Shown: positions 1 to 64,000 of the stretch, piece by piece
Layout of the letters: the number at the start of each line of letters is the position of its first letter
Numbering within the stretch: the stretch's first letter is position 1
From: a virus
Direction: 5' to 3' (one strand)
Length of the DNA: 64,000 nucleotides
Virus record (IMG/VR): IMGVR_UViG_3300046779_001123
Location: 9,972 to 73,971 of that record
Notes under the pieces: generated by a model
Told to the model about the DNA's origin: nothing
Database searches by the model: none
The model's input: the letters and a program-made list of their open reading frames with translations, nothing else
Translations under genes and position numbers: made by a program

Positions 1-21
1 AGCAATAACCTACACCCAGGC

Positions 22-570
22 ATGATTATTCGTCCCGGCTTGGAAACATTTATACAGGACATGGTCAGTTTTGATCCATTGTATCTAGTGGACCACAATG
101 ACAATATGTTGTTTCCGGCTATGGTCGAGTTTCCGGATCAATATCGACGACGCTTGAGACCCTGCGCTGTCAATGAGCGTGATCAATCTTCGGCGATACT
201 GCATCGATTGCCAGACAATCAATTTGCCGTGTGCTTGGCTTATAACTTTTTTGAATTTAAACCACTGCCTGTGATTGAACGTTGGCTAACTGAAATATTT
301 GCCAAGCTCAAACCCGGCGGCAGATTGATGATGACATTTAACGATTGCGACAATGAAAAAGCTGTGCGCCTAGCTGAAAGCTATTATGCTTGTTATACGC
401 CAGGTCGCATGGTTCGAAAAATTGCCGAACAAATTGGATACGAAATCTACTTTGTTTGGAATGACAATGTTCCTACTACTTGGCTGGAATTGCAAAAACC
501 TGGAACATTGTCCACGCTGAGAGGCGGTCAAGCATTGGCAAAAGTTGTTCACTATCCTGAACAAAAATAA
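22..570 (+). CDS. Class I SAM-dependent methyltransferase-like protein; the N-terminus may lie upstream of the window
   Basis: LKPGGRLMMTF post-motif typical of Rossmann-fold MTases; ORF runs to the window edge. Confidence 0.45.
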   Translation: MIIRPGLETFIQDMVSFDPLYLVDHNDNMLFPAMVEFPDQYRRRLRPCAVNERDQSSAILHRLPDNQFAVCLAYNFFEFKPLPVIERWLTEIFAKLKPGGRLMMTFNDCDNEKAVRLAESYYACYTPGRMVRKIAEQIGYEIYFVWNDNVPTTWLELQKPGTLSTLRGGQALAKVVHYPEQK

Positions 571-627
571 TCAAAAGCTCTTGAAAAATCTAAATAAATC
601 TTGTAAACTTAATCATTAGGAGAAAAT

Positions 628-1350
628 ATGAAAGATCATCTACTTGACTTAGTAAGTCATACATACGACCTTGGCTGCATTGACTTGGTAAAAATCACGG
701 GCACAGACACTGAAACAACCATCAGCGGACTTGCAGAAGATCGCAGTGTGGTTGTCGAAGGACAGTTTGCTGGCCCTGTTGCTGAGTTTGTCGGCACATT
801 TGGTATGCCAAACTTGAACAAACTCAAGATCTTGCTCAATCTACAAGAATACAGAGAAAATGCCAAACTGAGCATTACTAAAAACAATGCCGGCGAACCC
901 GATGGGATTAACTTTGAAAATGCCGCAGGAGATTTTAAAAACAACTATCGCTTTATGACATCGTCAATCATCAACGAAAAGCTAAAGACTGTGAAGTTTA
1001 AAGGTGTTAACTGGCACATTGAATTCGAGCCCACAGTGGCAGCTATTCAACGATTGAAGATGCAGGCACAGGCCAACGCAGAAGAAACTGTGTTTCAGGC
1101 CAAAACTGAAAACGGTGATTTAAAATTTAGCTTTGGCGATCACTCTACCCACTCGGGAAACTTTGTGTTTGAACCTGGTGTCAAGGGTCAACTCAAACGT
1201 GCCTGGTCATGGCCTGTGGCCACAGTGATTGGCATCTTGAGTCTAACTGGTGACAAGGTAATGAAGATCAGCGATGATGGTGCTGCAATGATCACAGTCA
1301 ACTCCGGTATCGCTACTTACAACTACATTCTACCAGCACAAAGCAAGTGA
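628..1350 (+). CDS. Sliding clamp, T4 gp45-like
   Basis: ~240 aa; C-terminal GILSLTGDKVMKISDDGAAMI resembles T4 gp45 GILSLVNDDAEISQSEDGNIKI; AGGAG RBS upstream. Confidence 0.5.
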   Translation: MKDHLLDLVSHTYDLGCIDLVKITGTDTETTISGLAEDRSVVVEGQFAGPVAEFVGTFGMPNLNKLKILLNLQEYRENAKLSITKNNAGEPDGINFENAAGDFKNNYRFMTSSIINEKLKTVKFKGVNWHIEFEPTVAAIQRLKMQAQANAEETVFQAKTENGDLKFSFGDHSTHSGNFVFEPGVKGQLKRAWSWPVATVIGILSLTGDKVMKISDDGAAMITVNSGIATYNYILPAQSK

Positions 1351-2018
1351 TCGAACAATTACAAAAACGTGGTTATGGGTATGGCACAGGATTTTTAAGT
1401 CCTGGCTGTGCTCAATTTGTTGTTAGCATACCTAAAAATGCCAGTAGCTACATTCTAGACTGGTGTGGACACCACGGATGGACCAACGCCATCGTAGGTG
1501 ATGCATGTGATTGGAATAGAGTAGAAGAAGTTATTGTAGTTCTCAGAGATCCGTTGCAACGATGGGTCTCTGGTATAGGACAATACATAACCAGTTATAT
1601 TCTCAATGTCACAGGAGTATATGATTGGTCTACTGGACCGGGGCCCAATGATCAATTTATAACCGGTGACGAGTTTATTGCCAACTACAATCCTGTAGTC
1701 GAGCGAATGTTGTTTGACAATTTAGATCGCCACGACGATCATGTTTGGCCTCAGATTGAATTTTTTGAAAATGTGTTGCCCAGTATTCCAAGAAAATACT
1801 TCTACATTGACCAGGACTTCAACACTAAATTTAGCAAATACTTAAATTTCAAACACATAGATGGACTAGACAGCAATCAAGGAGATTCTAATCCGCATAC
1901 TGAAAAAGTTCAACAGTTTATCAAGAGCCGTCTAAATATTCGTCCGGAACTAAAGCAACGAGTGATAGATGCTTATGCTCGTGATTACAAATTAATAAAA
2001 GAAATATTCAATGTCTGA
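1347..2018 (+). CDS. Hypothetical protein with sulfotransferase-like motifs
   Basis: SIPKNASSY (5'-PSB-like) and VVLRDPLQRWVSG (3'-PB-like RDPxxxxVS) motifs; weak. Confidence 0.3.
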   Translation: MIEQLQKRGYGYGTGFLSPGCAQFVVSIPKNASSYILDWCGHHGWTNAIVGDACDWNRVEEVIVVLRDPLQRWVSGIGQYITSYILNVTGVYDWSTGPGPNDQFITGDEFIANYNPVVERMLFDNLDRHDDHVWPQIEFFENVLPSIPRKYFYIDQDFNTKFSKYLNFKHIDGLDSNQGDSNPHTEKVQQFIKSRLNIRPELKQRVIDAYARDYKLIKEIFNV

Positions 2019-3567
2019 ACAAGATAATCTAACTGCCAAGCAAAAGGACTACGCTGTATTCCTTCCGGCTATCAGTGGCTTTTACGCTACATTTATAGGA
2101 AAGCAAAGAAATGAACACTATGTTGATCCGGCGAGATTTCCACAGGGTCTTACTGATATGGAACAGCTTAATTGGCTCAACTCAACTAAGTCCTTGTTTC
2201 CATACAAGTGGAGCCTTTATAGTGGGGGACACGCCAACTTGGATCTTGCTAGACAAGATTGGAGCGAAGACATGGTGCGAAACAGAGAGGCCGGGTCATT
2301 TATACTGGGAGACTCTGGAGGGTTCCAGATTGCCAAGGGTCTTTGGGAAGGTGATTGGAAAGCCAACTCTGGTTGTCCCAAGGCTCAAAAGAAGCGTGAG
2401 CTGATTCTAAACTGGCTGGACAATGTTGCTGATTATGGTATGATTCTTGATATCCCAACTTGGGTTATCCATGACAAGAAAGCATCGGCTGCTTGCCAAA
2501 TTACTACTCTACAAGAAGCTGTAGATGCAACCAAGTTCAACAATGAATACTTCATGAAGCATCGTCGAGGTGTTGCCAATGGTGGTGCTCGTTTCTTAAA
2601 CGTGTTGCAAGGCGACAATCACACTTCAGCAGAGCAATGGTATCAGACCATGAAGGAATACTGCGATCCAGCAAAGTATCCAGACACACATTTTGACGGC
2701 TGGTCCATGGGCGGCCAGAACATGTGTGACGTTCACTTGGTATTAAAACGTCTAGTAGCACTACGCTACGATAACTTGTTGCAACAGGGCAAACACGATT
2801 GGATGCACTTCTTGGGCACAAGTAAATTAGAGTGGGCAGTGTTGCTCACAGTTATTCAACGAGCTGTAAGAAAATATGTCAACCCTGCTTTTACTATTAG
2901 TTTTGATTGCGCTAGTCCATTCCTTGCAACGGCGAACGGGCAAGTCTATTTTGAAAACGTCTTTGAGCACGATTCTAAGTGGAGCTACCGAATGGCGCCA
3001 TCGGCAGACGACAAAAAATACGCCACAGACACCCGACCCTGGGGCCAAGGAGTAGTCCAAGACGGTATCTACGAACGTTGGCAAGATTCACCAATTAGTT
3101 CAATGCTGACAATGAAGGATATCTGCATTTACAAACCCGGAGACTTAAACAAGATCGGCAAAGAAGGCAAGACATCTTGGGATAGTTTCTCGTATGCCTT
3201 GCTTATGGGACACAATGTCTACATGCACTTGACTGCTGTTCAAGAAGCCAACCGACGTTTTGATGCCGGTGAGTATCCTGCTATGATGCGTCGTAGCACT
3301 GGCGATTATGCTAAATTCGAAGACATTGTTGAAGCAATCTTTGCAGCGCCGGATCGTCAGTCTGCTGAAGAAATCATCGAACTGTATAGTGGATATTGGA
3401 TGGAGATTGTGGGCACACGAGGATTCAAAGGCAAAAAGACCATGAATGCTCGAACACAATTCAACGCATTGTTTGATTTCGAAGAACCTGAGGTTGCAGA
3501 GGTGGCCGAAGATAGTGTAGAATTAGATACAACAGCATTAGATAAACTTGAAAATGAACAGACCTGA
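2011..3567 (+). CDS. dpdA: DpdA-like DNA-guanine transglycosylase (TGT superfamily) with acidic C-terminal tail
   Basis: LGDSGGFQ catalytic motif identical to TGT LTDSGGFQ; ISFDCASP ~ TGT MFDCV; no TGT zinc CxCxxC site. Confidence 0.75.
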   Translation: MSEQDNLTAKQKDYAVFLPAISGFYATFIGKQRNEHYVDPARFPQGLTDMEQLNWLNSTKSLFPYKWSLYSGGHANLDLARQDWSEDMVRNREAGSFILGDSGGFQIAKGLWEGDWKANSGCPKAQKKRELILNWLDNVADYGMILDIPTWVIHDKKASAACQITTLQEAVDATKFNNEYFMKHRRGVANGGARFLNVLQGDNHTSAEQWYQTMKEYCDPAKYPDTHFDGWSMGGQNMCDVHLVLKRLVALRYDNLLQQGKHDWMHFLGTSKLEWAVLLTVIQRAVRKYVNPAFTISFDCASPFLATANGQVYFENVFEHDSKWSYRMAPSADDKKYATDTRPWGQGVVQDGIYERWQDSPISSMLTMKDICIYKPGDLNKIGKEGKTSWDSFSYALLMGHNVYMHLTAVQEANRRFDAGEYPAMMRRSTGDYAKFEDIVEAIFAAPDRQSAEEIIELYSGYWMEIVGTRGFKGKKTMNARTQFNALFDFEEPEVAEVAEDSVELDTTALDKLENEQT

Positions 3568-4063
3568 ACACGATAACATAGACTTCTTTACAGGTATTGA
3601 AGTGGAACATACTCCTGCATACGGCATGGATACACTGTTTGTAATCGGTGTGCAACCGTTTAGCGAAATCACGCCTAGACTCAAAACCCCAGGGCAACAT
3701 ATCTATTTCGGTGCTAACCAAAGTTTTCCTAACCTAAAAGTCAATGACGGTGCAGAGTGGGCTAAGTGGGAACGTATGATTTATCACTATTTGGATATGG
3801 GCTATTGGTGCACCTTGGACATTGATATTTCGTGTGTGGAAGGTTTATTAGAATCTGGGCTGTGCGAGAACTCGCGCTTCATTCCAATGATTTCTGCCAA
3901 GCTGCCTTATATCGGTCAACTTGGCTACAATGCCACTCTCAAACTAGATGACAAAGACTTTAAAGCAACTAATCCAGGTGTATGGTGTCATAGTATACAT
4001 TCATTAATGGACCGTCACAACTTTACCGACTGGTCTAAATATACCAAAGATCAACCACTATGA
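3548..4063 (+). CDS. Hypothetical protein
   Basis: ORF overlapping the dpdA stop; no recognisable motif. Confidence 0.4.
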   Translation: MKMNRPEHDNIDFFTGIEVEHTPAYGMDTLFVIGVQPFSEITPRLKTPGQHIYFGANQSFPNLKVNDGAEWAKWERMIYHYLDMGYWCTLDIDISCVEGLLESGLCENSRFIPMISAKLPYIGQLGYNATLKLDDKDFKATNPGVWCHSIHSLMDRHNFTDWSKYTKDQPL

Positions 4064-4329
4064 TTAAATGGTTTAAAAGAAAAATTCTTCACTGGGCGTG
4101 GGATATAGACGAGGAGCCCATTGAAGTAGGTCGCAATGGTCGATGCCTTGAATCAGATTACATTCGTATCGACATCTATCGCGGCGAAGGCGGTCTTGCT
4201 GTAGAAACGCTGATCTACAACAAGAAAAAAGATATAAATCACATCGGCTTTCACATTGTCCACGACGACGAAGAACTCGGCAATAGACTTAGTAAAATTA
4301 TCACAGCAGAAAGTATCAAATCACTATGA
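4060..4329 (+). CDS. Hypothetical protein
   Basis: ATGA start/stop overlap with the upstream ORF. Confidence 0.35.
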   Translation: MIKWFKRKILHWAWDIDEEPIEVGRNGRCLESDYIRIDIYRGEGGLAVETLIYNKKKDINHIGFHIVHDDEELGNRLSKIITAESIKSL

Positions 4330-4769
4330 CACAATCAGAACGAGAACAAATTGAACGAATTAAAGAAAAAGCAGAACGCAAGATCTGGGTCACATTCCGC
4401 AAAGAAGGAATTCACAAATACCCTGCCGCAGCTACTGATCCGCTACTGGCGACCGGCGATGAATACGATGTTAGTTTTCTTGGTGTGCCTCACCGCCATA
4501 TATTCCATTTTCGAGTCTGGATCGATGTATTCCACAACGACCGAGATGTTGAGTTCATCCAATTTAAGCGATGGCTTGAAAATCTTTACAGAGACGGAAC
4601 TCTCCAACTCGACTTCAAGTCATGCGAAATGATGAGCGACGATTTGTATGTAAAGATTGCAGAACGCTATCCCAATCGCGCTGTATGGATCGAAGTGGCC
4701 GAAGACGGAGAAAACGGCGCACTGATCAAATACGAACTTTCTTATCCTGCACAATCAATTACAGTATAA
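4326..4769 (+). CDS. Hypothetical protein
   Basis: Tightly packed ORF; no assignable motif (contains His-rich VPHRHIFHF). Confidence 0.4.
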   Translation: MTQSEREQIERIKEKAERKIWVTFRKEGIHKYPAAATDPLLATGDEYDVSFLGVPHRHIFHFRVWIDVFHNDRDVEFIQFKRWLENLYRDGTLQLDFKSCEMMSDDLYVKIAERYPNRAVWIEVAEDGENGALIKYELSYPAQSITV

Positions 4770-5365
4770 TGACTGCACTTGTTATTGCCTATCCGCCGTC
4801 GGGTGGAGGCAATCATCTTAAAAACATTCTGTGCCTTGACTCAAGTTTTGGTAACAGCAGTGATCTCAACGTTGAAGTTTACACTCGCGGTGAAAGAGAA
4901 GTTCATTCCACACCTGGAAGAAATGTGTCCGCTGAACGAGTAATAGCCGCTGCCAATGATCCGCATCATGAACACATTATCCATGGGCACTTCGGCGAGT
5001 TGGCTACCCAGCGAGATCAAATCAACGCTATCGTAGACAAGAAGTTTGTTGTTATAACTATTGCCACTCCACGAGATAGATACTTGCTCAATATTCGTCA
5101 GAATAGACTAGGGCAAATGAGTCACGAATATTACTTAAACGAAGAACAACTTTACCTTTATCAACCGTATTTTTACCAAACTTACTTTACAGGGTTGCCG
5201 CAAAACATTTATACTATAGCATTAAATGACTTCTGGCATCCCGATTTAAACGAATATAAAATTGTTCAACAACTCAACACTTTTCTAAATAAGAACGTTG
5301 ATCAAGAACAAGCACAGTTTTTACATAACCATTGGCACAAAAACAATCAAATTGATTTTTATTGA
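4769..5365 (+). CDS. Hypothetical protein
   Basis: Start trimmed to the ATG overlapping the upstream stop (TAATG); ORF track 4622..5365. Confidence 0.4.
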   Translation: MTALVIAYPPSGGGNHLKNILCLDSSFGNSSDLNVEVYTRGEREVHSTPGRNVSAERVIAAANDPHHEHIIHGHFGELATQRDQINAIVDKKFVVITIATPRDRYLLNIRQNRLGQMSHEYYLNEEQLYLYQPYFYQTYFTGLPQNIYTIALNDFWHPDLNEYKIVQQLNTFLNKNVDQEQAQFLHNHWHKNNQIDFY

Positions 5366-5376
5366 AAGGAAATATC

Positions 5377-5598
5377 ATGGCCAAAATCGCAATCAAACCC
5401 AATGCTCGCGCACAACAATGTCTTGAAGACTTAGACCGGTTCCGCGAGTTTGTAGCCGAATATGGCTACAGATTCAACGAAGCTGACTTGTATAACTTCA
5501 AAAGTTATGCATGGCAGCAATATTCTAAATACACCACAGGTAAAACTGTAAAAGACATGTGGGCCGAAGACGCTCGTAGACTTGGGCGATTGATCTAA
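5377..5598 (+). CDS. Hypothetical small protein
   Basis: AAAGGA RBS before ATG 5377. Confidence 0.4.
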   Translation: MAKIAIKPNARAQQCLEDLDRFREFVAEYGYRFNEADLYNFKSYAWQQYSKYTTGKTVKDMWAEDARRLGRLI

Positions 5599-5600
5599 TC

Positions 5601-6056
5601 ATGGGTGCCGCAAGAGAACCCGACCAGGCGGACTTTGACTTAGACCGCTTTGTTGATATGTTTGACGAAGCGATGACAAGCCAGGATCCGCGTGTGGTTG
5701 AAACATTACGCAAGTTAATGATGATTGTGACATTGACACGACCAGAGACACACAACGAGCAAGGTCGTAGATCTGGACCGTTGAGAAGATTGTTCGAGGA
5801 CATGAACGATCTAAATAGAGCTATGAATCGCATGCAGGAGGAACTTCACATTATCTCTAACGAAGTTCGTCGTAGTTCACAACCATATCGCTGGGAAGCC
5901 GAAGACAAGTATACCTTGGCGGCGTCAGCAAAAATGGCCTCTCAGATCGATCATGATGTGTTGAATCAACTGAGACAACAACAAATTCAAGCCGCCAAAG
6001 TAATCAACGGTGGCTTGAACTTGGGTCCAGAGACTAAAGCAAAAGGACTTAAATGA
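5601..6056 (+). CDS. Hypothetical protein
   Basis: 151-aa ORF in the operon. Confidence 0.4.
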   Translation: MGAAREPDQADFDLDRFVDMFDEAMTSQDPRVVETLRKLMMIVTLTRPETHNEQGRRSGPLRRLFEDMNDLNRAMNRMQEELHIISNEVRRSSQPYRWEAEDKYTLAASAKMASQIDHDVLNQLRQQQIQAAKVINGGLNLGPETKAKGLK

Positions 6057-7243
6057 GAAAACTATACTACATGGGCTTGGAAAGCTATGAAGCCCGTTAC
6101 ACACTACAACTAACAGAATGGAACCGTCGTGTGTTTGAGCGCCGCGGTCTAGACGTTGTTTATGTTCCTGGCACTACAATTGACAACACACAAGCTATCT
6201 CCGTAGGGCAAGTGTTGGACGCACACGGTCGCAGTTATTTTGCCATGAGCCAAATGATGAACTTGGTTCAAATGATGAAGAACGGCGAAGTCACAGAGTC
6301 CGACGTTATTTACTTTGAAGACATGTTCCAGCCCGGCTTCGAAAGTCTTGGTTATATCATGAATCAAATTCCGCCAGGACATTGCCCACGTATCTATGTG
6401 CGTTGTTTGGCACAGGCCATTGACCCCGATGACTTTGTGCATGTGTGGGGCTTGCAGAAGTGGATGAATTTATATGAGCATATGGTCAATGAAATGGTGG
6501 CGTTCTCTGGTGGAGCCGTTCTGGCAACCAACGAGGAAATGGTGGCTCACATGCGGATTGCTGGCTGGACTGCTCCGATCTACAACATTTCCGGCCTGGC
6601 ATTTGGCAAATCAGAAGTTCTTGAGCGACTGGGCGGCAAAGAAAACATCCGTCCGTTTAATCAGCGTACCAGGAGGGTGGGTTTCGCAGCAAGATTCGAC
6701 CAAGAAAAGCAACCTGGCTTTTACATGGACCTTGCTGAAGAGTATCAAAAGAGATATCCTGGCACAGAGTTCGCTATATTTCAGGGTGGTCCGCTACGCT
6801 CCAACAATCAAGCGTATGTTGACAGAGCAAGAAATCTCGAGGCTAGCGGCAAGATTAAAATCTACGAGAATCTAAGCAAAAATGATTACTATAATCTACT
6901 CAATGATACTTGCGTTCTATTTAACTGTGCTTTACAAGACTGGGTTTCGAACACTGTGTCGGAAGCAGATAGTCTTGGTTGTAATGTGCTGTATCCTGCT
7001 TATCGGAGTTTCCCAGAAACTTTTGCCAATGATCCAGAACGCTTATACATCCCCTGGAGCCAGGATGATGCAATTCGTAAACTAGAAATGTTAATGACAG
7101 GACTGCACCCAAATGCTGGCAAGATTAGTGACTGGAACGATGGATGTGTTGACCGCATTGTTGATATTATTACTGGCATGGGCAGTCAATGGGATCGGTC
7201 GGGCAACCGTTATCGTGATCACGTTGCTGGGGCAAAATACTAA
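6053..7243 (+). CDS. Putative glycosyltransferase (GT-B-like)
   Basis: ~396 aa, N-terminus MRKLYYMGLE weakly resembles phage alpha-glucosyltransferase; C-terminal KIKIYENLS...CNVLYP resembles GT-B C-domain; weak. Confidence 0.35.
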   Translation: MRKLYYMGLESYEARYTLQLTEWNRRVFERRGLDVVYVPGTTIDNTQAISVGQVLDAHGRSYFAMSQMMNLVQMMKNGEVTESDVIYFEDMFQPGFESLGYIMNQIPPGHCPRIYVRCLAQAIDPDDFVHVWGLQKWMNLYEHMVNEMVAFSGGAVLATNEEMVAHMRIAGWTAPIYNISGLAFGKSEVLERLGGKENIRPFNQRTRRVGFAARFDQEKQPGFYMDLAEEYQKRYPGTEFAIFQGGPLRSNNQAYVDRARNLEASGKIKIYENLSKNDYYNLLNDTCVLFNCALQDWVSNTVSEADSLGCNVLYPAYRSFPETFANDPERLYIPWSQDDAIRKLEMLMTGLHPNAGKISDWNDGCVDRIVDIITGMGSQWDRSGNRYRDHVAGAKY

Positions 7244-8191
7244 ATGTCAACTGTAATTGTCACCGGCTCAGCTGGATACATTGGCGGACAAACTGCCCTG
7301 TTGTTAAAAGACGCAGGGCACGAAGTCTATGGCATTGACCGTAGAGAACCGCCACGGCATCTAGCAGGTGTTGTAGATGGGTTCTTGTATCAAGATTTTG
7401 CCAGTGATGTGGCATTAAGCTGGATTATACAAAAACAACCCACGGCTATCGTTCACTGTGCCGGCACCAGTCTCGTTGGCCCTAGTGTTGAGAACCCTGC
7501 AGAGTATTACAACAACAATGTAGTTAAGACACTGAAGTTGTTGGATATTGTTCGCAAGAGTTTGCCAAGAACAAGAATTATTTTTAGTTCTAGTGCTGCA
7601 ACTTACGGCGAGCCTGTAATGACTCCCATTGACGAATCATTCCCTGAATTGCCTGTAAGTCCTTACGGCGAAAGCAAGTATATAATTGACATGATGTTGC
7701 AATCGTACCATAAGGCCTATGGGTTGGACTATGTGTCATTCCGCTACTTCAATGCTTGTGGTGCCGATCCTAAAGGTAGGCATGGTCAAGAGCCTGGCGC
7801 CACACATTTAATTGCTCGCTTCTTAGAAGCAGCAAGAGATCAAGGAACGTTTAAAGTTTATGGAGTTGATTATCCTACTAGTGATGGTACTTGTGTTCGC
7901 GATTACGTGCATGTGGATGATATCGCCCGAGCCCACGCTTTGGCAATCTATCACAAAGTCCCTGCGGGCGTCTACAACCTTGGATCAAATCAAGGACACA
8001 CGGTCAAACAAGTAATAGAACGTGCAATGGCTATCACCGGCAAGCGGCCCGAGATTCAGTTTGGTGCTGCACGACCCGGCGATCCTGCTAAGTTAACAGC
8101 CACCGCAGCTAAGTTTGATTTGTTAGCAGGCGCTTGGAGACATTATACATTGGATGACATGATCCAACATGCATGGAACTGGTATGTTTGA
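7244..8191 (+). CDS. galE: UDP-glucose 4-epimerase / NAD-dependent epimerase-dehydratase
   Basis: VTGSAGYIGG Rossmann motif, YGESK catalytic YxxxK, RYFN. Confidence 0.85.
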   Translation: MSTVIVTGSAGYIGGQTALLLKDAGHEVYGIDRREPPRHLAGVVDGFLYQDFASDVALSWIIQKQPTAIVHCAGTSLVGPSVENPAEYYNNNVVKTLKLLDIVRKSLPRTRIIFSSSAATYGEPVMTPIDESFPELPVSPYGESKYIIDMMLQSYHKAYGLDYVSFRYFNACGADPKGRHGQEPGATHLIARFLEAARDQGTFKVYGVDYPTSDGTCVRDYVHVDDIARAHALAIYHKVPAGVYNLGSNQGHTVKQVIERAMAITGKRPEIQFGAARPGDPAKLTATAAKFDLLAGAWRHYTLDDMIQHAWNWYV

Positions 8192-8789
8192 AAAAATTAA
8201 AGAATTTGAAACAAAGCTCGCAGAGTTTACTGGATCTCCGTATGCAATTATGACTGATTGTTGCACACACGCTATTGAAATGTGTTTGCGATATGACCAA
8301 ATTACAGATTGCTCTTTTACACCTTACACCTATTTGAGCATTCCTATGACTATGCACAAGTTAGGAATTGAGTATAGCTATTTTCCAGATCATTTGCCGC
8401 ACAGGCAACAATGGACAGGTGAATACAAATTTGAAGGTACACGTATTTGGGACTCTGCTCGTAGATTAGAACGCAACATGTATCGCCCTGGTCAGATGCA
8501 ATGTTTGAGTTTTGGACATACTAAGCCTTTACATATCGGCCATGGTGGTGCTATACTGTTGGATGACAAGCGGGCGTATGATGACATAATTCGTATGCGA
8601 TACGACGGTCGCGATCTAAATATATCGCCCTGGGCAGAACAAAAGGTATTTTATGTTGGATACCATTACAAACCAAGCATTGAAGATGCTATTCAAGGCA
8701 TAGCATTGTTGGTCGGGCTTGAGGAGTATTGCCCTGAACCTAAATTTGTTCAATATCCAGATCTAAGACAAATCATTATTAAGGACTAA
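8184..8789 (+). CDS. Shortened DegT/DnrJ/EryC1-family PLP-dependent sugar aminotransferase-like protein
   Basis: FETKLAEFTGSPYAIMT and SFGHTKPLHIGHGGAIL match DegT blocks including the PLP lysine; only ~200 aa against ~370 expected. Confidence 0.45.
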   Translation: MFEKIKEFETKLAEFTGSPYAIMTDCCTHAIEMCLRYDQITDCSFTPYTYLSIPMTMHKLGIEYSYFPDHLPHRQQWTGEYKFEGTRIWDSARRLERNMYRPGQMQCLSFGHTKPLHIGHGGAILLDDKRAYDDIIRMRYDGRDLNISPWAEQKVFYVGYHYKPSIEDAIQGIALLVGLEEYCPEPKFVQYPDLRQIIIKD

Positions 8790-8790
8790 A

Positions 8791-9492
8791 ATGACAGACA
8801 ACAGTTTGAATCTATCACAAGCAATTCGCAATCAAATGAAATCACAAGGCAAGCGTTTCTGGGCCGGCGACAACATCAGCGACTATGTTGATGAAGAACA
8901 AAAACAAGTTCTAATCAACGAAGCAACCGTGGCGTTTGAGCAGGTTTTAGATGCACTATTAATCGACAGAGAAAATGATCCAAACTCTAAAGGCACAGCA
9001 AGACGACTTGCAAAAATGTATTTCAATGAAATCATGGCTGGCAGGTATGAGGAGAGCCCTTCAGCAACGGCGTTTCCTAATGACACAGAAGGAGCATATG
9101 AAGGTATGCTGGTGGTGCGTTCGGAGCTTAAAAGCATGTGTAGCCACCATCACCAACCTGTTACGGGTGTGGCTTATATTGGAATCATTGCTGGTCCCAA
9201 ACTCATTGGCCTATCAAAATACACTCGCATTGCGCAATGGTGTGCCCGTCGAGGAACGTTACAGGAAGAGCTGTGTATGGATATCGCTAGAGAAATTGAA
9301 ACAGCAACTGGATCCAAAGACGTTGCAGTTTATATCCAAGCTACCCACGGATGCTGTGAGAATCGTGGTATTATGGCACACTCTAGTCTTACACAAACCA
9401 CAGTTCTACACGGTGCATTTAAAACAGATGCAGGCGTGAAAAAAGAGTTTTTTGACAACATCAAACTGCAACAGGACTTTGCGCCGCGCTAA
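8791..9492 (+). CDS. folE: GTP cyclohydrolase I
   Basis: SMCSHHH, GLSKYTRIAQWCARR, QEELCMDIA, ATHGCCENRG match FolE blocks. Confidence 0.8.
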   Translation: MTDNSLNLSQAIRNQMKSQGKRFWAGDNISDYVDEEQKQVLINEATVAFEQVLDALLIDRENDPNSKGTARRLAKMYFNEIMAGRYEESPSATAFPNDTEGAYEGMLVVRSELKSMCSHHHQPVTGVAYIGIIAGPKLIGLSKYTRIAQWCARRGTLQEELCMDIAREIETATGSKDVAVYIQATHGCCENRGIMAHSSLTQTTVLHGAFKTDAGVKKEFFDNIKLQQDFAPR

Positions 9493-9521
9493 TTGACCAA
9501 TAAATTCCAATCTGCTATAAT
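9493..9521 (+). promoter_or_regulatory. Sigma70-like promoter (TTGACC-17-TATAAT) of the conserved extended family
   Basis: TTGACCAATAAATTCCAATCTGCTATAAT. Confidence 0.55.
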
Positions 9522-9527
9522 AGGTGC

Positions 9528-10763
9528 ATGAACAAAATTCTTGCACCTATTTTTCTGTGTACTTTAGTATTAACCGGCTGCGGCGGCGGCGGAACGTCTA
9601 TTGCTGGCGGCGGAACGAGCACTACTATTACTTCCGCAACAAATACAATGAATGCAGTAGTTCGAACTACCTCTACTGCACTAAATCTAGTTAACACATT
9701 AGCAGTAGGTGATCTAAACAACGACGGTCTAGACGATGTAGTCATAGGTGGGTGGGTCAACGATGGCACTCACACAGCACGAATTTATGTGTTTTATCAA
9801 AATAGCAATGGCACATTGACAGAAAAAACCACAGAAGTATTGACATCAAATACTTACAGCGGCAGTCAGCATGTGTTTATAAAAGACTTTGACGGTGATG
9901 GGCGCAATGATATTTTCCTTCCGGCATTCGACGATGGCGTTGGCCAACCCGTAGCCAACAGTGTGTTCTTTTGGAACAACTCTGGACAGTTTGTTCGCCA
10001 AGATCTAACAGATCAAGTCTACGCCCACGGTGCTTGCTACAACGATATTGATCGTGATGGCGATATTGACATATTGGTCAGTGGCGCCAACGGCGGTTTA
10101 TATGTCAACAACGGAAACAGAAATTTCTCAATTCAGACCGCAGTATTGCCCAACGACTTCTTTGCCACTTGCAGTGTAATTCACAATTCTAACAATACAA
10201 TTTCTATTATCATGGGCCAAAGCGGGTTGGTTGCAGGATTTAAATCATCTATCCTAACTATAGATCGAAATTTCAATGTTGTTTCTAATGTAGGTGTTGT
10301 TGCTCCTACCAATAATGGTGTAGAATTTGATTTGATCAACAGTCGTGCCATGGATGTCAATAATGACGGCAACACAGATTTTGTTGCAGTGTTCAACGAC
10401 ATGGCACCTGGGGTTCCTGGGGCCAAGCAAGTATTGCTGGGAGACGGGCAAGGCAACTTTGTAGCACAGCCGGCATTTGATACACAATATAACAATGCCT
10501 ATTATTCACACACAATTTTCACTGCAGGGCATATCACTGTGTTGTTTGGTGCCGACAACGGGCATACAAAACTTTATCAAATCATCAACGGTGTATGGAC
10601 GTTATACAAACAAGATGTGTTAGACTCGATGGCTGCGTCTGTTGGTGCTAGTGCAGGAAATTGGAATATCGGGCATGGCACAGTTTACCAAAACACTGTT
10701 AATGGCCGTGTATATGTGCTACAATATCTAGCAGGAAAATATTATACAAAAGAACTCATATGA
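9528..10763 (+). CDS. Lipoprotein with FG-GAP/VCBS-like Ca-binding repeats
   Basis: Signal peptide + LTGC lipobox; repeated DxNxDGxxD motifs (DLNNDGLDD, DFDGDGRND, DIDRDGDID, DVNNDGNTD). Confidence 0.6.
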   Translation: MNKILAPIFLCTLVLTGCGGGGTSIAGGGTSTTITSATNTMNAVVRTTSTALNLVNTLAVGDLNNDGLDDVVIGGWVNDGTHTARIYVFYQNSNGTLTEKTTEVLTSNTYSGSQHVFIKDFDGDGRNDIFLPAFDDGVGQPVANSVFFWNNSGQFVRQDLTDQVYAHGACYNDIDRDGDIDILVSGANGGLYVNNGNRNFSIQTAVLPNDFFATCSVIHNSNNTISIIMGQSGLVAGFKSSILTIDRNFNVVSNVGVVAPTNNGVEFDLINSRAMDVNNDGNTDFVAVFNDMAPGVPGAKQVLLGDGQGNFVAQPAFDTQYNNAYYSHTIFTAGHITVLFGADNGHTKLYQIINGVWTLYKQDVLDSMAASVGASAGNWNIGHGTVYQNTVNGRVYVLQYLAGKYYTKELI

Positions 10764-11161
10764 AATATCAAACATTAGAAACAGCAGCCAAGGCAGGCGT
10801 AGCACCTTGGGATCTAAAAGTCAAAGAACTCAGCGACTTTCATGTTGCAGTGTTTCAAGATCGATTTCCTGTAGCTAAAGGGCATCTACTATTTGTGCCT
10901 GTGTATAACACCGGTGCTATGATCGAAGACTGTTTCAACTCGGCATACTATCATGGCACACGAATGGTAGAATCCGGCGAGTGGGAAGCATTCAACATTG
11001 GATTCAACTGTGGCGCGGCTGCTGGTCAAACAGTGATGTATCCACATATACACTTAATTCCTCGCAAGACTGGAGATTGCGCCAATCCCACTGGTGGTGT
11101 TCGTGGTGTTATTCATGGCCAAGCCGATTACAAAAGTGGCGGTTACCAACTGCCAGCATAA
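10760..11161 (+). CDS. HIT-family (histidine triad) nucleotide hydrolase/transferase
   Basis: HIHLIPR histidine triad; GHLLFVP. Confidence 0.7.
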   Translation: MKYQTLETAAKAGVAPWDLKVKELSDFHVAVFQDRFPVAKGHLLFVPVYNTGAMIEDCFNSAYYHGTRMVESGEWEAFNIGFNCGAAAGQTVMYPHIHLIPRKTGDCANPTGGVRGVIHGQADYKSGGYQLPA

Positions 11162-11241
11162 GTATTTCTTTAAGCGGCCTGTCCGGCATCATCCCGCTAT
11201 ACAAACTCTGCTGCCTATGCTATAATACATAGGAGGACAAT

Positions 11242-11745
11242 ATGGCAAATCAACCCCGACAATATCAATACACTAGCACCAAAGAGTATCACGATGCGTT
11301 TCCCTGCGCTTATCGTCAATGGCGTGCGGACAGCCACTGCAATCTAATTCATGGCTACAGTTTTTCAATGAAGTTCTACTTCGGCACAGACAATCTAGAC
11401 GTGCGAAACTGGGCAGCTGACTACGGCGGACTCAAAGAACTGAAGAAGACATTGGAAGATCAATTTGATCACACCTTGCTGGTGGCACAAGATGATCCAG
11501 AATTGGAAACATACAAACTGTTACAAGAAAAGAAGTTGGCCAAACTCACAGTCCTGCCTAGATTAGGTTGCGAAGGTTTAGCAGACATGCTATACAAGTA
11601 TGTCAACGGTGTTTACATTCCTGACATGTGGGGACCGGGCGAAGCCGAACGTTTGTGGTGCTATCGCGTGGAGGTGCGCGAAACCCAGTCGAATATGGCT
11701 TTCCGTGAAGGTCACCGTGAATGGAATGAAGATTTGTTTGCTTAA
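11242..11745 (+). CDS. queD: 6-carboxy-5,6,7,8-tetrahydropterin synthase (PTPS family)
   Basis: CNLIHGYSF (Cx3HG motif), FDHTLL ~ LDHHYL; extended -10 TGCTATAAT upstream. Confidence 0.7.
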   Translation: MANQPRQYQYTSTKEYHDAFPCAYRQWRADSHCNLIHGYSFSMKFYFGTDNLDVRNWAADYGGLKELKKTLEDQFDHTLLVAQDDPELETYKLLQEKKLAKLTVLPRLGCEGLADMLYKYVNGVYIPDMWGPGEAERLWCYRVEVRETQSNMAFREGHREWNEDLFA

Positions 11746-11766
11746 AAAATAAGCACTTCAAAATAT

Positions 11767-11792
11767 GCCCTGTTTTTACAGGGCATGATCAT
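11767..11792 (+). terminator. Hairpin terminator after queD
   Basis: GCCCTG-TTTTTA-CAGGGC followed by a T-rich run. Confidence 0.5.
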
Positions 11793-11811
11793 TTTATAGA
11801 TACATAACGAT

Positions 11812-12642
11812 ATGAAATATAGCATTGCAGTTTTACTACCAACAAGAGGACGCACTGGCGCACTGAGCCGTAGCGTGATGAGCTTGATCAACCGAGCTGT
11901 TAAATTAGAGCGAGTCCAGCTACTGCTTGGGTTCGACGATGATGACACAGAAGGAATTGAGCACTTTCAAAATGAGTTAGAGCCTTGGCTTATTGAGAAA
12001 AAAGTCAATTATGACGCCCAAGTGTTTCCTCGCATGGGCTATGCTCGTTTAAATGAATATGTTAATGCTCTTGCTCAAGCCAGCGATGCAGATTGGTTAA
12101 TGTTCTGGAACGATGACGCCATGATGGACACTGCTGGATGGGACAAGCAAATTGCTGATCACACCGGCGAATTCAAATGCTTGGCAGTGCATACACATCG
12201 AGATCATCCATATAGTATTTTTCCCATTGTTCCTAGAGAATGGCTAGATGCACTAGGATATCTCAGCCCACATCAAATTTCAGATGCATGGCTAAGCCAA
12301 CAAGCATATCTACTAGATATATTTGAAAGAATTCCTGTATGGGTTACACATGATCGTCACGATCTTACTGGCAATAACAATGACGACACTTACAAAAATC
12401 GTGTGATGTATGAAGGCAATCCCAACAGCCCCAAAGACTTCCATCACATCAGTTGGCATCTCCGTAGAATGGAAGATGTTGAAAAACTTGCCAGCTATAT
12501 GCAATCACAGAATCTCAGCACCGAATGGTGGGAAAATGTTAAATTAAAAAAACAAGATCCATGGGCAAAATTACAAGAAAATGATGTCAATGGTCAATGT
12601 AAACAATTTCAACTTCCAGTAAATCAAATGGGTGGAGTATGA
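11812..12642 (+). CDS. GT-A fold (GT2-like) glycosyltransferase
   Basis: SIAVLLPTRGR N-terminus and DDDD (DxD) motif. Confidence 0.5.
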   Translation: MKYSIAVLLPTRGRTGALSRSVMSLINRAVKLERVQLLLGFDDDDTEGIEHFQNELEPWLIEKKVNYDAQVFPRMGYARLNEYVNALAQASDADWLMFWNDDAMMDTAGWDKQIADHTGEFKCLAVHTHRDHPYSIFPIVPREWLDALGYLSPHQISDAWLSQQAYLLDIFERIPVWVTHDRHDLTGNNNDDTYKNRVMYEGNPNSPKDFHHISWHLRRMEDVEKLASYMQSQNLSTEWWENVKLKKQDPWAKLQENDVNGQCKQFQLPVNQMGGV

Positions 12643-13418
12643 GCGAGACCTTAGAAGAGCGTATCAAAAGATATTGGAATGCACAGCCATGCAACATCAA
12701 GCATGGCACTGCTGATTTTGGCACACCTGAATTCTTTCAACAAATTAGCGAGCGTCGATATAAAGTAGAACCTCATATTGCGGAGTTTGCTGGATTCCAT
12801 TTATGGCAAGGCAAACGTGTGTTAGAAGTAGGTTGCGGAATTGCCAGTGATGGCGAAGAGTTTGCCAAACATGGTGCCGAATATGTGGGTATTGACTATA
12901 GTGACCAAAGCGTGGAAATTGCCCGCAAGCGTTTTGAAGTGCATGGTCTCGAGGGCGAGTTCCATAACATTGATGCCAGTGACAGTAACGCAACCGCTAA
13001 TTTGGGCAAGTTTGATCTTGTTTACAGCTACGGTGTTATTCATCACTTTCCTGCAATTGATACTATTATCAATAACATTCATTCCTTGCTCAAACCCGGT
13101 GGTGAATTCCGCTTCATGGTATATGCCAAAAACTCTTGGAAACAGGCAATGATCTACAAAGGGCTGGATCAATACGAGGCACAAGCAGGGTGTCCGTATG
13201 CCAAGAGTTTCTCCAAAGAAGAAATCCCCGAATTACTGGGGCCTGGCTGGCATGTGGAACGAGTGAGACAAGATCATTGTTTTATGTATAACGTAGAAGC
13301 CTATAAACAAGGGCAATATGAGTTAGAACCTTGGTTTGCTGCTATGCCGGACGCAATGCGCGAAGCTGTGCGTGAATATCTAGGCTGGCATTTACTAGTT
13401 AAGGCGAAGAAGGTTTGA
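12639..13418 (+). CDS. Class I SAM-dependent methyltransferase
   Basis: VLEVGCGIASDG motif I, LKPGG post-motif. Confidence 0.75.
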   Translation: MSETLEERIKRYWNAQPCNIKHGTADFGTPEFFQQISERRYKVEPHIAEFAGFHLWQGKRVLEVGCGIASDGEEFAKHGAEYVGIDYSDQSVEIARKRFEVHGLEGEFHNIDASDSNATANLGKFDLVYSYGVIHHFPAIDTIINNIHSLLKPGGEFRFMVYAKNSWKQAMIYKGLDQYEAQAGCPYAKSFSKEEIPELLGPGWHVERVRQDHCFMYNVEAYKQGQYELEPWFAAMPDAMREAVREYLGWHLLVKAKKV

Positions 13419-14365
13419 AAAAAATAGTTTATATCACAGGGTGTCTTGGGTTCATGGGTGTTCATGTAACACGTGAGCTACTTGCCCGAGGCTGGTATGT
13501 CATAGGTGTGGACAAATGCACTTATGCCAGCAATGAAAACTTCTTAAATGAATTTAACAAGTATAAAACTTTTAAGTTCATTAAGTCCGACATCAATGAT
13601 TTAGATCGTTTACATGATTGTGATTATGTTATCAACATGGCAGCAGAAACACATGTTGATAATTCTATCATGAGCAGTGGTGTATTTTTACACAGTAATG
13701 TCAACGGGGTGCATCACCTGCTGGAATTGATCAAACAGCAACCCCGACACAAACAACCTGTGCTGTTGCATTTTAGCACAGACGAAGTCTATGGCGACAT
13801 CAACTCGGGTGCTCACACAGAAACTGATTTGCTAAAGCCCAGCAATCCGTATTCAGCCAGCAAGGCTGCTGCTGATATGTTAATCACTGCTTGGGCAAGA
13901 ACATATGGTATGAAGTATATCATTGTGCGTCCTACTAACAACTACGGCACAGGGCAGTATGTTGAAAAACTCATACCCAAGTCTATAAAGTATCTCACAC
14001 TAGGCAAAAAGATCGATTTGCATGATCGCGGCGAACCTGTGCGAACTTGGCTTCATGCCACTGATACTGCTGTTGCTGTTGCAACAATTATCAATTCGGG
14101 CGTGACCAACGAAATATACAACATTTCGGGCAATGCAGAAATGCCTAACCGAGAAGTTATCAAGAAGATACTGACTCTTTATCAAGGTTCCGATGCCGCG
14201 GCGAATTGGGAAGATTATATCTTTGATAGCAATCGAGTCGGGCAAGATGTTCGCTATGCAATTGATGACTCAAAACTCAAGGCTTTGGGATGGTATCCGC
14301 TTGCAGACTTTGACACGGCACTGGCAGATATAGTAAAATATTACATTGAAAATTTTGTATGGTAA
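13415..14365 (+). CDS. NDP-glucose 4,6-dehydratase (RfbB-like, extended SDR)
   Basis: ITGCLGFMG, STDEVYG, YSASKAAAD (YxxxK). Confidence 0.8.
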   Translation: MKKIVYITGCLGFMGVHVTRELLARGWYVIGVDKCTYASNENFLNEFNKYKTFKFIKSDINDLDRLHDCDYVINMAAETHVDNSIMSSGVFLHSNVNGVHHLLELIKQQPRHKQPVLLHFSTDEVYGDINSGAHTETDLLKPSNPYSASKAAADMLITAWARTYGMKYIIVRPTNNYGTGQYVEKLIPKSIKYLTLGKKIDLHDRGEPVRTWLHATDTAVAVATIINSGVTNEIYNISGNAEMPNREVIKKILTLYQGSDAAANWEDYIFDSNRVGQDVRYAIDDSKLKALGWYPLADFDTALADIVKYYIENFVW

Positions 14366-15081
14366 AAAACTATCTAGTGTGTGCTGTTCGTCCTATTGAG
14401 GATGGCTGGCACCTTGAAAAAAATCACGATCTGTATGCACAATACAGACAAATGTATGACCTGCGATTAGCAAGTTTCCGCAAGTTTGTTGAGGAACCAT
14501 TTGAAGCCGTTCTGTGGACTGATCCGGTTAAAAACAATGATGAGTATACCATTGCAAACTGGAACGCGATCAAGGAATTATGGCATAGCGAGCCGTGCAA
14601 TATCTTCTGGGCCGGGGCTGACACAATCATGACACAGCCTACAAGTTTGTTCAGCGATAGATTCAAAGAATATCGCATGTTCAACTACACTGACCCAAGG
14701 TCACACAGAGAATTTGCGCATTACTTCAACGACGATATTCAATACTATCCTCATACTATGAGCAAGGAGACGTGGGACTTAGGCGAGGAATTGTGGTCTC
14801 AACGCGAAGGTCATCCAGATCAGTTTTGGGGATTTGATCAGAATAGACACAACACAATGTTTTGGAGTCAAGACATCCCAGACAACGATCGATTCCATCC
14901 CCATCTAGCATACCAGGCAATGCAACTTAGAGAGCTAACACAACAAGTAATAGATAAGCATAATGCGTGGAATGGCTTGGACATACGTCAAGCACACATT
15001 ATACATTTTCATGCCAGTCGTGGCAGTCAACAGGTCATTGATCTCATGCGTTTTATTTCTCAACAACTAGGTATCATTTAA
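14359..15081 (+). CDS. Hypothetical protein in the sugar cluster
   Basis: 240-aa ORF, W/H-rich, no clear motif. Confidence 0.4.
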   Translation: MVKNYLVCAVRPIEDGWHLEKNHDLYAQYRQMYDLRLASFRKFVEEPFEAVLWTDPVKNNDEYTIANWNAIKELWHSEPCNIFWAGADTIMTQPTSLFSDRFKEYRMFNYTDPRSHREFAHYFNDDIQYYPHTMSKETWDLGEELWSQREGHPDQFWGFDQNRHNTMFWSQDIPDNDRFHPHLAYQAMQLRELTQQVIDKHNAWNGLDIRQAHIIHFHASRGSQQVIDLMRFISQQLGII

Positions 15082-16400
15082 TGGAAGAAATTCTCAAATT
15101 AGTGCGAGAGCACATCGAACAAAAACAAGCTAACAAAACTTGGACAGCTGGCGAGGACTTTGTAAACTATGCCGGATCTTATTTTGATGAAAAAGAATTT
15201 GTTGCTGCGGTGGAAAGTTTGCTCAAAGGTTGGCTTGTCATGGGCGACGCTGGCTTGAAGTTTGAGCGTGAGTTTCCGCAATATTTTGGCAAAAGCAAAG
15301 GCATTCTGACAAACTCCGGGTCATCTAGCAACTTGCTGATGATGTCAGCGTTAACATCCAAGCGTGGTTACAACTTGCCTAAAGGCACAAAAGTGTTAAT
15401 GCCTATTGCAGGTTTTCCTACCACACTAAACCCAACATTACAAGTGGGGTTTGAACCTGTGTTTGTGGACATTGAACTAGATACTCTTAATTTAGACTTG
15501 GATCAAGTTGAAATGAGATTGATATCTGATCCTTCTATTCGTGTAATTACATTTGCTCATGTGCTAGGTAATCCCCCAGCAATGGATCGATTGATGGAAT
15601 TAGTCGAGCGGCATGATCTTATTTTGTTAGAAGATTGTTGCGATGCATTGGGCAGCACATATGACGGCAAACCCTTGGGCAGTTATGGCTTGATGGCATC
15701 GTGCAGTTTCTATCCAGCACACCACATGACCATGGGCGAAGGCGGCTATGTTGCCACCAATGACGCAAACACAGATGTTATCTTACGTTCATTCCGTGAA
15801 TGGGGCCGTGGTTGCTATTGCGTAGGCCCAGAGGCCAATAAGTTGAAATGCGGCACTTGTGGCAATAGATTCAACAACTGGATTCCAACCTTGCCCAATG
15901 AAATATTTGATCACAAATACGTCTATGACGAAATTGGCTACAACATGAAGCCCATTGAAGTTCAATGTGCCATGGGCTTGGAGCAGTTGAAAAAGTTGCC
16001 TGAAATTCATGCCTTGCGTCGACGCAACTATCAATTACTATTTGACATTTACAAAGACTATGAAGAATTCTTCTACTTACCAAGAGCGACTGCAAAGTCT
16101 GACCCTAGTTGGTTTGCTTTCCCACTCACCATACGCCCGGGTGCTCCCTTTACTAGGAATGACATTGTGGATTACCTCGAAGAAAATCTCATTCAAACTC
16201 GTCCTTATTTTGCTGGCAATATTATGTTGCAGCCTGCTTATAGCCATTTGATGGATCCGCAGAAAGCCAAGGACAATTTCCCCAACGCAACACACGCAAT
16301 GACACACACTTACTTCCATGGAACAAGTCCAGTCATTACACCCGAACAAATTGAATATATTGGTTCAGTGGTTCGCGGTTTCTTAAGTTTATATCGATAA
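15081..16400 (+). CDS. DegT-family PMP-dependent NDP-4-keto-6-deoxyhexose 3-dehydrase (E1/RfbH/ColD-like)
   Basis: SFYPAHHMTMGEGG with His replacing the PLP Lys, as in E1/ColD; 439 aa. Confidence 0.7.
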   Translation: MEEILKLVREHIEQKQANKTWTAGEDFVNYAGSYFDEKEFVAAVESLLKGWLVMGDAGLKFEREFPQYFGKSKGILTNSGSSSNLLMMSALTSKRGYNLPKGTKVLMPIAGFPTTLNPTLQVGFEPVFVDIELDTLNLDLDQVEMRLISDPSIRVITFAHVLGNPPAMDRLMELVERHDLILLEDCCDALGSTYDGKPLGSYGLMASCSFYPAHHMTMGEGGYVATNDANTDVILRSFREWGRGCYCVGPEANKLKCGTCGNRFNNWIPTLPNEIFDHKYVYDEIGYNMKPIEVQCAMGLEQLKKLPEIHALRRRNYQLLFDIYKDYEEFFYLPRATAKSDPSWFAFPLTIRPGAPFTRNDIVDYLEENLIQTRPYFAGNIMLQPAYSHLMDPQKAKDNFPNATHAMTHTYFHGTSPVITPEQIEYIGSVVRGFLSLYR

Positions 16401-16410
16401 GGAGACAGCC

Positions 16411-18171
16411 ATGAAGGGTAGTCAATACGTAGCAAAGTTTTTAAAGGCCGTTGGTGCCAACAAAGTTTTCCAAGTGCAAGGTGGTGCAATCACATTTATG
16501 GTTGATCAAATTGCCCTAGAAGAAGGCATGGAAGTCGTTTGCTTCCAGCACGAGCAAGCCGCTGCAATGGCAGCAGATGCACTGTGGCGCACAAATGGAC
16601 AACTAGGTGTGTCAATGGCAACGTCTGGTCCTGGTGCATCAAACTTGATCACCGGTATTGCTTGTGGCTATTACGATAGTATTCCTAGCTTGCACATCAC
16701 AGGGCAAGTAAACTATGAAGAACAAAAACTCTATCGTGGTGCTGCTGTTCGCCAAGCTGGTTTTCAACAAATGGACATTGTCTCTATGGTCAAGCCTGTT
16801 TGCAAATATGCTGTGAACGTCACAACACACGATGACATGCGCCAAGAACTTAAACGTTGTGTGGAAGAAGCATACTCGGGCCGCATGGGTCCTGTGCTGA
16901 TTGACATTCCCATGAACTTGCAAAACGCCGAAATGGAAGATAGCACAATGTTGTTGCCTGATTCTTCAAAATGGAGTGCCGTTGACACTGGTATTCTTCC
17001 CGAGGGAGTTGGCAGCGCAATTCAACACTTCTTAGGCAGTGCCAAGCGACCACTTATTATATTCGGCGCAGGTGTTGGCCTTGCAGGTAAGCAAGCAGAA
17101 CTTGAGCGTTGGTTAGGCTCTAATAAGATTCCGTTTGTTGCTACTTGGGCTGCATTAAATTACTTTAGTCACGAAGCACCTACCTACATCGGACACTTTG
17201 GTGTGTATGGCAATCGCGGCGGTAACAATGCTATTCAAAACGCAGACCGCATTCTTGTGCTAGGTTCTCGCTTAGACAACCGCCAGCGGTCAGGAAACCC
17301 TGCTAACTTTGCACCTAATGCTAAAATCTTGTGTATTGATATTGACCCAGCTGAGTTAGAAAAACTAGATCCAGCGAACTATCGCGGCATCGAATTCGAC
17401 TTGCGTAATCTTGACAAAGCATTGCGTGGTGTAGAGAAGCCCAAGTTTGATCCAGAATGGGGTAAGTATTGCCAAAGTCTCAAGGCAAAGTATTTTAACA
17501 AAGATACTAGTTCATACAGCCAACAACACGATGTTATGAGTCCGTATGCAGTGGTAGAAAAGCTACAGCAAGTAGCTGAGTCTGATGCTGTTATCACAAC
17601 AGATGCAGGTGCTAACCACTGCTGGGTTTACCAGTCATTCTATCGCAATCAAGATCAACTGTTAATGACCAGCTCGGGTCACTATGCCATGGGTTATGCA
17701 TTGCCTGCATCAATTGGTGCTGCATTGGTTGCACCTACTCGTCAGCACATTTGCTCCAATGGCGATGGTGGCATTCAAATGAACTTGCAAGAGCTGCAAA
17801 CTGTCAAAGAGTATGATTTGGATATCAAAGTTGTTGTGTTCAACAATCGTCGATTGGGAATGATTTGTCAGTTCCAAGACACTTATATGGATGGCCGTCA
17901 TGCTGCTACAGAGAATGGCCCCGGTCGTCCCGACTTTAGAAAGATTGCTGAAGCATTTGATTTTGATTATGTGTTGATTACTTCGTTAGATCAAATCAGT
18001 GCCGAGACACTAAAGCCCGGTCGTAGAATTATCGAAATCAAGATCCATCCTGGCGTGCAAATTGAACCTAAACTAGAAAAAGGTCGTCCTATTAATGATC
18101 AATCACCGTTGGTCAGCGACGAAGAGTTTGCTACTGGTAATCCATATTATACCTACGAGAGAATTCGTTGA
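16411..18171 (+). CDS. ThDP-dependent acetolactate-synthase-like enzyme (YerE-like branched-sugar synthase candidate)
   Basis: 586 aa; GDGGIQMNLQELQT ThDP-binding GDG-x24-N motif; AGGAGA RBS. Confidence 0.75.
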   Translation: MKGSQYVAKFLKAVGANKVFQVQGGAITFMVDQIALEEGMEVVCFQHEQAAAMAADALWRTNGQLGVSMATSGPGASNLITGIACGYYDSIPSLHITGQVNYEEQKLYRGAAVRQAGFQQMDIVSMVKPVCKYAVNVTTHDDMRQELKRCVEEAYSGRMGPVLIDIPMNLQNAEMEDSTMLLPDSSKWSAVDTGILPEGVGSAIQHFLGSAKRPLIIFGAGVGLAGKQAELERWLGSNKIPFVATWAALNYFSHEAPTYIGHFGVYGNRGGNNAIQNADRILVLGSRLDNRQRSGNPANFAPNAKILCIDIDPAELEKLDPANYRGIEFDLRNLDKALRGVEKPKFDPEWGKYCQSLKAKYFNKDTSSYSQQHDVMSPYAVVEKLQQVAESDAVITTDAGANHCWVYQSFYRNQDQLLMTSSGHYAMGYALPASIGAALVAPTRQHICSNGDGGIQMNLQELQTVKEYDLDIKVVVFNNRRLGMICQFQDTYMDGRHAATENGPGRPDFRKIAEAFDFDYVLITSLDQISAETLKPGRRIIEIKIHPGVQIEPKLEKGRPINDQSPLVSDEEFATGNPYYTYERIR

Positions 18172-18980
18172 AAGTATTGATCACAGGAGCCGGGGGATTC
18201 CTTGGCTCGTATCTTAGTAAACATCTTCCACATGAAGTTGTTGCGCTGACCCGACAACAACTGGACTTGTCGGATACACTGGCAACATACAATCATTTTC
18301 AAAACAACAGATACGACGCAGTAATTCATTGCGGTGCTGCCGGGCGCAACACTCCATTGGCCGAAGATTGGAACATAGTTAACAATAATTTACAGTCGGT
18401 TATGAATCTCATGATCAACAATCGTGAATTTGACAAACTGATCAATATTGGCACCGGTGCCGAATTTGATGTTGGCCGCGATATCGACTGTGTTAGCGAA
18501 AATGAAATATTCAATCGTATGCCGCCACAAAGTTATGGAATGAGTAAAAATCTCATAGCCAGATATTTGCGTGGCCACCCCATGTGCTACAATCTGCGAC
18601 TGTTTGGTTGTTTTGATTCGTCAGAAGATCCGGCTAGACTTCTCAAAAAATTTCATTCAACTGTGTCCCAGGGCAAGAAGTTCAGCATTACGGACAGGGA
18701 ATTTGACATGATCAGTGCCACGGATTTTGCCGTTGTTGTCAATGCTGTGCTCAATGGAGCCATAAATTATCGCGATATCAACTGCGTTTATGCCAAAAAG
18801 TATAGACTAAGCGAAATATTGAGTGTATACTGTGACAAACATGGACTAGATAAATCCTTGATTGAAATCAACGGGCAAGGATTGAATTATACCGGCAATG
18901 GTGATACGCTGTCTAAATACAACCTCAATCTACTTGGATTGGAACAATCATTAGCAAACTATGAAATTAAAAATCAGTGA
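18168..18980 (+). CDS. NAD(P)-dependent epimerase/reductase (short SDR)
   Basis: MKVLITGAGGFLGSYL Rossmann motif. Confidence 0.6.
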   Translation: MKVLITGAGGFLGSYLSKHLPHEVVALTRQQLDLSDTLATYNHFQNNRYDAVIHCGAAGRNTPLAEDWNIVNNNLQSVMNLMINNREFDKLINIGTGAEFDVGRDIDCVSENEIFNRMPPQSYGMSKNLIARYLRGHPMCYNLRLFGCFDSSEDPARLLKKFHSTVSQGKKFSITDREFDMISATDFAVVVNAVLNGAINYRDINCVYAKKYRLSEILSVYCDKHGLDKSLIEINGQGLNYTGNGDTLSKYNLNLLGLEQSLANYEIKNQ

Positions 18981-19818
18981 ACTCTTTTACTCTGCTCAAG
19001 GTGAAGGCCGTTTTGTTGGCGTTCCTTCAGTGTTCTTACGCACATTCGGATGCAATTTCACATGTTCTGGATTTGGCTGCAAGCCAGGCGAGAAGAGCAC
19101 AGAGGCGGACGAAGTTGCGAAGAATATCCATCTCTATAAGGATTTTACTAGCCTCCCGCTGGTTAATACTGGATGTGATTCCTACGCATCATGGCACCCT
19201 GCATTTAAGGATCTTAGCCCGACTATCGAAACCGCAGAGTTAGTCGATCAAATGCTAGCACTAACACCCAATCATCGTTGGGTGCAGGACAATGGCAACG
19301 ACGTGCATTTGGTGATCACCGGAGGCGAACCATTGCTGGGTTGGCAACGTGCATACACAGAACTCTTAAGTCACGAACGCATGGCAGACCTGCGTAATAT
19401 TACATTTGAAACAAATGGCACTCAAACGCTACAAGGAAAGTTCATCGACTACTTGCTGGATTGGAGTGAAATTGCTGGAAATGAAATTACATTCTCAGTA
19501 AGTCCTAAACTAAGTGCATCAGGCGAGAAGTGGGAAGAAGCAATTCGTCCTGAGATTGTTCGCATGTATCAAGACTATGGCTTTACATATTTGAAGTTTG
19601 TTGTAGAAACAGAACAACACTTTGAAGAAGTAGACAAGGCTGTTGGTCAATATCGTGCTGTTGGATTTAATGGTCCAGTATTTGTAATGCCACAAGGTGG
19701 TGTTGTCACTCCTTATGCACAGAATCGTGTTCGAGTAGCAGACTGGGCACTAAGCAAAGGATACAATTACAGTCCACGTTTACACGTTGACCTGTGGGGC
19801 AATGGTTGGGGAAAATAA
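18961..19818 (+). CDS. queE: 7-carboxy-7-deazaguanine synthase-like radical SAM enzyme
   Basis: SAQGEGRFVGVPSVFLRTFGCNFTCSGFGC resembles the QueE N-terminal Cys cluster. Confidence 0.6.
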   Translation: MKLKISELFYSAQGEGRFVGVPSVFLRTFGCNFTCSGFGCKPGEKSTEADEVAKNIHLYKDFTSLPLVNTGCDSYASWHPAFKDLSPTIETAELVDQMLALTPNHRWVQDNGNDVHLVITGGEPLLGWQRAYTELLSHERMADLRNITFETNGTQTLQGKFIDYLLDWSEIAGNEITFSVSPKLSASGEKWEEAIRPEIVRMYQDYGFTYLKFVVETEQHFEEVDKAVGQYRAVGFNGPVFVMPQGGVVTPYAQNRVRVADWALSKGYNYSPRLHVDLWGNGWGK

Positions 19819-20615
19819 TGAAATTACACGCACAAATTACAAAATGGATCAAGGACTACGCTAAGAAAGCAAAAGTCAGCACACTAGTTGTTGGTATCTC
19901 GGGAGGTATCGATAGTTCTGTTGTCAGCGCTCTGTGTGCTAAAACTGGAATGAAAACTATTGTTGTTCAAATGCCTATTCGTCAAGACAAGAAACTAGAC
20001 AAGCGCAGTTCTCTACACGCAACTTGGTTGCTTAATCGTTTCCCCGACAATGTGCATCACATGAGCATGGACTTAACTCCAGTGTTTGCTGCTTTTGAAA
20101 AGAAAGTGGATCCTTTCTGTGATATTGCGGATGATTCTTACGAAACATATCGACTAGCCAGTGCTAACAGCCGTAGTCGTTTACGCATGATGACGCTGTA
20201 TCAAATTGCACAATGTCATAACGGTATTGTTGTGGGCACAGGCAACAAGGTCGAAGACTTTGGTGTAGGTTTCTTTACTAAATATGGTGACGGTGGTGTA
20301 GATATCTCTCCAATCGGCGATTGCTTAAAAACTGAAGTGTGGGCAATTGCACGTGAACTAGGCATTGAACAAGAAATTATCGACGCTCCACCAACAGATG
20401 GTCTGTGGGACGATGGTCGCACAGACGAAAGTCAATTGGGTATGACTTACCCAGAATTAGAACATGCTATGGCACTGGACCAAGCTGACAATTGTGTTTG
20501 GGATCCATTGACTTTAACTAAAACCGAAAAGGCACAACTTAAAAAGTATCGCGAAATTCGTGCTAGAAATATGCATAAGATGAATCCTATTCCAGTGTTT
20601 AAGAAGGGAAAGTAA
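19818..20615 (+). CDS. nadE: NH3-dependent NAD+ synthetase-type PP-loop amidoligase
   Basis: GISGGIDSSV PP-loop; VVGTGNKVEDFGVGFFTKYGDGGVDISPIG matches the NadE signature; start overlaps queE stop (TAATG). Confidence 0.75.
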   Translation: MKLHAQITKWIKDYAKKAKVSTLVVGISGGIDSSVVSALCAKTGMKTIVVQMPIRQDKKLDKRSSLHATWLLNRFPDNVHHMSMDLTPVFAAFEKKVDPFCDIADDSYETYRLASANSRSRLRMMTLYQIAQCHNGIVVGTGNKVEDFGVGFFTKYGDGGVDISPIGDCLKTEVWAIARELGIEQEIIDAPPTDGLWDDGRTDESQLGMTYPELEHAMALDQADNCVWDPLTLTKTEKAQLKKYREIRARNMHKMNPIPVFKKGK

Positions 20616-20616
20616 C

Positions 20617-21000
20617 ATGGGACTGTTTGATAGATTTAAGAAGAAAAAGGAAGAGCCCAAAGTAGTGGATCTTCCTAAACCAAAGAAAAAAACAGAAAAG
20701 GAAATTGCCACAGAGCGGGGCGAGCCCTGGGTTCAAGTTCTGCGTATAGATATCGACCCTAACAACTTGCACCAGGGTGCATTTGAGCTAGATTGGAATG
20801 ATAAGTTTGTTTCCAACCTAATTCGCGCCGGATATCAAATGAAGCCCGATGACACAGATGCCGACATTGTAGATCGTTGGTTTCAAAATGTTTGTAGACA
20901 CGTTGTCATGGAAACTTGGGAACAAGAAGAAGCCATGCGCAATAGTGGTATCTATGTAAAGACCACGGACCTAGGCAACGGTCGCAAAGAAGTCAGCTGA
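20617..21000 (+). CDS. Hypothetical protein (lysine-rich N-terminus)
   Basis: ORF with AAGGGA RBS. Confidence 0.4.
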   Translation: MGLFDRFKKKKEEPKVVDLPKPKKKTEKEIATERGEPWVQVLRIDIDPNNLHQGAFELDWNDKFVSNLIRAGYQMKPDDTDADIVDRWFQNVCRHVVMETWEQEEAMRNSGIYVKTTDLGNGRKEVS

Positions 21001-21299
21001 TGACACTTGTTAGCATTGATGGCATCCTTCAAATTCCCGGTGTAGATTATCACTTGGGCAAGGATAGCATTTCATTTTCACAGCCGCCGCACACAGGAGC
21101 ATCAATAACATTAATGAATGATACTGGTGTTTTCTTAAATCTAAGGGCGGATGGATCAACTTATTTGTTTAGATACATTGATGAAGAATCGTCAAAGATT
21201 ACCGAAATGTTGGAACAAGCATTTAAACACAGAGATGTTCCGGCAGTGGCAGATATGTTGGATCAACTTAAGGTAGTCGTTGAACTAGTAAAACAATAA
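21000..21299 (+). CDS. Hypothetical protein
   Basis: ATGA overlap with the upstream ORF. Confidence 0.35.
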   Translation: MTLVSIDGILQIPGVDYHLGKDSISFSQPPHTGASITLMNDTGVFLNLRADGSTYLFRYIDEESSKITEMLEQAFKHRDVPAVADMLDQLKVVVELVKQ

Positions 21300-21964
21300 T
21301 GACAATTTTATATGTAAACGGCGACAGTTATTCTGCCCTATCTACAAAGTTCAAAGTATACAGTGAAATACTAGGAGAAAAATTATCAGTTCCTGTGGTC
21401 AACGAGGCAATGCCCGGATCATCCAATGACAGAATTTTTAGAACTACTCTAGAATACGTTGCAACATTGAGCCCAGATACAAACCCATTTATTGTTATAG
21501 GGTTTAGTTTCATTACTAGAGAAGAGATCTGGATCGACAATATTGCCAAGTATAAGAATCGAATAAAAGATTATCCTACATCTCAATTTATTTCCGCAGG
21601 ATGGCTAGAATCAACAGACATCAACGAATCTATTCAACATTTAATTATAGATCAAAATATAAACAAGCAGACTGTAAATTTTTATACTAAATTGTATATG
21701 TTGACTAGCTTATTAAAAGGGTTAAGCATACCTTATTTTATGTTTTCCGCCGCAAGAAATACTGATTATAAAAACTTAAATCATGACAGTTTAAATAACC
21801 TATCGATGTATCAAAAAATTTGTCAAGATTCTAATATACTCAATTTTCAAACTTTCAACATACCTCAATGGGCAAACGATAACAATATCAAAACCACAGG
21901 TAGCGGTCATCTATTAGAAGATGGGCATATCAAATTCGCTGAATACCTCCAAACTAAAATATGA
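21299..21964 (+). CDS. SGNH/GDSL-hydrolase-like protein (paralog 1)
   Basis: N-terminal YVNGDSYS GDS(x) block; AT-rich. Confidence 0.5.
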   Translation: MTILYVNGDSYSALSTKFKVYSEILGEKLSVPVVNEAMPGSSNDRIFRTTLEYVATLSPDTNPFIVIGFSFITREEIWIDNIAKYKNRIKDYPTSQFISAGWLESTDINESIQHLIIDQNINKQTVNFYTKLYMLTSLLKGLSIPYFMFSAARNTDYKNLNHDSLNNLSMYQKICQDSNILNFQTFNIPQWANDNNIKTTGSGHLLEDGHIKFAEYLQTKI

Positions 21965-22662
21965 TACTATACGTTAACGGCGACAGCCATACTGCCGCAG
22001 CTGAAGCGGTAAACCATCATGCGTTCGCCATGGATGATGGCGACTTGTTTTATCTCGGGCGTTCGCCACATCCTGCCAACTTGGCTGTGAGTTGGGGCAA
22101 ATGTCTAAGTCAATCACTGAAAACCAGTTTTCATTGTGGCGCCGAAAGTGCTAGTTCAAATCAACGTATTTTAAGAACAACAAAGGAATGGTTAGCACAA
22201 CCTCGCAACCAAGACGCTTTTGTAATCATACAATGGTCTACATGGGAACGCGAAGAGTGGCAAGACCAAGATGGAACATACTTTCAAGTCAATGCAAGCG
22301 GCATAGACGATGTGCCCGATAGCATGAAACTACGATACCAGAACTTTGTAATTGACGTAGACTGGCGTGCTTGCACCCAAATGTGGCATGACAAGATTTG
22401 GGAATTCCACCAAGAACTTGAAGCCCAAGGTATTCCACATATCTTCTTCAATGGCAACAGTCATTTTGAAAGCATCCAAAATCGCCATGATTGGGGCACA
22501 AGCTACATTGACCCTTACGGCACAAACAGCACTTACGATGCAATCTTAAAACAAAATAATTACCAAACTGTTGCGCCCGAATCGTGGCATTTTGGACCAG
22601 AAGCCCATAGCTTTTGGGCAAATTATATGTTACAATACATTGTTCGTAACCAGTTAATCTAA
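21961..22662 (+). CDS. SGNH/GDSL-hydrolase-like protein (paralog 2)
   Basis: N-terminal LYVNGDSHT; paralogous to 21299 and 35582. Confidence 0.5.
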   Translation: MILYVNGDSHTAAAEAVNHHAFAMDDGDLFYLGRSPHPANLAVSWGKCLSQSLKTSFHCGAESASSNQRILRTTKEWLAQPRNQDAFVIIQWSTWEREEWQDQDGTYFQVNASGIDDVPDSMKLRYQNFVIDVDWRACTQMWHDKIWEFHQELEAQGIPHIFFNGNSHFESIQNRHDWGTSYIDPYGTNSTYDAILKQNNYQTVAPESWHFGPEAHSFWANYMLQYIVRNQLI

Positions 22663-22670
22663 GGCCACAA

Positions 22671-23726
22671 ATGAAATATGTGTTAATTGACACAAGCAAT
22701 ATGTTTTTCCGTGCTCGGCATTCAGCACATCGCGCAAGCGACACATGGACTAAACTAGGTTTTTCCCTGCAAGTTACTATGATGAGTGCAAACAAAGTGG
22801 CCCGCAAGTTTGGCGCAGATCACATGGTTTTTGCACTAGAAGGTCGTAGCTGGCGCAAAGATGCATACAAACCTTACAAAGCCAATCGTGCCGTTGCCCG
22901 TGCTGCAATGAACGAAACTGAAGCAGAAGAAGATACCCTGTTTTGGGAAACGTATGACGAACTGACTAAATACTTGTCTACAAAAACCAACTGTAGTGTT
23001 ATTCGTTGTGCCACAGCAGAAGCAGATGATGTCATTGCACGTTGGATTGCTTTACACCCCCAAGACGAACATGTTATTGTAAGTTCAGATTCAGATTTTG
23101 TGCAATTAGTTGCACCCAACGTCAGTCTCTATAATGGTATTACCGATCAACTGTTTACGCCAGACGGGGTAAAAGATGACAAAGGTCGTTCATTGAAGTT
23201 CACAGTTAAAAGCGATAGCAAGCTCAAGGTCGAGAAACACGATCCTGAATTTGTTGCACAAGAAGATTGGCATAAGTGGGCATTGTTCTTAAAATGTATC
23301 CGTGGTGATACAGGCGACAATGTGTTTTCTGCTTATCCAGGTGCTCCTATCAAAGGCAGCAAGAACCGTGTTGGCTTAACTGAAGCGTTTGAAGATCGTG
23401 ACAAAAAAGGATATTCTTGGAACAATCTCATGTTGCAACGTTGGACCGACCACAATGAACAAGAACACAAGGTGCTGGATGATTACGAACGCAATCGCAC
23501 ATTGATCGATCTTACTTGTCAGCCCGATGACATTAAAGCAACTGTAGATGCAGCCATTCGTGAGCAAGTAAGTCATCGCGATGTTGGTCAAGTTGGCATG
23601 CATTTTCTCAAGTTCTGTGGCAAATACGAGCTTAACAAACTAAGTGAATTTGCTGATCCAATTAGTCGTTGGATGAATGAAACATACAAAGGAGTATTAG
23701 ATGATAATAGCCAAACCAGTAGTTGA
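22671..23726 (+). CDS. rnh: RNase H / 5'-3' flap endonuclease (T4 rnh-like)
   Basis: EADDVIARWIALHPQDEHVIVSSDSDFVQL ~ T4 RNase H EADDHIAVLV...ILIISSDGDFTQL. Confidence 0.8.
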   Translation: MKYVLIDTSNMFFRARHSAHRASDTWTKLGFSLQVTMMSANKVARKFGADHMVFALEGRSWRKDAYKPYKANRAVARAAMNETEAEEDTLFWETYDELTKYLSTKTNCSVIRCATAEADDVIARWIALHPQDEHVIVSSDSDFVQLVAPNVSLYNGITDQLFTPDGVKDDKGRSLKFTVKSDSKLKVEKHDPEFVAQEDWHKWALFLKCIRGDTGDNVFSAYPGAPIKGSKNRVGLTEAFEDRDKKGYSWNNLMLQRWTDHNEQEHKVLDDYERNRTLIDLTCQPDDIKATVDAAIREQVSHRDVGQVGMHFLKFCGKYELNKLSEFADPISRWMNETYKGVLDDNSQTSS

Positions 23727-24156
23727 TAAACAGTTTTGGATTCTTCAACAAAACGATGAAAAAATCGGCAACGTTGAAGCTTGTCAAGATGGTGGATTTC
23801 AAGTTCGCCTTAACGATACTGTTCAACAATATAAGACCATTAGAATGGTAACTCAATTACACGATATTGTGTTTGAGCCGCCAGTTAAAACAAAAAAGAA
23901 ATCTTCTGGTAACGATGTTCATGGCTACGAAGCCCATGGCCGAGTTTACAATCCTGTATGGGACGTAAAACATCGATTGCCGTTGTTCACCAAAGATAAC
24001 AAAAGCAAATCGTGGTTTGCTGCAGGATGGTATCAAGTTCAAAGAGGCAAGCACTGGCGCACAGTGCAAGATCCTAAACTAATCACACTACAGCGTTACA
24101 AATACCACGGTCCATTTCATACCAAAGAGGAAGCCAATGACCAATCCATTTCGTGA
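23701..24156 (+). CDS. Hypothetical protein
   Basis: 151-aa ORF. Confidence 0.4.
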   Translation: MIIAKPVVDKQFWILQQNDEKIGNVEACQDGGFQVRLNDTVQQYKTIRMVTQLHDIVFEPPVKTKKKSSGNDVHGYEAHGRVYNPVWDVKHRLPLFTKDNKSKSWFAAGWYQVQRGKHWRTVQDPKLITLQRYKYHGPFHTKEEANDQSIS

Positions 24157-24502
24157 TCAAGAAAAATTTATGCAAGCATGTGGACAGACCACACTAGGTG
24201 AGAACATAGAACAATACAAACTATACTATGATCTTATTAAAGAAGAAGTTCAGGAGCTGGATGATTCCACCACAATGAAAGATGACCTCGATGCGCTAAT
24301 TGATATTCTTGTTGTTACCATTGGTGCTATTCATTCAATGGGCGCAGATGCAGAAGGTGCGTGGAAAGAAGTCATGCGAACTAACTTTGCTAAGATCGAT
24401 AAAGAAACTGGCAAAGTGCGCAAAAGAGAAGATGGCAAAGTGTTAAAACCCTTGGGTTGGACTCCACCTGAGCTAGGACCATTCCTTACTAAAAAGCAAT
24501 GA
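24137..24502 (+). CDS. MazG-like all-alpha NTP pyrophosphohydrolase
   Basis: ~120 aa; TLGENIEQ...EEVQELDD...DALIDILVV pattern. Confidence 0.5.
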   Translation: MTNPFRDQEKFMQACGQTTLGENIEQYKLYYDLIKEEVQELDDSTTMKDDLDALIDILVVTIGAIHSMGADAEGAWKEVMRTNFAKIDKETGKVRKREDGKVLKPLGWTPPELGPFLTKKQ

Positions 24503-24708
24503 TACATTTACAAAAATTCATTGATCGTGTGCAAGGCACCGAAGCTCGAGGATTAAAGGATCTTTCGATCCCTCTTAGTGACGCCAAGGCTATGTCAGCA
24601 GAATTAACACGCATTTTGTTGGATATGCAAACTCTTAGAGAACGTGCAGTTCAATCCACTACTAACGAAGTTATAACTGTGGAAATGCAAGGCGGCAGTT
24701 TTAAATAA
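24499..24708 (+). CDS. Hypothetical protein
   Basis: 69-aa ORF. Confidence 0.3.
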   Translation: MIHLQKFIDRVQGTEARGLKDLSIPLSDAKAMSAELTRILLDMQTLRERAVQSTTNEVITVEMQGGSFK

Positions 24709-24738
24709 ACTGCGCAGTTTTCTGTCATAAATATTTGT

Positions 24739-25032
24739 ATGAGTAGACCCAAGCCCACTGTTCTTGTTGAACTAACCAATAAAACAACTTACAAAAGCGA
24801 GCAAGTTCTTGCCAGCGAAGGTGTGTGGGCTGTGTTCTATGAAAACAAGCCTATTAATCTCAAAACATCAAACTTGTTGGTTCAATATCCCGGGCCCAAA
24901 TACAAAAAGGTCAGCTTTTCAAATCCCGGGCATGCCATTAACTTGGCCAAGAAGTTGAACACACAATTCAAAACAGACAAGTTCACTGTAGTGCTGTTGA
25001 CACAAGGTCAACAAATTTACCCAGGTGCGTGA
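24739..25032 (+). CDS. Hypothetical protein
   Basis: 97-aa ORF. Confidence 0.35.
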   Translation: MSRPKPTVLVELTNKTTYKSEQVLASEGVWAVFYENKPINLKTSNLLVQYPGPKYKKVSFSNPGHAINLAKKLNTQFKTDKFTVVLLTQGQQIYPGA

Positions 25033-25390
25033 CAAAATAGAACTCACCCGCCAACTGGTGGAACGATTGCCACCGGGCAGTTGGACAGTGGATCAAGCAA
25101 GAATAACATGGTGGTATAACTTTAGAGACGGTGGTGGCATGCGCCTGACCAAACAAGGTTACGATGCTCTTGTCAACGATTTGGAATTAGAATATTACGA
25201 ATTTACAATTCCCTCTACTGCCAAATTTACTTACGGCACTATACTTGCCCTGGACCAACGTTTACAAACTCCATATTATTTAGGTAGAGACCGGGGTAAG
25301 TTTGTTAAAATTGTATTCTTTGGCAGTAAGGAAGCTGTTTTGGTTAACCTATACGGTGACATTGAAAAGTTTTTGAATAATTACAATTGA
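25025..25390 (+). CDS. Hypothetical protein
   Basis: 121-aa ORF. Confidence 0.35.
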   Translation: MRDKIELTRQLVERLPPGSWTVDQARITWWYNFRDGGGMRLTKQGYDALVNDLELEYYEFTIPSTAKFTYGTILALDQRLQTPYYLGRDRGKFVKIVFFGSKEAVLVNLYGDIEKFLNNYN

Positions 25391-25415
25391 CTTTTTAAAA
25401 TTTTGATTGTATAAT
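25387..25415 (+). promoter_or_regulatory. Sigma70-like promoter before the first tRNA
   Basis: TTGACT-17-TGTATAAT. Confidence 0.5.
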
Positions 25416-25424
25416 ACAAATATC

Positions 25425-25496
25425 GGGGCTATAGCTTAATGGTAAAGCAGTGAACTCATAATTCATTGAGTCTAGGTTCAATTCCTAGTGGCCCTA
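25425..25496 (+). tRNA. tRNA anticodon CAT (Met, fMet or Ile2)
   Basis: Cloverleaf with acceptor GGGGCTA, loop CTCATAA, T-arm CTAGGTTCAATTCCTAG, CCA encoded. Confidence 0.7.
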
Positions 25497-25541
25497 CCAT
25501 TTTCCACGGTTAGAGATAAATACTCTAACCAGGAGAATATT

Positions 25542-25898
25542 ATGAAAGAATATGTTTGTAAAGATTGCGGCATCGAAGGATCTGAGCATTTTTATGCCAA
25601 GGGGTATAGATATCAGTGTAAAAAGTGTTGGAACAAAAGAACTTATCAAGTTGCAAGAGACAAACTAGACAAACTAATTGTAGAACGAGGCGGAAAGTGC
25701 GAGCGTTGCGGCTACGATAAATGCTTTTCAGCATTACAATGGCACCACAACGATCCTACCGAAAAAGAATTTGGTATCAGCGGACGCAGAGGTGCATCAA
25801 TAGATATTCTTCGTAAAGAAGTAGAAAAATGCAGTCTATTATGTGCTAACTGCCATGCAGAAGTCCACGACGAAATATACAAGAATTCATTGCTATGA
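25542..25898 (+). CDS. HNH endonuclease
   Basis: CKDCG...CKKCW zinc ribbon then LQWHHNDP...LLCANCHAEVH; AGGAG RBS. Confidence 0.7.
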   Translation: MKEYVCKDCGIEGSEHFYAKGYRYQCKKCWNKRTYQVARDKLDKLIVERGGKCERCGYDKCFSALQWHHNDPTEKEFGISGRRGASIDILRKEVEKCSLLCANCHAEVHDEIYKNSLL

Positions 25899-26269
25899 AA
25901 GTTACCGAAGATCAGTTTCGTTATGAATGGTTCTCTGGCACAGGCAAAGGAGGACAGCATCGCAACAAGCATCAAAATTGTTGCCGCTGTATCCACGAGC
26001 CCACTGGAATAAGTGCCAACGGAACCAACAGTCGCAGTCGCGAGGACAACAAGGCCGCAGCTTATTCGACTTGTCGTAGTCGTGTGTTGGCACATTTTCA
26101 CAAAGATAAAGATCGATTTCAAGCAGGTCAAGAACGCATTAGAACATATCACGAACCCGATAATCGTGTAGTGGATCACGCCAGCAACTTTGTTGACACA
26201 TACACAAATGTCATTGTCAAAGGCAATGCCGATGATGTAATACAGGCAAGAGCCAAGGCAGTTAGATAA
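25895..26269 (+). CDS. Peptide-chain-release-factor-like (RF-1 domain) GGQ protein, ArfB/PrfH-like peptidyl-tRNA hydrolase candidate
   Basis: FSGTGKGGQHRNK matches the GGQ hydrolase loop of class I RFs/ArfB. Confidence 0.55.
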   Translation: MKVTEDQFRYEWFSGTGKGGQHRNKHQNCCRCIHEPTGISANGTNSRSREDNKAAAYSTCRSRVLAHFHKDKDRFQAGQERIRTYHEPDNRVVDHASNFVDTYTNVIVKGNADDVIQARAKAVR

Positions 26270-26270
26270 T

Positions 26271-26816
26271 ATGAATCGCAGTCCCGAACGCAATACTTTT
26301 CAACTCAAATGCTATCTCGAACGCTGTGAAGCCGATGGCAAAGAACCTCGAGAGGACTATATCAACATATACAAGCAAGCCGACCAGCGTGATCTTGAGA
26401 ATGAAAAAGAAGCTGAGTGGAAGCTAAACAATCTTGAATACGATCTTCGTAGCAACAAGTGGATCTGCGACAAAGCCAAGGCCCGCGAAGCCTACGCACA
26501 AAACATCTACGCTGCCTTGTGCAATCAAGACTGGCAAAAGAACGATGTATGGCCGCTGCTGAAAGGTCAAACTTACTCTTGCTCTTGGCGCTATGCTGGG
26601 GGTATTGTAGCTGACATGGTCGAGTCGGGAGACTACATTGATTGGTATTGCTCGGGTATCAAGGGCGACTTAACGGAAGAGCAGATAGCATCAGCTCTAG
26701 AACAAGGCATGGACATTGTTAAGTATGTAGGCGAAGGGCATGTAACAGATGAAGTTCGTGAGGACTTTTTCAAATTAGGGTGGATTCCGGTAGAAAGCAA
26801 TAATGACAGCAATTAA
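26271..26816 (+). CDS. Hypothetical protein
   Basis: 181-aa ORF. Confidence 0.4.
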   Translation: MNRSPERNTFQLKCYLERCEADGKEPREDYINIYKQADQRDLENEKEAEWKLNNLEYDLRSNKWICDKAKAREAYAQNIYAALCNQDWQKNDVWPLLKGQTYSCSWRYAGGIVADMVESGDYIDWYCSGIKGDLTEEQIASALEQGMDIVKYVGEGHVTDEVREDFFKLGWIPVESNNDSN

Positions 26817-27975
26817 TTATAACACTATTAAAAATAAAAAAATAGGATATTATGTAGTGCATGACCCGGCTGGTAAAGTAGCCTATAGTAATAAATCGCA
26901 AGCACTATTGCATGCATCAAAAACTAAATCACATGTTGAATGGAACTTCAACGAGGAAGCATTCAACAAAGTTAATTGGACCATAGAACCACCTGAGACA
27001 TTGTCTCAGTTATATTGTCAACGTGCATTACAACTAAGACAAACCTACGACTATCTAGTTCTAAATTACAGTGGCGGTAGCGATAGTAAAAATATTTTAG
27101 ATACCTTTTTAAATAACAATATTCATATAGATGAAATATTAATTCGTTGGCCCCGAAAAGGAACAGAAAAAATATATGTTCCTAATTCAATAGACTACGT
27201 CCCCGAAAATGTGTATAGCGAGTGGGATCTAGTAATGTTGCCCGATATTCAATGGATATCAACCCATCATCCGCAAATAAAAATTACAGTATGGGATTAC
27301 ACCGAAGAGGTAATAGATCTTTATAATGACATCGATTGGATCACAAGAGTCAATGGAGAGCACCTTAATCCTGCCCAAATTGGAAGATATGCAATGGGTA
27401 TGGACATGCATAAACGTGTGTTAGACAAAGGTTCAAAAGTTGCACACATTCATGGTCTTGACAAACCTCGTGTAGCACACGAAAACGGCAAATTTTACTG
27501 TTTCTTTTTAGACAGTGTTGCCAATCAATCCGGCATGGTGTATGATGACAGTGTTGATGTTATGAACACGCAAGAATTGTTTTACTGGACTCCGGACTTT
27601 CCAAAAATTATAGTAAAACAAGCACATATTGTTTCTAATTTTTTTAAATCCAATCCTTATCTTTTGCATTTGATTGCCAGAGGCTTTGTGCCTTACTCAA
27701 GTAGGACTGCGTATGAGATGATTATCAAGAGTCTCATTTACCCCACCTGGGACCCAAAAAGATTCCAGGCGCCTAAACCTAGTTCTGTATTTTACTGTGA
27801 ATACGACGAATGGTTCTTTAACGCATTTAAAGACACTGACATATTCGAAACTTGGAAACGTGGGTTAGAGTATGTTACAGATAATGTTGATTCTAAATAT
27901 TTAAATTTTAATAGGAATGGTAAGCCCAACGGGTTTTCTGGGTATGTGTCCACTCATTATGATTTAGGAATTTAA
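26803..27975 (+). CDS. PP-loop ATP pyrophosphatase superfamily protein (paralog 1; PAPS-reductase/TilS-like, function unknown)
   Basis: YDYLVLNYSGGSDSKNIL SGGxDS motif at ~residue 90; AT-rich; paralog of 50243. Confidence 0.5.
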   Translation: MTAINYNTIKNKKIGYYVVHDPAGKVAYSNKSQALLHASKTKSHVEWNFNEEAFNKVNWTIEPPETLSQLYCQRALQLRQTYDYLVLNYSGGSDSKNILDTFLNNNIHIDEILIRWPRKGTEKIYVPNSIDYVPENVYSEWDLVMLPDIQWISTHHPQIKITVWDYTEEVIDLYNDIDWITRVNGEHLNPAQIGRYAMGMDMHKRVLDKGSKVAHIHGLDKPRVAHENGKFYCFFLDSVANQSGMVYDDSVDVMNTQELFYWTPDFPKIIVKQAHIVSNFFKSNPYLLHLIARGFVPYSSRTAYEMIIKSLIYPTWDPKRFQAPKPSSVFYCEYDEWFFNAFKDTDIFETWKRGLEYVTDNVDSKYLNFNRNGKPNGFSGYVSTHYDLGI

Positions 27976-27997
27976 ATTATTTTCTTGGCCATTTTTC

Positions 27998-28026
27998 TTG
28001 ACATGAGACAAACCAGTATATATAAT
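27998..28026 (+). promoter_or_regulatory. Consensus sigma70 promoter (TTGACA-17-TATAAT)
   Basis: Perfect -35/-10 hexamers with 17-bp spacer upstream of the OMP gene. Confidence 0.65.
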
Positions 28027-28069
28027 TGTGACTGACTTAGGTCATTCTAACTTTTAAAAGGAAAAACAA

Positions 28070-28621
28070 ATGAAGAAAATCTTCGCAATCTTGGCTTTGG
28101 CCGTTTCTAGTTCTGCTTTTGCAGTGTCTTATGTTTCTGTGGATGTAGACAACGTTCTGGGTCGTGCAGGCTCAGGTGACAGCACAGCACAATACATCCG
28201 TGCTGGCAAAGAAATCGGCGGAATTCAATATGGCTTGCAAGGACGCACTGCCAAAATGAAAGACGGTTCGGGCTCGTTGAGTTCAGTTGAAGTCACTGCT
28301 GCCAAGAACAACTTAAACATTAAGGGCGTCACACCATTTGTGGGTGTTGGCCATGACAATGGCTTCAGTGGTGGTGCAGGCTACAACTACGGTTTGGTTG
28401 GCGCAACTTATGGCTTGCCGGTTGGTCCTGGTTTCTTGTTGACCGGTGTCAAGACTCGCGTTGGTTCTACCGAAGATGGTGCTCGCACTAAGCAAACAGT
28501 GGGTTTTGCTACTTACTCAATCCCAGTTGCCAAAGATGTTAGCGTTAACTTGAATGCCAGCCGTTCAGGTCAGACTATCAAAGAAAACGCATTTGGTGTT
28601 GGCTTAGGCTTCCGCTTCTAA
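28070..28621 (+). CDS. Small outer-membrane beta-barrel protein (Ail/OmpX/Lom-like moron)
   Basis: Signal peptide AFA-VS; alternating-hydrophobic strands; C-terminal GLGFRF ending in Phe; AAAGGA RBS. Confidence 0.65.
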   Translation: MKKIFAILALAVSSSAFAVSYVSVDVDNVLGRAGSGDSTAQYIRAGKEIGGIQYGLQGRTAKMKDGSGSLSSVEVTAAKNNLNIKGVTPFVGVGHDNGFSGGAGYNYGLVGATYGLPVGPGFLLTGVKTRVGSTEDGARTKQTVGFATYSIPVAKDVSVNLNASRSGQTIKENAFGVGLGFRF

Positions 28622-28644
28622 TCCTAGTTTAGGACAAGTATACT

Positions 28645-28668
28645 AGCCCACTTCGGTGGGCTTTTTGT
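28645..28668 (+). terminator. Rho-independent terminator
   Basis: AGCCCAC-TTCG-GTGGGCT + TTTTTGTT. Confidence 0.8.
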
Positions 28669-28696
28669 TGACTTTTTAAAAGAAGTCATATATAAT
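28668..28696 (+). promoter_or_regulatory. Sigma70-like promoter (TTGACT-17-TATAAT)
   Basis: Directly after the terminator; no long ORF downstream. Confidence 0.55.
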
Positions 28697-28699
28697 TGT

Positions 28700-29191
28700 T
28701 GTATTGCTGTAAAGACCGTAAGGAAAGAAACAGATAAAAATGGATTCAAGAAGAGGCTTCGAAGCCTCCAGGTCCACCATAAAACACATTAGCACAACAT
28801 TTTGACTTCCAGGTCTTTTTGGGTGTTGTGGTCGTTCTAGTGTGTTTTATAGAATACATTTCTTGGCTAGTACTGGAAAGAATACTTAATCGGGGCAACG
28901 AGCCTTAACTCCACCCGAAGAATGGTATCGTAAAGATATATGGACCGTCTATGTATTGTGAAGTGTATTTTATAATGGGCCTGACATGGTGATCGATTGG
29001 GTCAGGAGTATTGAAGTGGACAGCAGGGTAGGCGATGACCCTAAATCAAGCAAACTTAGTAAATGCAAACGCAAATACAAAAGGTGAAGTGGCTATCAAC
29101 GGTCGCGGTGTAAAAATCGCTCGTCGTGCTGCTGTATTGGCTTAATAACCCAAACACCCGGGGTAGGACTTACCTTGTAAACCAAACAACC
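28700..29191 (+). ncRNA. Candidate non-coding/small-peptide transcript bounded by promoter and terminator
   Basis: No ORF over 25 codons between promoter 28668 and terminator 29192; internal hairpin GAGGCTTCGAAGCCTC. Confidence 0.3.
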
Positions 29192-29217
29192 AAGGCTCTT
29201 CGGAGCCTTTTTTATCT
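29192..29217 (+). terminator. Rho-independent terminator
   Basis: AAGGCTC-TTCG-GAGCCTT + TTTTTTAT. Confidence 0.8.
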
Positions 29218-29274
29218 TTGTTGTCAACGCAAGTTCAACGTAAGGCGTTGTATATAGTAGCCAAGGAGGCTGCT

Positions 29275-29430
29275 ATGATCAACACACATTGTTCCAGCAA
29301 TGACAAACCAGGTAAAAATGAAAAACCTATGTTTTTCAAAACATGGATGATAGTAAAAGATTGTCCTCACTGTGATACAAAAAGAATCACAGTCTGCAAC
29401 GATCCAAATTGTGTTAGACGAAAAAAGTAG
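29275..29430 (+). CDS. Small zinc-ribbon protein
   Basis: AAGGAGG SD 7 nt before ATG; CPHCD...CNDPNC. Confidence 0.4.
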   Translation: MINTHCSSNDKPGKNEKPMFFKTWMIVKDCPHCDTKRITVCNDPNCVRRKK

Positions 29431-29472
29431 TCAAATCGGCAAAATATCTTGAAAAATATAAATACTCGTGGT

Positions 29473-29501
29473 TGACAAGGTATAAATAACTCTATACAAT
29501 A
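29473..29501 (+). promoter_or_regulatory. Sigma70-like promoter (TTGACA-17-TACAAT)
   Basis: TTGACAAGGTATAAATAACTCTATACAAT. Confidence 0.5.
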
Positions 29502-29504
29502 ACA

Positions 29505-29679
29505 CTTTTATGAAACACATATCGCATTATTGCTTATCACTCAAATCACAGGCGCAAGGCTTGGGCTTTAGACCCACCTCTTGGTCTGCGGTAGAGATGA
29601 TTAGTAATGATCGCACACCAGAGGGAACCGGGGTCCAGGAGGACAGTATGTAATACAAAAGCATACGCAAACTTCCAAG
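29505..29679 (+). ncRNA. Candidate sRNA (promoter to terminator, no ORF)
   Basis: ~175-nt unit between promoter 29473 and terminator 29680. Confidence 0.4.
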
Positions 29680-29716
29680 GACCCTAGGACAAAAAATCCT
29701 AGGGTTTTGTTTTTTG
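29680..29716 (+). terminator. Rho-independent terminator
   Basis: ACCCTAGGA-caaaaaa-TCCTAGGGT + TTTGTTTTTTG. Confidence 0.8.
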
Positions 29717-30072
29717 TAATACTAAAGTAGGAATTGACAATTAATGACAGTGACAGTAAAATTAGCACCCAATGATAAGAAGGACTGGTTAAAGACGCAT
29801 ACTTTAACTCCTGAGCAAAGACAAAAGCTCATTACTCAGAAGTTAGAACATGCTGTAAAGCAGTTCGAGGCCAATGCCAAGGCGCAAGCCGTAGCATAAG
29901 GTAACAGTGGTTAGGCAACGCGAGCCGTAGAGACACTTTAAAAATCTAGAATGAGGGCGGCCTAGGGGATGAGAAGCACCTTGTGTGGTGTGTGAAAAAA
30001 CCTAGCGTATTAAAGAGCATAGAGCTGACCTGGGTTGAGATACCGCAGACTGTGCTTTTTAATACACACTCT

Positions 30073-30101
30073 TGACAAATATTGTTGAGAGTGTTATAAT
30101 A
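30073..30101 (+). promoter_or_regulatory. Sigma70-like promoter (TTGACA-17-TATAAT) upstream of the tRNA block
   Basis: TTGACAAATATTGTTGAGAGTGTTATAAT. Confidence 0.55.
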
Positions 30102-30111
30102 CAATTTTTGT

Positions 30112-30187
30112 TGGGGATTCGCCAAGTTTGGTCTAAGGCACCGGGTTTTGATTCCGGCATTCACAGGTTCGAATCCTGTATCCCCTG
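30112..30187 (+). tRNA. tRNA-Gln (TTG)
   Basis: Close resemblance to E. coli tRNA-Gln(UUG); loop TTTTGAT; CCA encoded. Confidence 0.75.
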
Positions 30188-30196
30188 CCAAATTTT

Positions 30197-30268
30197 TGCC
30201 GTGTAGCTCAGAGGAAGAGCAAACGCTTGATAAGCGTTAGGTCGACATTTCGAAATTGTCCATGGCAA
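30197..30268 (+). tRNA. tRNA-Ile (GAT)
   Basis: Acceptor TGCCGTG/CATGGCA, loop TTGATAA. Confidence 0.65.
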
Positions 30269-30287
30269 CCATTATAAGTATGTGAAC

Positions 30288-30361
30288 GCGGGTATGATGT
30301 TTAACGGTAGCATGTCAGTCTTCCAAACTGATCGAGAGGAGTTCGAATCTCCCTACCCGCT
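30288..30361 (+). tRNA. tRNA-Gly (TCC)
   Basis: Acceptor GCGGGTA/TACCCGC, loop CTTCCAA, T-arm GGAGTTCGAATCTCC. Confidence 0.75.
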
Positions 30362-30606
30362 CCAAAGGATTATAAATTATGGACATGGATCAAGCGGCAG
30401 TATTTTTAGCCGGGTCAGTTTTAACAATGATGGGTTTCATTGTAATTGTGATTGGTATTGTTGTAGTAAACAATATCATACACAGATACTGGAAACCACT
30501 GGGTTGGTTTAAATCGTGGGGGCTTACCTTTGAGCATCACGATGCAAGATTTGCCGAGCCGCATGAGCTTGACAAAAGCAAAGAACCTAAAATAAAATAA
30601 GTTTTT

Positions 30607-30681
30607 CCGAGTATAGCGCAGTCTGGCTAGCGCATCTGGTTTGGGACCAGAGGGTCGGGAGTTCGAATCTCTCTACTCGGA
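30607..30681 (+). tRNA. tRNA-Pro (TGG)
   Basis: Acceptor CCGAGTA/TACTCGG, loop TTTGGGA; resembles E. coli tRNA-Pro. Confidence 0.8.
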
Positions 30682-30835
30682 CCATTTTAAAACAAAAGTA
30701 TTACAAAACCCTACTCAGCGTAGGGTTAATACTTTGCGGTAGACCAGAAATTGGTTAACTGCTACAATAGAATCAAGTTAGGCAACAAAGCAACTGAATT
30801 TGCAAAGCCCCTACAAGTTGTCGGGACTTTACAAA

Positions 30836-30864
30836 ACAAGTTGACCGGTAAAGCAGAAGATGCT
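30836..30864 (+). promoter_or_regulatory. Sigma70-like promoter (TTGACC-17-TATACT)
   Basis: TTGACCGGTAAAGCAGAAGATGCTATACT; precedes a non-coding stretch. Confidence 0.45.
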
Positions 30865-31260
30865 ATACTAGATGCTTAGTTAGTTAAACAGTTTATCTAA
30901 ACAGTTTAGCAAGGTTCTTTAAAAAATTATCTTTCATGTAGTTGTCTAGTTCTTGTGACTAGCAACTATATGTAAACACATTAGGGTTACCGAATCCACT
31001 AGGATTTTGTATAGGTTACGCCAACCGGCGGGTTGGGCTTATGCAAGGTCATGAAGCAGGCAATCGGATAACAGAGGGACACAAGGTGTCGGCCCGTGAA
31101 ACGGCTACATTCTCCCCGAGTTATATGTCAGATACCAGAAAAGCGGTGGTGCCGTTCGGCAGTAATGATTTCGAGCGAAAGGGTAGTCGCACACCCAAAG
31201 ACAAGATACTAGGCATCTATAAGCCCTAGGTGAGTCGCAGTCATTGAGATTCCCAAATTA
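30865..31260 (+). ncRNA. Candidate structured ncRNA (~400 nt) with GNRA hairpins
   Basis: CCGT-GAAA-CGG and GCGAAAGG hairpins, GCCAACC-GGCG-GGTTGGGC stem-loop; the only ORF here (31041..31229) has protein-atypical composition. Confidence 0.3.
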
Positions 31261-31289
31261 ATGTGTTTTCATATAGTTAAAAAACTAAT

Positions 31290-31371
31290 GCTCGAGTGGT
31301 GTAATCGGTAGCCACAAGGGACTTAAAATCCCTCGCCGCAAGGCGTGCCGGTTCGATTCCGGCCTCGAGCA
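31290..31371 (+). tRNA. tRNA-Leu (TAA)
   Basis: Acceptor GCTCGAG/CTCGAGC, loop CTTAAAA, long variable arm. Confidence 0.8.
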
Positions 31372-31442
31372 CCAATCTATTGCGACATGTCAGAAATGAC
31401 CCTAGATTCGTTCGGGACTGGAAACAGTGTGTCTCTTTTTAT

Positions 31443-31514
31443 GGAGCTATCGTCTATCGGTTAGGACACCAGGTTTTCATCCTGGTAAGCGGGGTTCGAC
31501 TCCCCGTAGCTCTT
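31443..31514 (+). tRNA. tRNA-Glu (TTC)
   Basis: Acceptor GGAGCTA/TAGCTCT, loop TTTTCAT. Confidence 0.6.
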
Positions 31515-31691
31515 CCAAGTTTATGGAGACAGAAACTTATCACTGGTGCAACCGTTGTGCAATACGGCGGTCAATGTTCTCAGATAAGCGGATAACGTGG
31601 ACGGCATATGGGTAAGTGACTTGGCGCACCGCGAAAGCGTACCGCTGATATCGACCGCCTGTGTGTAGGCGGTCTCCACCATTTAGTTTAT

Positions 31692-31773
31692 GGATGTGTA
31701 GGAAAATTGGTAACCCCAGTGGACTGTAAATCCGCCGCCTCTGGCACTGCTGGTTCAACTCCAGCCGCATCCA
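31692..31773 (+). tRNA. tRNA-Tyr (GTA)
   Basis: Loop CTGTAAA, long variable arm. Confidence 0.7.
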
Positions 31774-31875
31774 CCAAATGTAAGATAGTTGTGTTCGCGT
31801 CCTGCAGGTAAGAGCACAACCGTATCATCACGGACGGGCGTATATGCCGTGTAAAAAATGCGACTCAGAAATTTA

Positions 31876-31947
31876 GGTCTCAAGGTGTTCATGGACGCAC
31901 ACAGCACTGTCACTGCTGAGGAGGGGGATCGTTACCCCCTGGGACCG
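31876..31947 (+). tRNA. tRNA-Asp (GTC)
   Basis: Acceptor GGTCTCA/TGGGACC, stem CAGCA/TGCTG with loop CTGTCAC; non-canonical T-loop ATCGTTA. Confidence 0.65.
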
Positions 31948-32060
31948 CCAGTATTCATTGCAAAGAAGACAACAACGATGCTCTACTCCCGTCCGGAGCA
32001 TTCGGCGAGATTGGGCTTACAATCGTAGCGTAAAAGTCGTAGAACGGGAACTAATTTTAT

Positions 32061-32136
32061 TCCGCAAAATCCGAGCAAGGTGCATGGACCTGACTGTTAA
32101 TCAGTGGTTAGGTGAGTTCGATCCTCACATGCGGAG
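32061..32136 (+). tRNA. tRNA-like gene with GTT anticodon loop (second Asn-like copy, aberrant D/anticodon stems)
   Basis: Acceptor TCCGCAA/ATGCGGA (one mismatch), loop CTGTTAA, good T-arm GTGAGTTCGATCCTCAC. Confidence 0.4.
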
Positions 32137-32145
32137 CCATACAAT

Positions 32146-32234
32146 GGAAGATGATGCAGCGGGGTTGGTCCTGCGACTGGCCTTGAAAACCAGGTCCTGA
32201 GAAATCGGGTGGGGTTCGACTCCTCCGTCTTCCG
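32146..32234 (+). tRNA. tRNA-Ser (TGA)
   Basis: GGAAGAT...CTTCCGCCA ends and loop CTTGAAAA resemble E. coli tRNA-Ser(UGA); long variable arm. Confidence 0.7.
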
Positions 32235-32292
32235 CCAGAATAAGCCTATACCCACTCCTGACGTGACCTGAGTCCCTGGGCTTTCTTTTTTC

Positions 32293-32364
32293 GCCCCGTT
32301 AGTTCTAGTGGTAAAACATCGGTTTTGTAATCCGAGGTCGGGTGTTCGATTCACCCCCGGGGCA
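32293..32364 (+). tRNA. tRNA-Thr (TGT)
   Basis: Acceptor GCCCCGT/CCGGGGC, loop TTTGTAA, T-arm GGGTGTTCGATTCACCC. Confidence 0.55.
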
Positions 32365-32373
32365 CCAAGTTAT

Positions 32374-32448
32374 GCAGTAATGGAAAGGGGTAGGAGGCCT
32401 GTCCTCTGAGTTCTAGACACCCGCAGTGGTTCGAGTCCACTGGCTGCA
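32374..32448 (+). tRNA. tRNA-like gene, isotype undetermined
   Basis: Good T-arm AGTGGTTCGAGTCCACT and acceptor closure; anticodon arm could not be folded canonically. Confidence 0.3.
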
Positions 32449-32611
32449 CCAAATTTTGAGATAGACGTAGGGATTGAGTCCCTTGTGCGCTAGGGCCCTG
32501 TTCTTGTGCCTGACACACCAGTAGCAACACAAGGTAGTTAAACTCTCCCATACGAGACAAGCTGATGAGTCCTTGAGAAAGATAGTCAGTCTCTCAAAAA
32601 CCTATTTTGTC

Positions 32612-32679
32612 CTTTGTGTAGAATAACGGGAGTTCGCCCCGGTGCACAGGAGGTAGTGGTTCGATTCCACTCACAAAGG
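32612..32679 (+). tRNA. tRNA-like gene, aberrant anticodon arm (possible pseudogene)
   Basis: Acceptor CTTTGTG/CACAAAG, D-arm GAAT..GTTC, T-arm AGTGGTTCGATTCCACT; no foldable anticodon stem. Confidence 0.3.
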
Positions 32680-32687
32680 GCCTTTAT

Positions 32688-32761
32688 ACCACCTTAGCTC
32701 AGCTGAACAGAGCACCAGGCTACGAACTTGGGGGTCGGGAGTTTGAATCTCTCAGGTGGTA
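32688..32761 (+). tRNA. tRNA-Arg (ACG)
   Basis: Acceptor ACCACCT/AGGTGGT, loop CTACGAA. Confidence 0.75.
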
Positions 32762-32774
32762 CCATAAAGATTTT

Positions 32775-32847
32775 GGGCTGTGATTGAGCTGGGGTTCTTG
32801 GCTGCTTTGCAAGCAGTTATCGGTGGGTTCGATTCCCACACGGTCCA
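32775..32847 (+). tRNA. tRNA-Ala (TGC)
   Basis: Acceptor GGGCTGT/ACGGTCC (G-U pairs), loop TTTGCAA. Confidence 0.6.
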
Positions 32848-33078
32848 CCAAGTTTTGTAAGTGTCAGCAAGAGAATGTCACGCTATGCAATATTCTTCGA
32901 AGGTGTTGTATAGTAGAAGGTAGCGGGTTCGATCCCCGGCCTGCGGGAAACTGCGGGCATACAGTTGGAGTATCATCTGGACTTAGTATCCCAAGTGTCA
33001 TGCCGCCCCCTGTCCGGACTTGTATAATCAGGAAAAAAGTTGAGATAAAAGTGGCTCAACTACTTACAAATTCAACAT

Positions 33079-33150
33079 GTCGCATTAGACTTCTGGTGAG
33101 GTCACTACCCTTTCAAGGTGGCCAGAGGGGATCGTAACCCCTATGCGACT
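33079..33150 (+). tRNA. tRNA-Glu (TTC), second copy
   Basis: Acceptor GTCGCAT/ATGCGAC, loop CTTTCAA as in E. coli tRNA-Glu; T-loop ATCGTAA. Confidence 0.6.
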
Positions 33151-33268
33151 CCATTGATAAGCATACTCAAGGCAATAAAAAGCCATAACGCTGGGCGCAG
33201 CTCGACCGGTAAGAGTGGGCAGGTTCAAATCCTGCAGAGTCTGATCAACTCTGAGTGTGTTTTTCAAT

Positions 33269-33366
33269 GGGAGCGTTGCTAATACTGGCCTTAGGGCGAG
33301 ACTTATACCCTCGTAAGCACTGTCTAGATAAGGCAGTTAATGTGGGTTCGATTCCCACCGCTCCTA
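33269..33366 (+). tRNA. Unusually long (98 nt) tRNA-like gene, possible anticodon TAT
   Basis: Acceptor GGGAGCG/CGCTCCT, T-arm GTGGGTTCGATTCCCAC, ~28-nt extra arm ACTGTC-TAGATAA-GGCAGT. Confidence 0.4.
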
Positions 33367-33373
33367 CCAACTT

Positions 33374-33445
33374 CTGGCGTTAGTTCAACGGATAGAACAT
33401 AGAGCTTCTACCTCTAGAATGTGGGTTCGATTCCTGCACGCCGGA
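33374..33445 (+). tRNA. tRNA-Arg (TCT)
   Basis: Stem TAGAG/CTCTA, loop CTTCTAC. Confidence 0.7.
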
Positions 33446-33490
33446 CCAAATTTATTGGTAGCGCATAAATAAAACAAAAGATGCTCTACC

Positions 33491-33874
33491 ATGAAAACTT
33501 ATAACTGTATCCAATGCGGGAAAGAATGTTCTTTTTCGCATCAAAAAAGAAACAAATTTTGTAGCAACGACTGCCAACATCAACATCGCCGTGCTCAAAC
33601 TTTTTCAAGATTACTCGAAGGTGAGATAACCGAGCGCCAAACGATTCGGAGCACGTTAATTTACCAATTTGGACATAAGTGTATGTCGTGTGAGTTAACA
33701 GAATGGCAAGGGCAACCTATACCACTTGAGGTTGATCATGTCGACGGAAACGCAGGAAACAATGCGTATAATAATTTAAAACTTCTTTGTGCTAACTGCC
33801 ACGGTATTACCCCAACATGGAAGGGTAAGAATAAAGGTAATGGCAGAGCAGCACGAGGATTGAAGCTCTCATAG
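33491..33874 (+). CDS. HNH endonuclease
   Basis: CIQCGKEC, EVDHVDGNAGNNAYNNLKLLCANCHG. Confidence 0.75.
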   Translation: MKTYNCIQCGKECSFSHQKRNKFCSNDCQHQHRRAQTFSRLLEGEITERQTIRSTLIYQFGHKCMSCELTEWQGQPIPLEVDHVDGNAGNNAYNNLKLLCANCHGITPTWKGKNKGNGRAARGLKLS

Positions 33875-33935
33875 TATAATGGCATTACACACCCTTGGTA
33901 AGGGTGAAACACAAGTTCAATTCTTGTTGAGAGCA
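33865..33935 (+). tRNA. tRNA-Thr (GGT)
   Basis: Acceptor GCTCTCA/TGAGAGC, stem CACCC/GGGTG, loop TTGGTAA; overlaps HNH stop. Confidence 0.75.
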
Positions 33936-34011
33936 CCAAGGTACTACTCATAGAATTGTTCGCACTAGTCTATAAGTGGAGGGCAGTAGCGAACACTGCC
34001 CGAGAGATAAT

Positions 34012-34084
34012 GCTGCTTTAGCTGATGTGGTCATAGCACCGGATTGAAAATCCGAGGAACCCTGTTCGATCCGGGGAGGCAGCA
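34012..34084 (+). tRNA. tRNA-Phe (GAA)
   Basis: Loop TTGAAAA, acceptor GCTGCTT/AGGCAGC. Confidence 0.7.
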
Positions 34085-34107
34085 CCACCATTTACAAGGA
34101 GACGATC

Positions 34108-34170
34108 ATGGCAATCATTGTTGTGTTGGTTATCTTTGTTACACTATATTTTTTTATAAGGAAACTTTGA
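34108..34170 (+). CDS. 20-aa hydrophobic micro-peptide (MAIIVVLVIFVTLYFFIRKL)
   Basis: AAGGAG SD 6 nt upstream; speculative. Confidence 0.25.
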   Translation: MAIIVVLVIFVTLYFFIRKL

Positions 34171-34256
34171 CATGAAACGTTCAGCGAAACCGTAGTGTCA
34201 TCTCAGCACCCTGTATGGTCCGGGATGGCACGTAAAAGACAATTTTTACATTCCAT

Positions 34257-34328
34257 CCCTTTGAGATGTTAAGGCAGCATGCCGGACTCTTAATCCGTGA
34301 CGTGTGGGTTCGACTCCCACCAGAGGGA
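34257..34328 (+). tRNA. tRNA-Lys (CTT)
   Basis: Acceptor CCCTTTG/CAGAGGG, loop CTCTTAA. Confidence 0.55.
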
Positions 34329-34334
34329 CCATAT

Positions 34335-34405
34335 GGGGGTGAAACTTTAAGGTGAAGTAACCGGCTTTTAACCGGTAAAATTCGGATCGTTCCCGAACAC
34401 CCCTA
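34335..34405 (+). tRNA. tRNA-Lys (TTT)
   Basis: Stem ACCGG/CCGGT, loop CTTTTAA; non-canonical T-loop ATCGTTC. Confidence 0.7.
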
Positions 34406-34407
34406 CC

Positions 34408-35100
34408 ATATAAAAACACACTCTACCCTACCCTGGCTGGAACGGCTGTGCGGGGATAGGAGAACAGACCCGTTTGAGTGTGTTTCTATATGGTAACAAG
34501 GTTCGAAACTTGTCCTTCCGGTGGCGGAAATTTACCTGTAAGGGGAAAAACCGGTGCCATATAGAAATACATTATTGCCTGAAAAGATGAAAATTCTAGA
34601 CAAGTAATCATATGTTGTCTGCAGATGCGTTAGATATCGGCGTAATCACAGCAGAGGTATAGTGTGTTTCTATATGGTAAGTGTTATCTGCAGGTAACAC
34701 CCATGCTGGAGAGTAATTAACTCCAGGAGCTCGTAGTGATGGAACTGGAAGACATTCCTCCGTTATAGGAGGCGGGAGTTCCGCAAGGCCCCCATGCAGG
34801 TTCGAACCCTGCCTACAATGAGCTTGCATATAAAAGCATTCTTGGCATAAGTCAAAGCAGAAGAAGAAACCTAGTGGATGCATACGCGAAAGTTTCAGTG
34901 GTTCAACCCCCTTCTAGGCCTGCCGTCGAGAGTGCCTCTATATGTAATTAGAGATTGTTAATAAAGCGTAGAGCTCGATTGATGTCGGTGAAGTAACGCA
35001 TAGTTAGTTCGCAGTCATAGATATCGTAGACCACAATACAGCATACGCCATCATCACTTAGACTTAATTGAAAGTCTAATCCAGCTGGGGTTTGACTGTA
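34408..35100 (+). ncRNA. ~700-nt tRNA-free non-coding stretch with direct/inverted repeats (structured RNA candidate)
   Basis: AGTGTGTTTCTATATGGTAA at 34470 and 34661; 11-bp inverted partner CCATATAGAAA at 34557; several T-arm-like hairpins without acceptor closure. Confidence 0.3.
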
Positions 35101-35124
35101 ATAAGTTTTCACAAAAATATTTAT

Positions 35125-35198
35125 GGTGGGTATCGCCAAGTGGTTAAGGCCTCGGGTTGTGATTCCGATATGCGTGAGTTCGATCCTCACTATCCACC
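35125..35198 (+). tRNA. tRNA-His (GTG) with encoded G-1
   Basis: G-1 + GTGGGTA...TATCCAC-C-CCA (discriminator C), loop TTGTGAT. Confidence 0.8.
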
Positions 35199-35205
35199 CC
35201 AACAT

Positions 35206-35277
35206 GGATGTATAGCATAATGGTAGTGCGCCTCCTTCATACGGAGTCCGGTGGTAGTTCGAATCTACTTACATCCA
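35206..35277 (+). tRNA. tRNA anticodon CAT (Met, fMet or Ile2), copy 2
   Basis: Acceptor GGATGTA/TACATCC, loop TTCATAC. Confidence 0.65.
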
Positions 35278-35324
35278 CCAAATAATTGCCGACAGCAAGT
35301 GTTGTCGACTATATAATAACGTAT

Positions 35325-35396
35325 TCCCCGGTAGCTCAGCGGTAGAGCAGGAGACTGTTAATCTCTTGGTCGCAAGTTCGATCCTTGCCTGGGGAG
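35325..35396 (+). tRNA. tRNA-Asn (GTT)
   Basis: Stem GGAGA/TCTCT, loop CTGTTAA, T-arm GCAAGTTCGATCCTTGC. Confidence 0.8.
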
Positions 35397-35404
35397 CCAA
35401 ATTT

Positions 35405-35491
35405 CGAGAGTGGGCCGGATGGTAAGGCAGCGGATTGCTAATCCGTAGAGTGTAGTAATACGCTCACAGGGTTCGACTCCCTGACTCTCGG
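35405..35491 (+). tRNA. tRNA-Ser (GCT)
   Basis: Acceptor CGAGAGT/ACTCTCG, loop TTGCTAA, long variable arm. Confidence 0.8.
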
Positions 35492-35501
35492 CCAGTATAT
35501 T

Positions 35502-35573
35502 GCGGGTATGGTGCTAGTGGTAACACACGACCTTGCCAAGGTTGAGTTGAGGGTTCGATCCCCTCTACCCGCT
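35502..35573 (+). tRNA. tRNA-Gly (GCC)
   Basis: Acceptor GCGGGTA/TACCCGC, loop TTGCCAA. Confidence 0.75.
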
Positions 35574-35581
35574 CCAAAATT

Positions 35582-36220
35582 ATGTATAAAAGATTGTTAG
35601 CGTTCGGTGATAGTTTTACATTTGGGCACGAGTTAGACGATTGTTTCAAAGACCAACCGAGTAATCAAACGTATTCGGCATTACTAGGACAATGGTTAGA
35701 TATTCCATACCAATGCCACGCTGTTGGGTCTAACGCCAATCAAAGCATTACTAGAAATATACTCAATGCTGATATTTTGCAAAACGATCTTGTGATTATA
35801 ATGTGGACATACGAAGAGCGCCAAGACTTTTTGTTTGATGGCAAACGTGGATGGTCGAGTGTGTCCCCAACTGATTTTGATCAATTTGCAACTTGTTTTT
35901 ATAAACATATTGATCCTACATTACAGTATTTTCAATATCTATCACATAAAGAAATATTTTTAGTCCAAAAGTATTTGGATAATATTGGAGTAAATCACAT
36001 TCATTGTTGTGTTACTTCGTCTTTATTAGAAAGTATCAACTACAGAAATTCCCCAATAAGTAAACAGATTAACACATCTAATTGGATTGCGATGCCGGGA
36101 CCTACAGGGTTCTATGATTGGGCAAAAAGTCAATCATTGATTGTAAGACAGGGCGGGCATGCAAACTCGTATGCACACCAACAATTATTTGAGTTAATAA
36201 AACAACACATGCCTGGATAG
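35582..36220 (+). CDS. SGNH/GDSL-hydrolase-like protein (paralog 3) inside the tRNA island
   Basis: N-terminal LLAFGDSFTFG; overlaps tRNA-Val at its 3' end. Confidence 0.5.
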   Translation: MYKRLLAFGDSFTFGHELDDCFKDQPSNQTYSALLGQWLDIPYQCHAVGSNANQSITRNILNADILQNDLVIIMWTYEERQDFLFDGKRGWSSVSPTDFDQFATCFYKHIDPTLQYFQYLSHKEIFLVQKYLDNIGVNHIHCCVTSSLLESINYRNSPISKQINTSNWIAMPGPTGFYDWAKSQSLIVRQGGHANSYAHQQLFELIKQHMPG

Positions 36221-36282
36221 CTCAGGGGTAGAGCGTCTCCTTTACACGGAGAGGGTCCGCGGTTCGAAACCGTGTCCAGGTA
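36211..36282 (+). tRNA. tRNA-Val (TAC)
   Basis: Stem TCTCC/GGAGA, loop TTTACAC. Confidence 0.8.
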
Positions 36283-36291
36283 CCAGACAAT

Positions 36292-36363
36292 CGGCTGTTA
36301 GTTCAATGGATAGAATTCCATGCTTCGAACTTGGAGATGTGGGTTCGATTCCTGCACAGCCGG
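36292..36363 (+). tRNA. tRNA-Arg (TCG)
   Basis: Loop CTTCGAA; D- and T-arms paralogous to tRNA-Arg(TCT) at 33374. Confidence 0.55.
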
Positions 36364-36383
36364 CCACTAGCAAGGAGGAAGAG

Positions 36384-36569
36384 ATGAAACCCGTGACTTT
36401 TGAAAATAAATTAAATCGCGAACGTGTCATCTGTGATGATACACGACTATCCCAGTGGGTAGATGGGGTAGAATACCTTGCAGTGCATCGAGAGAATTCA
36501 CCTAGAATTTTTTTAATGCGGCGAGATAGTTTAGAAAAAGTAAAAACAAAAGAAAAAATGGCTCCGTAG
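36384..36569 (+). CDS. Small hypothetical protein (61 aa)
   Basis: AAGGAGG SD 6 nt upstream of ATG. Confidence 0.35.
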   Translation: MKPVTFENKLNRERVICDDTRLSQWVDGVEYLAVHRENSPRIFLMRRDSLEKVKTKEKMAP

Positions 36570-36633
36570 TTCAGTCTGGCAGAACGTTGGTCTCCAAAAC
36601 CAAATGTCGGTGGTTCAAATCCATCCGGGGTCG
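36560..36633 (+). tRNA. tRNA-Trp (CCA)
   Basis: Stem TTGGT/ACCAA, loop CTCCAAA. Confidence 0.75.
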
Positions 36634-36649
36634 CCATACACAACAGTAA

Positions 36650-37198
36650 TCATCGAGGTTTACACCATAAAGACAGAAAAGAAAGGTCAAGCCATTTTTT
36701 TTCCATTCCTAAGATAGGCACTGGATCAGTTAGAAAAGAACTATAAATTTCAAAGTGCCGATTAAATTGATCAATATACCAATCTTTAGTCCTTAGCTGA
36801 TGATTTGGTAATATTACTATTTTAGCAACAAGATCCTTTTTAGTTAAAAAATGCAAGTCGTCAAGAACAGTATCAAAATATTGATTTTCAACGTGATTTA
36901 TTGCATTGTTAGTTAAAACTAAATCACAAGGCACAGTAGGATATGTTGAATATTTGCTAACAAAAGGATCATATCCATAAGCTGGCATGTCTGTAACATC
37001 TTTTAGTATTAATCCGTTGCCGCAACCATAGTCTAATATTGACGTAGGTTTTAACTTGTTTATAATATCTGTGTGAGATACTTCTTTGCCATCTTGCGCT
37101 CGGAACATGTAAGGATAATTATTTCCCCAGTGTGGAATATTTGCGTATGCAAACTCGTGCTTGGCACGAAGTTCGTTAGTATACAATATTTTGGTCAT
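36650..37198 (-). CDS. Class I SAM-dependent methyltransferase (minus strand, inside the tRNA island)
   Basis: ILDYGCGNGLILKD motif I; start trimmed to MTKILY because the longer ORF overlaps the + gene at 37223. Confidence 0.55.
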   Translation of the reverse strand: MTKILYTNELRAKHEFAYANIPHWGNNYPYMFRAQDGKEVSHTDIINKLKPTSILDYGCGNGLILKDVTDMPAYGYDPFVSKYSTYPTVPCDLVLTNNAINHVENQYFDTVLDDLHFLTKKDLVAKIVILPNHQLRTKDWYIDQFNRHFEIYSSFLTDPVPILGMEKKWLDLSFLSLWCKPR

Positions 37199-37222
37199 AA
37201 AATATTTATTTGAGAGGAAAAA

Positions 37223-37714
37223 ATGACAAAATTTAACATCGAAGAAATCCGTGACTTCATTGCGGCACAAAGTCCAGAAACCAAAATTTACATTGGTTGC
37301 GACTCTGAACGCACAAAGATCAACGGCGTATGGCATGCTGTATATACAGCCGCCATTGTAGTTCACATCAATGGCAACAATGGATGCAGACTATTCGGTG
37401 AAGTGACTCGTGAACGTGACTATGATCAAAAGGCCAATCGCCCTAGCACACGTTTAATGACCGAAGTTTACAAAGTTTCTGCTTTGTATTTGAAATTAGC
37501 AGATGTGTTAGAAGGTCGTGATGTTGAAGTTCACTTAGACGTCAACCCCGACGAACATTATGGTTCAAGCTGTGTTGTAAGCCAAGCTATCGGTTATATC
37601 CGTGGCGTTTGCAATGTTGAACCAATGGTTAAGCCGCAAGCGTTTGCCGCAAGTTATGCAGCCGACAGGTTCCGTAGCTTAGGCACAGCTCGAGGCCATG
37701 CCCAGGTGGTGTAA
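37223..37714 (+). CDS. Hypothetical protein
   Basis: GAGGAAAAA RBS; 3' end reads into tRNA-Leu. Confidence 0.4.
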   Translation: MTKFNIEEIRDFIAAQSPETKIYIGCDSERTKINGVWHAVYTAAIVVHINGNNGCRLFGEVTRERDYDQKANRPSTRLMTEVYKVSALYLKLADVLEGRDVEVHLDVNPDEHYGSSCVVSQAIGYIRGVCNVEPMVKPQAFAASYAADRFRSLGTARGHAQVV

Positions 37715-37778
37715 TTGGTAGCCACGTCAGACTCAAAATCTGATGCGCAAGCGTGTCGGTTCGAGTCCGACCCTGGGC
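37700..37778 (+). tRNA. tRNA-Leu (CAA)
   Basis: Stem TCAGA/TCTGA, loop CTCAAAA, long variable arm. Confidence 0.85.
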
Positions 37779-37812
37779 ACCACAATTTCGGTAAAACTGA
37801 TTAAAAAAGTTG

Positions 37813-37841
37813 TTGACAACTAAATCAGTTTATACTACAAT
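37813..37841 (+). promoter_or_regulatory. Sigma70-like promoter (TTGACA-17-TACAAT) driving the downstream structured region
   Basis: TTGACAACTAAATCAGTTTATACTACAAT. Confidence 0.5.
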
Positions 37842-37844
37842 AGA

Positions 37845-38335
37845 TACTTAGGGCAGTTTATTGTCCTGTAGCGTATGGTTCGCCCAGCGTTGCGAAGAAT
37901 AACTGTGGTGACACAGCCAAAGGAGGTAAGCCTACGCAACTCCGCCAGCAATGGTTCATGTAAACAAGCCTGCTCAGGTCCGTGAGGATCCGATCACTGA
38001 TAAGACCGGTGGTTGTAACAATGACGCTGGAAGTATAGGAAAGAGCTTTTGCTTACAAGCCCGCAAGGGGAACTTGAGTAGAAGAAAAGTAACAGGTGGT
38101 GCTGACTTCTATGCAAAACCAGTCCAGTTAATTGGTATGAGAAAGGGTAGTGTATTTGTCCGAGGGGTTGCACCCAAGGGCTTGTATGCAGTTTTAGTGG
38201 CAAGTGGAGGTACGCGAAAGCCGAGACCCGACACTGATCGCAAAAGACGACTGAGTAGTCCGCAAGACAAAAGGTACATGGTGAGTTGTATTATGCAATC
38301 CAAAAGATTGTGTAGCAACTGAGGCAGCTCATCGT
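37845..38335 (+). ncRNA. ~490-nt GC-rich structured ncRNA candidate
   Basis: Multiple GNRA-tetraloop hairpins (CCCGCAAGGGG, GCGAAAGC, CGCAAAAG); higher GC than neighbours; overlapping ORF 37951..38322 has R/K/G-rich protein-atypical composition and no RBS. Confidence 0.4.
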
Positions 38336-38339
38336 AGTA

Positions 38340-38411
38340 GGTTAAGTAGCACAATGGTAGTGCAGTTCCCTTTTAAGGAATAGGCTGTTGGTTCAAATCC
38401 AACCTTATACA
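38340..38411 (+). tRNA. tRNA-like gene, loop CTTTTAA (Lys-TTT-like), imperfect acceptor; possible pseudogene
   Basis: D-arm GCAC..GTGC, stem GTTCC/GGAAT, T-arm GTTGGTTCAAATCCAAC; acceptor pairs 5/7; no CCA. Confidence 0.3.
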
Positions 38412-38415
38412 AAAA

Positions 38416-38835
38416 TGCAAAGACTGCCTCGGTCATACGTGAAAAGCATCTAATGCTTGACACGCAAGTGAATCAAGTCTGACGTAGCTCGCAAGGTGAA
38501 ATCAGTTTGTGTTAGAAGTTTCGTAGCATCTTAGCGGATGTGAATGGCTCTAAAAGGTCAACGGGAAATAAGACACAGAGTAGCGTGTGACGACAAGTCT
38601 ACTGCCTGACTTTAAAAACGGCGATGCTGATAGCAGACAGTGATACCGCAAGGGTCGCTGTGGATGTCGGAAGAAGTAGTGCTCGCAAGGTGCTATATAA
38701 TGTCCGAGGTGCTATTGGCTTAAGGTGTAATCTCAACCTTAGGCACTATTATAAAACACATTAGTTGAGCTTGATGTTTTGACTGATCAACATAGCTACA
38801 TAGGGTAGATTAGTGTGTTTCATAATAGAAAGATT
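38416..38835 (+). ncRNA. ~420-nt non-coding structured region with repeated GCTCGCAAGGTG motif
   Basis: GTAGCTCGCAAGGTG at 38477 and GTGCTCGCAAGGTG at 38679; CCGCAAGGG hairpin; no ORF. Confidence 0.35.
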
Positions 38836-38837
38836 TT

Positions 38838-38912
38838 GTCTCGGTACCAGAGCGACTCAATGGCGTGGATTGCAAATCCATCGATTCGTAGGTTTGAATC
38901 CTACCCGGGACT
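38838..38912 (+). tRNA. tRNA-Cys (GCA)
   Basis: Loop TTGCAAA, T-arm GTAGGTTTGAATCCTAC. Confidence 0.75.
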
Positions 38913-39207
38913 CCAATTAGTTTTGCTAGTTTTCACAAAACTAGACTGTGATGTATGGAGATGAGGAGTTGCACAAGTAGTATCCGACTTGAAATTGGAA
39001 TACTGCATAATTAACGTGATCCAGTGTCCTGAGATGAATTGGCGAAAGCCGTGTTTGTTGATGCTCAGAAAAATTGGTATCCTCTGCTTGTTGAATGTTG
39101 CTTTGGCGCTATACTGTAATGGTTATGCCAATGTTAATTGCAAATTGTTCAGCGGCTTACTTGCCATACACTCACTGTTTTATATTCAAATAGAAAGGAA
39201 CTCGAAT

Positions 39208-39774
39208 ATGAAGATTACACTTCGCAAAGCAAATGCTTTACAAAACGCTATCCAAGACCACATCAAGACTCTTGATGTTAAGACCTCGATTTCTCTAAAC
39301 GAGTTCCAAAACATCGAAGGTGAGTTGGCTCTAGCTCGTGGTGTTGCATTTGAAAACGATCTTAAACGTGCTCGTTTGACAAAGGCATTGTATGGCATTC
39401 GTGCCCGTGTTGGTCGTGCTAATGTTGAATCTGGCGTAAGCGATTTGCTTGCTGATGCCGCTTATGTTGATAAGCGCCTGGGCCACTTGAAAGGCTTAAC
39501 TGAAAGCAAAGCAGTTGAACCGGCATCTGTTTTAAACGGCAAAGTTGAAAAACTTCGCAACACAGATGCCAAGAACCGTATGTATGGTTATAACGACACA
39601 GTTGATACTGGTGTGTTTACACCGGATCAAATCGAAGGCTACAAAGCAGACATGCGTAGCCTGAAGAAGGAAAAGCAAAGCATCAACGACAAGGTGCTAG
39701 AACTCAATGTTCGCACTGAAGTTGAGTTGGATGTAGACACTGTTGCACTGCTACAAGCAGAACAATTAGTGTAA
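39208..39774 (+). CDS. Hypothetical protein (coiled-coil-like)
   Basis: AAAGGAACT RBS; start trimmed from ORF 38989 to the internal ATG. Confidence 0.45.
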   Translation: MKITLRKANALQNAIQDHIKTLDVKTSISLNEFQNIEGELALARGVAFENDLKRARLTKALYGIRARVGRANVESGVSDLLADAAYVDKRLGHLKGLTESKAVEPASVLNGKVEKLRNTDAKNRMYGYNDTVDTGVFTPDQIEGYKADMRSLKKEKQSINDKVLELNVRTEVELDVDTVALLQAEQLV

Positions 39775-39781
39775 ATAGTTG

Positions 39782-39855
39782 TGCGGAAGAGTGAAACGGT
39801 TTCCACGGAAGTCTCATAAGCTTCAGACATCAGGTTCGACTCCTGCTTTCCGCAA
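39782..39855 (+). tRNA. tRNA anticodon CAT (Met, fMet or Ile2), copy 3
   Basis: Acceptor TGCGGAA/TTCCGCA, loop CTCATAA. Confidence 0.6.
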
Positions 39856-39906
39856 CCAGGCCTCGCCTTTGCTAACGGCGTATAATAGGATAAATTGTTA
39901 GCACTT

Positions 39907-39987
39907 GCCCCGGTGGTGTAATGGTAGCCACGCTGGTCTTAGAAGCCAGTGGAGAGATCCGTGTCGGTTCGAGTCCGACCTGGGGCA
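39907..39987 (+). tRNA. tRNA-Leu (TAG)
   Basis: Loop CTTAGAA, long variable arm. Confidence 0.85.
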
Positions 39988-39996
39988 CCAAAATTT

Positions 39997-40069
39997 GCGT
40001 GATTAACTCAGTTGGTAGAGTGCCAATTTGACTCGTTGGATGTCGGCAGTTCGAATCTGTCATCACGCA
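39997..40069 (+). tRNA. tRNA-Val (GAC), position 37 is U
   Basis: Acceptor GCGTGAT/ATCACGC, stem CCAAT/GTTGG, loop TTGACTC. Confidence 0.55.
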
Positions 40070-40087
40070 CCAAGCCATATATAAGCT

Positions 40088-41986
40088 GTGCAGAAAATTA
40101 TCAGCTTTGTCCAAGTAAACTTTCAACAAGGACCTCGAGAACTCAACGCTTACTATCTACCCTACACCGCAGGTGTGGTGTTAGCCTACGCATTAGAGCA
40201 AAATCCAGACTGGAAACTCGGCGAACTTATATGGCGTAGAGATCCAATTGAAGAAACAGCACAACGTCTAAAGCACAGTGATGCAGTTGGGTTCAGCACG
40301 TATGTGTGGAATCATCAATACAACTATGCTCTAGCTAAACGAGTAAAAGAGCTTAATCCTAACTGCTTGATTGTAACCGGGGGTCCCGAGATTGCAATTA
40401 CAGATCCAGACTTGTTTATAAAAAACCCCTGGATGGATGCAGCAGTTAAGATGGAGGGCGAGCTTGTGTTTTCACAACTACTAAAAGAATATGGGAATAA
40501 CTTATTATCTATCTCAGGCTTAGTAGTTAACGTGGATGGACGGGCAGTAGACACAGGCAATAGTGATCGAATTAATACCTTAGACCAACTTCCAAGTCCG
40601 TATCTAACCGGACTGTTTGACGACCTATTGAGTGCCTACCCAGACATAACCTGGAACGCCACACTTGAAACAAATCGCGGTTGCCCATACCAATGCACGT
40701 TTTGCGATTGGGGTAGCCTTACTTACAATAAAGTAAAGCTATTCAACTTAGATCGTGTATTCCGTGAGTTAGAATGGATTGGCGAGCATTGCGGTTTCGT
40801 TACTATTACAGACGCAAACTTCGGAATGTTTGTTGAACGCGACAACTCAATTGTTTCAAAGTTGATCGAAGTCCAGTTACGTTGGAACAATCTTACTAGT
40901 TTCTCAATGACCTGGGCCAAGAATCAAAAGAACGAAGTTGTTGATATTGTGCGTAGACTTGTCGACGAAAGTCCCACAGCTAGTCAAGGACTTACTGTTA
41001 GTGTGCAAAGCATGAACGAAGGTGTGCTGGATATTATCAAGCGCCGCAACTTGGACCAACACAAGATTGAAGAAATATTTTCATTGTGTGATCGTTATAA
41101 CATTCCCGTGCATACCGAACTTATTTTAGGCTTGCCCGGTGATACAGAAGCCAGCTGGAAGGAAAATTTTTGGCGATTATTTAGAGCAGGCAATCACACA
41201 GGCATCAGCATACTACATGCACAGTTGTTAGAAAATGCTGAAATGAATATCAGCCAACGCAAATTCTACAAGCTAGACGCTGTTCCAATCTATGATTATA
41301 TGAGTGGCAGTTATAGCAATGGCGAAGTCGAAGAAAGCATGGAAGTAGTTGTCGGCACTAGAGATATACCGCGCAACAAAATGCTGGACTTGATGATATG
41401 GAACAGTTTCATACAAACATTTCATATTAATGGTTTGACAACTTACATTGCAAGATACATGGCCTCACAAGGTGTAGACTATAAAGAATTTTACGACAAA
41501 TTATGGTATCGATTGCAACGTGATCCATGGTGGCAACAGCAGTTTGCAACTACTCGAAAACTATACGAAGAGTGGATTAATAATGGCAGAGTCAATGTTC
41601 AAGTGGGCGGAATAAGTGTGCCTGGGTGGAATCTACACAACAGAATGACTTTGGTACTACATGCTGAACACAAAATCAATCAAACATACGATTTGATATA
41701 TCAATTCATTTGTGCAGAGTTTGATATCAACTGCGCAGATCAATTGACCGTATTTCAAAGATTTACTGTGATTGATCATGCTACATTATCAAAGTTTCCC
41801 CGGCGTCAACAATTTGATTGGGATTTTTGGGGATACTTGGTTCACGGTTCAGAAATAAATCAAGCAGTGTGCTATGAGTTTGACACTGCCGAAGACAAAA
41901 CAATGAGTGCCAAAATGTTTTTAGAAAATTTTTATTTCGGTCGTAAAAGAAATTTTGGTAAAACAAATATTACCCGGGTGGTGTAA
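40088..41986 (+). CDS. B12-binding radical SAM (class B) enzyme
   Basis: N-terminal B12-binding-like Rossmann region (LIVTGGPE), TNRGCPYQCTFCDW CxxxCxxC cluster; 632 aa; located between tRNA genes. Confidence 0.65.
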   Translation: MQKIISFVQVNFQQGPRELNAYYLPYTAGVVLAYALEQNPDWKLGELIWRRDPIEETAQRLKHSDAVGFSTYVWNHQYNYALAKRVKELNPNCLIVTGGPEIAITDPDLFIKNPWMDAAVKMEGELVFSQLLKEYGNNLLSISGLVVNVDGRAVDTGNSDRINTLDQLPSPYLTGLFDDLLSAYPDITWNATLETNRGCPYQCTFCDWGSLTYNKVKLFNLDRVFRELEWIGEHCGFVTITDANFGMFVERDNSIVSKLIEVQLRWNNLTSFSMTWAKNQKNEVVDIVRRLVDESPTASQGLTVSVQSMNEGVLDIIKRRNLDQHKIEEIFSLCDRYNIPVHTELILGLPGDTEASWKENFWRLFRAGNHTGISILHAQLLENAEMNISQRKFYKLDAVPIYDYMSGSYSNGEVEESMEVVVGTRDIPRNKMLDLMIWNSFIQTFHINGLTTYIARYMASQGVDYKEFYDKLWYRLQRDPWWQQQFATTRKLYEEWINNGRVNVQVGGISVPGWNLHNRMTLVLHAEHKINQTYDLIYQFICAEFDINCADQLTVFQRFTVIDHATLSKFPRRQQFDWDFWGYLVHGSEINQAVCYEFDTAEDKTMSAKMFLENFYFGRKRNFGKTNITRVV

Positions 41987-42051
41987 TGGTAGCCACGCAG
42001 CGTTGAGGTCGCTGTGCCAAAAGCGTGTGAGTTCGAATCTCATCCCGGGTA
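41972..42051 (+). tRNA. tRNA-Leu (GAG)
   Basis: Stem CAGCG/CGCTG, loop TTGAGGT, long variable arm. Confidence 0.85.
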
Positions 42052-42061
42052 CCAAATTTAT

Positions 42062-42127
42062 TGACTCTTCTGGAGATGTGCTGGATTCCAACCCTGGCAC
42101 TTGGAGGTTCGATTCCTTCCGGGTCAG
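42062..42127 (+). tRNA. Short (66 nt) tRNA-like gene lacking a proper D-arm
   Basis: Acceptor TGACTCT/CGGGTCA + G + CCA, T-arm GGAGGTTCGATTCCTTC. Confidence 0.3.
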
Positions 42128-42135
42128 CCAGTTTT

Positions 42136-42349
42136 GCAAGCAAATAAACGTGTAAGGGTAATGCCCCAGTTAGCTCTAGGACTGGAACTCCACTTAATCT
42201 AACATGGACCAGCTGGATAGATGAGAGGTCTATCACTGTTTTCGGTGTCAAGGATTTTCTATTACGGAATGCCGGAGTGCTAACCCCGTGTCGAAAGTTT
42301 TCAGCCACACGCCTTAGCGAAACCGAGTTGCTTGCATTTTTTTTTACCA
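42136..42349 (+). ncRNA. ~200-nt structured RNA candidate closed by a long-range helix, ending in a U-tract terminator
   Basis: TGCAAGCAA (42136) pairs with TTGCTTGCA (42327) then TTTTTTTTT; internal GCGAAAC/GTCGAAAG hairpins. Confidence 0.35.
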
Positions 42350-42379
42350 TTTTTCTCAAAAGAGATATATACGCATAAT

Positions 42380-42814
42380 ATGTTGCACTTTATTACACAA
42401 TCCACTGATCCATTGTTGACTTATCTCAAAGACGATCCTGTGCGTCCAGATATTCCTGCGGATTTTCGTGTAAGTGGAAAGCGATTTGTTTCGGCATTGG
42501 TTGATCAACAGCCTCGAGCAATAGTGTGTGTAAGTCTACATGATTTTGTCCCTGCAGATGTCAACGATCTCAAACAAGATTCTACTAAACCGGATACAGC
42601 AATTTTTTACACTATCTGGAGTTATGCACCAGGTGCTGGCGCAGAACTGTTGCGTGAAACAGTTGCAGGAATTCGCAAACAATTTCCCAATATTAAAAAC
42701 TTTGTTACTCTGAGTCCAAAGACAGAAATGGCTCGACGTTTTCATTTAAAGAATGGTGCCAGAATCATGCGAGAAAATCCCGATACTGTCAACTACGAGT
42801 ATTGGAATCTATGA
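42380..42814 (+). CDS. Hypothetical protein
   Basis: ORF track 42332..42814, start trimmed to the ATG after the terminator. Confidence 0.4.
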   Translation: MLHFITQSTDPLLTYLKDDPVRPDIPADFRVSGKRFVSALVDQQPRAIVCVSLHDFVPADVNDLKQDSTKPDTAIFYTIWSYAPGAGAELLRETVAGIRKQFPNIKNFVTLSPKTEMARRFHLKNGARIMRENPDTVNYEYWNL

Positions 42815-43053
42815 ACAACGTTGCGTCACATGACAACTACAATCTAAAACTACTATATGCAACCACAGGTGGGTTGCCATATAACCCTGCTACTTACACC
42901 CGTATCACCGAATTCACTGCTAGCTTTCCCAGTGTAAGCAATCAACCATTCTCTGCCGAGCCTCATCATGCCAAGCCAGCGTATGAACCCGAGGCTCCAT
43001 ATCCCCAAATTTACACCCGAGACTATAAGAAAACTCTATTAGCGACATTGTAA
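42802..43053 (+). CDS. Hypothetical protein
   Basis: 83-aa ORF, proline-rich. Confidence 0.3.
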   Translation: MESMNNVASHDNYNLKLLYATTGGLPYNPATYTRITEFTASFPSVSNQPFSAEPHHAKPAYEPEAPYPQIYTRDYKKTLLATL

Positions 43054-43169
43054 AATACAATAGGAAAAATCTATTTTTTCGTAGACTTCATTGCTAATTA
43101 CTATTATAATAACACATGTCAGCGATGACATAAAATCAATTTTTCATTTAACTTATAGGAGAATTATCA

Positions 43170-43709
43170 ATGAAAACTGTTGGCGATAAAATCACAAATT
43201 TTGCAGTAACAGGCGTTAAGCCCGGACAACCCGAAGACGCTTTTTATACAATCACAGACCAGAGCTTCGAAGGCAAATGGAAAGTCATCGTATACTACCC
43301 AAAGGACTTTACCTTTGTATGCCCAACTGAAATTGTAGCATACGACAAGTTAGCACAAGACTTTGCTGATCGTGACGCTGTATTGCTCACAGGTTCTACA
43401 GATAATGAGTTCTGTAAAGTTGCTTGGCAAAATGCTCACGCCGACTTAAAGAAGATCACACATCACCAGTTCGCCGACACACAGCGTGGCGAGTTGAGCT
43501 TGATTGAGCAGTTAGGTGTATTCTATGCTCCAGCAGGTGCTGCACTTCGTGCAACATTCATTGTTGACCCTAACAACGAAATCCAGCACGTTACAGTCAA
43601 CAACTTAAACGTTGGTCGTAGCCCGGAAGAAACCCTGCGTGTGTTAGACGCATTGCAAACTGGCGAACTCTGTGCTTGCAACCGCACTGTTGGTGGCGAG
43701 ACTCTGTAA
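43170..43709 (+). CDS. ahpC: Peroxiredoxin (AhpC/TSA 2-Cys family)
   Basis: DFTFVCPTE peroxidatic Cys motif; AGGAGA RBS. Confidence 0.85.
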   Translation: MKTVGDKITNFAVTGVKPGQPEDAFYTITDQSFEGKWKVIVYYPKDFTFVCPTEIVAYDKLAQDFADRDAVLLTGSTDNEFCKVAWQNAHADLKKITHHQFADTQRGELSLIEQLGVFYAPAGAALRATFIVDPNNEIQHVTVNNLNVGRSPEETLRVLDALQTGELCACNRTVGGETL

Positions 43710-44332
43710 TGTTAGAAACTATATGCGACACACTGGTTGAAGCATATAGGCGCAACTGGATTACCAGTCGTGATGGCAATGTGAGTATTCGTCATCACGA
43801 CAGGGATCACTTTTACATCACACCCAGTGGCGTTCGTAAGCAAACCATGCAACCGGATCAGTTCAAAAAGATTAGAATTGTAAGTAGTCTAATGTGGTCA
43901 GAAGAATACTACACTGACATCAGTGCTAACCTAAAACCCAGTGGCGAGATTCCACTTCATTTTGGTTTACAGAAGAACATGGGTCAGCACAGTAATGATG
44001 TTAGAGTAGTAGTTCACTTACATCCTACATATTGTGTGGCTGCTATGCATCGTGGAATCGAATTAAGCAGTCTTGCTAATGACTTTCCTGAACTCAGTCG
44101 CTATACCAAGGTAGCACCTAACGTGGGAGATGTTCCTCCAATCAGTCAAGAACTAGCAGATCGGTGCCATGAGAACTTGCAGCTAGATATTCGCGGCAAC
44201 ATTGGTTATGATATTGTAGGCATCAAAGGCCACGGCGTAGTTGCTATAGACACCAGCCCATGGCGGGCTTTTGAACACATTGAACGATTGGAACACATTT
44301 GCCAAATCGTATTAGCATCAGGGAAATATTAA
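43709..44332 (+). CDS. Class II aldolase/adducin-family protein
   Basis: RDGNVSIR, VHLHPTY, GIKGHGVVAID blocks; start overlaps ahpC stop (TAATG). Confidence 0.55.
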   Translation: MLETICDTLVEAYRRNWITSRDGNVSIRHHDRDHFYITPSGVRKQTMQPDQFKKIRIVSSLMWSEEYYTDISANLKPSGEIPLHFGLQKNMGQHSNDVRVVVHLHPTYCVAAMHRGIELSSLANDFPELSRYTKVAPNVGDVPPISQELADRCHENLQLDIRGNIGYDIVGIKGHGVVAIDTSPWRAFEHIERLEHICQIVLASGKY

Positions 44333-44333
44333 A

Positions 44334-44849
44334 ATGACACAATGGGTAGATCAATTAAAAGAAGGACTTCCTGAGTATGCCAAGGACACCAAGTTAAACT
44401 TGGATGCTGTGATCAAACGCAGTAGCTTGGCTCCTGAGGAAGCAGAAGCAATCGCATTGGCTGCGGCCTTTGCAACAGGCAATGGTAAGCTAGTCACTTT
44501 TATCCAAAGTGGCTTAGCTGATGCAAAAGAGCGCGATGCTGCATTAACAGCTGGCTCGATCATGGCACAAAACAACACCTGGTATCCCTATGTTGAAATG
44601 GCCGATGACGAAAACTTAAAAGGTTTACCGGCACAATTACGCATGAACGCTATTGCCCAACACGGTGGAACTACCAAAGCTCGTTTCGAAGCATATAGCT
44701 TGGCGGCGAGCATTGTTGGCAAGTGCCATTTCTGTGTAAAAGCTCATTATGAAACCCTTAAGCAAGAAGGTTATACTGTTGAACAGTTGCGTGACATTGG
44801 TAGGATTGCCGCGGCAATCACCAGTGTTGCACGAGTGTTAAATAGTTAA
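44334..44849 (+). CDS. ahpD: AhpD-like carboxymuconolactone-decarboxylase-family peroxidase
   Basis: GKCHFCVKAH CxxC...H active-site-like motif. Confidence 0.6.
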   Translation: MTQWVDQLKEGLPEYAKDTKLNLDAVIKRSSLAPEEAEAIALAAAFATGNGKLVTFIQSGLADAKERDAALTAGSIMAQNNTWYPYVEMADDENLKGLPAQLRMNAIAQHGGTTKARFEAYSLAASIVGKCHFCVKAHYETLKQEGYTVEQLRDIGRIAAAITSVARVLNS

Positions 44850-45505
44850 TGCACCAACGTCCCAAGCTAGCCCTGTTTACTCGACATCCGCATTGTAGTC
44901 TACAATGTTGTAATGGAGTAATCGGGGCTTTGTCGCCTTACTATCAGTTCATGTTGTTTAATGAAGGACAATGCGAAGGCAACACATTAGATGGGGTAGA
45001 CATGGTTGTGTTCCCCGGCGGGGTAGGTGATTCAGAAAGCTATCATAGGTTCTTCCGTGATCGTAAGAAAGCTAAATTTATTACTGAGTATGTTCGCAAC
45101 GGTGGAAGATATTTAGGTATTTGCATGGGTGCATACTGGGCAGGCAGTGAGTATTTTAATATGCTTCAAAATGCAGATGCAGTTCAATACATTACACAAC
45201 CTAACACAGATACTCGACGTCCTCATCCCAAGGCTATAGATGTCTCTTGGTTAGGCAATCGAGAAAAAATGTATTTTTACGACGGGTGTGCTATCATCGG
45301 CGACCCTGCAGAATTTGAAACCATAGCAACTTACGCAAACGGCGATGCTATGGCCATAATACAAAACAGGGTAGGGTTAATTGGATGCCATCCCGAAAGC
45401 GAACCTTTTTGGTACGAGAATCATAGCTGGATGAAAGAGCGATATCACGGCGGAACACATCACCAATTACTACGAAATTTTGTTGACACACTGATGCAAA
45501 GATAA
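44849..45505 (+). CDS. Class I glutamine-amidotransferase-like (DJ-1/PfpI-like) protein
   Basis: VVFPGGVGDSES ... GRYLGICMGAY nucleophile-elbow-like Cys. Confidence 0.45.
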   Translation: MHQRPKLALFTRHPHCSLQCCNGVIGALSPYYQFMLFNEGQCEGNTLDGVDMVVFPGGVGDSESYHRFFRDRKKAKFITEYVRNGGRYLGICMGAYWAGSEYFNMLQNADAVQYITQPNTDTRRPHPKAIDVSWLGNREKMYFYDGCAIIGDPAEFETIATYANGDAMAIIQNRVGLIGCHPESEPFWYENHSWMKERYHGGTHHQLLRNFVDTLMQR

Positions 45506-45516
45506 TATAATACACT

Positions 45517-45813
45517 ATGAGCAACGATTTAGCAAAATACATCAACTCACGTCGACGTCACAAAACTGACGTAGCTATTGCCCGGCAAGTTAAAATTGCC
45601 AAATCACATGGCACTTACAACCAAGCAAATATTCGACAGCCGCATAGATTAGCAAAACATCATGCCATGGATTGCGGTAATCCAAATTGTTTCTTGTGCG
45701 GCAATCCTCGCAAGACACACAAGGACAAGCTAACAGCACAAGAAAAACGTTTGTTCCAAGACTTGGAAAGCAAACGTGACAGGCACTCAAATGGGGTAGA
45801 CACCGAAGAGTAA
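45517..45813 (+). CDS. Small basic zinc-ribbon protein
   Basis: CGNPNCFLCGNP; K/R-rich. Confidence 0.4.
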   Translation: MSNDLAKYINSRRRHKTDVAIARQVKIAKSHGTYNQANIRQPHRLAKHHAMDCGNPNCFLCGNPRKTHKDKLTAQEKRLFQDLESKRDRHSNGVDTEE

Positions 45814-45827
45814 TACTTTATTACTAC

Positions 45828-45856
45828 TTGACCAAAATCTCCTTGTGTGCTATAAT
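45828..45856 (+). promoter_or_regulatory. Conserved-family promoter (TTGACC-17-TGCTATAAT)
   Basis: TTGACCAAAATCTCCTTGTGTGCTATAAT. Confidence 0.55.
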
Positions 45857-45878
45857 AACGCATTAAAGGAGATTTTTT

Positions 45879-46367
45879 ATGTGGATTCAAAATGTAAGCA
45901 TGAGCGATATCAAGCAAGGGTTTCACATTGACCCAGGCTTTAACTCCATGCTGATTCAGATTGTGGATCCTGCATACGAGTTTCCTATACCCAAGTATGC
46001 ATTCCGCGAAACACATCGGTTTGAATTCTTGGATGCCGAGCGGGATGACAACTTTCCAGATGAGGCAAAGATTACAGATGCTCAGGCTCAAGAGCTGGTT
46101 CGACTGTTACAACATGCACAAGAGCAACGCATGAACGTCGTTGTTCATTGCCATGCAGGTGTGTGCCGTTCAGGTGCAGTTTGTGAAATTGGTGTGATGT
46201 TGGGATTTAAAGACACAGAGTCTTTCCGTAGTCCCAACTTGTTGGTCAAGCATCGCATGATGAAGGTTTTGGGTTGGACTTACGACGAAAACGAGCCGCA
46301 TACCATCAATGGTGAAACAACAGATTGGGGCTTTGTAATTCCTAAGTCTCGCGAGGGCGACGTCTAA
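45879..46367 (+). CDS. Cys-based protein tyrosine/dual-specificity phosphatase
   Basis: VVHCHAGVCRSG = HCx5R(S/T) P-loop; AAAGGAG RBS. Confidence 0.8.
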   Translation: MWIQNVSMSDIKQGFHIDPGFNSMLIQIVDPAYEFPIPKYAFRETHRFEFLDAERDDNFPDEAKITDAQAQELVRLLQHAQEQRMNVVVHCHAGVCRSGAVCEIGVMLGFKDTESFRSPNLLVKHRMMKVLGWTYDENEPHTINGETTDWGFVIPKSREGDV

Positions 46368-46396
46368 ATGTAATACAAAAGTACTACATATTTTGG

Positions 46397-46425
46397 TTGA
46401 CCAAAATTACCCATTTTGCTATAAT
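46397..46425 (+). promoter_or_regulatory. Conserved-family promoter
   Basis: TTGACCAAAATTACCCATTTTGCTATAATATACACATAG. Confidence 0.55.
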
Positions 46426-46451
46426 ATACACATAGCAAGAAAGGAGCCAGC

Positions 46452-46649
46452 ATGATGATAGTAGCAAAGATGAAAGACAAAATCGTGCAGATTGTCCGAG
46501 TCCAAGATACTGTCATGTTCTCTGAGGACAAAGGCTGGATTTTTATCTGTTTTGACTTTGACAAGATTAACAGACGTCGCGAACAATTCAAATGGATCAA
46601 AGCTAGTGAAGCTAAGTTTGAATGGGTTCGCGAATACATTGGAGAATAA
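46452..46649 (+). CDS. Hypothetical small protein
   Basis: AAAGGAGCC RBS. Confidence 0.4.
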   Translation: MMIVAKMKDKIVQIVRVQDTVMFSEDKGWIFICFDFDKINRRREQFKWIKASEAKFEWVREYIGE

Positions 46650-46651
46650 TA

Positions 46652-46855
46652 ATGAACGAACGAATTAAAGAACTTTGGGAAGAATCAACTGGTGCAACAA
46701 TTCCGGCGGAAGGATTTTATTCGTCGGCATCAACCTATAATATTGAAAAGTTCGCCGAGTTGATCGCCAAAGAAGTAATCAATGTTATGCTACATTATGC
46801 TGATGTTGATGAAGGTGCCCGTGTTGCTAAAAAACATTTCGGAGTTGAAGAATGA
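46652..46855 (+). CDS. Small protein, KFAELI-motif family (paralog A)
   Basis: MNERIKEL...EKFAELIAKEV; paralogs at 58195 and ~62408. Confidence 0.4.
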   Translation: MNERIKELWEESTGATIPAEGFYSSASTYNIEKFAELIAKEVINVMLHYADVDEGARVAKKHFGVEE

Positions 46856-47394
46856 AAAAGTGGATTACATCAGATTTGCATTTCGGGCACGCTAATATCA
46901 TGAAGTTCTGTCCTGTGACACGGGCAGGGTTCAAGGATGTAGAGGACATGCGTGAAAAGATGATTGCAGAGTGGAATGCAAGTGTTGCACCCCAAGACGA
47001 AACATTTATCTTGGGCGACTTTGCTTTCTTGCCAGCCAAGGATGCTGTTGCAATTTTGCGCCGTTTGAATGGCACTAAGATTTTGATTGAAGGCAATCAC
47101 GATCGTAAGTTGTTGAACGACCCGGCATTCCGTGGGGAATTTAAGGAAGTGCATCAGTATTTGCGTTATAATCATGATGGTCAAATTGTGATTATGTTGC
47201 ACTACCCTATTTGGGAGTGGGACCAAATGCACCGTGGTGCGGTTCACTTTTATGGTCATGTTCACGGCGCAAAGACTGGCATGGAAAAGTATCGTGCTCG
47301 TGACGTAGCGTTTGACGCCACAGGTCGTGTGGTTAGCAACATGGATGAAATGATTGCAGACGCATTGAAGGGTGAGATTCGAGCTCACCACTAA
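46852..47394 (+). CDS. Calcineurin-like metallophosphoesterase
   Basis: SDLHFGH, GDF, GNHD motifs. Confidence 0.75.
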   Translation: MKKWITSDLHFGHANIMKFCPVTRAGFKDVEDMREKMIAEWNASVAPQDETFILGDFAFLPAKDAVAILRRLNGTKILIEGNHDRKLLNDPAFRGEFKEVHQYLRYNHDGQIVIMLHYPIWEWDQMHRGAVHFYGHVHGAKTGMEKYRARDVAFDATGRVVSNMDEMIADALKGEIRAHH

Positions 47395-47403
47395 GGAGAA
47401 GAT

Positions 47404-47865
47404 ATGCCTAAGTGTTATCAATTGATTGGCGTGCCTTGTGCGGGCAAGTCCACTTGGATCGAGTCACAAGAGTGGGCTCGGGACTTGCCTGTTATTAGCA
47501 CCGACAATTTTGTCGAAGCGTATGCAAAGGAACAAGGCAAGACTTACAACGAAGTGTTCAAGGATTACATGCCCATTGCTGTTCGTTTGATGGCTAACCA
47601 AGCGTTGGTCTGTCAAGCAAATAACTTGGATGTGATTTGGGATCAAACTTCTGTTAGTATAAAGTCTCGAAAGAAGAAGTTCGACACTTTGCCAGGCTAC
47701 GAGCATATTGCTGTTGTGTTTAAGACCCCCGAGGCAGAAGTATTGGCCCAACGGTTGGCAAGTCGTCCAGGTAAGAATATCCCGGACAATGTTATGCGTA
47801 GCATGATTGATAGTTTTGAAATGCCAACTAAAGAAGAAGGCTTCAAGGAAATTTGGTATGTTTAA
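47404..47865 (+). CDS. pnk: Polynucleotide 5'-kinase (T4 Pnk kinase-domain-like P-loop kinase)
   Basis: LIGVPCAGKSTW ~ T4 Pnk TIGCPGSGKSTW; VMRSMIDSFEMP ~ VLRSMYKSMREY. Confidence 0.65.
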   Translation: MPKCYQLIGVPCAGKSTWIESQEWARDLPVISTDNFVEAYAKEQGKTYNEVFKDYMPIAVRLMANQALVCQANNLDVIWDQTSVSIKSRKKKFDTLPGYEHIAVVFKTPEAEVLAQRLASRPGKNIPDNVMRSMIDSFEMPTKEEGFKEIWYV

Positions 47866-48049
47866 GGACAAGAAACAGTTAAACAAAGCATACTACAACG
47901 GCATCCGCGAAGGCATTGAGCAATACGCTCACTGGAAGGACGGGGTGCAGTATGTAGGCACTTGCGGAACTACTCTTAAGAAAGCTCTTGAGAGAATCGA
48001 TTCCGAAGAAAAACGTGCAGAAGAATTGCTAAGGAAAGAAAATGTTTAA
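47857..48049 (+). CDS. Hypothetical small protein
   Basis: Trimmed from ORF 47807. Confidence 0.3.
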
Positions 48050-48947
48050 GGACGAGTTGAAAGAGTATGTGCAAACTTCTAACTTAGTTAACATGAAGGA
48101 AGCCGGCGACGGTATCTACGTGTTGAAGTATAAGAAGAAGGTGTTCTACGATGGTTTGTGGAACGAATACATTGCTGAATGTCGTGGCTCTATTGTAGAC
48201 AAGGATTTCAACCTAGTGTCGTATCCATTTACAAAGATCTACAACTATGGTATCGAAAAGGAAGCACCAGTGCTTGCTGACGACACTGAAGTCCTAGCAT
48301 ATCGTAAGGTCAATGGCTTTATGGTTGCTATGACATGGCATAACCATGATCTCCTTATATCCACTACAGGATCTACAGACAGCCCGTATGTTGAAATGGC
48401 TCGGGAAATGATGCTAACACATCAGTCCATGGCTGATTGGCTTATAGCATTTTGTGACGATGAACTGGAAGGTATGACTGTGATGTTTGAGTGTGTTCAT
48501 CCCAATGATCCACACATCGTTCCAGAAAAGCCAGGCATGTATGTGCTAGGTTATCGTGAAAACGAGTTTGGATCCAAGGTAGGACACGATCCATGCGTGT
48601 TGCAAGACTTAGCATTGTTGTTCAACTGCCACAAGCCAGAAAGCGTAACAACTTCCATGGCTGCATTAAAGAACTTAGCAAAGGAATGCAAGCACGAAGG
48701 TTTTGTATTTTATACCGAAGATGGTGTGAGTGCCAAAATCAAGTCGCCATACTACTTGACTTCAAAGTGGGTTGCTCGCAATCCACGCACAGACAAGTTA
48801 GTGGACTTGAAGAAGGACATCAAGCATCAGTTAGACGAAGAATACTATCCACTAGTGGATGCTATCCGTGCTAACATTGTGGAATACACAGCGTTAGATG
48901 AACAAGGCCGTTTGGCTTGGGTTCGTAACTACATGGAGGCAGTATGA
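48042..48947 (+). CDS. RNA ligase (nucleotidyltransferase superfamily)
   Basis: YRKVNGFMV motif I (KxNG); 301 aa directly downstream of pnk. Confidence 0.55.
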   Translation: MFKDELKEYVQTSNLVNMKEAGDGIYVLKYKKKVFYDGLWNEYIAECRGSIVDKDFNLVSYPFTKIYNYGIEKEAPVLADDTEVLAYRKVNGFMVAMTWHNHDLLISTTGSTDSPYVEMAREMMLTHQSMADWLIAFCDDELEGMTVMFECVHPNDPHIVPEKPGMYVLGYRENEFGSKVGHDPCVLQDLALLFNCHKPESVTTSMAALKNLAKECKHEGFVFYTEDGVSAKIKSPYYLTSKWVARNPRTDKLVDLKKDIKHQLDEEYYPLVDAIRANIVEYTALDEQGRLAWVRNYMEAV

Positions 48948-49153
48948 TTGATGAAAGTCATTTGCCTGTCTCCGAACAAAGTCTAGTCTTTCGTTTGCGT
49001 AAGCGGGCAGAGATTAGACGACAGATTCCGGGAAGACTGTCAGTACAAGAGGGTAAACCTGATCGTATTGCAGACTTACTAGAAGAAGCTGCTGACGAAA
49101 TTGAACGCCTTAACACAGACTTAGATGCCGCAGGCGGAAAAGGAATGTGTTAA
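48944..49153 (+). CDS. Hypothetical protein
   Basis: 69-aa ORF. Confidence 0.3.
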   Translation: MIDESHLPVSEQSLVFRLRKRAEIRRQIPGRLSVQEGKPDRIADLLEEAADEIERLNTDLDAAGGKGMC

Positions 49154-49315
49154 CTACACAATTAAGGTGGTGCGACCAACCTTGCTCACTGAATATCATA
49201 GCAAATCAGGGACGGGAGAAAGGAAGGCACGATGTGCCGAGCGGCAAGAGCCATATGCTTGCACCGGATTCGTAACCGGTAATTTTACCACATTCAATTA
49301 TATAGATATAAATAT

Positions 49316-50233
49316 TTGTCATTATCTATTATTTTCCATATTATGACATTAAATTTATTTCGCACTATTGCGACTTTTGTTTTATCTCTATCTGTATTTT
49401 CAAGTTATGCAGACACAGTGCCCTTGATCATACAAACCGGCCCCGGCGGACTGAATCACAAATACGCTCTAGAATTAGAACCAGTATTGACTAAAATTTT
49501 AGATGCGCCGGTTATCATTGAATTTAAGCCAGGTGGCCAAGGTATTGTCGGTGCAAGAGCATTAGCATCAAATAAAAACTCATCGATGTCACTTATGCTC
49601 GGGGCTGTCCAGCAAGACTTTGCAATAGATCAAACCAAGGATATTGTTCCGGTGTTAGATCTTGGCATTGCACCAACTGTTCTTATTGCAAAACCATCTT
49701 TGGGAATAAGTTCATTGTCACAACTGACCAAAACGTCCAGGAGTTACACTGTTGGAATTCCCAATGGCGCCGCACAACTTTATTGGGTTCGAGAGTTTGC
49801 TAAAAATTATAAAAATTTAAATTTGATCGAAGTTCCATACAAGTCAGGCGCGGCAGTGATAACCGATGTTATAGGAGGTCATGTTGATATCGGCATAGCA
49901 AGTGCCATTGGTGCAGCACCGCTGATTCAAGAAAATAAAGTAATTGTATTAGCTACATTATCTACCAAAAGATCTACTTTGATCCCAATAGTGCCTACTG
50001 CAAAAGAGCAAGGAATAGTCTACAAAAAAGACACAGTAGGGTTCAGCCATATGTATATTTGGGCCAACCCAGGAGCTTCTGTAGAATCGATACAAAAATT
50101 AAAATCTAGTTTTTACCAATGGGCAAACACTAGAGAAGCAATTGATTTATTTCAACGAATAGATCTAGGAGTAGACATTCAAGTAGTTGCAAAACCAGAA
50201 CTGTCTCTTCAAACATACATACAAGAAAAATAA
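49316..50233 (+). CDS. TctC/Bug-family periplasmic substrate-binding protein
   Basis: Signal peptide; family-like layout (VPYKSGAAVITDVIGGHVDIGIAS); AT-rich. Confidence 0.5.
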   Translation: MSLSIIFHIMTLNLFRTIATFVLSLSVFSSYADTVPLIIQTGPGGLNHKYALELEPVLTKILDAPVIIEFKPGGQGIVGARALASNKNSSMSLMLGAVQQDFAIDQTKDIVPVLDLGIAPTVLIAKPSLGISSLSQLTKTSRSYTVGIPNGAAQLYWVREFAKNYKNLNLIEVPYKSGAAVITDVIGGHVDIGIASAIGAAPLIQENKVIVLATLSTKRSTLIPIVPTAKEQGIVYKKDTVGFSHMYIWANPGASVESIQKLKSSFYQWANTREAIDLFQRIDLGVDIQVVAKPELSLQTYIQEK

Positions 50234-50242
50234 CAGTCAAAT

Positions 50243-51457
50243 ATGTCAATAGATGACAACTATGGGTATTACGGATACTATCAAGTAAATGACAAAATTT
50301 ATGTTAGTAAACATCATGCACTGGTAGCTGCCAACTTTGATTATTGGAAAATAAAATTTATATGGCACGACGATAAATTTTCTAGCTTTGATTGGACACG
50401 TGAACCAGAACCTCAGGTCAGTATCAAAGAATTCTACAAACGAAGAGCTATCCAATTAAGAGAAAAATATGATTATCTAATTTTAATGTTCAGTGGTGGG
50501 CCAGATTCCACTAACATGTTAAATGCGTTTATCGACAACGGTATTCATATAGATGAAATAGTAAATGTAAATAGCTTCGACCGAACTCAAATAGTAAATC
50601 AGACTATTCACAATGCAGACTATGTTTACAATGTCAAGCCTTATCTTGATAACTTGATTAAAGAGTCTAATTTTCAAACTAAAATTACCATAGTTGATGA
50701 AATTGAATTAGTTAAGCAGCACTGGAAACACCACGAAAAAATAGACCATTGGGAACCATTGTTTGGTGCTATCCCTGCACCTAGCATGATCATGACTAAA
50801 ATTATATGGATTAAGTATGTCCCACACCTATGGAAAATGGTCAAGGATGGGGTTAACCTAGGAATAATTATCGGGCATGCAAAAGCATCGTTGGAGGTTA
50901 AAAATAACAAATATACCACTTCGTTTACTGATATGCTAGGTCCAGATACTACTACGTATTGCAACGAAGAGCCGGAATTAAAAGGTCGTAATCTAATGGA
51001 CTTTTTTTACTCAAGCCCGAATGCAGTTGAGCTATCGATTAAACAAGCACATGTCTTAAAAAACTACATGGAATCTCATCGCACTTTGAATTTTTTTACC
51101 GACCCAAAGTTAGTAGATGACGCATACAAAAAAGGACAAAGAAGAGCAGTAACATGTGAAAGCAAATATGCGCCAGGACATCATCTTCGTTATGATTTAT
51201 TCCATCAAATTTTATATCCCGGACTAAAACAAAATTTCATAACTCCCAAAACATCATTGCTAACAACACGACCCGAGGATAACTGGTGGTTTCATAATTT
51301 TGATTACAACGACAAAAAAATATTCTTACACGGCATAGCCAAAGTCAAAAATTACATTCAATGGTCTGGCATGTCAAATATAGGATGGGACGGCAAAAGT
51401 GGGCAGTCTATAGAACATATTCCTTTAAGACAAGGAAAACTTTATTATCTAGAATAA
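50243..51457 (+). CDS. PP-loop ATP pyrophosphatase superfamily protein (paralog 2)
   Basis: YDYLILMFSGGPDSTNML; collinear with 26803 (LRxxYDYLxLxxSGGxDS...NIHIDEI). Confidence 0.5.
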   Translation: MSIDDNYGYYGYYQVNDKIYVSKHHALVAANFDYWKIKFIWHDDKFSSFDWTREPEPQVSIKEFYKRRAIQLREKYDYLILMFSGGPDSTNMLNAFIDNGIHIDEIVNVNSFDRTQIVNQTIHNADYVYNVKPYLDNLIKESNFQTKITIVDEIELVKQHWKHHEKIDHWEPLFGAIPAPSMIMTKIIWIKYVPHLWKMVKDGVNLGIIIGHAKASLEVKNNKYTTSFTDMLGPDTTTYCNEEPELKGRNLMDFFYSSPNAVELSIKQAHVLKNYMESHRTLNFFTDPKLVDDAYKKGQRRAVTCESKYAPGHHLRYDLFHQILYPGLKQNFITPKTSLLTTRPEDNWWFHNFDYNDKKIFLHGIAKVKNYIQWSGMSNIGWDGKSGQSIEHIPLRQGKLYYLE

Positions 51458-51460
51458 AAT

Positions 51461-51868
51461 ATGAATTTTATATTTAAAGCAAACACAAATTTTTTTGTTT
51501 ACACATCAGTGTTTAAAGACGAATATCAAAAAATGTCTGACGAAATTTCCAAATTGATTGCAAGCAGAAACAACTGGCAACAAGATGAAAAAAGTTATGT
51601 CGAAACTGTAGACGATCAACAGTTCTGGGTAGTTTCAAGAAAACATCCTGACTTAGATTTTTTTAGAAAAGTTATGATTGTTGTTGCACATAATCACACA
51701 GACGATATGCTCAAATACTTGTCGCAACATTCTATCATTAGGTATTTGTCATTAGAAGATGATTCTAACAAAGTAATCATTCCACAAACTCGGATACCAA
51801 ACGTCCGGGGTCATGATTACATGTTATGGATTGATAGCCTGTTAGCTAACCAACAAGTTTGTTCTTAG
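51461..51868 (+). CDS. Hypothetical protein (AT-rich)
   Basis: 135-aa ORF. Confidence 0.35.
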   Translation: MNFIFKANTNFFVYTSVFKDEYQKMSDEISKLIASRNNWQQDEKSYVETVDDQQFWVVSRKHPDLDFFRKVMIVVAHNHTDDMLKYLSQHSIIRYLSLEDDSNKVIIPQTRIPNVRGHDYMLWIDSLLANQQVCS

Positions 51869-53042
51869 CAATTTCAAAATCCAAATAACTGCAATCAATT
51901 ATTCGATCTGCAGAACATGTTAGGTTCCATTGTTGTATTACATTTGAAAAGTTATCAACTAACTCGTCGACAATAATTTTTTTAAACTGAGAATAAAAAT
52001 GTGTTTTATTATGCAACAATACCTCTTGCATTTCTTGTTGCATTTTTTTCAAACTAGGCATTGATAACGAAGAAATGTATTTTATTTGTTCTACTACCAT
52101 TTCCATTCGTTTGTTGTTATCAGTTTCTGCATCATAACTTTCGTCTATCCATTTGTCAAATGTTTGAAATCCATAGGATTTCAAATATGCAAGATTGCCA
52201 GGAGCACCCACTAATATAAATGGACGTTTACTAACAATTGGTTTAAAAATTTTTTCTGTAAGGTGTAATTTATTGTAATAGAACACTGTTTCTGTTACTA
52301 TGTGCCATAGAGCACTTTGATTTAGTGTCATTTCGTTTGCGCCTGCGTGTGCGCTAGCAGTAGAGCAAATATTGCTTGTGTCAACTAGTAACGGCCCTGT
52401 GAGAGTTGTTAGATGATTCTGAATTAAATTTTTTTGTTGAAGATTTAGTTTACTATATGGATTTTCTAACTCAGCTTGCCAAGCACCTTCTTGATGATGT
52501 CCTGTATGCAGACTCACATGCCCGTGATCAACCAGATCATGCTCAAAGAGCATTGCTACCAGCAATAATCGATAACTCCTATCACCTGTTAAAATTCTGT
52601 TAAGGCATATAAATTTTTTATCAAACTCTGCATCAAGATCAACATATTGATAATCTCTATACCAGTCCAGGGCGGCAAATCCGTGATAAAAATAATACCA
52701 GTTTACTAGATTATTTTCTTGACATAAAGTTTGTTTAAAATCAGATTGTTCACTATTGGCCAAAATTTTCATTCCGTATGATGTATCTAACACCATCTCG
52801 GGCCTTGACGCAAATCGTTCTTTCCATACTATTGATTCGTTGAGTGGCTCTTGGTCATAAAATACCAAAGCAGCTTTTGGTATGTGGAGAAAATTTATTT
52901 TGTTAGAAGCGTTTGGCAAATTCAGTGGTATTAAATCTGCGGGGTCTGTAGATCCAAATGTTCTAAAATAAAACGACAAAATATCTTCGGAATCTAATAG
53001 ATTTGATTTTAAAATAAAGTAAAAATTTTCAACTGAAAACAT
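51846..53042 (-). CDS. Hypothetical protein (398 aa, minus strand, AT-rich; possible glycosyltransferase-like)
   Basis: Long minus-strand ORF in an AT-rich island. Confidence 0.45.
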   Translation of the reverse strand: MFSVENFYFILKSNLLDSEDILSFYFRTFGSTDPADLIPLNLPNASNKINFLHIPKAALVFYDQEPLNESIVWKERFASRPEMVLDTSYGMKILANSEQSDFKQTLCQENNLVNWYYFYHGFAALDWYRDYQYVDLDAEFDKKFICLNRILTGDRSYRLLLVAMLFEHDLVDHGHVSLHTGHHQEGAWQAELENPYSKLNLQQKNLIQNHLTTLTGPLLVDTSNICSTASAHAGANEMTLNQSALWHIVTETVFYYNKLHLTEKIFKPIVSKRPFILVGAPGNLAYLKSYGFQTFDKWIDESYDAETDNNKRMEMVVEQIKYISSLSMPSLKKMQQEMQEVLLHNKTHFYSQFKKIIVDELVDNFSNVIQQWNLTCSADRIIDCSYLDFEIAKNKLVG

Positions 53043-53114
53043 AGGTAGTATTTACAATACATTTTGTAACCCAAAGTATTACTTTTTAAACCTTACAGTT
53101 TGTAGGGTTTCTTT

Positions 53115-53143
53115 TTGACTGTAAAATCAACTTTTGCTACAAT
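53115..53143 (+). promoter_or_regulatory. Conserved-family promoter (TTGACT-17-TGCTACAAT)
   Basis: TTGACTGTAAAATCAACTTTTGCTACAAT. Confidence 0.5.
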
Positions 53144-53173
53144 AGAAGCACTTAGACAGCAAAGGAACTGTAA

Positions 53174-53338
53174 ATGAGCAAAATGAGTGAGTTGTCGATT
53201 TTAATCCAAGAACGTCTCGAGCGTGGCGAAGAACCAGTTGATATCGCTTATGCACTTGACATTCCAATCTCTTGGATCTTTGAAGAGCAAGAACAGTTGC
53301 AAGAAAACAACAGTCCCTTTGCAACAATCAACAGTTAA
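53174..53338 (+). CDS. Small acidic protein (54 aa)
   Basis: AAAGGAACTG RBS. Confidence 0.3.
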   Translation: MSKMSELSILIQERLERGEEPVDIAYALDIPISWIFEEQEQLQENNSPFATINS

Positions 53339-53342
53339 GAGT

Positions 53343-53370
53343 TGACCGATAAATCAACTTTTGCTACAAT
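53343..53370 (+). promoter_or_regulatory. Conserved-family promoter (TTGACC-16-TGCTACAAT)
   Basis: TTGACCGATAAATCAACTTTTGCTACAAT. Confidence 0.5.
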
Positions 53371-53411
53371 AGAGTTTCAGTAGTTAATTTTTAAACAGAA
53401 AGGCCTAGTCC

Positions 53412-54494
53412 ATGTCAGATAACCGCACCGTCACCGCGACCCAAGCTCGCAAATCTTTGCTCGAAGCATTCCGCGTCAAGCGTCCTTTGTTCCTGTGGGG
53501 TCCTCCCGGTATCGGTAAATCCGAACTCGTCGAAGGCATTACTAAAGAACTTGGTGGCTTGATGATCGACTTGCGTTTGGGCCAAATGGAACCCACAGAC
53601 ATTCGTGGTATTCCGTTTTACAACAAAGACTCCAATACCATGGAGTATGCGGCACCTGGTGATTTGCCCGACGAAGAAACTGCTAGCCAGTATCCCGTGG
53701 TTGTGTTGTTCTTGGACGAAATGAACTCTGCACCAGCTTCTGTGCAATCAGCGGCTTATCAGCTGATTTTGAATCGTCGTGTTGGCAAGTATAAACTGCC
53801 CGACAACGTGGTTATGGTTGCCGCAGGCAATCGTGAAAGCGACAAGGGTGTGACTTATCGCATGCCAACTCCGCTGGCAAACCGCTTCATCCACCAAGAG
53901 ATGAAAGTGGACTTCCCCAGCTGGCAAGAGTGGGCTGTGCAAAACAACATCCACAAAGACGTTGTTGGTTATTTGAGTTTTGCCAAGCAAGACTTGTATG
54001 ACTTTGATGCCAAGTCTGCGTCACGTGCATTCGCTACCCCACGTTCATGGAGCTTTGTGAGCCAGCTGTTGAATGACGGCGTGGACGACGAAACTATGAC
54101 TAACTTGGTTGCAGGCACTGTTGGCGAAGGTTTGGCAGTTAAGTTCATGGCACACCGTAAGATTGCAGGTCGCATGCCCAAGCCCGAAGATATCTTGAAC
54201 GGCAAGGTCACTGACTTGAATGTCAAGGAAGTGTCGGCAATGTATTCGTTGGTGATTTCCATGTGCTACGAATTGAAGGGCGCTGTGGAAAAGAAGATGG
54301 ACTCCAAAGAGTTCCACAACATGGCAGATAACTTCTTCAGCTACATGATGAAGAACTTTGAAACTGAGTTGGTTGTGATGGGTGCTCGTATTGCATTGAC
54401 CACATACAACTTGCCGTTCCAACCTACCAAGTTGAAGAACTTTGATCAGTTCCACGACAAATACGGCAAATACATTTTGCAGGCTTCGGCCTAA
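53412..54494 (+). CDS. MoxR-family AAA+ ATPase (CobS-like)
   Basis: LFLWGPPGIGKSEL Walker A, VVLFLDEMNSA Walker B; AGAAAGG RBS. Confidence 0.8.
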   Translation: MSDNRTVTATQARKSLLEAFRVKRPLFLWGPPGIGKSELVEGITKELGGLMIDLRLGQMEPTDIRGIPFYNKDSNTMEYAAPGDLPDEETASQYPVVVLFLDEMNSAPASVQSAAYQLILNRRVGKYKLPDNVVMVAAGNRESDKGVTYRMPTPLANRFIHQEMKVDFPSWQEWAVQNNIHKDVVGYLSFAKQDLYDFDAKSASRAFATPRSWSFVSQLLNDGVDDETMTNLVAGTVGEGLAVKFMAHRKIAGRMPKPEDILNGKVTDLNVKEVSAMYSLVISMCYELKGAVEKKMDSKEFHNMADNFFSYMMKNFETELVVMGARIALTTYNLPFQPTKLKNFDQFHDKYGKYILQASA

Positions 54495-54550
54495 ACTAAG
54501 AAGGTTGTGGGGTGCCAGGCTGTGCCCCACAGCCTTTTCTTTTGAAAACT

Positions 54551-54877
54551 ATGCATTACAAAATCACAAAAATGGACGGCAGGTATTCCACGCATGGATA
54601 CACTCACCTCATTGAGTTTTCAAAATCTACTAGCCGCGGCACTGGTGTGTTAGATTTTGATCGTTGTCGACGTTGGTTTAATGAACACTTCGGCTGGAGC
54701 CAAGATGTTGAAACTCGCGATGAGATGAAGAGCAATAAGCGTGTCTTTAAAGAAGAATACGAAGACAACGACATTAATCCTATGTGGGCGTATAGCGTAA
54801 AATACAGGGAGTATCGTATCTACGTCAACGATGACAAAACATTGAGCTGGTTTGTTTTAAATCATCCTGCATCATGA
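54551..54877 (+). CDS. Small protein, WF-motif tandem family member 1
   Basis: C-terminal KTLSWFVLNH motif. Confidence 0.4.
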   Translation: MHYKITKMDGRYSTHGYTHLIEFSKSTSRGTGVLDFDRCRRWFNEHFGWSQDVETRDEMKSNKRVFKEEYEDNDINPMWAYSVKYREYRIYVNDDKTLSWFVLNHPAS

Positions 54878-55116
54878 GCCGTAGTTTTTATCTTCCATAC
54901 AAAGCCTCCAACCCGAGAAGTGTGCGTGGTGCTGTCAAACGTGGGTGGACTGTGATTGTGCCCAAACCAAACTATGTAGAAAAAACAAGTTGGCTGGGAC
55001 TTAACATTTGGTGCGGCGCTCGGTGCAGTGGGTATTGGATTGGAAATTTTGCAATGCGTAAATTTGCATTTGAAAAATCATCTGATGCAATGTTATTTCA
55101 ACTAGCATGGGGATAA
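54874..55116 (+). CDS. Small protein, tandem family member 2
   Basis: C-terminus DAMLFQLAWG; ATGA-coupled to upstream. Confidence 0.4.
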   Translation: MSRSFYLPYKASNPRSVRGAVKRGWTVIVPKPNYVEKTSWLGLNIWCGARCSGYWIGNFAMRKFAFEKSSDAMLFQLAWG

Positions 55117-55117
55117 G

Positions 55118-55360
55118 ATGTCTGACAAGTTTCGTGTTGATGTTGGAAGCCTTTGGAAAGAGCCTTGGCCTCAATACTTTGATAACTTTTGGCGGCATTG
55201 TAGCGACGTTGCCCGTGCAAACAGCTGGGCACCTATTACAGTGGCTAACTATCAACTTAGGCCATTAAATGGCAAATTGATTACTACTAAAACACAAGGT
55301 TGGTATCTGCGTTGGGACTCGGAAGCCAGCCATACTGCATTTGTATTGAAATGGAGTTGA
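55118..55360 (+). CDS. Small protein, tandem family member 3
   Basis: C-terminus HTAFVLKWS. Confidence 0.4.
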   Translation: MSDKFRVDVGSLWKEPWPQYFDNFWRHCSDVARANSWAPITVANYQLRPLNGKLITTKTQGWYLRWDSEASHTAFVLKWS

Positions 55361-55364
55361 ACAG

Positions 55365-55649
55365 TTGAAGTCTACAAGAATAAGTGTATTAGCACAAGAA
55401 TTAGGCAATGGTTGGTGGACTCGCACAGATTACGAAGAAGATGTCGACTATGCACTAGATTTAGCAGAACAACTGTTTGGCAAGGGTGGCACTAGAAAAG
55501 GTAAGTGGTTCCACCGAACAAGATTTGAATGGATTAATTCTGCTCCTGAAGTTGTTCAGCGTCAATGGTGCGACATATACTTCAAATCACAAAAGGATGC
55601 AACATGGTTTCAATTAAAGAGAGATTCATTGTCGTCCCAGACGTGTTGA
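55365..55649 (+). CDS. Small protein, tandem family member 4
   Basis: QRQWCDIYF...DATWFQLKRD. Confidence 0.4.
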   Translation: MKSTRISVLAQELGNGWWTRTDYEEDVDYALDLAEQLFGKGGTRKGKWFHRTRFEWINSAPEVVQRQWCDIYFKSQKDATWFQLKRDSLSSQTC

Positions 55650-55813
55650 CAGACACTGATCAAATGGTTATACTAACAGATTACAACTATTGGGCAGAGT
55701 GTGAAGTTGAGCTAGCGCAATGGTGCAAGGATAACGATTCAGATTTTACTGGAATGCTGGTAGTATTCCCCAATCACCAAACGTTAACAGCATTTTTATT
55801 GAGGTGGAGCTAA
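55604..55813 (+). CDS. Small protein, tandem family member 5 (start uncertain, overlaps member 4)
   Basis: AQWCKDND...LTAFLLRWS. Confidence 0.35.
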   Translation: MVSIKERFIVVPDVLTDTDQMVILTDYNYWAECEVELAQWCKDNDSDFTGMLVVFPNHQTLTAFLLRWS

Positions 55814-56052
55814 TGGAAAAGTTCTACGGTGGCGGAGGCAGGCAAAACCCAGACTTTAGATACAAGGTTCGAGTAAAACGTGATTCTTGCGAAGGCGCAT
55901 ACGAATGGTGCGAGGCATATCCTGTCACTGGCAAAGGCTACTTCCAGCGTTGGTATCTCGATACCCGAGAGTTTGATCAAGGCTACTTAACTTATCAATT
56001 TGAGTGGGAAGAGCCTGCTATTATGTTTGCATTGAAATTTGGATCAGCATGA
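55804..56052 (+). CDS. Small protein, tandem family member 6
   Basis: YEWCEAYPVTGKGYF...AIMFALKFG. Confidence 0.4.
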   Translation: MELMEKFYGGGGRQNPDFRYKVRVKRDSCEGAYEWCEAYPVTGKGYFQRWYLDTREFDQGYLTYQFEWEEPAIMFALKFGSA

Positions 56053-56267
56053 TTACATACACATATCCTTGGCCGGAACAGCCAACTTTTAAAGTGCCAA
56101 AATTGCACAGAGTAAACTACAATCCCAAATACAATTGGGGCGAAGTGCATTACTGGTGTAAGGAAAATTGTCGTGCTCCGTTTTACGTGTCAATGGCCTG
56201 GTCTGGCACATTTGTTCAGTTCGAAGACGACGAAGATGCAACACTATTTGCATTGAGGTTTGCGTGA
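56049..56267 (+). CDS. Small protein, tandem family member 7
   Basis: HYWCKENC...DATLFALRFA; ATGA coupling. Confidence 0.4.
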   Translation: MITYTYPWPEQPTFKVPKLHRVNYNPKYNWGEVHYWCKENCRAPFYVSMAWSGTFVQFEDDEDATLFALRFA

Positions 56268-56521
56268 AGCTGGAACTAGACGAAGGCCGTGTGTTTGGTG
56301 CAAGGTATTGGCTTGTGCATCCTGTGCCTAGTTGGAACTTGCTAGGAGATTGGGGCGGAGTCGACACCTGGCACCGAATGGTAGAGTGGTGTGTAGCCAC
56401 ATTTGGTCCTACCCCCAAAGATGGTGTTTGGACTCCGGGCTGTCGCTGGTATGCTAACAATGCTAGATTTTATTTTCGCAATGAAGCAGACCGAGATTGG
56501 TTTTTGTTGAGGTGGCAATGA
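56264..56521 (+). CDS. Small protein, tandem family member 8 (GTG start)
   Basis: VEWCVATFG...DRDWFLLRWQ; GTGA overlap with member 7 stop. Confidence 0.35.
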   Translation: MKLELDEGRVFGARYWLVHPVPSWNLLGDWGGVDTWHRMVEWCVATFGPTPKDGVWTPGCRWYANNARFYFRNEADRDWFLLRWQ

Positions 56522-56742
56522 ATAGCCGGCAACGTCGAAAAGATAGACGAGAGTGGAAATACATAATTGTCACTCCAACAACAGACTGGAATCAGTATAT
56601 AGATAGGTTTGACTGGTGTGTAAAGAACTTTGGTGGCTGTGTGACTGACGGATGGCGCGATCCACGAGAATACGGTGAGGATGTTGAATGGAAGTTCAAC
56701 TGCCCAAAGAAGGCAATGGCATTTGCAATGAGGTGGCAATGA
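56518..56742 (+). CDS. Small protein, tandem family member 9
   Basis: FDWCVKNFGG...KAMAFAMRWQ; ATGA coupling. Confidence 0.4.
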   Translation: MNSRQRRKDRREWKYIIVTPTTDWNQYIDRFDWCVKNFGGCVTDGWRDPREYGEDVEWKFNCPKKAMAFAMRWQ

Positions 56743-57017
56743 AATTAAAAGTTAACCGTAGCATCGGTTGGAATTTGGAATATGCAACAATGAAGATAAC
56801 ACAAATTATCACCGACGGTGCAGATTGCTATCCATGGACCCGAACATTTGTAATCTGGCCACGCCGAACAATCACAGGACAGCGCATTGGTTGGCAACGA
56901 GCTTACAAACGACGAGTTTGGGTAGTATGGGGCACAGGGTTTCACATGGAACCAGAAACACAATATGCAACACTTTTTGAGATATTAGCAGATGAAACCA
57001 ACAACAGGCTGGCGTAA
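56739..57017 (+). CDS. Small protein, tandem family member 10
   Basis: ...YATLFEILADE; ATGA coupling. Confidence 0.35.
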   Translation: MKLKVNRSIGWNLEYATMKITQIITDGADCYPWTRTFVIWPRRTITGQRIGWQRAYKRRVWVVWGTGFHMEPETQYATLFEILADETNNRLA

Positions 57018-57309
57018 AAAGCAAATCAATACCATAATGGCTGCTCGCCAAACAGGTAAAAGCACATACATGGACATAGCAAACCCTCCTGCAATTCGTA
57101 TTTTAGATCAAGCCCAAGTCGACGGCGAAACATGGTATACAGTTCAATGTAAACCTAGCTCAGTTAGTGGGTGGGTTCAAGAGCAAGATCCTTCACTGTG
57201 GCACCGACACGATCACATAGATACAAAATGGTATATGCACTTTAATGTGTTTGACATGCACGAAAAACTTTACACAATGATGGTGTTAAAATGGAAGAAC
57301 GTTTCGTAA
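56992..57309 (+). CDS. Small protein, tandem family member 11 (start uncertain; ATG 57037 alternative)
   Basis: C-terminus YTMMVLKWKN. Confidence 0.35.
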   Translation: MKPTTGWRKKQINTIMAARQTGKSTYMDIANPPAIRILDQAQVDGETWYTVQCKPSSVSGWVQEQDPSLWHRHDHIDTKWYMHFNVFDMHEKLYTMMVLKWKNVS

Positions 57310-57659
57310 TAAACGACTTGATGGATAACGCATACTCTGTGACCTGGCCCGGTTATGAGATGGTGGTATGCGACAATGAACGCAAGGCCACTAATCTGCT
57401 GAAAATTCTGTTTGACGAAGTTGATGTAGAAGATGCTACATTGGCCGTAAAAGTAGCCGAGTATAGTGACAAAGATTACATCATAAGCATTCCTTGGTAT
57501 ACCTATCATCAGAATCCCGACGGTGCAGGCAGGTTCCTTGTTGGCAATCACGCTGTAGTCGGTTGTAAGTTCCCCAATCGAGAACAAGCAGAAAAGTTTA
57601 AAACAATCATGGACAAACGCCTGGCATGGCGTCGCCTTAGTGGCAGAGGGTGGGCATGA
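57291..57659 (+). CDS. Small protein in tandem array (member 12, divergent)
   Basis: Contains EDATLAVKVAEY. Confidence 0.35.
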   Translation: MEERFVINDLMDNAYSVTWPGYEMVVCDNERKATNLLKILFDEVDVEDATLAVKVAEYSDKDYIISIPWYTYHQNPDGAGRFLVGNHAVVGCKFPNREQAEKFKTIMDKRLAWRRLSGRGWA

Positions 57660-57934
57660 AAGTCACAGTTAAAAAGAATCTGATCATCTTCCACCGGCCC
57701 GGGGAGTGGTCAGACATCTATGCTATGATCCTGCGGGACTTTGGCATGGGCATGGCTGTAAGGACTCGCATGCGGCGTGAGCTTGGGTTTACATACCGCT
57801 ATCACAAAGGATTAGTCCCGCACGAAATCAGTCATCCCAGCGAGCCAAAAATGCACTACGAGGACCAAGTCCACTTGGATTTCTTTGATGAAAAAGCCCA
57901 AAGTTGGTTCCAGCTAAAATACTTAAATTTGTAA
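57650..57934 (+). CDS. Small protein, tandem family member 13
   Basis: C-terminus AQSWFQLKYLNL. Confidence 0.4.
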   Translation: MGMKVTVKKNLIIFHRPGEWSDIYAMILRDFGMGMAVRTRMRRELGFTYRYHKGLVPHEISHPSEPKMHYEDQVHLDFFDEKAQSWFQLKYLNL

Positions 57935-57969
57935 TACTTGAGTATTACTTTTTGGGTTGCATTTTTTGG

Positions 57970-57999
57970 TTGACCAAAAATGCCCGATTTGCTATAATA
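57970..57999 (+). promoter_or_regulatory. Conserved-family promoter
   Basis: TTGACCAAAAATGCCCGATTTGCTATAATATACACATAG. Confidence 0.55.
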
Positions 58000-58027
58000 T
58001 ACACATAGACAGCAAAAAGGAGCCGAT

Positions 58028-58198
58028 ATGTTTTATGTGATTACACTAGGCCAGGATGATGCAAAGTTTGCAATCGGTCGCAACGAATACGACCGCAGTG
58101 GTCGGATCACTTTTGTGCGTCAACCCCAAACATATCGGAGCCGTGCTCAAGCACTCAAGGTTGCAAAACAACTCAATAGCAAGGTGGAATCAAAATGA
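58028..58198 (+). CDS. Small hypothetical protein (56 aa)
   Basis: AAAAGGAGCC SD before ATG. Confidence 0.35.
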   Translation: MFYVITLGQDDAKFAIGRNEYDRSGRITFVRQPQTYRSRAQALKVAKQLNSKVESK

Positions 58199-58443
58199 AC
58201 GAACGAATGCTAGAACTTTACAGACAGGCCCAAGTGCCGGACACTGCGATTGATCCGTCTAACAACATGCCCTATGAGACAACCCGATTTAGCGCAGACA
58301 AGTTCGCCGAGTTGATTGTGCGAGCCTGTGCTAACGCCGCTGACATGGCACAAGACGCTGGTTGCGAATATGCCGGTGACTATGTTGCTGAATACATGGG
58401 CTACGGTGAACAAGAAGGCGTAACAGAATGGAGAGCAAAATGA
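58195..58443 (+). CDS. Small protein, KFAELI-motif family (paralog B)
   Basis: MNERMLEL...DKFAELIVRA; same ATGAACGAACGAAT start as paralog A. Confidence 0.4.
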   Translation: MNERMLELYRQAQVPDTAIDPSNNMPYETTRFSADKFAELIVRACANAADMAQDAGCEYAGDYVAEYMGYGEQEGVTEWRAK

Positions 58444-58745
58444 ACATCCACACCGTAGCAGAAAATCTGCGTAAAACAATCGCCGGCAAGGAAGAAATGC
58501 TGGAAAAACTACAAGAATCTAAGAATGTTGCCGCTCGTAAAGATAATCCCGACCAATTAACTATCGGAACTATCGGGGCAATGGCAGGATTCTTGTCTAC
58601 CAATATTGACGAACTCAAGCGTATCTTACAGGATGTGGAGAAGTGTTGCGAAAAAGCCACAGCGGATAGTTGGGCACTGAACCCCGACCGTTCAGGTGGT
58701 GCATTCACTGACGAAGAAATCAACCGTGGCAACGAGCGGCATTGA
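58440..58745 (+). CDS. Hypothetical protein
   Basis: ORF 58428 trimmed to the ATG overlapping the upstream stop. Confidence 0.35.
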   Translation: MNIHTVAENLRKTIAGKEEMLEKLQESKNVAARKDNPDQLTIGTIGAMAGFLSTNIDELKRILQDVEKCCEKATADSWALNPDRSGGAFTDEEINRGNERH

Positions 58746-58770
58746 CGAATAATTCATCTTTTGCTACAAT
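58743..58770 (+). promoter_or_regulatory. Conserved-family promoter (TTGACG-16-TGCTACAAT)
   Basis: TTGACGAATAATTCATCTTTTGCTACAATATATTCATAG. Confidence 0.5.
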
Positions 58771-58799
58771 ATATTCATAGAGCAACAAAGGAGCCAAAG

Positions 58800-59075
58800 A
58801 TGGACATGGTCAATGCCACTAAACTTATTCAGGAACAGGCAACAGCAAACGGAAGGCCTTTTGCTGAAGAACTAATTTATATTTCTGAAACTTTGCAGGC
58901 ATCGTCCGACATTTACGATGCTTTCATTGTGTATCATAGCACCATAAACCGCTATTTCAGTTATAGTGCCAGAAAAGCACAGATCGAACAGTTTGCCCGC
59001 GATTTCAAATGTTTGTCCCAGGATTTCAAAGATCAAATGTATAATGACACATTTACAAACGCCAAAACTTACTGA
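58800..59075 (+). CDS. Hypothetical protein
   Basis: AAAGGAGCC SD before ATG 58800. Confidence 0.35.
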   Translation: MDMVNATKLIQEQATANGRPFAEELIYISETLQASSDIYDAFIVYHSTINRYFSYSARKAQIEQFARDFKCLSQDFKDQMYNDTFTNAKTY

Positions 59076-59104
59076 TTGACCAATAAATCACATTCTGCTA
59101 TAAT
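59076..59104 (+). promoter_or_regulatory. Conserved-family promoter
   Basis: TTGACCAATAAATCACATTCTGCTATAATATACACATAA. Confidence 0.55.
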
Positions 59105-59130
59105 ATACACATAAACAACAAAGGACCCGC

Positions 59131-60453
59131 ATGCAATATTTCAATCCCACTGTGCTACATGCCCGTACCGCTGGCACCACTGCTACCAAAGATGACGCTA
59201 AAAAGTTTGCCAATTTGATTGGCCCCATGGAGCCCAAGTTGGATCGCGAAGTGCGTGAAAAATTGATCACTGCCCGTGTGGGCTTGCTGTTGAAAGCCAG
59301 CTTCTTTGGCAACTTAGCAACTCGACTGAAGTTGGTTAATGCCGACGAGTGGTGCCCTACTGCCGCTACAGATGGACGCCACTTTTACTACAATAGCCGC
59401 TTCATCCAAATGTTGCGTCCCAAAGAAATTGAGTTCTTGTTTGGCCACGAAGTGTTGCACTGTGTTTATGATCACTTTGGCCGCCGTGGCGATCGCGATC
59501 CGCAAATCTGGAACATTGCCAACGATTTCTGTGTCAACGCAGACTTGGTTAAACACAATGTCGGCGAGTTGATTACTACAGTGCCTGCCTTGTATGATCG
59601 CAAGTATGACGGCATGAGCTCCGAAGAAGTCTACGACGACTTGATGCAAAACGCTCAAAAAATCAACATGAGCGACTTGATCGACAAGTTGATCGACGAG
59701 CACTTGGACGGTGAAGGTGATGCTGACGGCGATGGTGAAGAAGGCGATCAGGACGGTGAAGGCAAGGGCAAAGGCCGTCCCAAGCTCAGCGATGCTGAAC
59801 GTCAAGCTATCCGCGACGAGATCAAAGAAGCTATGTTGGCGGCTGCAAGTGCCACACAAGATGCAGGCAACATTCCAGCTGGTGTCAAGCGATTGATCTC
59901 GGACTTGACCGAGCCTAAGATGAACTGGCGCGAACTGTTGCGCATGCAATTGGAGTCTACTATCAAGTCTGACTACACTTGGATGCGAGCAAGCCGTAAA
60001 GGTTGGCACATGGATGCGGTTATGCCCGGTCGCAATACTGATCCAATGATTGATATTGCTGTGGCGTTGGACGCTTCTGGTTCGATCTCTGAATCTATGT
60101 TGAAGGACTTCTTGAGTGAAATCCAAGGCATTATGGACTCGTTCCCTGCTTACAAGATTCACGTTATCACTTTCGATACTGATGCATACAACCCTGCACA
60201 ATACGACAGCGACAACTTGGATACCATTTGCGATTACGAAGTCAAAGGTGGTGGTGGCACAGACTTTGACTGTGTTTACAACTACTTGAAAGAAAACGAA
60301 ATCGAGCCCAAGCGACTGGTTATGTTTACAGACGGTTATCCGTTTGGTAGCTGGGGTGATGAGAACTACACAGAAACAGTTTTCATCTTGCATGGCACTA
60401 CAACTATTGTGCCACCATGGGGTCAATATGCCTACTACGACGAAAGCAAATAA
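59131..60453 (+). CDS. vWA-domain protein with N-terminal zincin-like HExxH metallopeptidase domain (DUF2201-like, CobT-like partner of MoxR)
   Basis: FGHEVLHCVYDH (HExxH), acidic linker DGEGDADGDGEEGDQDGEG, MIDAS ALDASGSIS. Confidence 0.7.
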   Translation: MQYFNPTVLHARTAGTTATKDDAKKFANLIGPMEPKLDREVREKLITARVGLLLKASFFGNLATRLKLVNADEWCPTAATDGRHFYYNSRFIQMLRPKEIEFLFGHEVLHCVYDHFGRRGDRDPQIWNIANDFCVNADLVKHNVGELITTVPALYDRKYDGMSSEEVYDDLMQNAQKINMSDLIDKLIDEHLDGEGDADGDGEEGDQDGEGKGKGRPKLSDAERQAIRDEIKEAMLAAASATQDAGNIPAGVKRLISDLTEPKMNWRELLRMQLESTIKSDYTWMRASRKGWHMDAVMPGRNTDPMIDIAVALDASGSISESMLKDFLSEIQGIMDSFPAYKIHVITFDTDAYNPAQYDSDNLDTICDYEVKGGGGTDFDCVYNYLKENEIEPKRLVMFTDGYPFGSWGDENYTETVFILHGTTTIVPPWGQYAYYDESK

Positions 60454-60591
60454 CATGGCTTGGTTAGGTTTTTGGATCTTTTTAAGTGTGTTGGCTGCAT
60501 GCGACACATGGCTGTTCGCCAAGGGATACGAAAGTATCCTTTGGGAACGCAAAACTGAAGCTGAAAAACAACTAGGTCAGGAGTGCCAAAA

Positions 60592-60816
60592 ATGAAATTG
60601 TATTTGCTTTACTTTGATACTGACATGGGCAGTCGTGAAGAATGGAATACATTCTACACACCAGTAGAAGTATTTGACAGTGCCAAAAAGCGACAAGATC
60701 GTATTGACTTTATCAAAGCGCAAGTAGACGAAGACGGCGATCCTGTTCGATATGAGTTCCATACTGTCAACACTGTATTGATGACTGACAAACTTGCACA
60801 GGAGTGGGAGACATGA
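60592..60816 (+). CDS. Hypothetical protein
   Basis: CAGGAGTG RBS. Confidence 0.35.
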   Translation: MKLYLLYFDTDMGSREEWNTFYTPVEVFDSAKKRQDRIDFIKAQVDEDGDPVRYEFHTVNTVLMTDKLAQEWET

Positions 60817-61007
60817 TCGAAATGCGTTGGTTCACTCGCACTCATCCCACTTGGCCAGGCACTCAAAAGGTCTTGCAGTATCGGCAAAAAGTAGATATGA
60901 CCATCTATGCCGGTATGGGACCTTTTCCCGACAGTGCCCGAAACATGCAATGGTCAGAGTGGCGAGATGTTCCTGAAGTTGTTGAACGTGACATGAACTG
61001 TCCTTAA
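60813..61007 (+). CDS. Hypothetical protein
   Basis: AGGAGTGGGAGAC RBS; ATGA coupling. Confidence 0.35.
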   Translation: MIEMRWFTRTHPTWPGTQKVLQYRQKVDMTIYAGMGPFPDSARNMQWSEWRDVPEVVERDMNCP

Positions 61008-61015
61008 GGAATACT

Positions 61016-61174
61016 ATGTCAGATCGTTGGATTGTAATTTTAATTTTTGGTGTTATGTTTCTAATGTTTGCCCCAATTGGCTGCATGGAATACAGCAAAC
61101 ATCAATGTCGCATCGAGGCAATCAAGGCCGGCGTCGAAGCAGATAAAATCAACACGGCCTGTGGAGTTAAGTAA
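61016..61174 (+). CDS. Small membrane protein (52 aa, one TM helix)
   Basis: TAAGGAATACT RBS; hydrophobic IVILIFGVMFLMFAPIG. Confidence 0.35.
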   Translation: MSDRWIVILIFGVMFLMFAPIGCMEYSKHQCRIEAIKAGVEADKINTACGVK

Positions 61175-62022
61175 TGTTTACTATCATCTTTTTCTTTATT
61201 ATAGCAGTGATTGCTTCCGCGGCAATTGCTGTATTCCTCCAGCAAAAGGTGCTGGCTAATGTAGCAGGTATTGCTATCTTTGCTGTTGGTGTAATCTACA
61301 GCTCATTTACTATTGTGCCAGCAGGCCATGTGGGTGTGCAGATTACCCTAGGCGAAGTTAATCAAACTGTGCTAAACGAAGGTGCTCAGTTTGTTAACCC
61401 AATCTCAAATGTCAAACATGTTGATGTTCGACTTGCTCGTGCTAACTTGAATAACGCAAGTGCAGGCACAAAGGACATTCAGCAAGTGCATACTGATATT
61501 GTTATTAACTATCGACTGACTCCTGCTAAGGTGCCACACATCTACAAAGAGTTCGGTCTTGATGTGGATACAAAGGTGCTTGGTCCAGCGATCAATGAAT
61601 CGTTTAAGTCAGCAGTGGGTCACTATACCAGTGAAGAACTGATTACAAAACGTGATGCAGTTAACGCAGACATTATGACTCGACTGAGCGAAAAGTTGCA
61701 ACCGTTTAACATTGTTGTAAACAACGTGAGCTTGGTTAACTTTGGATTCAGTAAAGCATATCAAGATGCTATTGAACAAAAAGTGATTGCTACACAGGCC
61801 AAACTGCGAGCAGATCAAGACTACGAACGTATTCAAGTTGAAGCCAAGAGTCGTATTGCACAAGCCAAAGGTGAAGCCGAAGCTATTGCAATTCAAGCAA
61901 GTGCTATCCAACACCAAGGTGGTGCGGCATACGTTCAGCTCCAAGCAATCGAAAAGTGGGATGGTAAGTTGCCCAACGTGATGGGAGCAGGGCCTACACC
62001 GTTTATTAATGTAGGCAAGTAA
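61174..62022 (+). CDS. SPFH/band-7 (prohibitin/HflK-like) membrane protein
   Basis: N-terminal TM helix then VPAGHVGVQITLGEV band-7 core; coiled-coil C-terminus. Confidence 0.7.
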   Translation: MFTIIFFFIIAVIASAAIAVFLQQKVLANVAGIAIFAVGVIYSSFTIVPAGHVGVQITLGEVNQTVLNEGAQFVNPISNVKHVDVRLARANLNNASAGTKDIQQVHTDIVINYRLTPAKVPHIYKEFGLDVDTKVLGPAINESFKSAVGHYTSEELITKRDAVNADIMTRLSEKLQPFNIVVNNVSLVNFGFSKAYQDAIEQKVIATQAKLRADQDYERIQVEAKSRIAQAKGEAEAIAIQASAIQHQGGAAYVQLQAIEKWDGKLPNVMGAGPTPFINVGK

Positions 62023-62023
62023 A

Positions 62024-62221
62024 ATGAAACTTCCGATAAGTCCTGGTCAGTATATGTTCTGGACCGGACTTATCTACTTTGTTGTCGGCATGTATGACAT
62101 CTTTGTAGATAGGTTTGTTGAGCCAGAATACATACAAATGACATGGATGCTAGTGCTATTGATTCCGGTGCTATTACCCATAGGTAAGTTAGTGCGCGGC
62201 GCACCTTTTTGGAGAACATAA
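62024..62221 (+). CDS. Small two-TM membrane protein
   Basis: ATGA-coupled to the SPFH gene. Confidence 0.4.
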   Translation: MKLPISPGQYMFWTGLIYFVVGMYDIFVDRFVEPEYIQMTWMLVLLIPVLLPIGKLVRGAPFWRT

Positions 62222-62433
62222 TGGCAGATCTATTTGATTTAGAACAGCAAATGCTAGAATGTTGGCGGGTCACCGACGACATCGAACTGTTTGCTACACA
62301 GAACCCCAGTGATGAAAAATGGCAGGCATTAAAAACATATTATGATGCCAAGTTTGAACAACTGTGGGCAACGTTTGAAACCATGTGCCAAGAAAGACAA
62401 TTTACAAATGCACCCAACCCTCCACAACTTTAG
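62221..62433 (+). CDS. Hypothetical protein
   Basis: ORF 62209 trimmed to the ATGG overlap. Confidence 0.3.
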   Translation: MADLFDLEQQMLECWRVTDDIELFATQNPSDEKWQALKTYYDAKFEQLWATFETMCQERQFTNAPNPPQL

Positions 62434-62650
62434 TCTCCAAGCAGGTGGTAGCCACTACCCAACTGTAAATCCCAAACTGCAAGAAGCCTTTGCTAACATG
62501 ATCGTCAATGAATGTATCAAGCTAGCAGAGGACGAGGAAGAAAGATTCCTCGAAATGGGCGAAGTTGATCTTGCGTATGCAATGCAAAACTATCAACTAA
62601 TGCTCAAGCAACATTTCGGAGTTGATGATGGACGCAAAGCAAGTAATTAA
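62408..62650 (+). CDS. Small protein, KFAELI-motif family (paralog C; start uncertain)
   Basis: KLQEAFANMIVNECIKLAEDEE aligns with paralogs A and B. Confidence 0.3.
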   Translation: MHPTLHNFSLQAGGSHYPTVNPKLQEAFANMIVNECIKLAEDEEERFLEMGEVDLAYAMQNYQLMLKQHFGVDDGRKASN

Positions 62651-62834
62651 CCGCATAGGTAAATTGCAAGAGTTTGAAGTGCAAGTCACTATGCCAAAAG
62701 TATTTCGCTTCAACGGAAGTGTGCCGTTTGACATGGAGATCCTGGGCGAGACTGCGTTTATTACCATGCTGGCAGAAAGCATCGAAGAGGCCACACAACG
62801 TGCAAATGACTACATCAAGAGTTTAGAAGTATGA
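62622..62834 (+). CDS. Hypothetical protein
   Basis: 70-aa ORF. Confidence 0.3.
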   Translation: MMMDAKQVINRIGKLQEFEVQVTMPKVFRFNGSVPFDMEILGETAFITMLAESIEEATQRANDYIKSLEV

Positions 62835-63070
62835 GTAATATTGCACGTTATTTTGAAAGCAAAGCATACAAACCTACATGGCATATCGGCGATCGTGTCA
62901 CTGGTAAGTGGAATAAGATTCCTTTTGTCGGCACTGTAGGCAATGATACATTGATCAATGAAATTCGGGGACCTCAAGTAAGTGTGCATCTTGACCTTCC
63001 TGTTAAATTCAAAGACCAAGTGCATAATATTTTATTTGTTAAACCCAACGAACTAAAGGTATTCAAATGA
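62831..63070 (+). CDS. Hypothetical protein
   Basis: ATGA coupling. Confidence 0.3.
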   Translation: MSNIARYFESKAYKPTWHIGDRVTGKWNKIPFVGTVGNDTLINEIRGPQVSVHLDLPVKFKDQVHNILFVKPNELKVFK

Positions 63071-63381
63071 ACAAACTATTTCGCCCATTAGAAAAGTCAA
63101 CACGATCTACAATGAAGTTGCGCCGCATGGGTTATAGCAACGAGTGGGTCAATTACAACTTTGTAAATCGTGCGAAGTGGTATCCTGCAGGGTGGAAATA
63201 TAATCATCAAGTGATTGGCAGTAGGCACAGTAACCTACATTACCTTGCTTGTCATGCGCCTGAACCAATTCGCAAGAAATGGCGCACAACATACAACAAT
63301 TTTATGATTAAACATTTCGGCGCAAGTGGCAAAGGAACCATGCGCTATCTTAATAAGTGGAGTTGTCACTCATGGCTGTGA
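63067..63381 (+). CDS. Hypothetical protein
   Basis: 104-aa ORF, basic. Confidence 0.3.
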   Translation: MNKLFRPLEKSTRSTMKLRRMGYSNEWVNYNFVNRAKWYPAGWKYNHQVIGSRHSNLHYLACHAPEPIRKKWRTTYNNFMIKHFGASGKGTMRYLNKWSCHSWL

Positions 63382-63614
63382 TTCCCGAGCATAAAGACGT
63401 TCTTGGACAACCGCTGGCTGTAGGCGATTGTGTTGTGTTTCCTTCCAGCAATACCATGTATGTGGGCACCATTACCAAGTTCAACCCCAAGATGGTCAAG
63501 GTTCGACGTGTAGGCACCAAGTATAGTTGGGAACAAAACAAATATCCATCAGACTTAGCAAAGGTCAGTGGCGCTGAAGTAACAATGTATTTGCTCAAGC
63601 ATCAAAACAACTAA
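63357..63614 (+). CDS. Hypothetical protein
   Basis: 85-aa ORF. Confidence 0.3.
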   Translation: MELSLMAVIPEHKDVLGQPLAVGDCVVFPSSNTMYVGTITKFNPKMVKVRRVGTKYSWEQNKYPSDLAKVSGAEVTMYLLKHQNN

Positions 63615-63698
63615 TCAACTTTACCGAAATGCCCCAAATATGGGGTATTTTCGTGGCCAAAAACTCTTGCCACTATGCAATGACCGTTAAATATTTGC

Positions 63699-63905
63699 AT
63701 GGATACAAATATTTCAATTACCGATCTTGTTGCCATTCGTAATATTATGAATATGGCTGCAGAACGCGGTGCGTTTAAAGCAGAAGAAATGCTTGAGGTA
63801 GGCACTGTCTACACCAAGTTGAATAATTTTTTAGAGGCTGTAATTGCTCAAGCAGCAGCTCAAGAAGCAGCGGCCGACACCGCTACACCCCCACAAGGAG
63901 AATAA
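63699..63905 (+). CDS. Hypothetical protein
   Basis: 68-aa ORF. Confidence 0.3.
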   Translation: MDTNISITDLVAIRNIMNMAAERGAFKAEEMLEVGTVYTKLNNFLEAVIAQAAAQEAAADTATPPQGE

Positions 63906-64000
63906 TATGTCATTTTTAAAACACATTGGCCGACACGGCGATCGTAAAGTAGCTATGCTATTTAGAGAAGTTCCACAAGAAGAGCACATGTGCTTGGTTA

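Follow-up and report, generated by a model that had tools for sequence, protein, structure and literature searches.

A 17-kb tRNA array as a probable translation-support module of an uncultivated large tailed phage

The tRNA array

The window, meaning the whole 64-kb stretch of DNA that was analysed, carries a genuine 17-kb tRNA array on its + strand (25425-42130), far beyond what chance would produce. The array holds 36 supported tRNA genes, a number defined as the union of the ARAGORN and Rfam tRNA model calls together with two conserved low scorers; between them they carry 31 anticodons, and each of the 20 amino acids is represented. These two independent methods agree: ARAGORN at default settings returned 33 genes, all on the + strand from 25425 to 42054, and the Rfam model reached its gathering score 32 times. 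CCA is encoded in 35 of the 36 genes, that is, in every free-standing one. An earlier note on this DNA had located the island and its coverage of all 20 amino acids correctly, but its count of about 39 genes is obtained only when ARAGORN is relaxed to -ps90, and none of the three surplus calls is matched even in L002, the closest relative. The canonical genes are given below; each was called by both ARAGORN and Rfam unless otherwise indicated.

25425..25499 (+) tRNA(CAU) no. 1; G1.U72, A73, CCA; Rfam 72.4 bits
30112..30190 (+) tRNA-Gln(UUG)
30197..30271 (+) tRNA-Ile(GAU)
30288..30364 (+) tRNA-Gly(UCC); 30.3 bits
30607..30684 (+) tRNA-Pro(UGG)
31290..31374 (+) tRNA-Leu(UAA)
31443..31517 (+) tRNA-Glu(UUC) no. 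1; canonical T-loop
31692..31776 (+) tRNA-Tyr(GUA)
32293..32367 (+) tRNA-Thr(UGU)
32688..32764 (+) tRNA-Arg(ACG)
32775..32850 (+) tRNA-Ala(UGC); 31 bits
33374..33448 (+) tRNA-Arg(UCU)
33865..33938 (+) tRNA-Thr(GGU)
34012..34087 (+) tRNA-Phe(GAA)
34257..34331 (+) tRNA-Lys(CUU)
35125..35201 (+) tRNA-His(GUG)
35206..35280 (+) tRNA(CAU) no. 2
35325..35399 (+) tRNA-Asn(GUU) no. 1
35405..35494 (+) tRNA-Ser(GCU)
35502..35576 (+) tRNA-Gly(GCC)
36211..36285 (+) tRNA-Val(UAC)
36292..36366 (+) tRNA-Arg(UCG)
36560..36636 (+) tRNA-Trp(CCA)
37700..37782 (+) tRNA-Leu(CAA)
38838..38915 (+) tRNA-Cys(GCA)
39782..39858 (+) tRNA(CAU) no. 3; U1-A72, A73, CCA, single T-stem mismatch; Rfam 40 bits, ARAGORN -ps90
39907..39990 (+) tRNA-Leu(UAG)
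39997..40072 (+) tRNA-Val(GAC)
41972..42054 (+) tRNA-Leu(GAG), the last supported tRNA

As had been read before, three genes bear a CAT anticodon (25425, 35206 and 39782), Leu has four genes (TAA, CAA, TAG and GAG), Arg three, Ser, Gly, Thr and Val two each, and the His gene encodes its G-1 (at 35125, opposite C73). Lys is represented by three genes rather than the two claimed, one of them lying inside a GOLLD RNA. The anticodon set shows almost no redundancy and no gaps, and the gene order is unlike that of L002. Arg(UCG) and Arg(UCU) are 87% identical, and an inverted repeat (31233-31252 with 31375-31387) encloses tRNA-Leu(UAA). Blocks of tRNA genes of this sort are already known, and the island is a further example of that kind.

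A scan for sigma-70-like sites found 67 against 39 +/- 6 expected, and the best of them immediately precede RNA genes on the + strand.

25387..25415 (+) promoter, TTGACT-17-TATAAT, 11/12 matches, directly upstream of the first tRNA
28668..28696 (+) promoter of the tmRNA, 11/12 matches
29192..29209 (+) intrinsic-terminator-like hairpin 3' of the tmRNA (sequence scan)
30072..30100 (+) perfect consensus promoter, 12/12 matches with extended TG, upstream of the main array
30569-30598 (+) promoter of tRNA-Pro(UGG), from the site scan
37813-37841 (+) promoter of the GOLLD RNA, from the site scan

Non-canonical tRNAs and tRNA-like elements

The aberrant members of the array had been taken for curiosities or perhaps pseudogenes, but the majority represent conserved, covarying classes of non-canonical tRNA.

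31876..31950 (+) tRNA-Asp(GUC), swapped A54:U58 pair, T-loop ATCGTTA; ARAGORN
32061..32139 (+) tRNA-Asn(GUU) no. 2; ARAGORN -ps90, conserved in relatives
32146..32237 (+) tRNA-Ser(UGA) of 8/4 type; Sec-like 36.5 bits, ARAGORN -ps90
33079..33153 (+) tRNA-Glu(UUC) no. 2, A54:U58, T-loop ATCGTAA; ARAGORN
33269..33369 (+) tRNA(UAU) with long variable arm, CCA included; Rfam 40 bits, conservation
34335..34408 (+) tRNA-Lys(UUU), A54:U58, T-loop ATCGTTC; ARAGORN and Rfam

The unusual T-loops of the Asp, second Glu and Lys(UUU) genes are confirmed, and the swapped 54:58 pair recurs across many arrays in tRNAs for Asp, Glu, Ile, Asn and Lys; the Asp gene alone has homologs of at least 80% identity at 17 loci. 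The two Glu genes, previously described as near-duplicates, share only 64% identity. The second Asn gene was correctly placed, but its supposedly broken stems are not decay: its mismatches at 7:66 and 27:43 are conserved and the remaining stem pairs covary, in a molecule with an 11-nt D-loop, G73 and CCA. The Ser(UGA) gene, with homologs at 23 loci, has an 8-bp acceptor, a 4-bp T stem, a long variable arm, G73 and CCA, and in all of these but the CCA, as in its phage tRNA cluster setting, it resembles the (8/4) tRNA-Ser of phages and allo-tRNAs (Mukai et al. 2017, PMC5389517), a class that is already known.

The 98-nt gene reported to have an extra arm of about 28 nt and possibly a TAT anticodon is present at 33269-33366, followed by CCA, and both features are confirmed. 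It has a 7/5 architecture, G1.U72 and A73, and its 28-nt variable region forms a 6-bp stem with the loop UAGAUAA. More than 120 viral contigs contain the same long-arm tRNA(UAU), as do bacterial tRNA arrays, and it is conserved with compensatory changes across distant contigs; the variable arm measures 21-33 nt and its 7-nt loop is always YAGAUNR. No published description of a long-arm tRNA(UAU) with this loop was found. It is probably a widespread isoleucine tRNA, as its D arm matches that of the short cellular tRNA-Ile(UAU) of CPR bacteria and, in homolog alignments, columns containing ATA show the same alignment to Ile, Val and Leu as ATT/ATC columns. The nematode nev-tRNA-Ile(UAU) likewise combines a UAU anticodon with a long variable arm outside the Leu, Ser and Tyr classes, but tRNAs of the nev class originated from tRNA-Leu and accept Leu (Hamashima et al. 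2012, PMC3333845), whereas here the D arm is of the CPR tRNA-Ile(UAU) kind and AUA behaves as Ile. An allo-tRNA identity was considered and rejected in view of the 7/5 architecture, A73, the class-I-like D arm and the fixed YAGAUNR loop.

Other tRNA-like elements are of a different nature.

32373..32450 (+) doubtful remnant, 'Arg cct'; T arm good, D and anticodon arms degenerate; ARAGORN -ps90 only
32612..32679 (+) doubtful remnant; 6-nt anticodon loop, without CCA; ARAGORN -ps90 only
32851..33078 (+) conserved non-coding spacer, with a T-arm fragment and a GAAA-capped hairpin whose stem is compensated
34657..34846 (+) unclassified structured RNA of ~190 nt with a tRNA-like core; conserved structure
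42062..42130 (+) doubtful D-armless remnant, T arm followed by CGGGUCA-G-CCA; ARAGORN -ps90

The first two remnants have no homolog in 80 related loci. The third, noted before as a 66-nt D-armless gene, does exist but is doubtful as a tRNA gene, being absent from L002. The T-arm-like fragments at 32886-32960 and 33186-33262 are also present, and neither they nor the three remnants have a conserved counterpart of tRNA length in relatives. The presence of several tRNA-like remnants shows that the array also decays.

ARAGORN's 'tRNA-???' at 34730-34820 was rejected as a decoding tRNA; it is the core of the conserved 190-nt RNA, which has no match in Rfam. In this RNA the outer stem measures 18 bp, two hairpins lie on the 5' side, and the acceptor helix is extended. 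The core combines D and T arms with a GNRA-capped variable arm and with an anticodon-like arm whose 6-nt loop is invariably GUUAUA; CCA is absent. With bacterial Y RNA (YrlA) and tRNA-like modules it shares the end-to-end long terminal stem and the internal D/T-arm tRNA-like domain, but it differs from YrlA in retaining a full 5-bp anticodon-like stem and the GNRA-capped variable arm, and no Ro/Rsr gene was seen alongside it.

Other RNAs and proteins of the island

The earlier note had missed a permuted tmRNA, a GGQ protein and a GOLLD RNA within the island.

25488..25898 (+) HNH endonuclease ORF, 136 aa; phrog_2255, 7e-30
25895..26269 (+) GGQ-domain protein, 124 aa; PF00472, 1e-14, motif GKGGQHRNK
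28705..29148 (+) permuted (two-piece) tmRNA; RF04321, 66.6 bits (gathering score 47)
33491..33874 (+) HNH endonuclease ORF, 127 aa; domain and PHROG matches
37223..37714 (+) RNase H-like protein; PF04308/DUF458, phrog_11311
about 37850..38739 (+) GOLLD RNA, ~850 nt; RF02032, 210.6 bits against 150
38340..38411 (+) tRNA-Lys(UUU) in the GOLLD linker, no encoded CCA; ARAGORN and Rfam, 63.9 bits
40088..41986 (+) B12-binding radical SAM enzyme ORF, 632 aa, between tRNAs; domain match

The tmRNA shares with other two-piece RF04321 members the permuted order, an acceptor piece ending in CCA (stem GGGCCUG/CAGGUCC) with G3.U70, and a tag that starts with Ala and has a hydrophobic, Ala-rich tail. The tag, ANANTKGEVAINGRGVKIARRAAVLA, is coded at 29065-29142, followed by TAATAA, and ends in AAVLA; similar tags occur in relatives. 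It differs from other RF04321 tmRNAs in the unusual length of its tag (26 residues) and in being phage-borne and adjoining a GGQ-only release-factor fragment. That fragment resembles domain 3 of RF1/RF2 and lacks the codon-reading domain.

The RF02032 match spans the full model; the Rfam-matched part occupies 38278-38739 and is preceded by a conserved 5' domain at ~37894-38277. As in described GOLLD RNAs, the setting is a phage tRNA island, and a tRNA likewise occupies the linker of some members (Kretsch et al. 2025, PMC12286853). The present one differs in its new sequence and in its embedded Lys(UUU) without CCA; the GOLLD of L002 holds an Asn tRNA at that place.

Phage setting and relatives

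The window consists of dense one-strand ORFs with PHROG matches, and its MoxR ATPase is 52% identical to that of the jumbo phage PA5oct. Huge metagenomic phages also carry tRNA arrays. By means of the PF04308 protein, a marker that accompanies such arrays in many phages, 80 IMG/VR loci sharing the module were collected, most with 20-35 same-strand tRNAs and many with a permuted tmRNA. The module is also common to the cultured Stenotrophomonas phage DLP6 (KU682439.2; PMC5349666), whose tRNA genes likewise number in the dozens, share one strand and are mixed with HNH genes and small ORFs. Its array is headed by a permuted tmRNA, and DLP6 has in addition a 92-nt tRNA-Ile(TAT) and a PF04308 homolog 62% identical to that of the window. 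Neither GOLLD nor the 190-nt RNA was found in the DLP6 stretch examined, and no nucleotide similarity of the window to cultured phages extends beyond single tRNAs.

Codon coverage and proposed role

The 31 anticodons could in principle read all 61 sense codons by wobble. Anticodons and codon usage match: each preferred A-ending codon (GAA 74%, CAA 79%, AAA 60%, GCA 41%, ACA 40%, and ATA 19% of Ile) has a Watson-Crick cognate U34 tRNA in the island, with GC3 at 0.40, and 57% of codons have a Watson-Crick cognate. The proposed full self-encoded decoding set holds for elongation. None of the three CAU tRNAs has the bacterial initiator marks (C1xA72 mismatch, three anticodon-stem G:C pairs), so the set is not demonstrably complete; tRNA(CAU) no. 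1 appears to be of elongator Met or Ile2 type.

The region is probably a module with which an uncultivated large tailed phage of jumbo type supports its translation, supplying an elongator tRNA pool. From the features described above, we infer that the array is expressed, processed and charged, and that it brings a selective benefit. Several near-consensus sigma-70-type promoters would drive the one-strand array and, since every free-standing tRNA encodes its CCA, release from polycistronic precursors would be possible without CCA addition. During infection the array would most likely supply a complete elongator pool tuned to the A- and T-ending codons of the phage, AUA, AGA, UUA and CUA among them, and phage translation could then proceed independently of a host pool that may be mismatched, degraded or hit by defence nucleases. 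The two-piece, alanine-type tmRNA and the GGQ protein, a putative codon-independent peptidyl-tRNA hydrolase, would form a ribosome-rescue pair and extend this self-sufficiency; the module also includes the GOLLD RNA with its tethered tRNA-Lys and one or more additional structured RNAs that have a tRNA-like core.

Alternative explanations

The complete set exceeds what simple codon compensation needs, which counts against this reading and suits a different main selective role, namely counter-defence, whereby the phage tRNAs would stand in for those cleaved by host anticodon nucleases or other tRNA-targeting defences. Recent papers on some phages lean towards counter-defence or towards the replacing of host tRNAs that have been degraded (PMC10264068, PMC11464382, PMC11555353). 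The A54:U58 loops, the 8/4 Ser, the odd Asn, the long-arm Ile and the duplicated Lys, Glu and Asn would then be poor nuclease substrates, and both the very different bodies of the duplicate Glu, Asn and Lys isoacceptors and the recurrence of the swapped pair fit this proposal. However, the three Lys anticodon loops are canonical (CUUUUAA, CUCUUAA) by direct, unscored reading, and none of the island's genes was identified as belonging to defence or anti-defence. We consider counter-defence a possible main role, if a less probable one than supply of an elongator pool. A reading of much of the island as decaying pseudogenes and hitch-hiking mobile DNA spread by homing HNH endonucleases, with little function outside a handful of tRNAs, would account for the two HNH ORFs, the unconserved remnants and T-arm fragments and the rearranged order relative to L002, yet this is improbable given intact cloverleaves with encoded CCA in 35 genes, a gapless, almost non-redundant anticodon set, and aberrant members conserved in distant contigs with compensatory changes.

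The supply of elongator tRNAs by a phage also presupposes that the DNA comes from a lytic phage genome and is not a tRNA array from a bacterial chromosome or integrative element, such as Mycobacterium and Pyrinomonadaceae possess. The long-arm tRNA(UAU) does occur in bacterial arrays, and mycobacterial ones also contain GOLLD and HNH genes (PMC6582537), but such an origin is very improbable for 64 kb of dense, nearly all one-strand, phage-family genes with no ribosomal or housekeeping bacterial genes, whose relatives, viral contigs in IMG/VR, reach 343 kb in length and whose marker proteins have phages as nearest cultured relatives. Least credible of all is an alternative genetic code through stop- or sense-codon reassignment, which for the window is already largely refuted. 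Relatives and DLP6 have tRNA(CUA) amber suppressors, TAG terminates only 3 of the 61 window ORFs, and the combination of a class-II-like tRNA body with an Ile anticodon is reminiscent of the nev-tRNAs, which carry Leu (PMC3333845); against this, ARAGORN found no suppressor tRNA in the window at default or -ps90 settings, code 11 gives long ORFs in tight packing, and ATA columns align like those of ATT/ATC.

Extent of the tRNA array

By using ARAGORN at its default setting, 33 tRNA genes were called in the window, all on the + strand and spanning 25425-42054, while Rfam model RF00005 matched 32 regions at its gathering score or better (at least 29 bits). Rfam alone matched 39783-39854 and the 98-nt gene at 33269-33366, and ARAGORN alone called Asp 31876, Glu 33079 and a "tRNA-???" at 34730. 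Relaxing ARAGORN to -ps95 gained a third CAU tRNA, the second Asn gene (Asn-2, 32061-32139) and Ser(UGA) (32150-32233), the last two, an aberrant Asn and an 8/4 Ser, being called at this setting for the first time. At -ps90 the total reached 39, a figure equal to the approximately 39 genes claimed by the earlier note. The newly gained calls (32373, 32612, 42040), however, have poor arms. The candidates at 32373, 32612 and 42062 had no counterpart in any of 80 related loci, the closest relative (L002) included, and did not combine the intact acceptor stem with discriminator, the encoded CCA and the conservation in relatives expected of functional genes.

The supported set comprises 36 tRNA genes with 31 different anticodons, which do cover all 20 amino acids (20/20), as had been proposed. 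CCA is encoded in 35 of the 36, the sole exception being a tRNA-Lys within a GOLLD RNA, and for most of them a counterpart at 80% identity or more occurs in other loci. The bacterial initiator signature was absent from all three CAU tRNAs (25425, 35206, 39782). Judged from these sequence comparisons, the island is genuine, looks functional and is typical of a known type of phage module. The first interpretation was right in part. Most members described as aberrant belong to conserved classes and are not products of decay.

Decay is the better reading for a few pieces. Both T-arm fragments reported earlier are present. That at 32886-32960 lies inside a 228-nt non-coding spacer (32851-33078), nearly identical to 3324-3551 of L002, in which a T-arm-like hairpin is followed by a GAAA-capped hairpin whose stem sequence is wholly replaced in L002 with the pairing intact; these hairpins may belong to a further small RNA. 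The other fragment (33186-33262) and the D-armless candidate of 66 nt (42062-42130), once counted as a tRNA gene, are unconserved in L002 and most plausibly remnants.

A widespread phage module

ORFs fill the 64-kb window densely, and 79 of the 98 lie on the + strand. Among their products are a 5'-3' exonuclease, HNH endonucleases, enzymes that modify sugars and a MoxR ATPase, the last with 52% identity to its counterpart in jumbo phage PA5oct and 37-46% to those in Atu_ph07 and Phosso. When the island was searched for near-identical stretches among 50,697 phage records, the matches were single tRNAs alone. By using the RNase H-like protein PF04308/phrog_11311 (37223-37714) as a probe, 164 relatives were found in IMG/VR, and 80 loci were kept for further analysis. 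Most of these have 20-35 tRNAs, always on the same strand as the probe gene, and a permuted tmRNA was recognised by ARAGORN in 20 of them. The same protein occurs in the tRNA-rich cultured phages DLP6, BUCT-ZZ01, RcXuper and DSS3P8 and in KVP40/nt-1-like vibriophages. Stenotrophomonas phage DLP6 resembles the window in having the PF04308 gene in the middle of its array, which is headed by its permuted tmRNA. Because PF04308 proteins and tRNA arrays recur together across IMG/VR loci and cultured phages, the island is, on this comparative evidence, one instance of a widespread phage module.

The PF04308 protein had no match in a PDB sequence search, and Pfam and PHROG gave none for the ORFs at 26271-26816, 26803-27975, 28070-28621 and 38989-39774. 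The sole sizeable minus-strand ORF of the island (36650-37366, -, 238 aa) has a weak match to the methyltransferase domain PF13489, at 25.4 bits against a cut-off of 27 bits. At 40088-45505, a B12-binding radical SAM enzyme placed between tRNAs opens an auxiliary metabolic cluster abutting the array, followed by malonyl-CoA-decarboxylase-like, AhpC, class II aldolase, CMD and amidotransferase-like domain ORFs.

Regarding codon use, the phage ORFs have a GC3 of 0.40, with a preference for codons that end in A. Of the Ile codons 19% are ATA, of the Arg codons 19% are AGA, and among the Leu codons UUA reaches 23% and CUA 17%; cognate tRNAs for all four are present in the island. A Watson-Crick cognate is available for 57% of all codons, and once wobble is allowed for, the 31 anticodons could serve all sense codons, provided that Pro, Ala and the UCN Ser box are served by four-way U34 reading. 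Amber-suppressor tRNAs (CUA) occur in DLP6 (17672-17746) and in 8 of the 80 IMG/VR loci; the window has none, and TAG accounts for 3 of its 61 stop codons. Together with the tmRNA and a GGQ protein, the tRNA set fits a module that would keep phage translation independent of the host tRNA pool. Codon mismatch, host tRNA loss and defence nucleases have each been supported as drivers for some phages (PMC10264068, PMC11464382, PMC11555353). Large phage tRNA arrays are already known, and this island is mainly one more well-dissected example, useful in that one transcription-oriented block unites a full set of elongator tRNAs with a tmRNA, a GGQ hydrolase and a GOLLD RNA to which a tRNA is tethered. 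Its greater value lies in the supposedly aberrant tRNAs as conserved classes, chiefly the long-arm tRNA(UAU).

The long-arm tRNA(UAU) class

The 98-nt gene with an extra arm of about 28 nt and a possible TAT anticodon proved to be as first described. This tRNA (33269-33369) has an Rfam match, a regular 7-bp acceptor stem with G1.U72, A73, CCA, an ordinary T arm and the anticodon loop CUUAUAC; the variable region, of 28 nt, folds into a 6-bp stem capped by the loop UAGAUAA. In comparison with the L002 homolog, the anticodon stem carries two double compensatory changes, and both the loop and the extra arm are identical. A tRNA(UAU) was called by ARAGORN in 26 of the 80 loci, in every case 91-95 nt long. 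Across 19 distinct sequences, to which the annotated 92-nt tRNA-Ile-TAT of DLP6 belongs, the variable region is a 3-6-bp stem closing a 7-nt loop YAGAUNR, and this stem takes nine different sequences with pairing kept in all 19.

A blastn search with the DLP6 gene matched DLP6 itself alone. As BLAST lacks the sensitivity that this family calls for, IMG/VR was scanned for an exact pattern instead, and the D arm and UAU loop of one subfamily matched at least 120 contigs. Among the matches listed, 107 distinct tRNAs were parsed, of which 104 have a variable region of 21-33 nt with AGAU and three have the short class-I form; A73 is found in 104 and an encoded CCA in 101. The arm loops among these listed matches are CAGAUAA (59), CAGAUUA (26) and, for the remainder, UAGAU variants, and their variable stems give 17 distinct entries, one of them empty. 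In an RNAalifold run on 23 diverse members, the acceptor and T stems covary, as do the two pairs that close the loop of the extra arm, and G1.U72 is usual in the class.

When bacterial genomes were scanned with the same pattern, the long form turned up in tRNA arrays on the chromosomes of Pyrinomonadaceae and Streptomyces tamarix, and in a few other genomes. Such arrays (for example L231 and L234 of Pyrinomonadaceae and L228 of S. tamarix) hold 18-24 tRNAs in 8 kb, and their long-arm tRNAs have no encoded CCA. The D arm, AGUUUAAYGGUAAAAC with a 4-bp stem, is class-I-like and is shared with CPR bacteria, where it belongs to a normal native 71-nt tRNA-Ile(UAU) with no hairpin. Taken together, these features point to a large class of mobile AUA-decoding tRNAs, in which a class-I tRNA-Ile(UAU) body would have been joined to a variable-region hairpin. 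No published description of a long-arm tRNA-Ile(UAU) in phages or tRNA arrays was found, which is not proof of absence. The class is abundant, spans the boundary between phages and bacteria, and is present in a culturable phage of S. maltophilia, DLP6, which makes the decoding of AUA as Ile by a mobile tRNA in lysidine-using hosts directly testable.

Identity and possible role of the hairpin

Reassignment of AUA as a sense codon was rejected by a homolog-column test on the PF04308 protein: in alignments from 67 phages, columns with ATA hold Ile in 40%, Val in 21% and Leu in 11% of the other sequences, and the ATT/ATC columns are much alike, so that AUA appears to be read as Ile or a close equivalent. 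An allo-tRNA(UAU), a related but different case (PMC5389517, PMC7609411), would have 8/4 or 9/3 geometry and G73 or U73; every member examined is 7/5, and A73 stands in 104 of 107 among the matches listed. An 8/4 folding of the long-arm tRNA itself fails in that position 8 is unable to pair and the T stems are 5 bp. The nev-tRNA-Ile(UAU) of nematodes is Leu-charged and again related but different (PMC3333845), combining a Leu-like body with Leu charging. The tRNA described here has a class-I-like D arm, and the AUA columns look like Ile.

As for what the conserved hairpin does, an internal pseudoknot of its AGAU loop with the D stem (GUUU), the T loop or the anticodon loop was rejected, as a reading of the family sequences gave no complement common to all subfamilies. 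The arm loop YAGAUNR is one base off the anticodon loop of tRNA-Ile(GAU), CUGAUAA, and the determinants of IleRS include position 34 and t6A37 (PMC9976931). From this likeness and these determinants comes the suggestion, only a hypothesis, that the arm helps a mobile UAU tRNA to gain acceptance in lysidine-using hosts; against it, the position of the loop equivalent to 37 is variable and the arm is short. More broadly, the hairpin might be a portable identity or protection element, a tentative idea to which we give rather low odds of being correct. As an anticodon-arm mimic, it might lead IleRS enzymes adapted to G34 or lysidine-34 to accept a horizontally transferred UAU tRNA; another option is that it directs or blocks a modification at position 34.

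Other conserved departures from the canonical tRNA

The Ser(UGA) gene at 32146-32237 has an 8-bp acceptor stem (GGAAGATG/CGTCTTCC), a 4-bp T stem (GGGG/CTCC), G73, CCA, the anticodon TGA and a long variable arm, in agreement with all the characters of (8/4) tRNA-Ser (Mukai 2017). It is conserved across 23 loci, and tRNAs of this type were previously described in phage tRNA clusters (PMC5389517).

The odd T-loops noted earlier in Asp (31876-31950), Glu-2, the second Glu gene (33079-33153), and Lys(UUU) (34335-34408) are genuine, each with A first and U fifth, that is, A/U at positions 54/58. Among 1126 unique array tRNAs these positions are U/A in 1055, A/U in 48, A/A in 8 and U/U in none, with the swap concentrated in Asp, Glu, Ile(GAU), Asn and Lys tRNAs. 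On these counts, the reverse-Hoogsteen 54:58 pair is exchanged from U:A to A:U as one covarying unit, which is relevant to T-loop architecture.

The stems of Asn-2 had been called broken. The mismatches are there, purine-A at 7:66 and C-U at 27:43, but both are retained in nine sequences, in which the remaining pairs of the two stems covary. The two Glu(TTC) genes, taken earlier for near-duplicates, are just 64% identical; the true near-duplicates are Arg(UCU) 33374-33448 and Arg(UCG) 36292-36366 (87% identity), which resemble anticodon-shift paralogs inside the array. The G-1 encoded in tRNA-His, also pointed out before, does oppose C73. The four Leu tRNAs of the window are normal class II (83-85 nt); in DLP6 (8565-8641, 15975-16051, 17239-17315) and the Pyrinomonadaceae arrays L231 and L234, short tRNA-Leu of 74-78 nt occur, without the long variable arm.

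Structured RNAs within the array

Two RNAs that reach Rfam gathering scores, a tmRNA and a GOLLD RNA, had been overlooked in the earlier note. The permuted tmRNA (28705-29113) matches RF04321 with 66.6 bits against 47; ARAGORN made no tmRNA call of its own on the window. As read from the alignment, its acceptor stem is GGGCCUG/CAGGUCC with G3.U70, followed by ACCA, and the tag of 26 codons encodes ANANTKGEVAINGRGVKIARRAAVLA before two stops (TAATAA). A promoter (28668-28696) and a terminator (29192-29209) of its own are predicted. A 124-aa protein just upstream, likewise overlooked before, carries an RF-1 domain (PF00472) with the GGQ motif and no codon-reading domain, and may work like a codon-independent hydrolase. 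Proteins of the ArfB/ICT1 type add to the GGQ domain a long basic tail at the C-terminus, with which they sense an empty mRNA channel; this identity was rejected, the protein having no extended basic tail and an RF1/RF2-like C-terminal continuation. In a related array (L012), the tmRNA at 2158-2602 matches both the permuted model and, with 133.8 bits, the Betaproteobacteria tmRNA model, a hint that Betaproteobacteria are among the hosts of this phage group.

The GOLLD RNA (RF02032, 38278-38739) scores 210.6 bits against a gathering score of 150 over the full model (1-416), and its linker holds the tRNA-Lys(UUU) that has no CCA (38340-38411). Homologs were found in three related loci (L002, L029, L037), and blastn of the GOLLD sequence against phage records gave no match whatever. 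About 400 nt 5' of the Rfam match are conserved at 76-86% DNA identity across four related GOLLD-bearing loci. A 123-aa ORF at 37951-38322 was rejected as a gene, with 73% protein conservation against up to 86% for the DNA and frame breaks in L029; the region it overlaps, 37894-38322, is probably the GOLLD 5' domain. Because the DNA is better conserved here than the protein and the frame is broken, the start of GOLLD is probably close to the promoter at 37813-37841, which gives an RNA of about 850 nt. The location of GOLLD near tRNA islands, at times with tRNAs in the linker, was already reported (PMC12286853), and the window agrees. A homo-oligomeric nanocage was established by cryo-EM for another member (PMC12286853); the CCA-less tRNA in the GOLLD RNA of the window bears on the current idea of GOLLD cages displaying or enclosing tRNAs.

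The call "tRNA-???" (34730-34820) has conserved flanks, and RNAalifold sets it within a larger fold, which has these members:

Window 34657-34846 (+): structured RNA of about 190 nt
L002 4669-4859: member
L001 429-618: member
L037 1232-1396: member
L041 136-357: member

The outermost elements are an 18-bp stem and two 5' hairpins. Inside, an "acceptor" of 4 bp, an AAU bulge and 6 bp leads to a D arm, a 5-bp stem whose 6-nt loop, GUUAUA, is invariant, a GNRA-capped variable arm and a T arm, without CCA. A covariance model built on three sequences gained L037 (111 bits), with the same flanks and a different, class-I-like core, and L041 (44 bits). In the five-member alignment 94.9% of cells are paired, in comparison with 37-50% in slid controls, and 30 of 62 pairs show double (compensatory) changes, figures somewhat inflated by the fitting of this alignment to the model. 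The more distant members were reached through the covariance model alone; an exact-pattern scan of IMG/VR with the variable-arm and T-arm segment returned the two known contigs and none further.

Y RNA and YrlA are recognised by an Rfam model match and an associated Ro (Rsr) protein. This identity is not supported, because Rfam at E<=10 gave as its best result a sub-threshold tRNA match of 19.4 bits; moreover, no TROVE protein was found among the ORFs scanned. With no Rfam match above that score, the element was handled as a structured RNA outside known classes, built around a tRNA-like core, and it adds a further tRNA-like non-coding RNA. The model also gave a weak full-length match around the tRNA-Leu(UAA) of the window, itself flanked by a similar inverted repeat, and the 190-nt RNA was probably derived from a tRNA-Leu gene.

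A short motif, AGTGTGTTT, occurs 6 times against 1.1 expected (28839, 33254, 34414(-), 34477, 34661, 38812), at sites that include the tmRNA spacer, 15 nt 5' of the tRNA(UAU), the 5' stem of the 190-nt RNA and the gap between GOLLD and tRNA-Cys, and it may be a processing or transcription signal. An exact 20-nt repeat joins 34477-34496 and 34661-34680.

Follow-up and report, generated by a model that had tools for sequence, protein, structure and literature searches.

What is encoded at positions 37,845 to 38,835 of the 64,000-nt stretch of viral DNA analysed here (the window): two RNAs with a tRNA between them, or one RNA with a tRNA inside it? A first-pass annotation had favoured the former, describing two long structured non-coding regions, rich in GNRA tetraloops and GC-richer than their surroundings, that flank a degenerate tRNA and are driven by a consensus promoter; it had also listed several classes of large RNA to which they might belong, with GOLLD named first. 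The coordinates and motifs in that description hold up: CCCGCAAGGGG lies at 38060, GCGAAAGC at 38214, CCGCAAGGG at 38061 and again at 38646, and GCTCGCAAGGTG occurs in two copies, at 38487 and 38681, while the tRNA at 38340..38411 divides the interval 37845..38835 into stretches of 495 nt and 424 nt. The placement next to phage tRNAs is also correct. The locus is part of a tRNA island in a large uncultured phage, a dense array of 33 tRNA genes predicted by ARAGORN at 25.4-42 kb of the window, all on the + strand, and its immediate neighbours are a tRNA-Leu and a tRNA-Cys (38838..38915, +).

Composition, GNRA count and folding energy are weak guides at this locus. The RNA defined below is GC-richer than its surroundings to a modest degree (46.5%; the window as a whole has 42.8% and the upstream gene 44.7%). 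Under a strict count that requires at least 3 bp of closing stem, it has 6 GNRA loops as compared with 2.3 ± 1.5 on resampling, where 31 of 1000 reach 6, so the described GNRA richness, taken alone, is only mildly unusual. The 5' half folds with unexceptional energy (MFE z = -1.02). We therefore base the case on homology and covariation instead of composition.

When the whole window was compared with Rfam at gathering thresholds, one non-tRNA match was outstanding: GOLLD (RF02032), at 38278..38739 (+), with 210.6 bits against a gathering score of 150, an E value of 4e-58 and an alignment to all 416 model positions (1-416). The class that had been guessed first is thus the one that cmscan returns, at full model length. 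Published phage GOLLDs rescored with the same tool (phiCbK, DSS3P8, Vibrio phage 70E35.6, PegLeg and a Mesorhizobium phage) gave 150.7-216.4 bits; the GOLLD of the window scores near the top of this range and is a strong member of the family. The other classes that had been suggested, ROOL, group I and group II introns, RNase P RNA and tmRNA, are excluded, with zero matches in 37780..38860 at E <= 1; under permissive filters, this interval matched only GOLLD and tRNA. A blastn search of 37700..38920 against 50,697 deposited phage genomes found tRNA-Leu matches only, which indicates that the window RNA has no cultured relative at the DNA level.

Cryo-EM of other members has shown GOLLDs as homo-oligomeric, RNA-only nanocages of 10-14 subunits. 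The published layout places a 5' region at residues 1-420 (env-38 numbering) and a 3' region at 421-833, with a linker that is disordered and sometimes has tRNAs inside (PMC12286853; PMC12990946). Members are expected to measure ~800 nt or more and to have a structured, less conserved 5' domain; the RNA in the window totals ~890 nt. We conclude that the locus is a genuine, well-supported GOLLD RNA, a representative of a known family and not a new type of element, and that it is one ~890-nt RNA with a tRNA-like insert mid-molecule, not two RNAs. The features on which the following paragraphs draw are these:

37223..37714: upstream gene, encoding an RNase H-like PF04308/DUF458 protein
37813..37841, + strand: candidate sigma-70-type promoter, with -35 TTGACA (37813..37818), a 17-nt spacer and -10 TACAAT (37836..37841), from a consensus scan (11/12)
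37848..38739, + strand: full-length GOLLD RNA gene, with the 5' end placed from the promoter and first conserved hairpin and the 3' end at the last stem of the Rfam model
37851..38275, + strand: GOLLD 5' domain, 20 helices (H1-H20), from covariation in 54 sequences
37951..38322, + strand: 123-aa ORF with an ATG start inside the RNA, the only sizeable + strand ORF; not a gene
38089..38106, + strand: invariant hairpin H15 with its flanks, GUAACAGGUGGUGCUGAC (stem CAG/CUG, loop GUGGUG)
38278..38339, + strand: first long hairpin of the Rfam GOLLD model (model positions 1-62), which opens the conserved 3' region, from the cmscan alignment
38340..38411, + strand: tRNA-like module, Lys (anticodon UUU), in the GOLLD linker, from ARAGORN and the Rfam tRNA model (RF00005)
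38412..38431, + strand: A-rich 3' part of the linker, AAAAAUGCAAAGACUGCCUC, from the family consensus (model ~129-156, cmscan)
38432..38739, + strand: GOLLD 3' domain core, helices h1-h14, from the RF02032 match and clade covariation
38677..38695, + strand: clade-specific extra hairpin h13, UAGUGCU-CGCAA-GGUGCUA, an insertion in a loop of the Rfam model (cmscan)
38723..38739, + strand: terminal hairpin AGGU-GUAAUCUCA-ACCU, the end of the 3' domain core
38740..38837, + strand: unconserved spacer between the GOLLD and tRNA-Cys, from nhmmer and blastn

The ~430-nt stretch upstream of the Rfam match lies outside the model, and the alignment published by Kretsch et al. (Supplementary File 3) likewise covers the 3' domain only. 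Because both sources stop short of it, we tested the 5' stretch independently. The first relatives came from loci around homologs of the upstream gene, which supplied two full-length copies (L002 and L029) and one partial copy; L002 is 86% identical to the window in the 5' half and 77% identical in the 3' half. An exact 18-mer, GTAACAGGTGGTGCTGAC (window position 38089, in the 5' half and conserved in relatives), was used to find further IMG/VR contigs. It is present in at least 119 of them, with homologs on viral contigs of up to 424 kb, and those with enough flank among the matches listed gave 81 homologous regions. For the 5' half, we aligned 54 non-redundant viral sequences (<90% pairwise identity), derived a consensus structure with RNAalifold, and compared it with a slide control, in which 3' partners were displaced by 1-3 columns, and a shuffle control of 500 column shuffles scored on five measures.

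The 5' consensus contains 106 pairs, 80 of which keep pairing across the 54 sequences via compensatory changes. Paired cells make up 98.2% of the structure as compared with 36-42% when slid, and none of the 500 shuffles reaches any of the five measures. In the window sequence itself, 102 of the 106 consensus pairs are canonical. GNRA loops belong to H3 (GUGA), H5 (GCAA), H8 (GUGA) and H20 (GCAA), and further ones lie inside H14 (GCAA) and inside H18 (GAAA). The most conserved element of the domain is H15 with its flanks, invariant in all 54 aligned sequences; this hairpin is a candidate tertiary or quaternary contact.

The 3' half was analysed by the same procedure in 55 unique clade members. 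Its 84 pairs are 97.8% paired, as opposed to 31-40% when slid, and 67 of them show compensatory change. The extra hairpin h13 contains the second GCTCGCAAGGTG copy, has the same length in 46 of the 55 members and shows 106 compensatory cells over its 7 pairs. Covariation among related phages, which the first-pass annotation had proposed as a check, is thus present in both halves. Its two structured regions are indeed structured, but as the 5' and 3' domains of a single RNA with a tRNA-like element in the linker, and they end earlier than described, with conserved RNA to 38739 and an unconserved spacer from 38740 to 38835. Together, these analyses establish that the window RNA belongs to a large clade from uncultured phages in which the 5' domain takes a distinct form.

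The same alignments bear on the possibility that the interval encodes a small protein, with its hairpins incidental. An ATG-initiated ORF of 123 aa (37951..38322) is present, as this explanation needs. Across the 81 homologous regions among the matches listed, however, the longest stop-free stretch varies from 36 to 171 aa, so that the frame is not kept; substitutions in stems are compensatory, and the ORF runs from the 5' domain into the Rfam-matched region. We consider the protein explanation effectively refuted.

Do the two domains belong to one molecule? The 5' motif and the 3'-terminal motif are both present in 66 of the 81 regions among the matches listed, and in most of these 66 they are separated by ~630-640 nt, as in the window. 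This near-constant spacing indicates one RNA, not two. It also weighs on the proposal that the 5' stretch is an RNA of another class (ROOL, group I or II intron, RNase P RNA or tmRNA) that abuts a GOLLD 3' domain. Phage tRNA islands do house RNAs of these kinds, and 9 kb upstream of the GOLLD there is a permuted tmRNA. Against the proposal stand the Rfam result given above, the fixed distance at which the stretch runs collinear with the 3' domain in most of the 66 regions, and three elements that it has in common with env-38-type GOLLDs: the 5'-terminal hairpin, the CGAAAG..GAUAA junction and the GGUGGUGC hairpin. A composite of this kind would be very surprising to us, and we return to the single GOLLD RNA.

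A candidate for the consensus promoter that had been claimed for the locus was found, as TTGACA-17-TACAAT matching at 11 of 12 positions. Its -10 element ends ~10 nt ahead of the first hairpin, H1, with a predicted transcription start at ~37846..37850. All four of the closest homologs have the same -35 hexamer, and a promoter-like site of at least 10/12 occurs in 28 of the 81 homologous regions among the matches listed, most such sites having a -10 that ends ~8-12 nt before the first hairpin. At the other end, conserved RNA stops at 38739, and nhmmer and blastn found no homolog of the spacer 38740..38837 in related loci. The env-38 construct has comparable limits: it starts at a hairpin resembling H1 and ends in ...GUAUUCUCAGCCU, which corresponds to 38727..38739. 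A terminator is not predicted downstream of 38739, so read-through into tRNA-Cys is possible; given that the next 98 nt are also unconserved, the 3' end may come from processing. We infer the transcription limits of the ~890-nt RNA from these sequence features.

Cultured-phage homologs of the DUF458 gene upstream of the promoter include several known GOLLD carriers. We considered and rejected the idea that this gene and GOLLD form a conserved unit, because their linkage in metagenomic loci is loose: a GOLLD of the window type lies within 4 kb in 2 of 80 DUF458-centred loci, and the gene is found in 12 of 119 GOLLD-centred loci among the matches listed, at variable distance and on either side. 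In Stenotrophomonas phage DLP6, a 1.1-kb gap after the DUF458 gene that had seemed GOLLD-like consists of unannotated tRNAs instead.

We then compared the window RNA with env-38, a GOLLD from a marine metagenome that was resolved by cryo-EM as a 14-mer nanocage (PDB 9MEE) (PMC12286853). Both begin with a ~420-nt 5' domain, continue through a long hairpin and a linker to a conserved 3' domain, and close with a terminal GUAnUCUCA hairpin; both also adjoin tRNA genes. Within the 5' domain, they share a 5'-terminal hairpin of the form GGnCnG-UNUA-UnGUCC in addition to the junction and the GGUGGUGC hairpin named above. Their global identity is nevertheless ~43%, a near-random alignment. The env-38 linker is without a tRNA, whereas that of the window holds a tRNA-like module; the distance from the GGUGGUGC hairpin to the 3' region is ~190 nt in the window (H16-H20) and ~85 nt in env-38; and the 3' domain of the window has h13 in addition.

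One locus connects the two. L100, from IMG/VR, is of the env-38 type, with 58% identity to env-38 and a collinear arrangement, and it has the H15 18-mer unaltered; the env-38 equivalent of H15, GUACGGGUGGUGCCGU, has the same loop with a compensatory change in the stem. From these sequence comparisons we tentatively read the 5' domain of the window as homologous to that of the solved GOLLDs (P1-P13 in env-38 and S. agalactiae), with peripheral elaboration that differs. The literature for its part speaks of a 'variable 5' domain', which agrees with a homologous but elaborated one. A covariance model of H10-H15, the 5' subdomain with the best support, had no match in five cultured-phage GOLLD loci, with filters at default or off (best 9.1 bits, E ~1). 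The 5' domain is thus a clade-specific elaboration with few motifs in common with the env-38 GOLLD, and because the two are weakly relatable, stoichiometry and cap geometry are not confidently transferable from env-38 to the window.

The part of the RNA that is hardest to place is the tRNA. It lies inside the GOLLD match, in the long unstructured variable linker of the model, and scores 63.9 bits against Rfam tRNA (RF00005; gathering score 29). The D, anticodon and T arms are canonical, the anticodon loop reads CUUUUAA and the discriminator is A. By contrast, the acceptor stem has 5 of 7 pairs, with mismatches G2.A71 and U3.U70, and is followed by AAA instead of CCA. The first-pass description of a degenerate tRNA therefore fits the acceptor end but not the cloverleaf.

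This arrangement recurs across the clade. A tRNA is called at the same linker position in 57 of the 81 homologous regions among the matches listed, and most regions of the same spacing that have no tRNA call still contain recognisable tRNA-like sequence. Among the 57 calls in the matches listed, the anticodons are Asn GUU (35), Lys UUU (10) and Lys CUU (4), the remainder being a few Gln, Ile and Thr, with Thr UGU once. The stems of the embedded module covary among homologs. To compare acceptor stems, we numbered all tRNAs from the T arm and set 47 unique embedded tRNAs against 97 unique free tRNAs from the homolog loci and the window. CCA is encoded by 1 of 47 embedded but 92 of 97 free tRNAs; a fully paired acceptor stem (7/7) is found in 8 of 47 as opposed to 82 of 97; and the mean number of acceptor pairs is 5.62 for the embedded tRNAs, whose stems are A+U-rich, and 6.84 for the free ones. 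Of the 29 free tRNAs of the window that were analysed, 27 have 7/7 pairs and 28 encode CCA. In 32 of 47 unique homologs, the three nucleotides right after the embedded tRNA are AAA. Embedded tRNA-Asn discriminators are mostly U or A, where free tRNA-Asn has G. A literature search of incomplete coverage found no paper that ties GOLLD to CCA or to the acceptor stem.

Similar modules are found in GOLLDs outside this clade. In Caulobacter phage phiCbK (tRNA-Gly; Rfam GOLLD 165.3 bits) and Mesorhizobium phage Cp1R7A-A1 (tRNA-Leu; 193.5 bits), the GOLLD match spans an annotated tRNA, as it does in the window. Like the window module, these embedded tRNAs are without CCA and have 5/7 acceptor pairs, while nearly all of the neighbouring free tRNAs encode CCA, with 6-7 pairs. 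The two loci differ from the window in the tRNA species embedded and in having no blastn-level similarity to it, and the 5' subdomain model of the window matches nothing upstream of their 3' domains. The Mycobacterium-type GOLLDs offer a more distant parallel. In M. aubagnense, the GOLLD lies in a cluster of ~32 tRNA genes and has a pseudo-tRNA within it, for which no separate transcript was detected (PMC6582537), and a Mycolicibacterium GOLLD with tRNA-Phe is cited in PMC12990946. Like the window RNA, the mycobacterial GOLLD is in a tRNA array with a tRNA-like element inside the RNA; it differs in being on a bacterial chromosome or prophage, in the phylum of the host and in the extent described, just over 400 nt. 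ROOL (Rumen-Originating, Ornate, Large) resembles GOLLD in being a big phage-associated RNA found close to tRNA islands and in assembling into RNA-only cages, with an internal loop that is disordered (PMC12286853), and is unrelated to the window RNA in sequence and fold.

Loss of CCA and of a tight acceptor stem, with the elbow and anticodon arm kept, suggests that the module stays covalently in the RNA, whether as cargo or as a structural component, and that embedded modules are probably not released as ordinary tRNAs. We therefore weighed two ways in which the tRNA might nonetheless be used, either by cutting it from the transcript or by holding it for later.

In the first, RNase P and a 3' endonuclease would cut at the tRNA and leave a 5'-domain RNA, a tRNA and a 3'-domain RNA, with products that act separately or reassemble non-covalently; this corresponds to the two RNAs flanking a tRNA of the first-pass annotation. 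A canonical cloverleaf at 63.9 bits is a substrate from which such excision could occur, the 5' and 3' regions form separate domains in the cryo-EM structures, and the Streptococcus agalactiae GOLLD still oligomerises when reduced to its 3' domain (PMC12286853; PMC12990946). The CCA counts and the weak, A+U-rich acceptor stems speak against it, however, as do several further observations. The linkers of some close relatives are too degenerate for ARAGORN, and their spacing is nevertheless kept; the M. aubagnense pseudo-tRNA is without a separate transcript (PMC6582537); and full-length GOLLD RNAs assemble in vitro (PMC12286853). We regard constitutive splitting as distinctly unlikely.

In the second, a functional tRNA-Lys would remain uncleaved in the cage and be released on demand, for example late in infection or upon destruction of host tRNA-Lys, and would then be CCA-tailed and charged. 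An 'inhibited storage' hypothesis of this kind has been published for the GOLLD tRNA (PMC12990946; also PMC12286853), and it accords with the canonical anticodon loop (CU-UUU-AA), the discriminator A expected for tRNA-Lys and the covarying stems of the module. Yet the phage already encodes a free tRNA-Lys(UUU) (34335..34408) and a free tRNA-Lys(CUU) (34257..34331), as well as a free tRNA-Asn(GUU), and the last two are confirmed to encode CCA. Further, the two acceptor-stem mismatches of the module lie next to its end, the embedded tRNA-Asn discriminators are not the G of free tRNA-Asn, and the anticodon flips between Asn, Lys and others in close relatives, which is hard to square with a need for one specific tRNA. 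Storage with release is in our estimation unlikely. We rank retention as cargo or structural part first, with on-demand release and constitutive splitting as live alternatives.

Taken together, the evidence makes us confident, short of certainty, that the locus encodes a GOLLD RNA of ~890 nt with its own predicted promoter, most likely cage-forming, in which the tRNA-like module would be retained. Host RNA polymerase would start at the near-consensus sigma-70 promoter and produce a ~890-nt transcript made up of a structured ~425-nt 5' domain, a linker with the Lys(UUU) module, and a long hairpin with a ~310-nt 3' domain. By homology with the solved GOLLD cages, the env-38 14-mer and the S. agalactiae 12-mer, in both of which the 3' domains make up the ring, the 5' domains cap it and the linker is inside (PMC12286853; PMC12990946), this RNA would most likely self-assemble with its own copies into a closed, RNA-only dihedral cage. 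Its two domains would take up the same places as in those cages, and the tRNA-like module on the linker would face into the lumen, kept there as cargo or as a structural component without maturing into a working tRNA. In Lactobacillus brevis, expression of the GOLLD is reported to go up during phage-induced lysis (PMC12286853).

If the module is retained, it may have a dedicated role. One speculative form of retention, to which we assign a low probability, is that the module is a non-released part that either acts as a decoy or sponge towards host defence nucleases that target tRNAs, or forms a reserve protected from them; if so, each cage would show 12-14 anticodon arms in its lumen. Asn GUU, Lys UUU, Lys CUU and Thr UGU account for 50 of the 57 embedded anticodons among the matches listed, and the targets of the PARIS effector AriB are Lys UUU, Thr UGU and Asn GUU (PMC12409363). 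This overlap would fit a decoy or shield. We treat it as a lead only, because a single embedded tRNA-Asn ancestor with single-base wobble changes would explain the same anticodon set equally well.

Few natural RNAs are known to assemble into cages free of protein, and GOLLD is one of them. The locus described here leaves the definition of GOLLD unchanged and adds to it a full-length member with a near-consensus promoter. It also opens up a well-sampled clade, on at least 119 viral contigs, which provides a covariation-grade model of the 5' domain that is absent from Rfam. Finally, the tRNAs in the linkers of these RNAs are systematically unlike the free tRNAs of the phages that carry them, a difference that bears on whether the cage stores, hides or uses tRNA.

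The -35 hexamer of the promoter that precedes GOLLD, the ~890-nt RNA gene of the tRNA island, lies between the arms of a perfect inverted repeat.

37794..37802 and 37823..37831: 9-nt arms AAACTGATT / AATCAGTTT

The hexamer is itself overlapped by an inner palindrome, GTTG..CAAC. The repeat is retained with one mismatch in L001, the closest relative, and is not evident in L002, the closest full-length relative. It could serve as an operator, or it could mark where the transcript of the tRNA-Leu upstream of it ends.

Three tRNA-like calls on the window and one in L002 are as follows.

33269..33366, +: Rfam tRNA match, 40 bits, spanning 98 nt; no ARAGORN call
34730..34820, +: 91-nt ARAGORN "tRNA-???" with a two-base anticodon (ta)
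39783..39854, +: Rfam tRNA match, 40 bits; no ARAGORN call
L002 6219..6307: "tRNA-???" of 89 nt, anticodon called as two bases (gg)

The length of the first, 98 nt, points either to an insertion or intron or to an extended variable arm. The second forms five of seven acceptor pairs, carries AGC instead of CCA, and is not reported by Rfam at gathering; since the closest relative has it too (L001 502..592), this call may reflect a tRNA-like element of an unusual kind rather than noise. The L002 element occupies the place of the window's tRNA-Leu(CAA), directly upstream of the GOLLD promoter.

About 9 kb upstream of GOLLD lies a permuted tmRNA of the two-piece type, whose match to the Rfam model contains a large insertion. 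In three phages that carry GOLLD (DSS3P8, phiCbK and PegLeg), the tmRNA gene is ~1-2 kb or less from it; Stenotrophomonas phage DLP6 has a tmRNA gene and no GOLLD.

28705..29113, +: permuted tmRNA, RF04321, 66.6 bits (gathering score 47)
Roseobacter phage DSS3P8 (L201) 2294..2592: tmRNA gene
phiCbK (L200) 916..1234, -: tmRNA gene
PegLeg (L203) 475..877: tmRNA gene
DLP6 (L205) 2839..3060: tmRNA gene

Rfam also finds five tRNAs (43-59 bits) in DLP6, at 4141..4213, 7899..7970, 8662..8735, 8828..8899 and 10268..10339 of L205. None is annotated in its GenBank record (KU682439.2), and the deposited tRNA count is therefore too low.

Among the protein genes, three are of metabolic type: those for the aminotransferase, the thiamine-pyrophosphate enzyme and the radical SAM protein.

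15081..16400, +: DegT/DnrJ/EryC1 aminotransferase
16411..18171, +: three-domain thiamine-pyrophosphate enzyme
37223..37714, +: RNase H-like PF04308/DUF458 gene
38989..39774, +: mechanical ORF, TTG start, 261 aa
40088..41986, +: B12-binding/radical SAM protein, 632 aa

The end of the radical SAM gene overlaps tRNA-Leu(GAG) at 41972, and deposited phages hold next to no relatives of its protein (two weak hits). For the ORF downstream of tRNA-Cys, the probable start is the ATG at 39208, with AAAGGAA ahead of it; the resulting 188-aa product has no Pfam match. Directly upstream of tRNA-Leu and GOLLD, the DUF458 gene has homologs in 76 deposited phages, the majority of them Vibrio phages, with four listed GOLLD carriers among them (DSS3P8, Ruegeria phage V10, DSS3_MAL1 and Phaeobacter phage MD18). 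This gene is frequent in phage tRNA islands and has no positional link to GOLLD.

Follow-up and report, generated by a model that had tools for sequence, protein, structure and literature searches.

The window, a 64,000-nt stretch of an uncultivated virus genome, encodes within its tRNA array what is predicted to be a three-domain, cobalamin-dependent (class B) radical SAM C-methyltransferase of the TokK/CysS type. The gene neighbourhood of this enzyme (hereafter rSAM) in related phages suggests, with a probability that we put at about 50%, that its role is to C-methylate a sugar as part of a glycosylation module, itself linked to a DpdA-like 7-deazaguanine system. Because rSAM stands beside glycosyltransferases in almost all related phages, a sugar rather than a tRNA is its most likely methylation target.

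The rSAM gene occupies positions 40088–41986 (+ strand) as an open reading frame of 632 aa with a GTG start, within the 630–641 aa span of its orthologs. The N-terminal Rossmann-type cobalamin-binding domain (about aa 1–160; 40088–40567, +) aligns to TokK from residue 19. Its Pfam B12-binding match (aa 49–131, 1.4e-7) is borderline, at 31.8 bits against a cut-off of 32.1, and the domain is confirmed at the level of the predicted structure by a full-length match to TokK with a TM score of 0.85. Within this domain, W74 (nt 40307–40309) sits in an invariant S-x-Y-V-W-N motif that aligns to TokK ‘SCYVWN’ and is the counterpart of the TokK lower-axial Trp76. The radical SAM core (aa 195–359; 40670–41164, +) matches Pfam PF04055 at 2.6e-10 (41.2 bits, cut-off 29.5), and in the predicted model it superposes on TokK (Foldseek). 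The cluster motif of the core, RGCPYQCTFCDWGS (cysteines C199/C203/C206), lies at 40682–40705 (+) as CPYQCTFC, the CxxxCxxC pattern of [4Fe-4S] ligands. This assignment draws on the translation, on invariant columns (C199-x3-C203-x2-C206 is unchanged across 54 rSAM homologs) and on alignment of the three cysteines to TokK C206/C210/C213. D207 and W208 follow directly, W208 being invariant and the counterpart of the TokK active-site Trp215. Past about aa 390 neither Pfam nor NCBIfam covers the protein; there, the full-length structural match indicates a C-terminal helical domain of TokK/CysS-like fold (about aa 425–632; 41360–41983, +), which holds many invariant aromatic residues and closes with an invariant basic motif, R619-K620-R621-N622-F623. 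A dN/dS of 0.058, measured against one relative (L001), and a GC content the same as that of the genome point to an intact, real and functional gene under strong purifying selection.

The assignment to a three-domain C-methyltransferase follows from the comparison of structures, as the AlphaFold model of rSAM (pLDDT 86.8) matches TokK (7kdx) over its full length, with TMq 0.85, TMt 0.82, 675 aligned columns and 25% identity, and CysS comes next, with a TM score of 0.75. Other B12 radical SAM enzymes reach at most 0.48, including TsrM, which has a different C-terminal domain and scores only 0.48. The sequence comparison gives the same order: phmmer aligns aa 19–498 to TokK at E = 1.4e-64, and CysS is second at 2e-42 and 21% identity. 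Both W74 and the three-domain architecture with its large helical C-terminal domain are features of the TokK/ThnK/CysS subclass. Among NCBIfam models the best is that of the KedN5 family, NF033712 (4.1e-63, aa 62–388), although its score of 213.6 bits against a cut-off of 700 places rSAM outside that family. The BchE model TIGR02026 gives 45.3 bits against a cut-off of 481 and covers only aa 73–233.

An earlier note on this sequence had described the 632-aa frame, its CPYQCTFC cluster, its N-terminal B12-binding domain and its place between tRNA-Val(gac) and tRNA-Leu(gag), all of which hold; its class B assignment is likewise borne out by Pfam, NCBIfam and the sequence and fold matches to TokK, and of the two Pfam models that it named for checking, Radical_SAM scores above its cut-off and B12-binding at the border. 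The note would have been undercut by classification in a well-characterised family unrelated to nucleic acids, such as BchE. The nearest characterised enzymes, TokK, CysS and KedN5, are indeed natural-product methylases, but membership in such a family is not strict, because the KedN5 score is far below its cut-off and the substrate-binding arginine of TokK is absent. The note’s remark that there is no obvious phage precedent stands for cultured phages, in which tblastn with the rSAM protein gives only two matches, at 26% identity, and for PHROGs, which hold no family for it; it does not stand for metagenomic phages, in which the family is abundant. Metagenomic phage contigs were the only source of close homologs, and no cellular relative exceeds 37% identity, so that rSAM appears to belong to an abundant, essentially phage-restricted clade. 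One candidate cellular ortholog, in a ‘Haliscomenobacter’ metagenome-assembled genome (L086), was rejected: its contig is the same phage cluster, with 83–100% protein identity to IMG/VR loci. When the 12 kb around the rSAM gene were compared with GenBank phages by megablast, the single match was 60 nt of tRNA, which indicates that this phage is not a deposited GenBank one.

In the window, rSAM lies directly downstream of tRNA-Leu(tag) and tRNA-Val(gac) (39907–40072, +), with 15 nt between the end of tRNA-Val(gac) (39997–40072, +; ARAGORN and Rfam) and its GTG start. The following gene, tRNA-Leu(gag) (41972–42054, +; ARAGORN and Rfam), overlaps the final 15 nt of the rSAM frame, an overlap also present in the relative L001. 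The gene is probably co-transcribed with the neighbouring tRNAs. A scan for promoters and terminators around it found sites no more frequent than in shuffled sequence, and an Rfam scan found neither a cobalamin nor a preQ1 riboswitch. The same tRNA region carries genes for AhpC, an aldolase, a phosphatase and an RNase H-like protein.

Most related phages place rSAM elsewhere. The usual slot lies in the order FolE–HIT–QueD–GT–[rSAM]–GT–MTase–QueE (GT, glycosyltransferase; MTase, methyltransferase), and this synteny, ...8 9 6 1 [rSAM] 1 7 2... in cluster-family numbers, is kept across IMG/VR loci; further positions within or beside the cluster occur in six loci (L216, L234, L237, L238, L243 and L245). 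The window carries the same cluster at 2011–25390 with the slot closed: at the empty ancestral position recognised by synteny (12639–12642, +), the GT2-like gene and the SAM methyltransferase gene meet in an ATGA, in which the stop codon of the former overlaps the start codon of the latter. Adjacency of rSAM to tRNAs is limited to the window’s own sublineage (L001–L003 and L249–L251, 66–92% identity). Gene order shows that rSAM has moved out of the glycosyltransferase/methyltransferase slot into the tRNA array about 27 kb downstream, and its position there is a lineage-specific relocation. The glycosyltransferase copy left in the window has no clear match to either of the two paralogs that flank rSAM elsewhere (48% versus 46% median identity). 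In 12 QueE-anchored loci the glycosyltransferase and usually the methyltransferase are present, with no rSAM gene within 10 kb; in these rSAM is either dispensable or, as in the window, located elsewhere in the genome. The clade is under strong purifying selection and changes position within a cluster of sugar and 7-deazaguanine genes.

The cluster in the window, all on the + strand, begins with c23 (2011–3567), by remote homology a candidate member of the TGT/DpdA superfamily and possibly the base-exchange enzyme. This link comes from a deep profile of 83 sequences, built after an exhaustive search, which matches E. coli Tgt in hhalign with 88% probability (E = 3.1e-6) and retrieves almost exclusively TGT structures from the PDB, with weak E values near 1; an AlphaFold prediction for c23 (pLDDT 46.7, from a shallow alignment of at least 86% identity) was not used. 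D101 and D299 are invariant in c23. The Pfam TGT model matches one of the 83 superfamily members, at 0.0087. In Vibrio phage 2.275.O a c23 homolog adjoins QueF, YhhQ, a ‘queuosine biosynthesis protein’ and FolE, and the YhhQ transporter is present in many loci related to the window. Upstream sugar genes identified by Pfam follow (6053–8789): a GT1-like c16, which is 64–67% identical to a gene beside QueE, QueD and FolE in cyanophage BUCT-ZZ01, an NDP-sugar epimerase/dehydratase (c10) and a DegT fragment (c12). Next come GTP cyclohydrolase I (FolE, c8; 8791–9492; Pfam 1.4e-39) and a QueD/PTPS-like 6-carboxytetrahydropterin synthase (c6; 11242–11745), which matches Pfam PTPS at 4e-16 and NCBIfam QueD below its cut-off at 4.8e-9.

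The tailoring sub-module pairs a GT2-like glycosyltransferase (c1; 11812–12642; PHROG 14945 ‘glycosyltransferase’, 1.2e-11), a homolog of which carries that annotation in HTVC008M, with a class I SAM-dependent methyltransferase (c7; 12639–13418; Pfam Methyltransf_12/23/25, about 1e-20). Between the methyltransferase and QueE lies a lineage-specific nucleotide-sugar insert (13415–18980; Pfam) that encodes a 4,6-dehydratase, a 240-aa unknown protein, a 439-aa DegT-family protein, a 586-aa TPP enzyme and an epimerase/reductase; the same insert also occurs in L175, L176 and L180. The phage-type QueE-like radical SAM enzyme (7-carboxy-7-deazaguanine synthase, c2; 18961–19818) finds 190 phages by tblastn at 36–46% identity, the top-scoring ones mostly annotated QueE, and matches NCBIfam QueE models below their cut-offs at about 1e-11. 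QueC was not recognised in the window’s cluster. An NAD-synthase-like gene 3′ of QueE, weighed as a substitute for QueC, occurs in only two loci. Apart from the cluster, a member of the c20 family, probably a GT10-like glycosyltransferase by local HMMs, lies on the − strand (51846–53042); its best PDB match, on a FEN..TEK motif, is an alpha-1,3-fucosyltransferase, a weak hit at E = 0.16. For both c1 and c20, the profile matches behind the glycosyltransferase label are weak or moderate, and small profiles of c1, c3/DUF6071, c4 and c23 gave nothing significant against PDB sequences.

Four independent lines link rSAM to sugars. First, a GT-like gene lies directly beside rSAM in 68 of 72 loci, with a c1 copy on each side in 33. 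The steadiest rSAM neighbour in other phages is c1, adjacent in most loci and present in 12 of the 13 QueE-anchored loci that carry rSAM (p = 0.005); co-occurrence with the c7 methyltransferase (p = 0.04) and anti-correlation with the phosphoribosyltransferase c30 (p = 0.015) are also seen, all three values being uncorrected for phylogeny in a set with many close relatives. Second, nucleotide-sugar and GT-like genes recur beside rSAM outside the canonical slot. In L046, L054 and L059 the neighbours are genes for UDP-glucose/GDP-mannose dehydrogenase and the GT10-like c20, with an NDP-sugar epimerase also nearby in L059; in L080 and L087 c20 genes flank rSAM, as members of this family do in every non-canonical context except the tRNA-array lineage. 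Third, within that lineage, rSAM of L250 is followed by CTP_transf_like, PfkB kinase, cupin and RmlD-type genes, an HldE-like set. Fourth, around cellular homologs (about 30–36% identity), 43 of the 349 ORFs that lie no more than 3 kb away encode NDP-sugar epimerases/dehydratases, versus 14 of 306 beyond 5 kb (p = 4e-4), and 14 such genes are directly adjacent to the homolog. In the window itself no sugar gene adjoins rSAM. The earlier note had offered base or sugar hypermodification, for example sugar C-methylation, as its alternative; the slot between QueD and QueE beside glycosyltransferases now favours it, and so do three more independent contexts that hold nucleotide-sugar genes. Phage gene order is not proof of an operon, a caution that applies to any substrate drawn from it.

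By analogy with TokK and CysS, one SAM would methylate cob(I)alamin to methylcobalamin, and a second would be cleaved at the [4Fe-4S] cluster held by C199, C203 and C206, yielding a 5′-deoxyadenosyl radical. This radical would take a hydrogen from a substrate carbon that is not activated, and the substrate radical would receive the methyl group from methylcobalamin, perhaps repeatedly, as in TokK, CysS and KedN5. Gene context suggests that the substrate is most likely a sugar, either as a nucleotide-sugar or already transferred, which the phage’s own nucleotide-sugar enzymes and glycosyltransferases would make and attach. In this phage group, genes of the glycosylation module are interspersed with those of a 7-deazaguanine module (a TGT/DpdA-like enzyme, FolE, QueD and QueE; QueC was not recognised), and the end product may plausibly be phage nucleic acid hypermodified with a glycosylated base of the 7-deazaguanine type.

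The methyl group might instead go to the 7-deazaguanine or pterin moiety, on a carbon of CDG, of CPH4 or of the 7-substituent, before or after TGT-like insertion. The canonical slot always falls between QueD and QueE, and QueD, FolE and QueE are near-universal in rSAM-bearing loci; C-methylation of pterins by radical SAM methylases is also reported, from methanopterin biosynthesis, and class B includes enzymes, such as TsrM, that can methylate heteroaromatic sp2 carbons. We nevertheless judge such a target distinctly unlikely, given that the presence of rSAM tracks c1 whereas the deazaguanine core is equally common without it, that the five loci in which rSAM accompanies c20 and other sugar genes have neither QueD nor QueE within 10 kb, that the HldE-like set follows rSAM in L250, and that cellular relatives are enriched near NDP-sugar enzymes, not near queuosine genes. 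A methylated sugar could also be carried by virion proteins, by a host surface polymer or by a free, huimycin-type glycosylated 7-deazapurine. In L046, L054 and L059 rSAM belongs to a co-transcribed block with ORFs of 735–1353 aa that could be structural, the huimycin cluster yields a free metabolite from nearly identical gene content, QueC was not recognised and c23 resembles TGT at the level of remote homology. This, too, seems unlikely, as the glycosyltransferases, methyltransferase and rSAM are tightly interleaved with FolE, QueD and QueE, the cluster adjoins a TGT-superfamily gene and replication genes, and the GT1-like c16 accompanies FolE, QueD and QueE in an unrelated cyanophage. The replication genes comprise a 5′–3′ exonuclease in the window and DNA polymerase, primase and helicase in the homologous regions of PA5oct and Phosso.

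The earlier note had read the tRNA neighbourhood as a sign that rSAM modifies tRNA, whether phage-encoded or from the host. The gene does lie between tRNA genes throughout the window’s sublineage, an arrangement stable to 66–70% identity; 7-deazaguanines are classical tRNA modifications, and the tRNA genes of the phage include those for Asp, Asn, His and Tyr, which have GUN anticodons. Yet about 72 of 80 orthologous viral loci, with orthologs 48–63% identical, have no tRNA within 10 kb of rSAM; the MiaB, MtaB, RimO and MnmL models score 17–30 bits against cut-offs of 180–357; Pfam reports neither an RNA-binding TRAM domain nor a UPF0004 domain in the protein; the TM score to MiaB in MiaB–RNA complexes is 0.40, versus 0.85 to TokK; and the unrelated accessory genes share the tRNA region. 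Modification of tRNA is unsupported by these data and highly improbable, and the tRNAs beside rSAM are neighbours, not substrates. For annotation, the lesson is that a place beside tRNA genes in the tRNA array of a jumbo phage does not count as evidence of function. Nor is rSAM likely to be a non-methylating class B enzyme that performs a ring contraction, cyclisation or other rearrangement in the same pathway, of the kind that OxsB and BchE catalyse. Class B includes non-methylases, and with a KedN5 score well under its cut-off, rSAM cannot be firmly assigned to a methylase family. All of the best sequence and structure matches are methylases, however (TokK, CysS, KedN5, PhpK and RiPP C-methyltransferase models), the BchE model scores less than a tenth of its cut-off and the lower-axial tryptophan common to TokK and CysS is retained, so that we regard a non-methylating role as improbable.

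Returning to sugar C-methylation, a bolder proposal, which we hold only tentatively and think doubtful in its entirety, is that these freshwater jumbo phages replace DNA guanine with a 7-deazaguanine derivative inserted by a new TGT/DpdA-like family, and that the base is glycosylated and its sugar or side chain C-methylated by rSAM. If so, no earlier hypermodification of viral nucleic acid would have involved a tailoring step dependent on B12 and radical SAM chemistry, the glycosylated 7-deazaguanine would be the first in DNA, and protection of the phage genome would depend on host vitamin B12, tying phage fitness to the host’s B12 supply. Should sugar methylation alone be right, phage sugars would be more elaborate than recognised, possibly branched or chain-extended; a methylated sugar on DNA 7-deazaguanine would form a new hypermodification class relevant to the evasion of restriction and CRISPR. 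Cobalamin-dependent radical SAM methylases serve antibiotic, cofactor, lipid and protein-modification pathways, and we know of none characterised from a virus. The literature searches made here found no precedent that linked phages, 7-deazaguanine, cobalamin, radical SAM enzymes or glycosyltransferases in this way.

Among known sugar C-methyltransferases of class B are GenK and GenD1 of the aminoglycoside pathways, which belong to actinomycete antibiotic clusters, not to phages; the chemistry proposed for rSAM is the same as theirs, a radical mechanism dependent on cobalamin that methylates a sugar carbon that is not activated. The closest structural relatives, TokK and ThnK (carbapenem C6 alkylation; 7kdx, 7kdy), share the full-length three-domain fold with rSAM, which keeps the CxxxCxxC motif and the counterparts of Trp76 and Trp215. 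CysS (9n1b–d), an iterative C-methylase that acts on the methoxy group of cystobactamid, also has a tryptophan beneath the corrin ring (TokK paper). In TokK, Arg280, together with Tyr652, binds the carbapenam carboxylate (TokK paper), whereas this anchoring arginine aligns with S273 of rSAM, and beyond about aa 500, including the Tyr652 region, the two sequences cannot be aligned. The substrates of TokK and CysS are pantetheinylated and are not sugars, that of CysS being an aminobenzoate, and no pantetheinylated substrate is evident for the phage enzyme; TokK belongs to a beta-lactam cluster and CysS to a context unrelated to the phage sugar and 7-deazaguanine cluster. The KedN5 family model leaves the C-terminal 240 residues of rSAM uncovered.

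The gene cluster has two partial counterparts. Phage Dpd-type systems (DpdA1–4 with FolE, QueD, QueE and QueC), the products of which include dPreQ0, dPreQ1, dG+, dADG, mdPreQ1, fdPreQ1, dDG and dCDG, share FolE, QueD, a phage-type QueE and a TGT-superfamily gene with the window; they also include QueC, which was not recognised in the window’s cluster, and those described have neither a B12 radical SAM enzyme nor glycosyltransferases. The huimycin and dapiramicin clusters, which make glycosylated, O-methylated preQ0, combine FolE, QueD, QueE and QueC with a glycosyltransferase, a methyltransferase and Rml-type sugar enzymes. They differ from the phage cluster in being actinomycete secondary-metabolite clusters with a free small molecule as product, in containing QueC and in lacking both a TGT-like enzyme and a B12 radical SAM enzyme. 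Shared with the window are FolE, QueD, QueE, the SAM methyltransferase and the glycosyltransferase, with RmlB/RmlD-type enzymes in addition for dapiramicin, and this combination of genes provides a chemical precedent for a glycosylated 7-deazaguanine.

The radical SAM gene (rSAM; 40088–41986, plus strand) has a GTG start and encodes 632 aa, in line with the 630–641 aa of its orthologs. Its product carries the cluster motif RGCPYQCTFCDWGS (C199, C203 and C206), a Radical_SAM domain at aa 195–359 (Pfam, 2.6e-10) and, at 31.8 bits against a Pfam cut-off of 32.1, a B12-binding domain at aa 49–131. Directly 5′ lie tRNA-Leu(tag) and tRNA-Val(gac), and the final 15 nt of the ORF are shared with the tRNA-Leu(gag) gene (ARAGORN, Rfam). 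The earlier note's description of an ORF with a radical SAM cluster, a B12-binding domain and tRNA flanks is therefore borne out by ORF calling, Pfam, ARAGORN and Rfam.

Assignment to the class B (B12-dependent) radical SAM enzymes also held, on Pfam, NCBIfam and both sequence and fold matches to TokK and CysS. The top NCBIfam model was KedN5, a family of methylcobalamin-dependent radical SAM C-methyltransferases (4.1e-63); its 213.6 bits fall far short of the 700-bit cut-off, and its alignment covers only aa 62–388. Models for BchE, MiaB, RimO, HpnJ and PhpK scored much lower. Among PDB sequences, TokK matched at 1.4e-64 (aa 19–498) and CysS at 2e-42. The AlphaFold model, computed from an alignment of 54 homologs, is confident (pLDDT 86.8, pTM 0.86) and matched TokK over its whole length in Foldseek (TM 0.85/0.82, 675 columns), followed by CysS (TM 0.75), with TsrM (0.48), AprD4 (0.46), MgmA (0.43) and MiaB (0.40) well below. 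Because the match to TokK and CysS spans the whole length, the C-terminal 240 residues, which lie outside all sequence models, make up a third domain of the TokK/CysS type; close to its end stands the invariant basic motif R619-K620-R621. When published TokK residues were mapped through a sequence alignment, the lower-axial Trp76 corresponded to W74, inside an invariant YVWN motif, the cluster cysteines to C199, C203 and C206, and the active-site Trp215 to W208, whereas the substrate-anchoring Arg280 fell on S273. By this mapping, the cofactor machinery is conserved and the substrate site differs. We place the enzyme among the TokK/CysS-type class B radical SAM C-methyltransferases, as a novel form specific to viruses.

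A search of 5.8 billion proteins returned more than 5,000 matches, the best 120 of which were all full-length, 59–92% identical and metagenomic, some on contigs of 100–340 kb. IMG/VR held 93 viral stretches with a homolog. Only two close matches emerged from 185,579 species genomes, other cellular matches being at most 37% identical and mostly aligning only to about residue 430–470. One of the two, on a 183-kb contig of a ‘Haliscomenobacter sp.’ MAG (NZ_JBBAKG010000001.1), was rejected as a cellular ortholog because the contig carries the same phage cluster, its proteins being 83–100% identical to those of IMG/VR loci. Either phage DNA was mis-binned here, or the contig hints at the host. In BFVD, three uncharacterised proteins from uncultured Caudovirales phages have the same fold at about 20% identity. 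The family is essentially phage-restricted. Against the related locus L001, dN/dS was 0.058 (synonymous sites are saturated in comparisons with relatives farther than this one), and in GC content the gene (0.41) is close to the window (0.43); the gene is functional and under purifying selection.

The tRNA genes on either side had suggested a role in tRNA modification. This reading is not supported, since about 72 of 80 viral loci with orthologs (48–63% identical) have no tRNA within 10 kb (ARAGORN). When ORFs were called in each locus and clustered across loci, a recurring order of protein clusters was found: 23, 19, 18, 24, 16, 10, 12, 8, 9, 6, (21), 1, rSAM, (1), 7, 2, 4, (17), 3, 5, 13, 11, 15, 14. 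The same clusters stand in the same order in the window at 2011–25390, with the rSAM slot between c1, a glycosyltransferase, and c7, a methyltransferase, left empty: the stop codon of c1 (11812–12642) overlaps the start codon of c7 (12639–13418) in the sequence ATGA. The tRNA array follows c14 directly and holds rSAM, about 27 kb 3′ of the slot, a position that is stable in the window's sublineage, with tRNA-Leu(tag) on one side and tRNA-Leu(gag) on the other. Some QueE-anchored loci carry rSAM in the slot; others lack it there but keep the glycosyltransferase and methyltransferase. Elsewhere it lies between c10 and c12 (L237, L243 and L245), beside FolE (L216) or, in L234 and L238, right behind c14 but in reverse orientation. 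rSAM is mobile around the cluster, and its tRNA placement is a lineage-specific relocation out of a conserved slot.

The earlier note's alternative, a base/sugar hypermodification pathway, is favoured by recurrent adjacency to glycosyltransferase and sugar genes, from which we infer the sugar substrate. Across 40 QueE-anchored loci with the slot visible (p values uncorrected for phylogeny), c1 occurs in 12 of the 13 with rSAM (p = 0.005) and c7 is also associated with rSAM (p = 0.04), whereas the c30 phosphoribosyltransferase is anti-correlated with it (1/13 with versus 13/27 without, p = 0.015); nearly all loci have FolE and QueD, with or without rSAM. Where rSAM served as anchor and both neighbours were visible, 68 of 72 loci have an immediate glycosyltransferase-like neighbour, and c1 stands on each side in 33. 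Both neighbours lack a profile match in three loci (L001–L003), all of the tRNA lineage.

Outside the canonical slot, the neighbours of rSAM are still sugar-related. L046 and L054 share the order c20, UDP-glucose/GDP-mannose dehydrogenase, rSAM, c20 and four more radical SAM genes; L059, too, has the dehydrogenase close by, together with several copies of c20 and an NDP-sugar epimerase, the immediate neighbours being c31 and a DUF6071-like gene. c20 flanks rSAM on either side in L080, L079 and L076, and L087 reads rSAM, c20, c20, c31, c20. One member of c20 lies in the window (51846–53042, minus strand). The only meaningful PDB match of c20 is a GT10 alpha-1,3-fucosyltransferase; this match is weak (E 0.16) and aligns on the FEN..TEK signature, the same residues being invariant columns of c20. 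In L250 (tRNA lineage, 66% identity), rSAM is followed by CTP_transf_like, PfkB kinase, cupin and RmlD-type genes, together an HldE/HldD-like set. Around cellular homologs, NDP-sugar epimerases/dehydratases account for 43 of the 349 ORFs lying within 3 kb and for 14 of the 306 beyond 5 kb (odds ratio 2.9, p = 4e-4), with 14 directly adjacent. The phage cluster that shows the recurrent adjacency to glycosyltransferase and sugar genes also encodes a set of 7-deazaguanine genes. In L046, L054 and L059, the four further radical SAM genes (323–470 aa, distantly c27-like; minus strand, at about 13–18 kb in each locus) stand in tandem beside rSAM, the UDP-sugar dehydrogenase and c20 paralogs, a sugar cluster unusually rich in radical SAM genes for a phage.

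In the window, the cluster encodes GTP cyclohydrolase I (FolE, c8; 8791–9492, plus, Pfam 1.4e-39), a HIT protein (c9; 10760–11161), a QueD/PTPS-like protein (c6; 11242–11745, plus) and a phage-type QueE (c2; 18961–19818, plus; 190 phage matches at 36–46% identity, the best mostly annotated QueE); no QueC was recognised in the window. The c1 protein is GT2-like (plus; PHROG 14945, 1.2e-11) and c7 is a SAM methyltransferase (plus). They are joined by a weakly GT1-like protein (c16; 6053–7243, plus), an NDP-sugar epimerase/dehydratase (c10; 7244–8191, plus), a DegT fragment (c12; 8169–8789, plus) and two copies of c3, a DUF6071 protein with a GDS(H) motif (21299–21964 and 21961–22662). c30 and the YhhQ transporter c21 occur at other loci and are absent here.

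Several further genes punctuate this cluster. Directly 3′ of QueE lies an NAD-synthase-family PP-loop enzyme (19794–20615, plus, Pfam 7.8e-52), a family with carboxylate-to-amide chemistry of the same type as QueC; it occurs in two loci only, the position being taken elsewhere by an AMP-binding enzyme (c40) or DUF2452 (c26). Between FolE and HIT, an FG-GAP repeat protein (9528–10763, plus, Pfam 1.4e-18) is found only in the window among the compared loci. The gap between methyltransferase and QueE is filled by a nucleotide-sugar insert (13415–18980, plus), common to L175, L176 and L180, that encodes a 4,6-dehydratase, a 240-aa unknown, a 439-aa DegT-family protein, a 586-aa TPP-dependent enzyme and an epimerase/reductase, a set that we take to resemble branched-chain deoxysugar (yersiniose-type) pathways.

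At the 5′ end of the cluster, c23 (2011–3567, plus) has no Pfam label and belongs to a superfamily of 1014 clusters at 50% identity. An 83-sequence profile matched E. coli Tgt with 88% probability (E = 3.1e-6) over a stretch bounded by the DSGGFQ and FDC motifs, and the invariant D101 and D299 are equivalent to the two catalytic aspartates of TGT; PDB matches were nearly all TGT, at a weak E of about 1. In Vibrio phage 2.275.O, a c23 homolog adjoins QueF, YhhQ, a ‘queuosine biosynthesis protein’, an aminohydrolase and FolE. The superfamily is a candidate remote TGT/DpdA relative, and would form a new DpdA-type subfamily. It is also kept in PA5oct-like and other jumbo phages beside replication genes (L166, which is PA5oct gp168, L247 and L248).

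The window comes from a jumbo phage absent from GenBank; its 5′–3′ exonuclease and the one in Pseudomonas phage PA5oct share 49% identity. At least 33 tRNA genes lie between 25.4 and 42 kb, the array (25425–42054) comprising 33 ARAGORN genes, all on the plus strand, including an odd ‘tRNA-???’ call with a two-base anticodon (34730–34820); Rfam adds two matches (33269–33366 and 39783–39854). The array also contains a permuted tmRNA (28705–29113, plus; RF04321, 66.6 bits, E = 1.2e-10), absent from the ARAGORN output, and, about 1.3 kb 5′ of rSAM, a full-length GOLLD RNA (38278–38739, plus; Rfam RF02032, 210.6 bits, E = 4e-58) that encloses tRNA-Lys(ttt) (38340–38411); ORFs called across it (37951–38322 and others) are probably spurious. 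An SGNH/GDSL-like protein (35582–36220, plus) is a third, divergent paralog of the DUF6071 genes (local HMM 3.6e-9), and a minus-strand ORF amid plus-strand genes (36650–37366), with the classical SAM-binding motif ILDYGCGNG, overlaps the start of an RNase H-like gene (37223–37714). Downstream of rSAM, AhpC peroxiredoxin, class II aldolase/adducin-like and AhpD/CMD-family genes (43170–44849, plus) form a trio kept in the tRNA-array lineage (the window, L001 and L249–L251); in the window, genes for a GATase-like protein and for a dual-specificity phosphatase come next. Plus-strand accessory genes encode a TctC-family solute-binding protein (49316–50233), a MoxR-type AAA ATPase 52% identical to PA5oct gp149 (53412–54494), a DUF2201 metallopeptidase/VWA protein (59131–60453) and an SPFH/Band 7 protein (61174–62022).

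We propose that the enzyme would methylate an unactivated sugar carbon, perhaps more than once, by a TokK-type two-SAM methylcobalamin mechanism, and that this sugar would be part of a glycosylation module working in concert with the 7-deazaguanine and TGT-like system. The significance of the gene would come mainly from its gene cluster and from a possible B12-dependent, glycosylated 7-deazaguanine hypermodification. No glycosyltransferase and no B12 enzyme takes part in the 7-deazaguanine DNA modifications described for phages, and a literature search for phage 7-deazaguanine with cobalamin, radical SAM or glycosyltransferase found no precedent. Among known phages, cyanophage BUCT-ZZ01 has in common with the cluster c16 (64–67% identity), c18, FolE, QueD, c30 and QueE; PA5oct shares c23, c16, c18, c30 and a gene resembling QueE, whereas FolE, QueD, c1, c7 and the B12 enzyme are missing from it. 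Glycosylated and methylated 7-deazaguanines are known as products of the huimycin and dapiramicin clusters, which combine this core with a glycosyltransferase, a methyltransferase and Rml-type enzymes.
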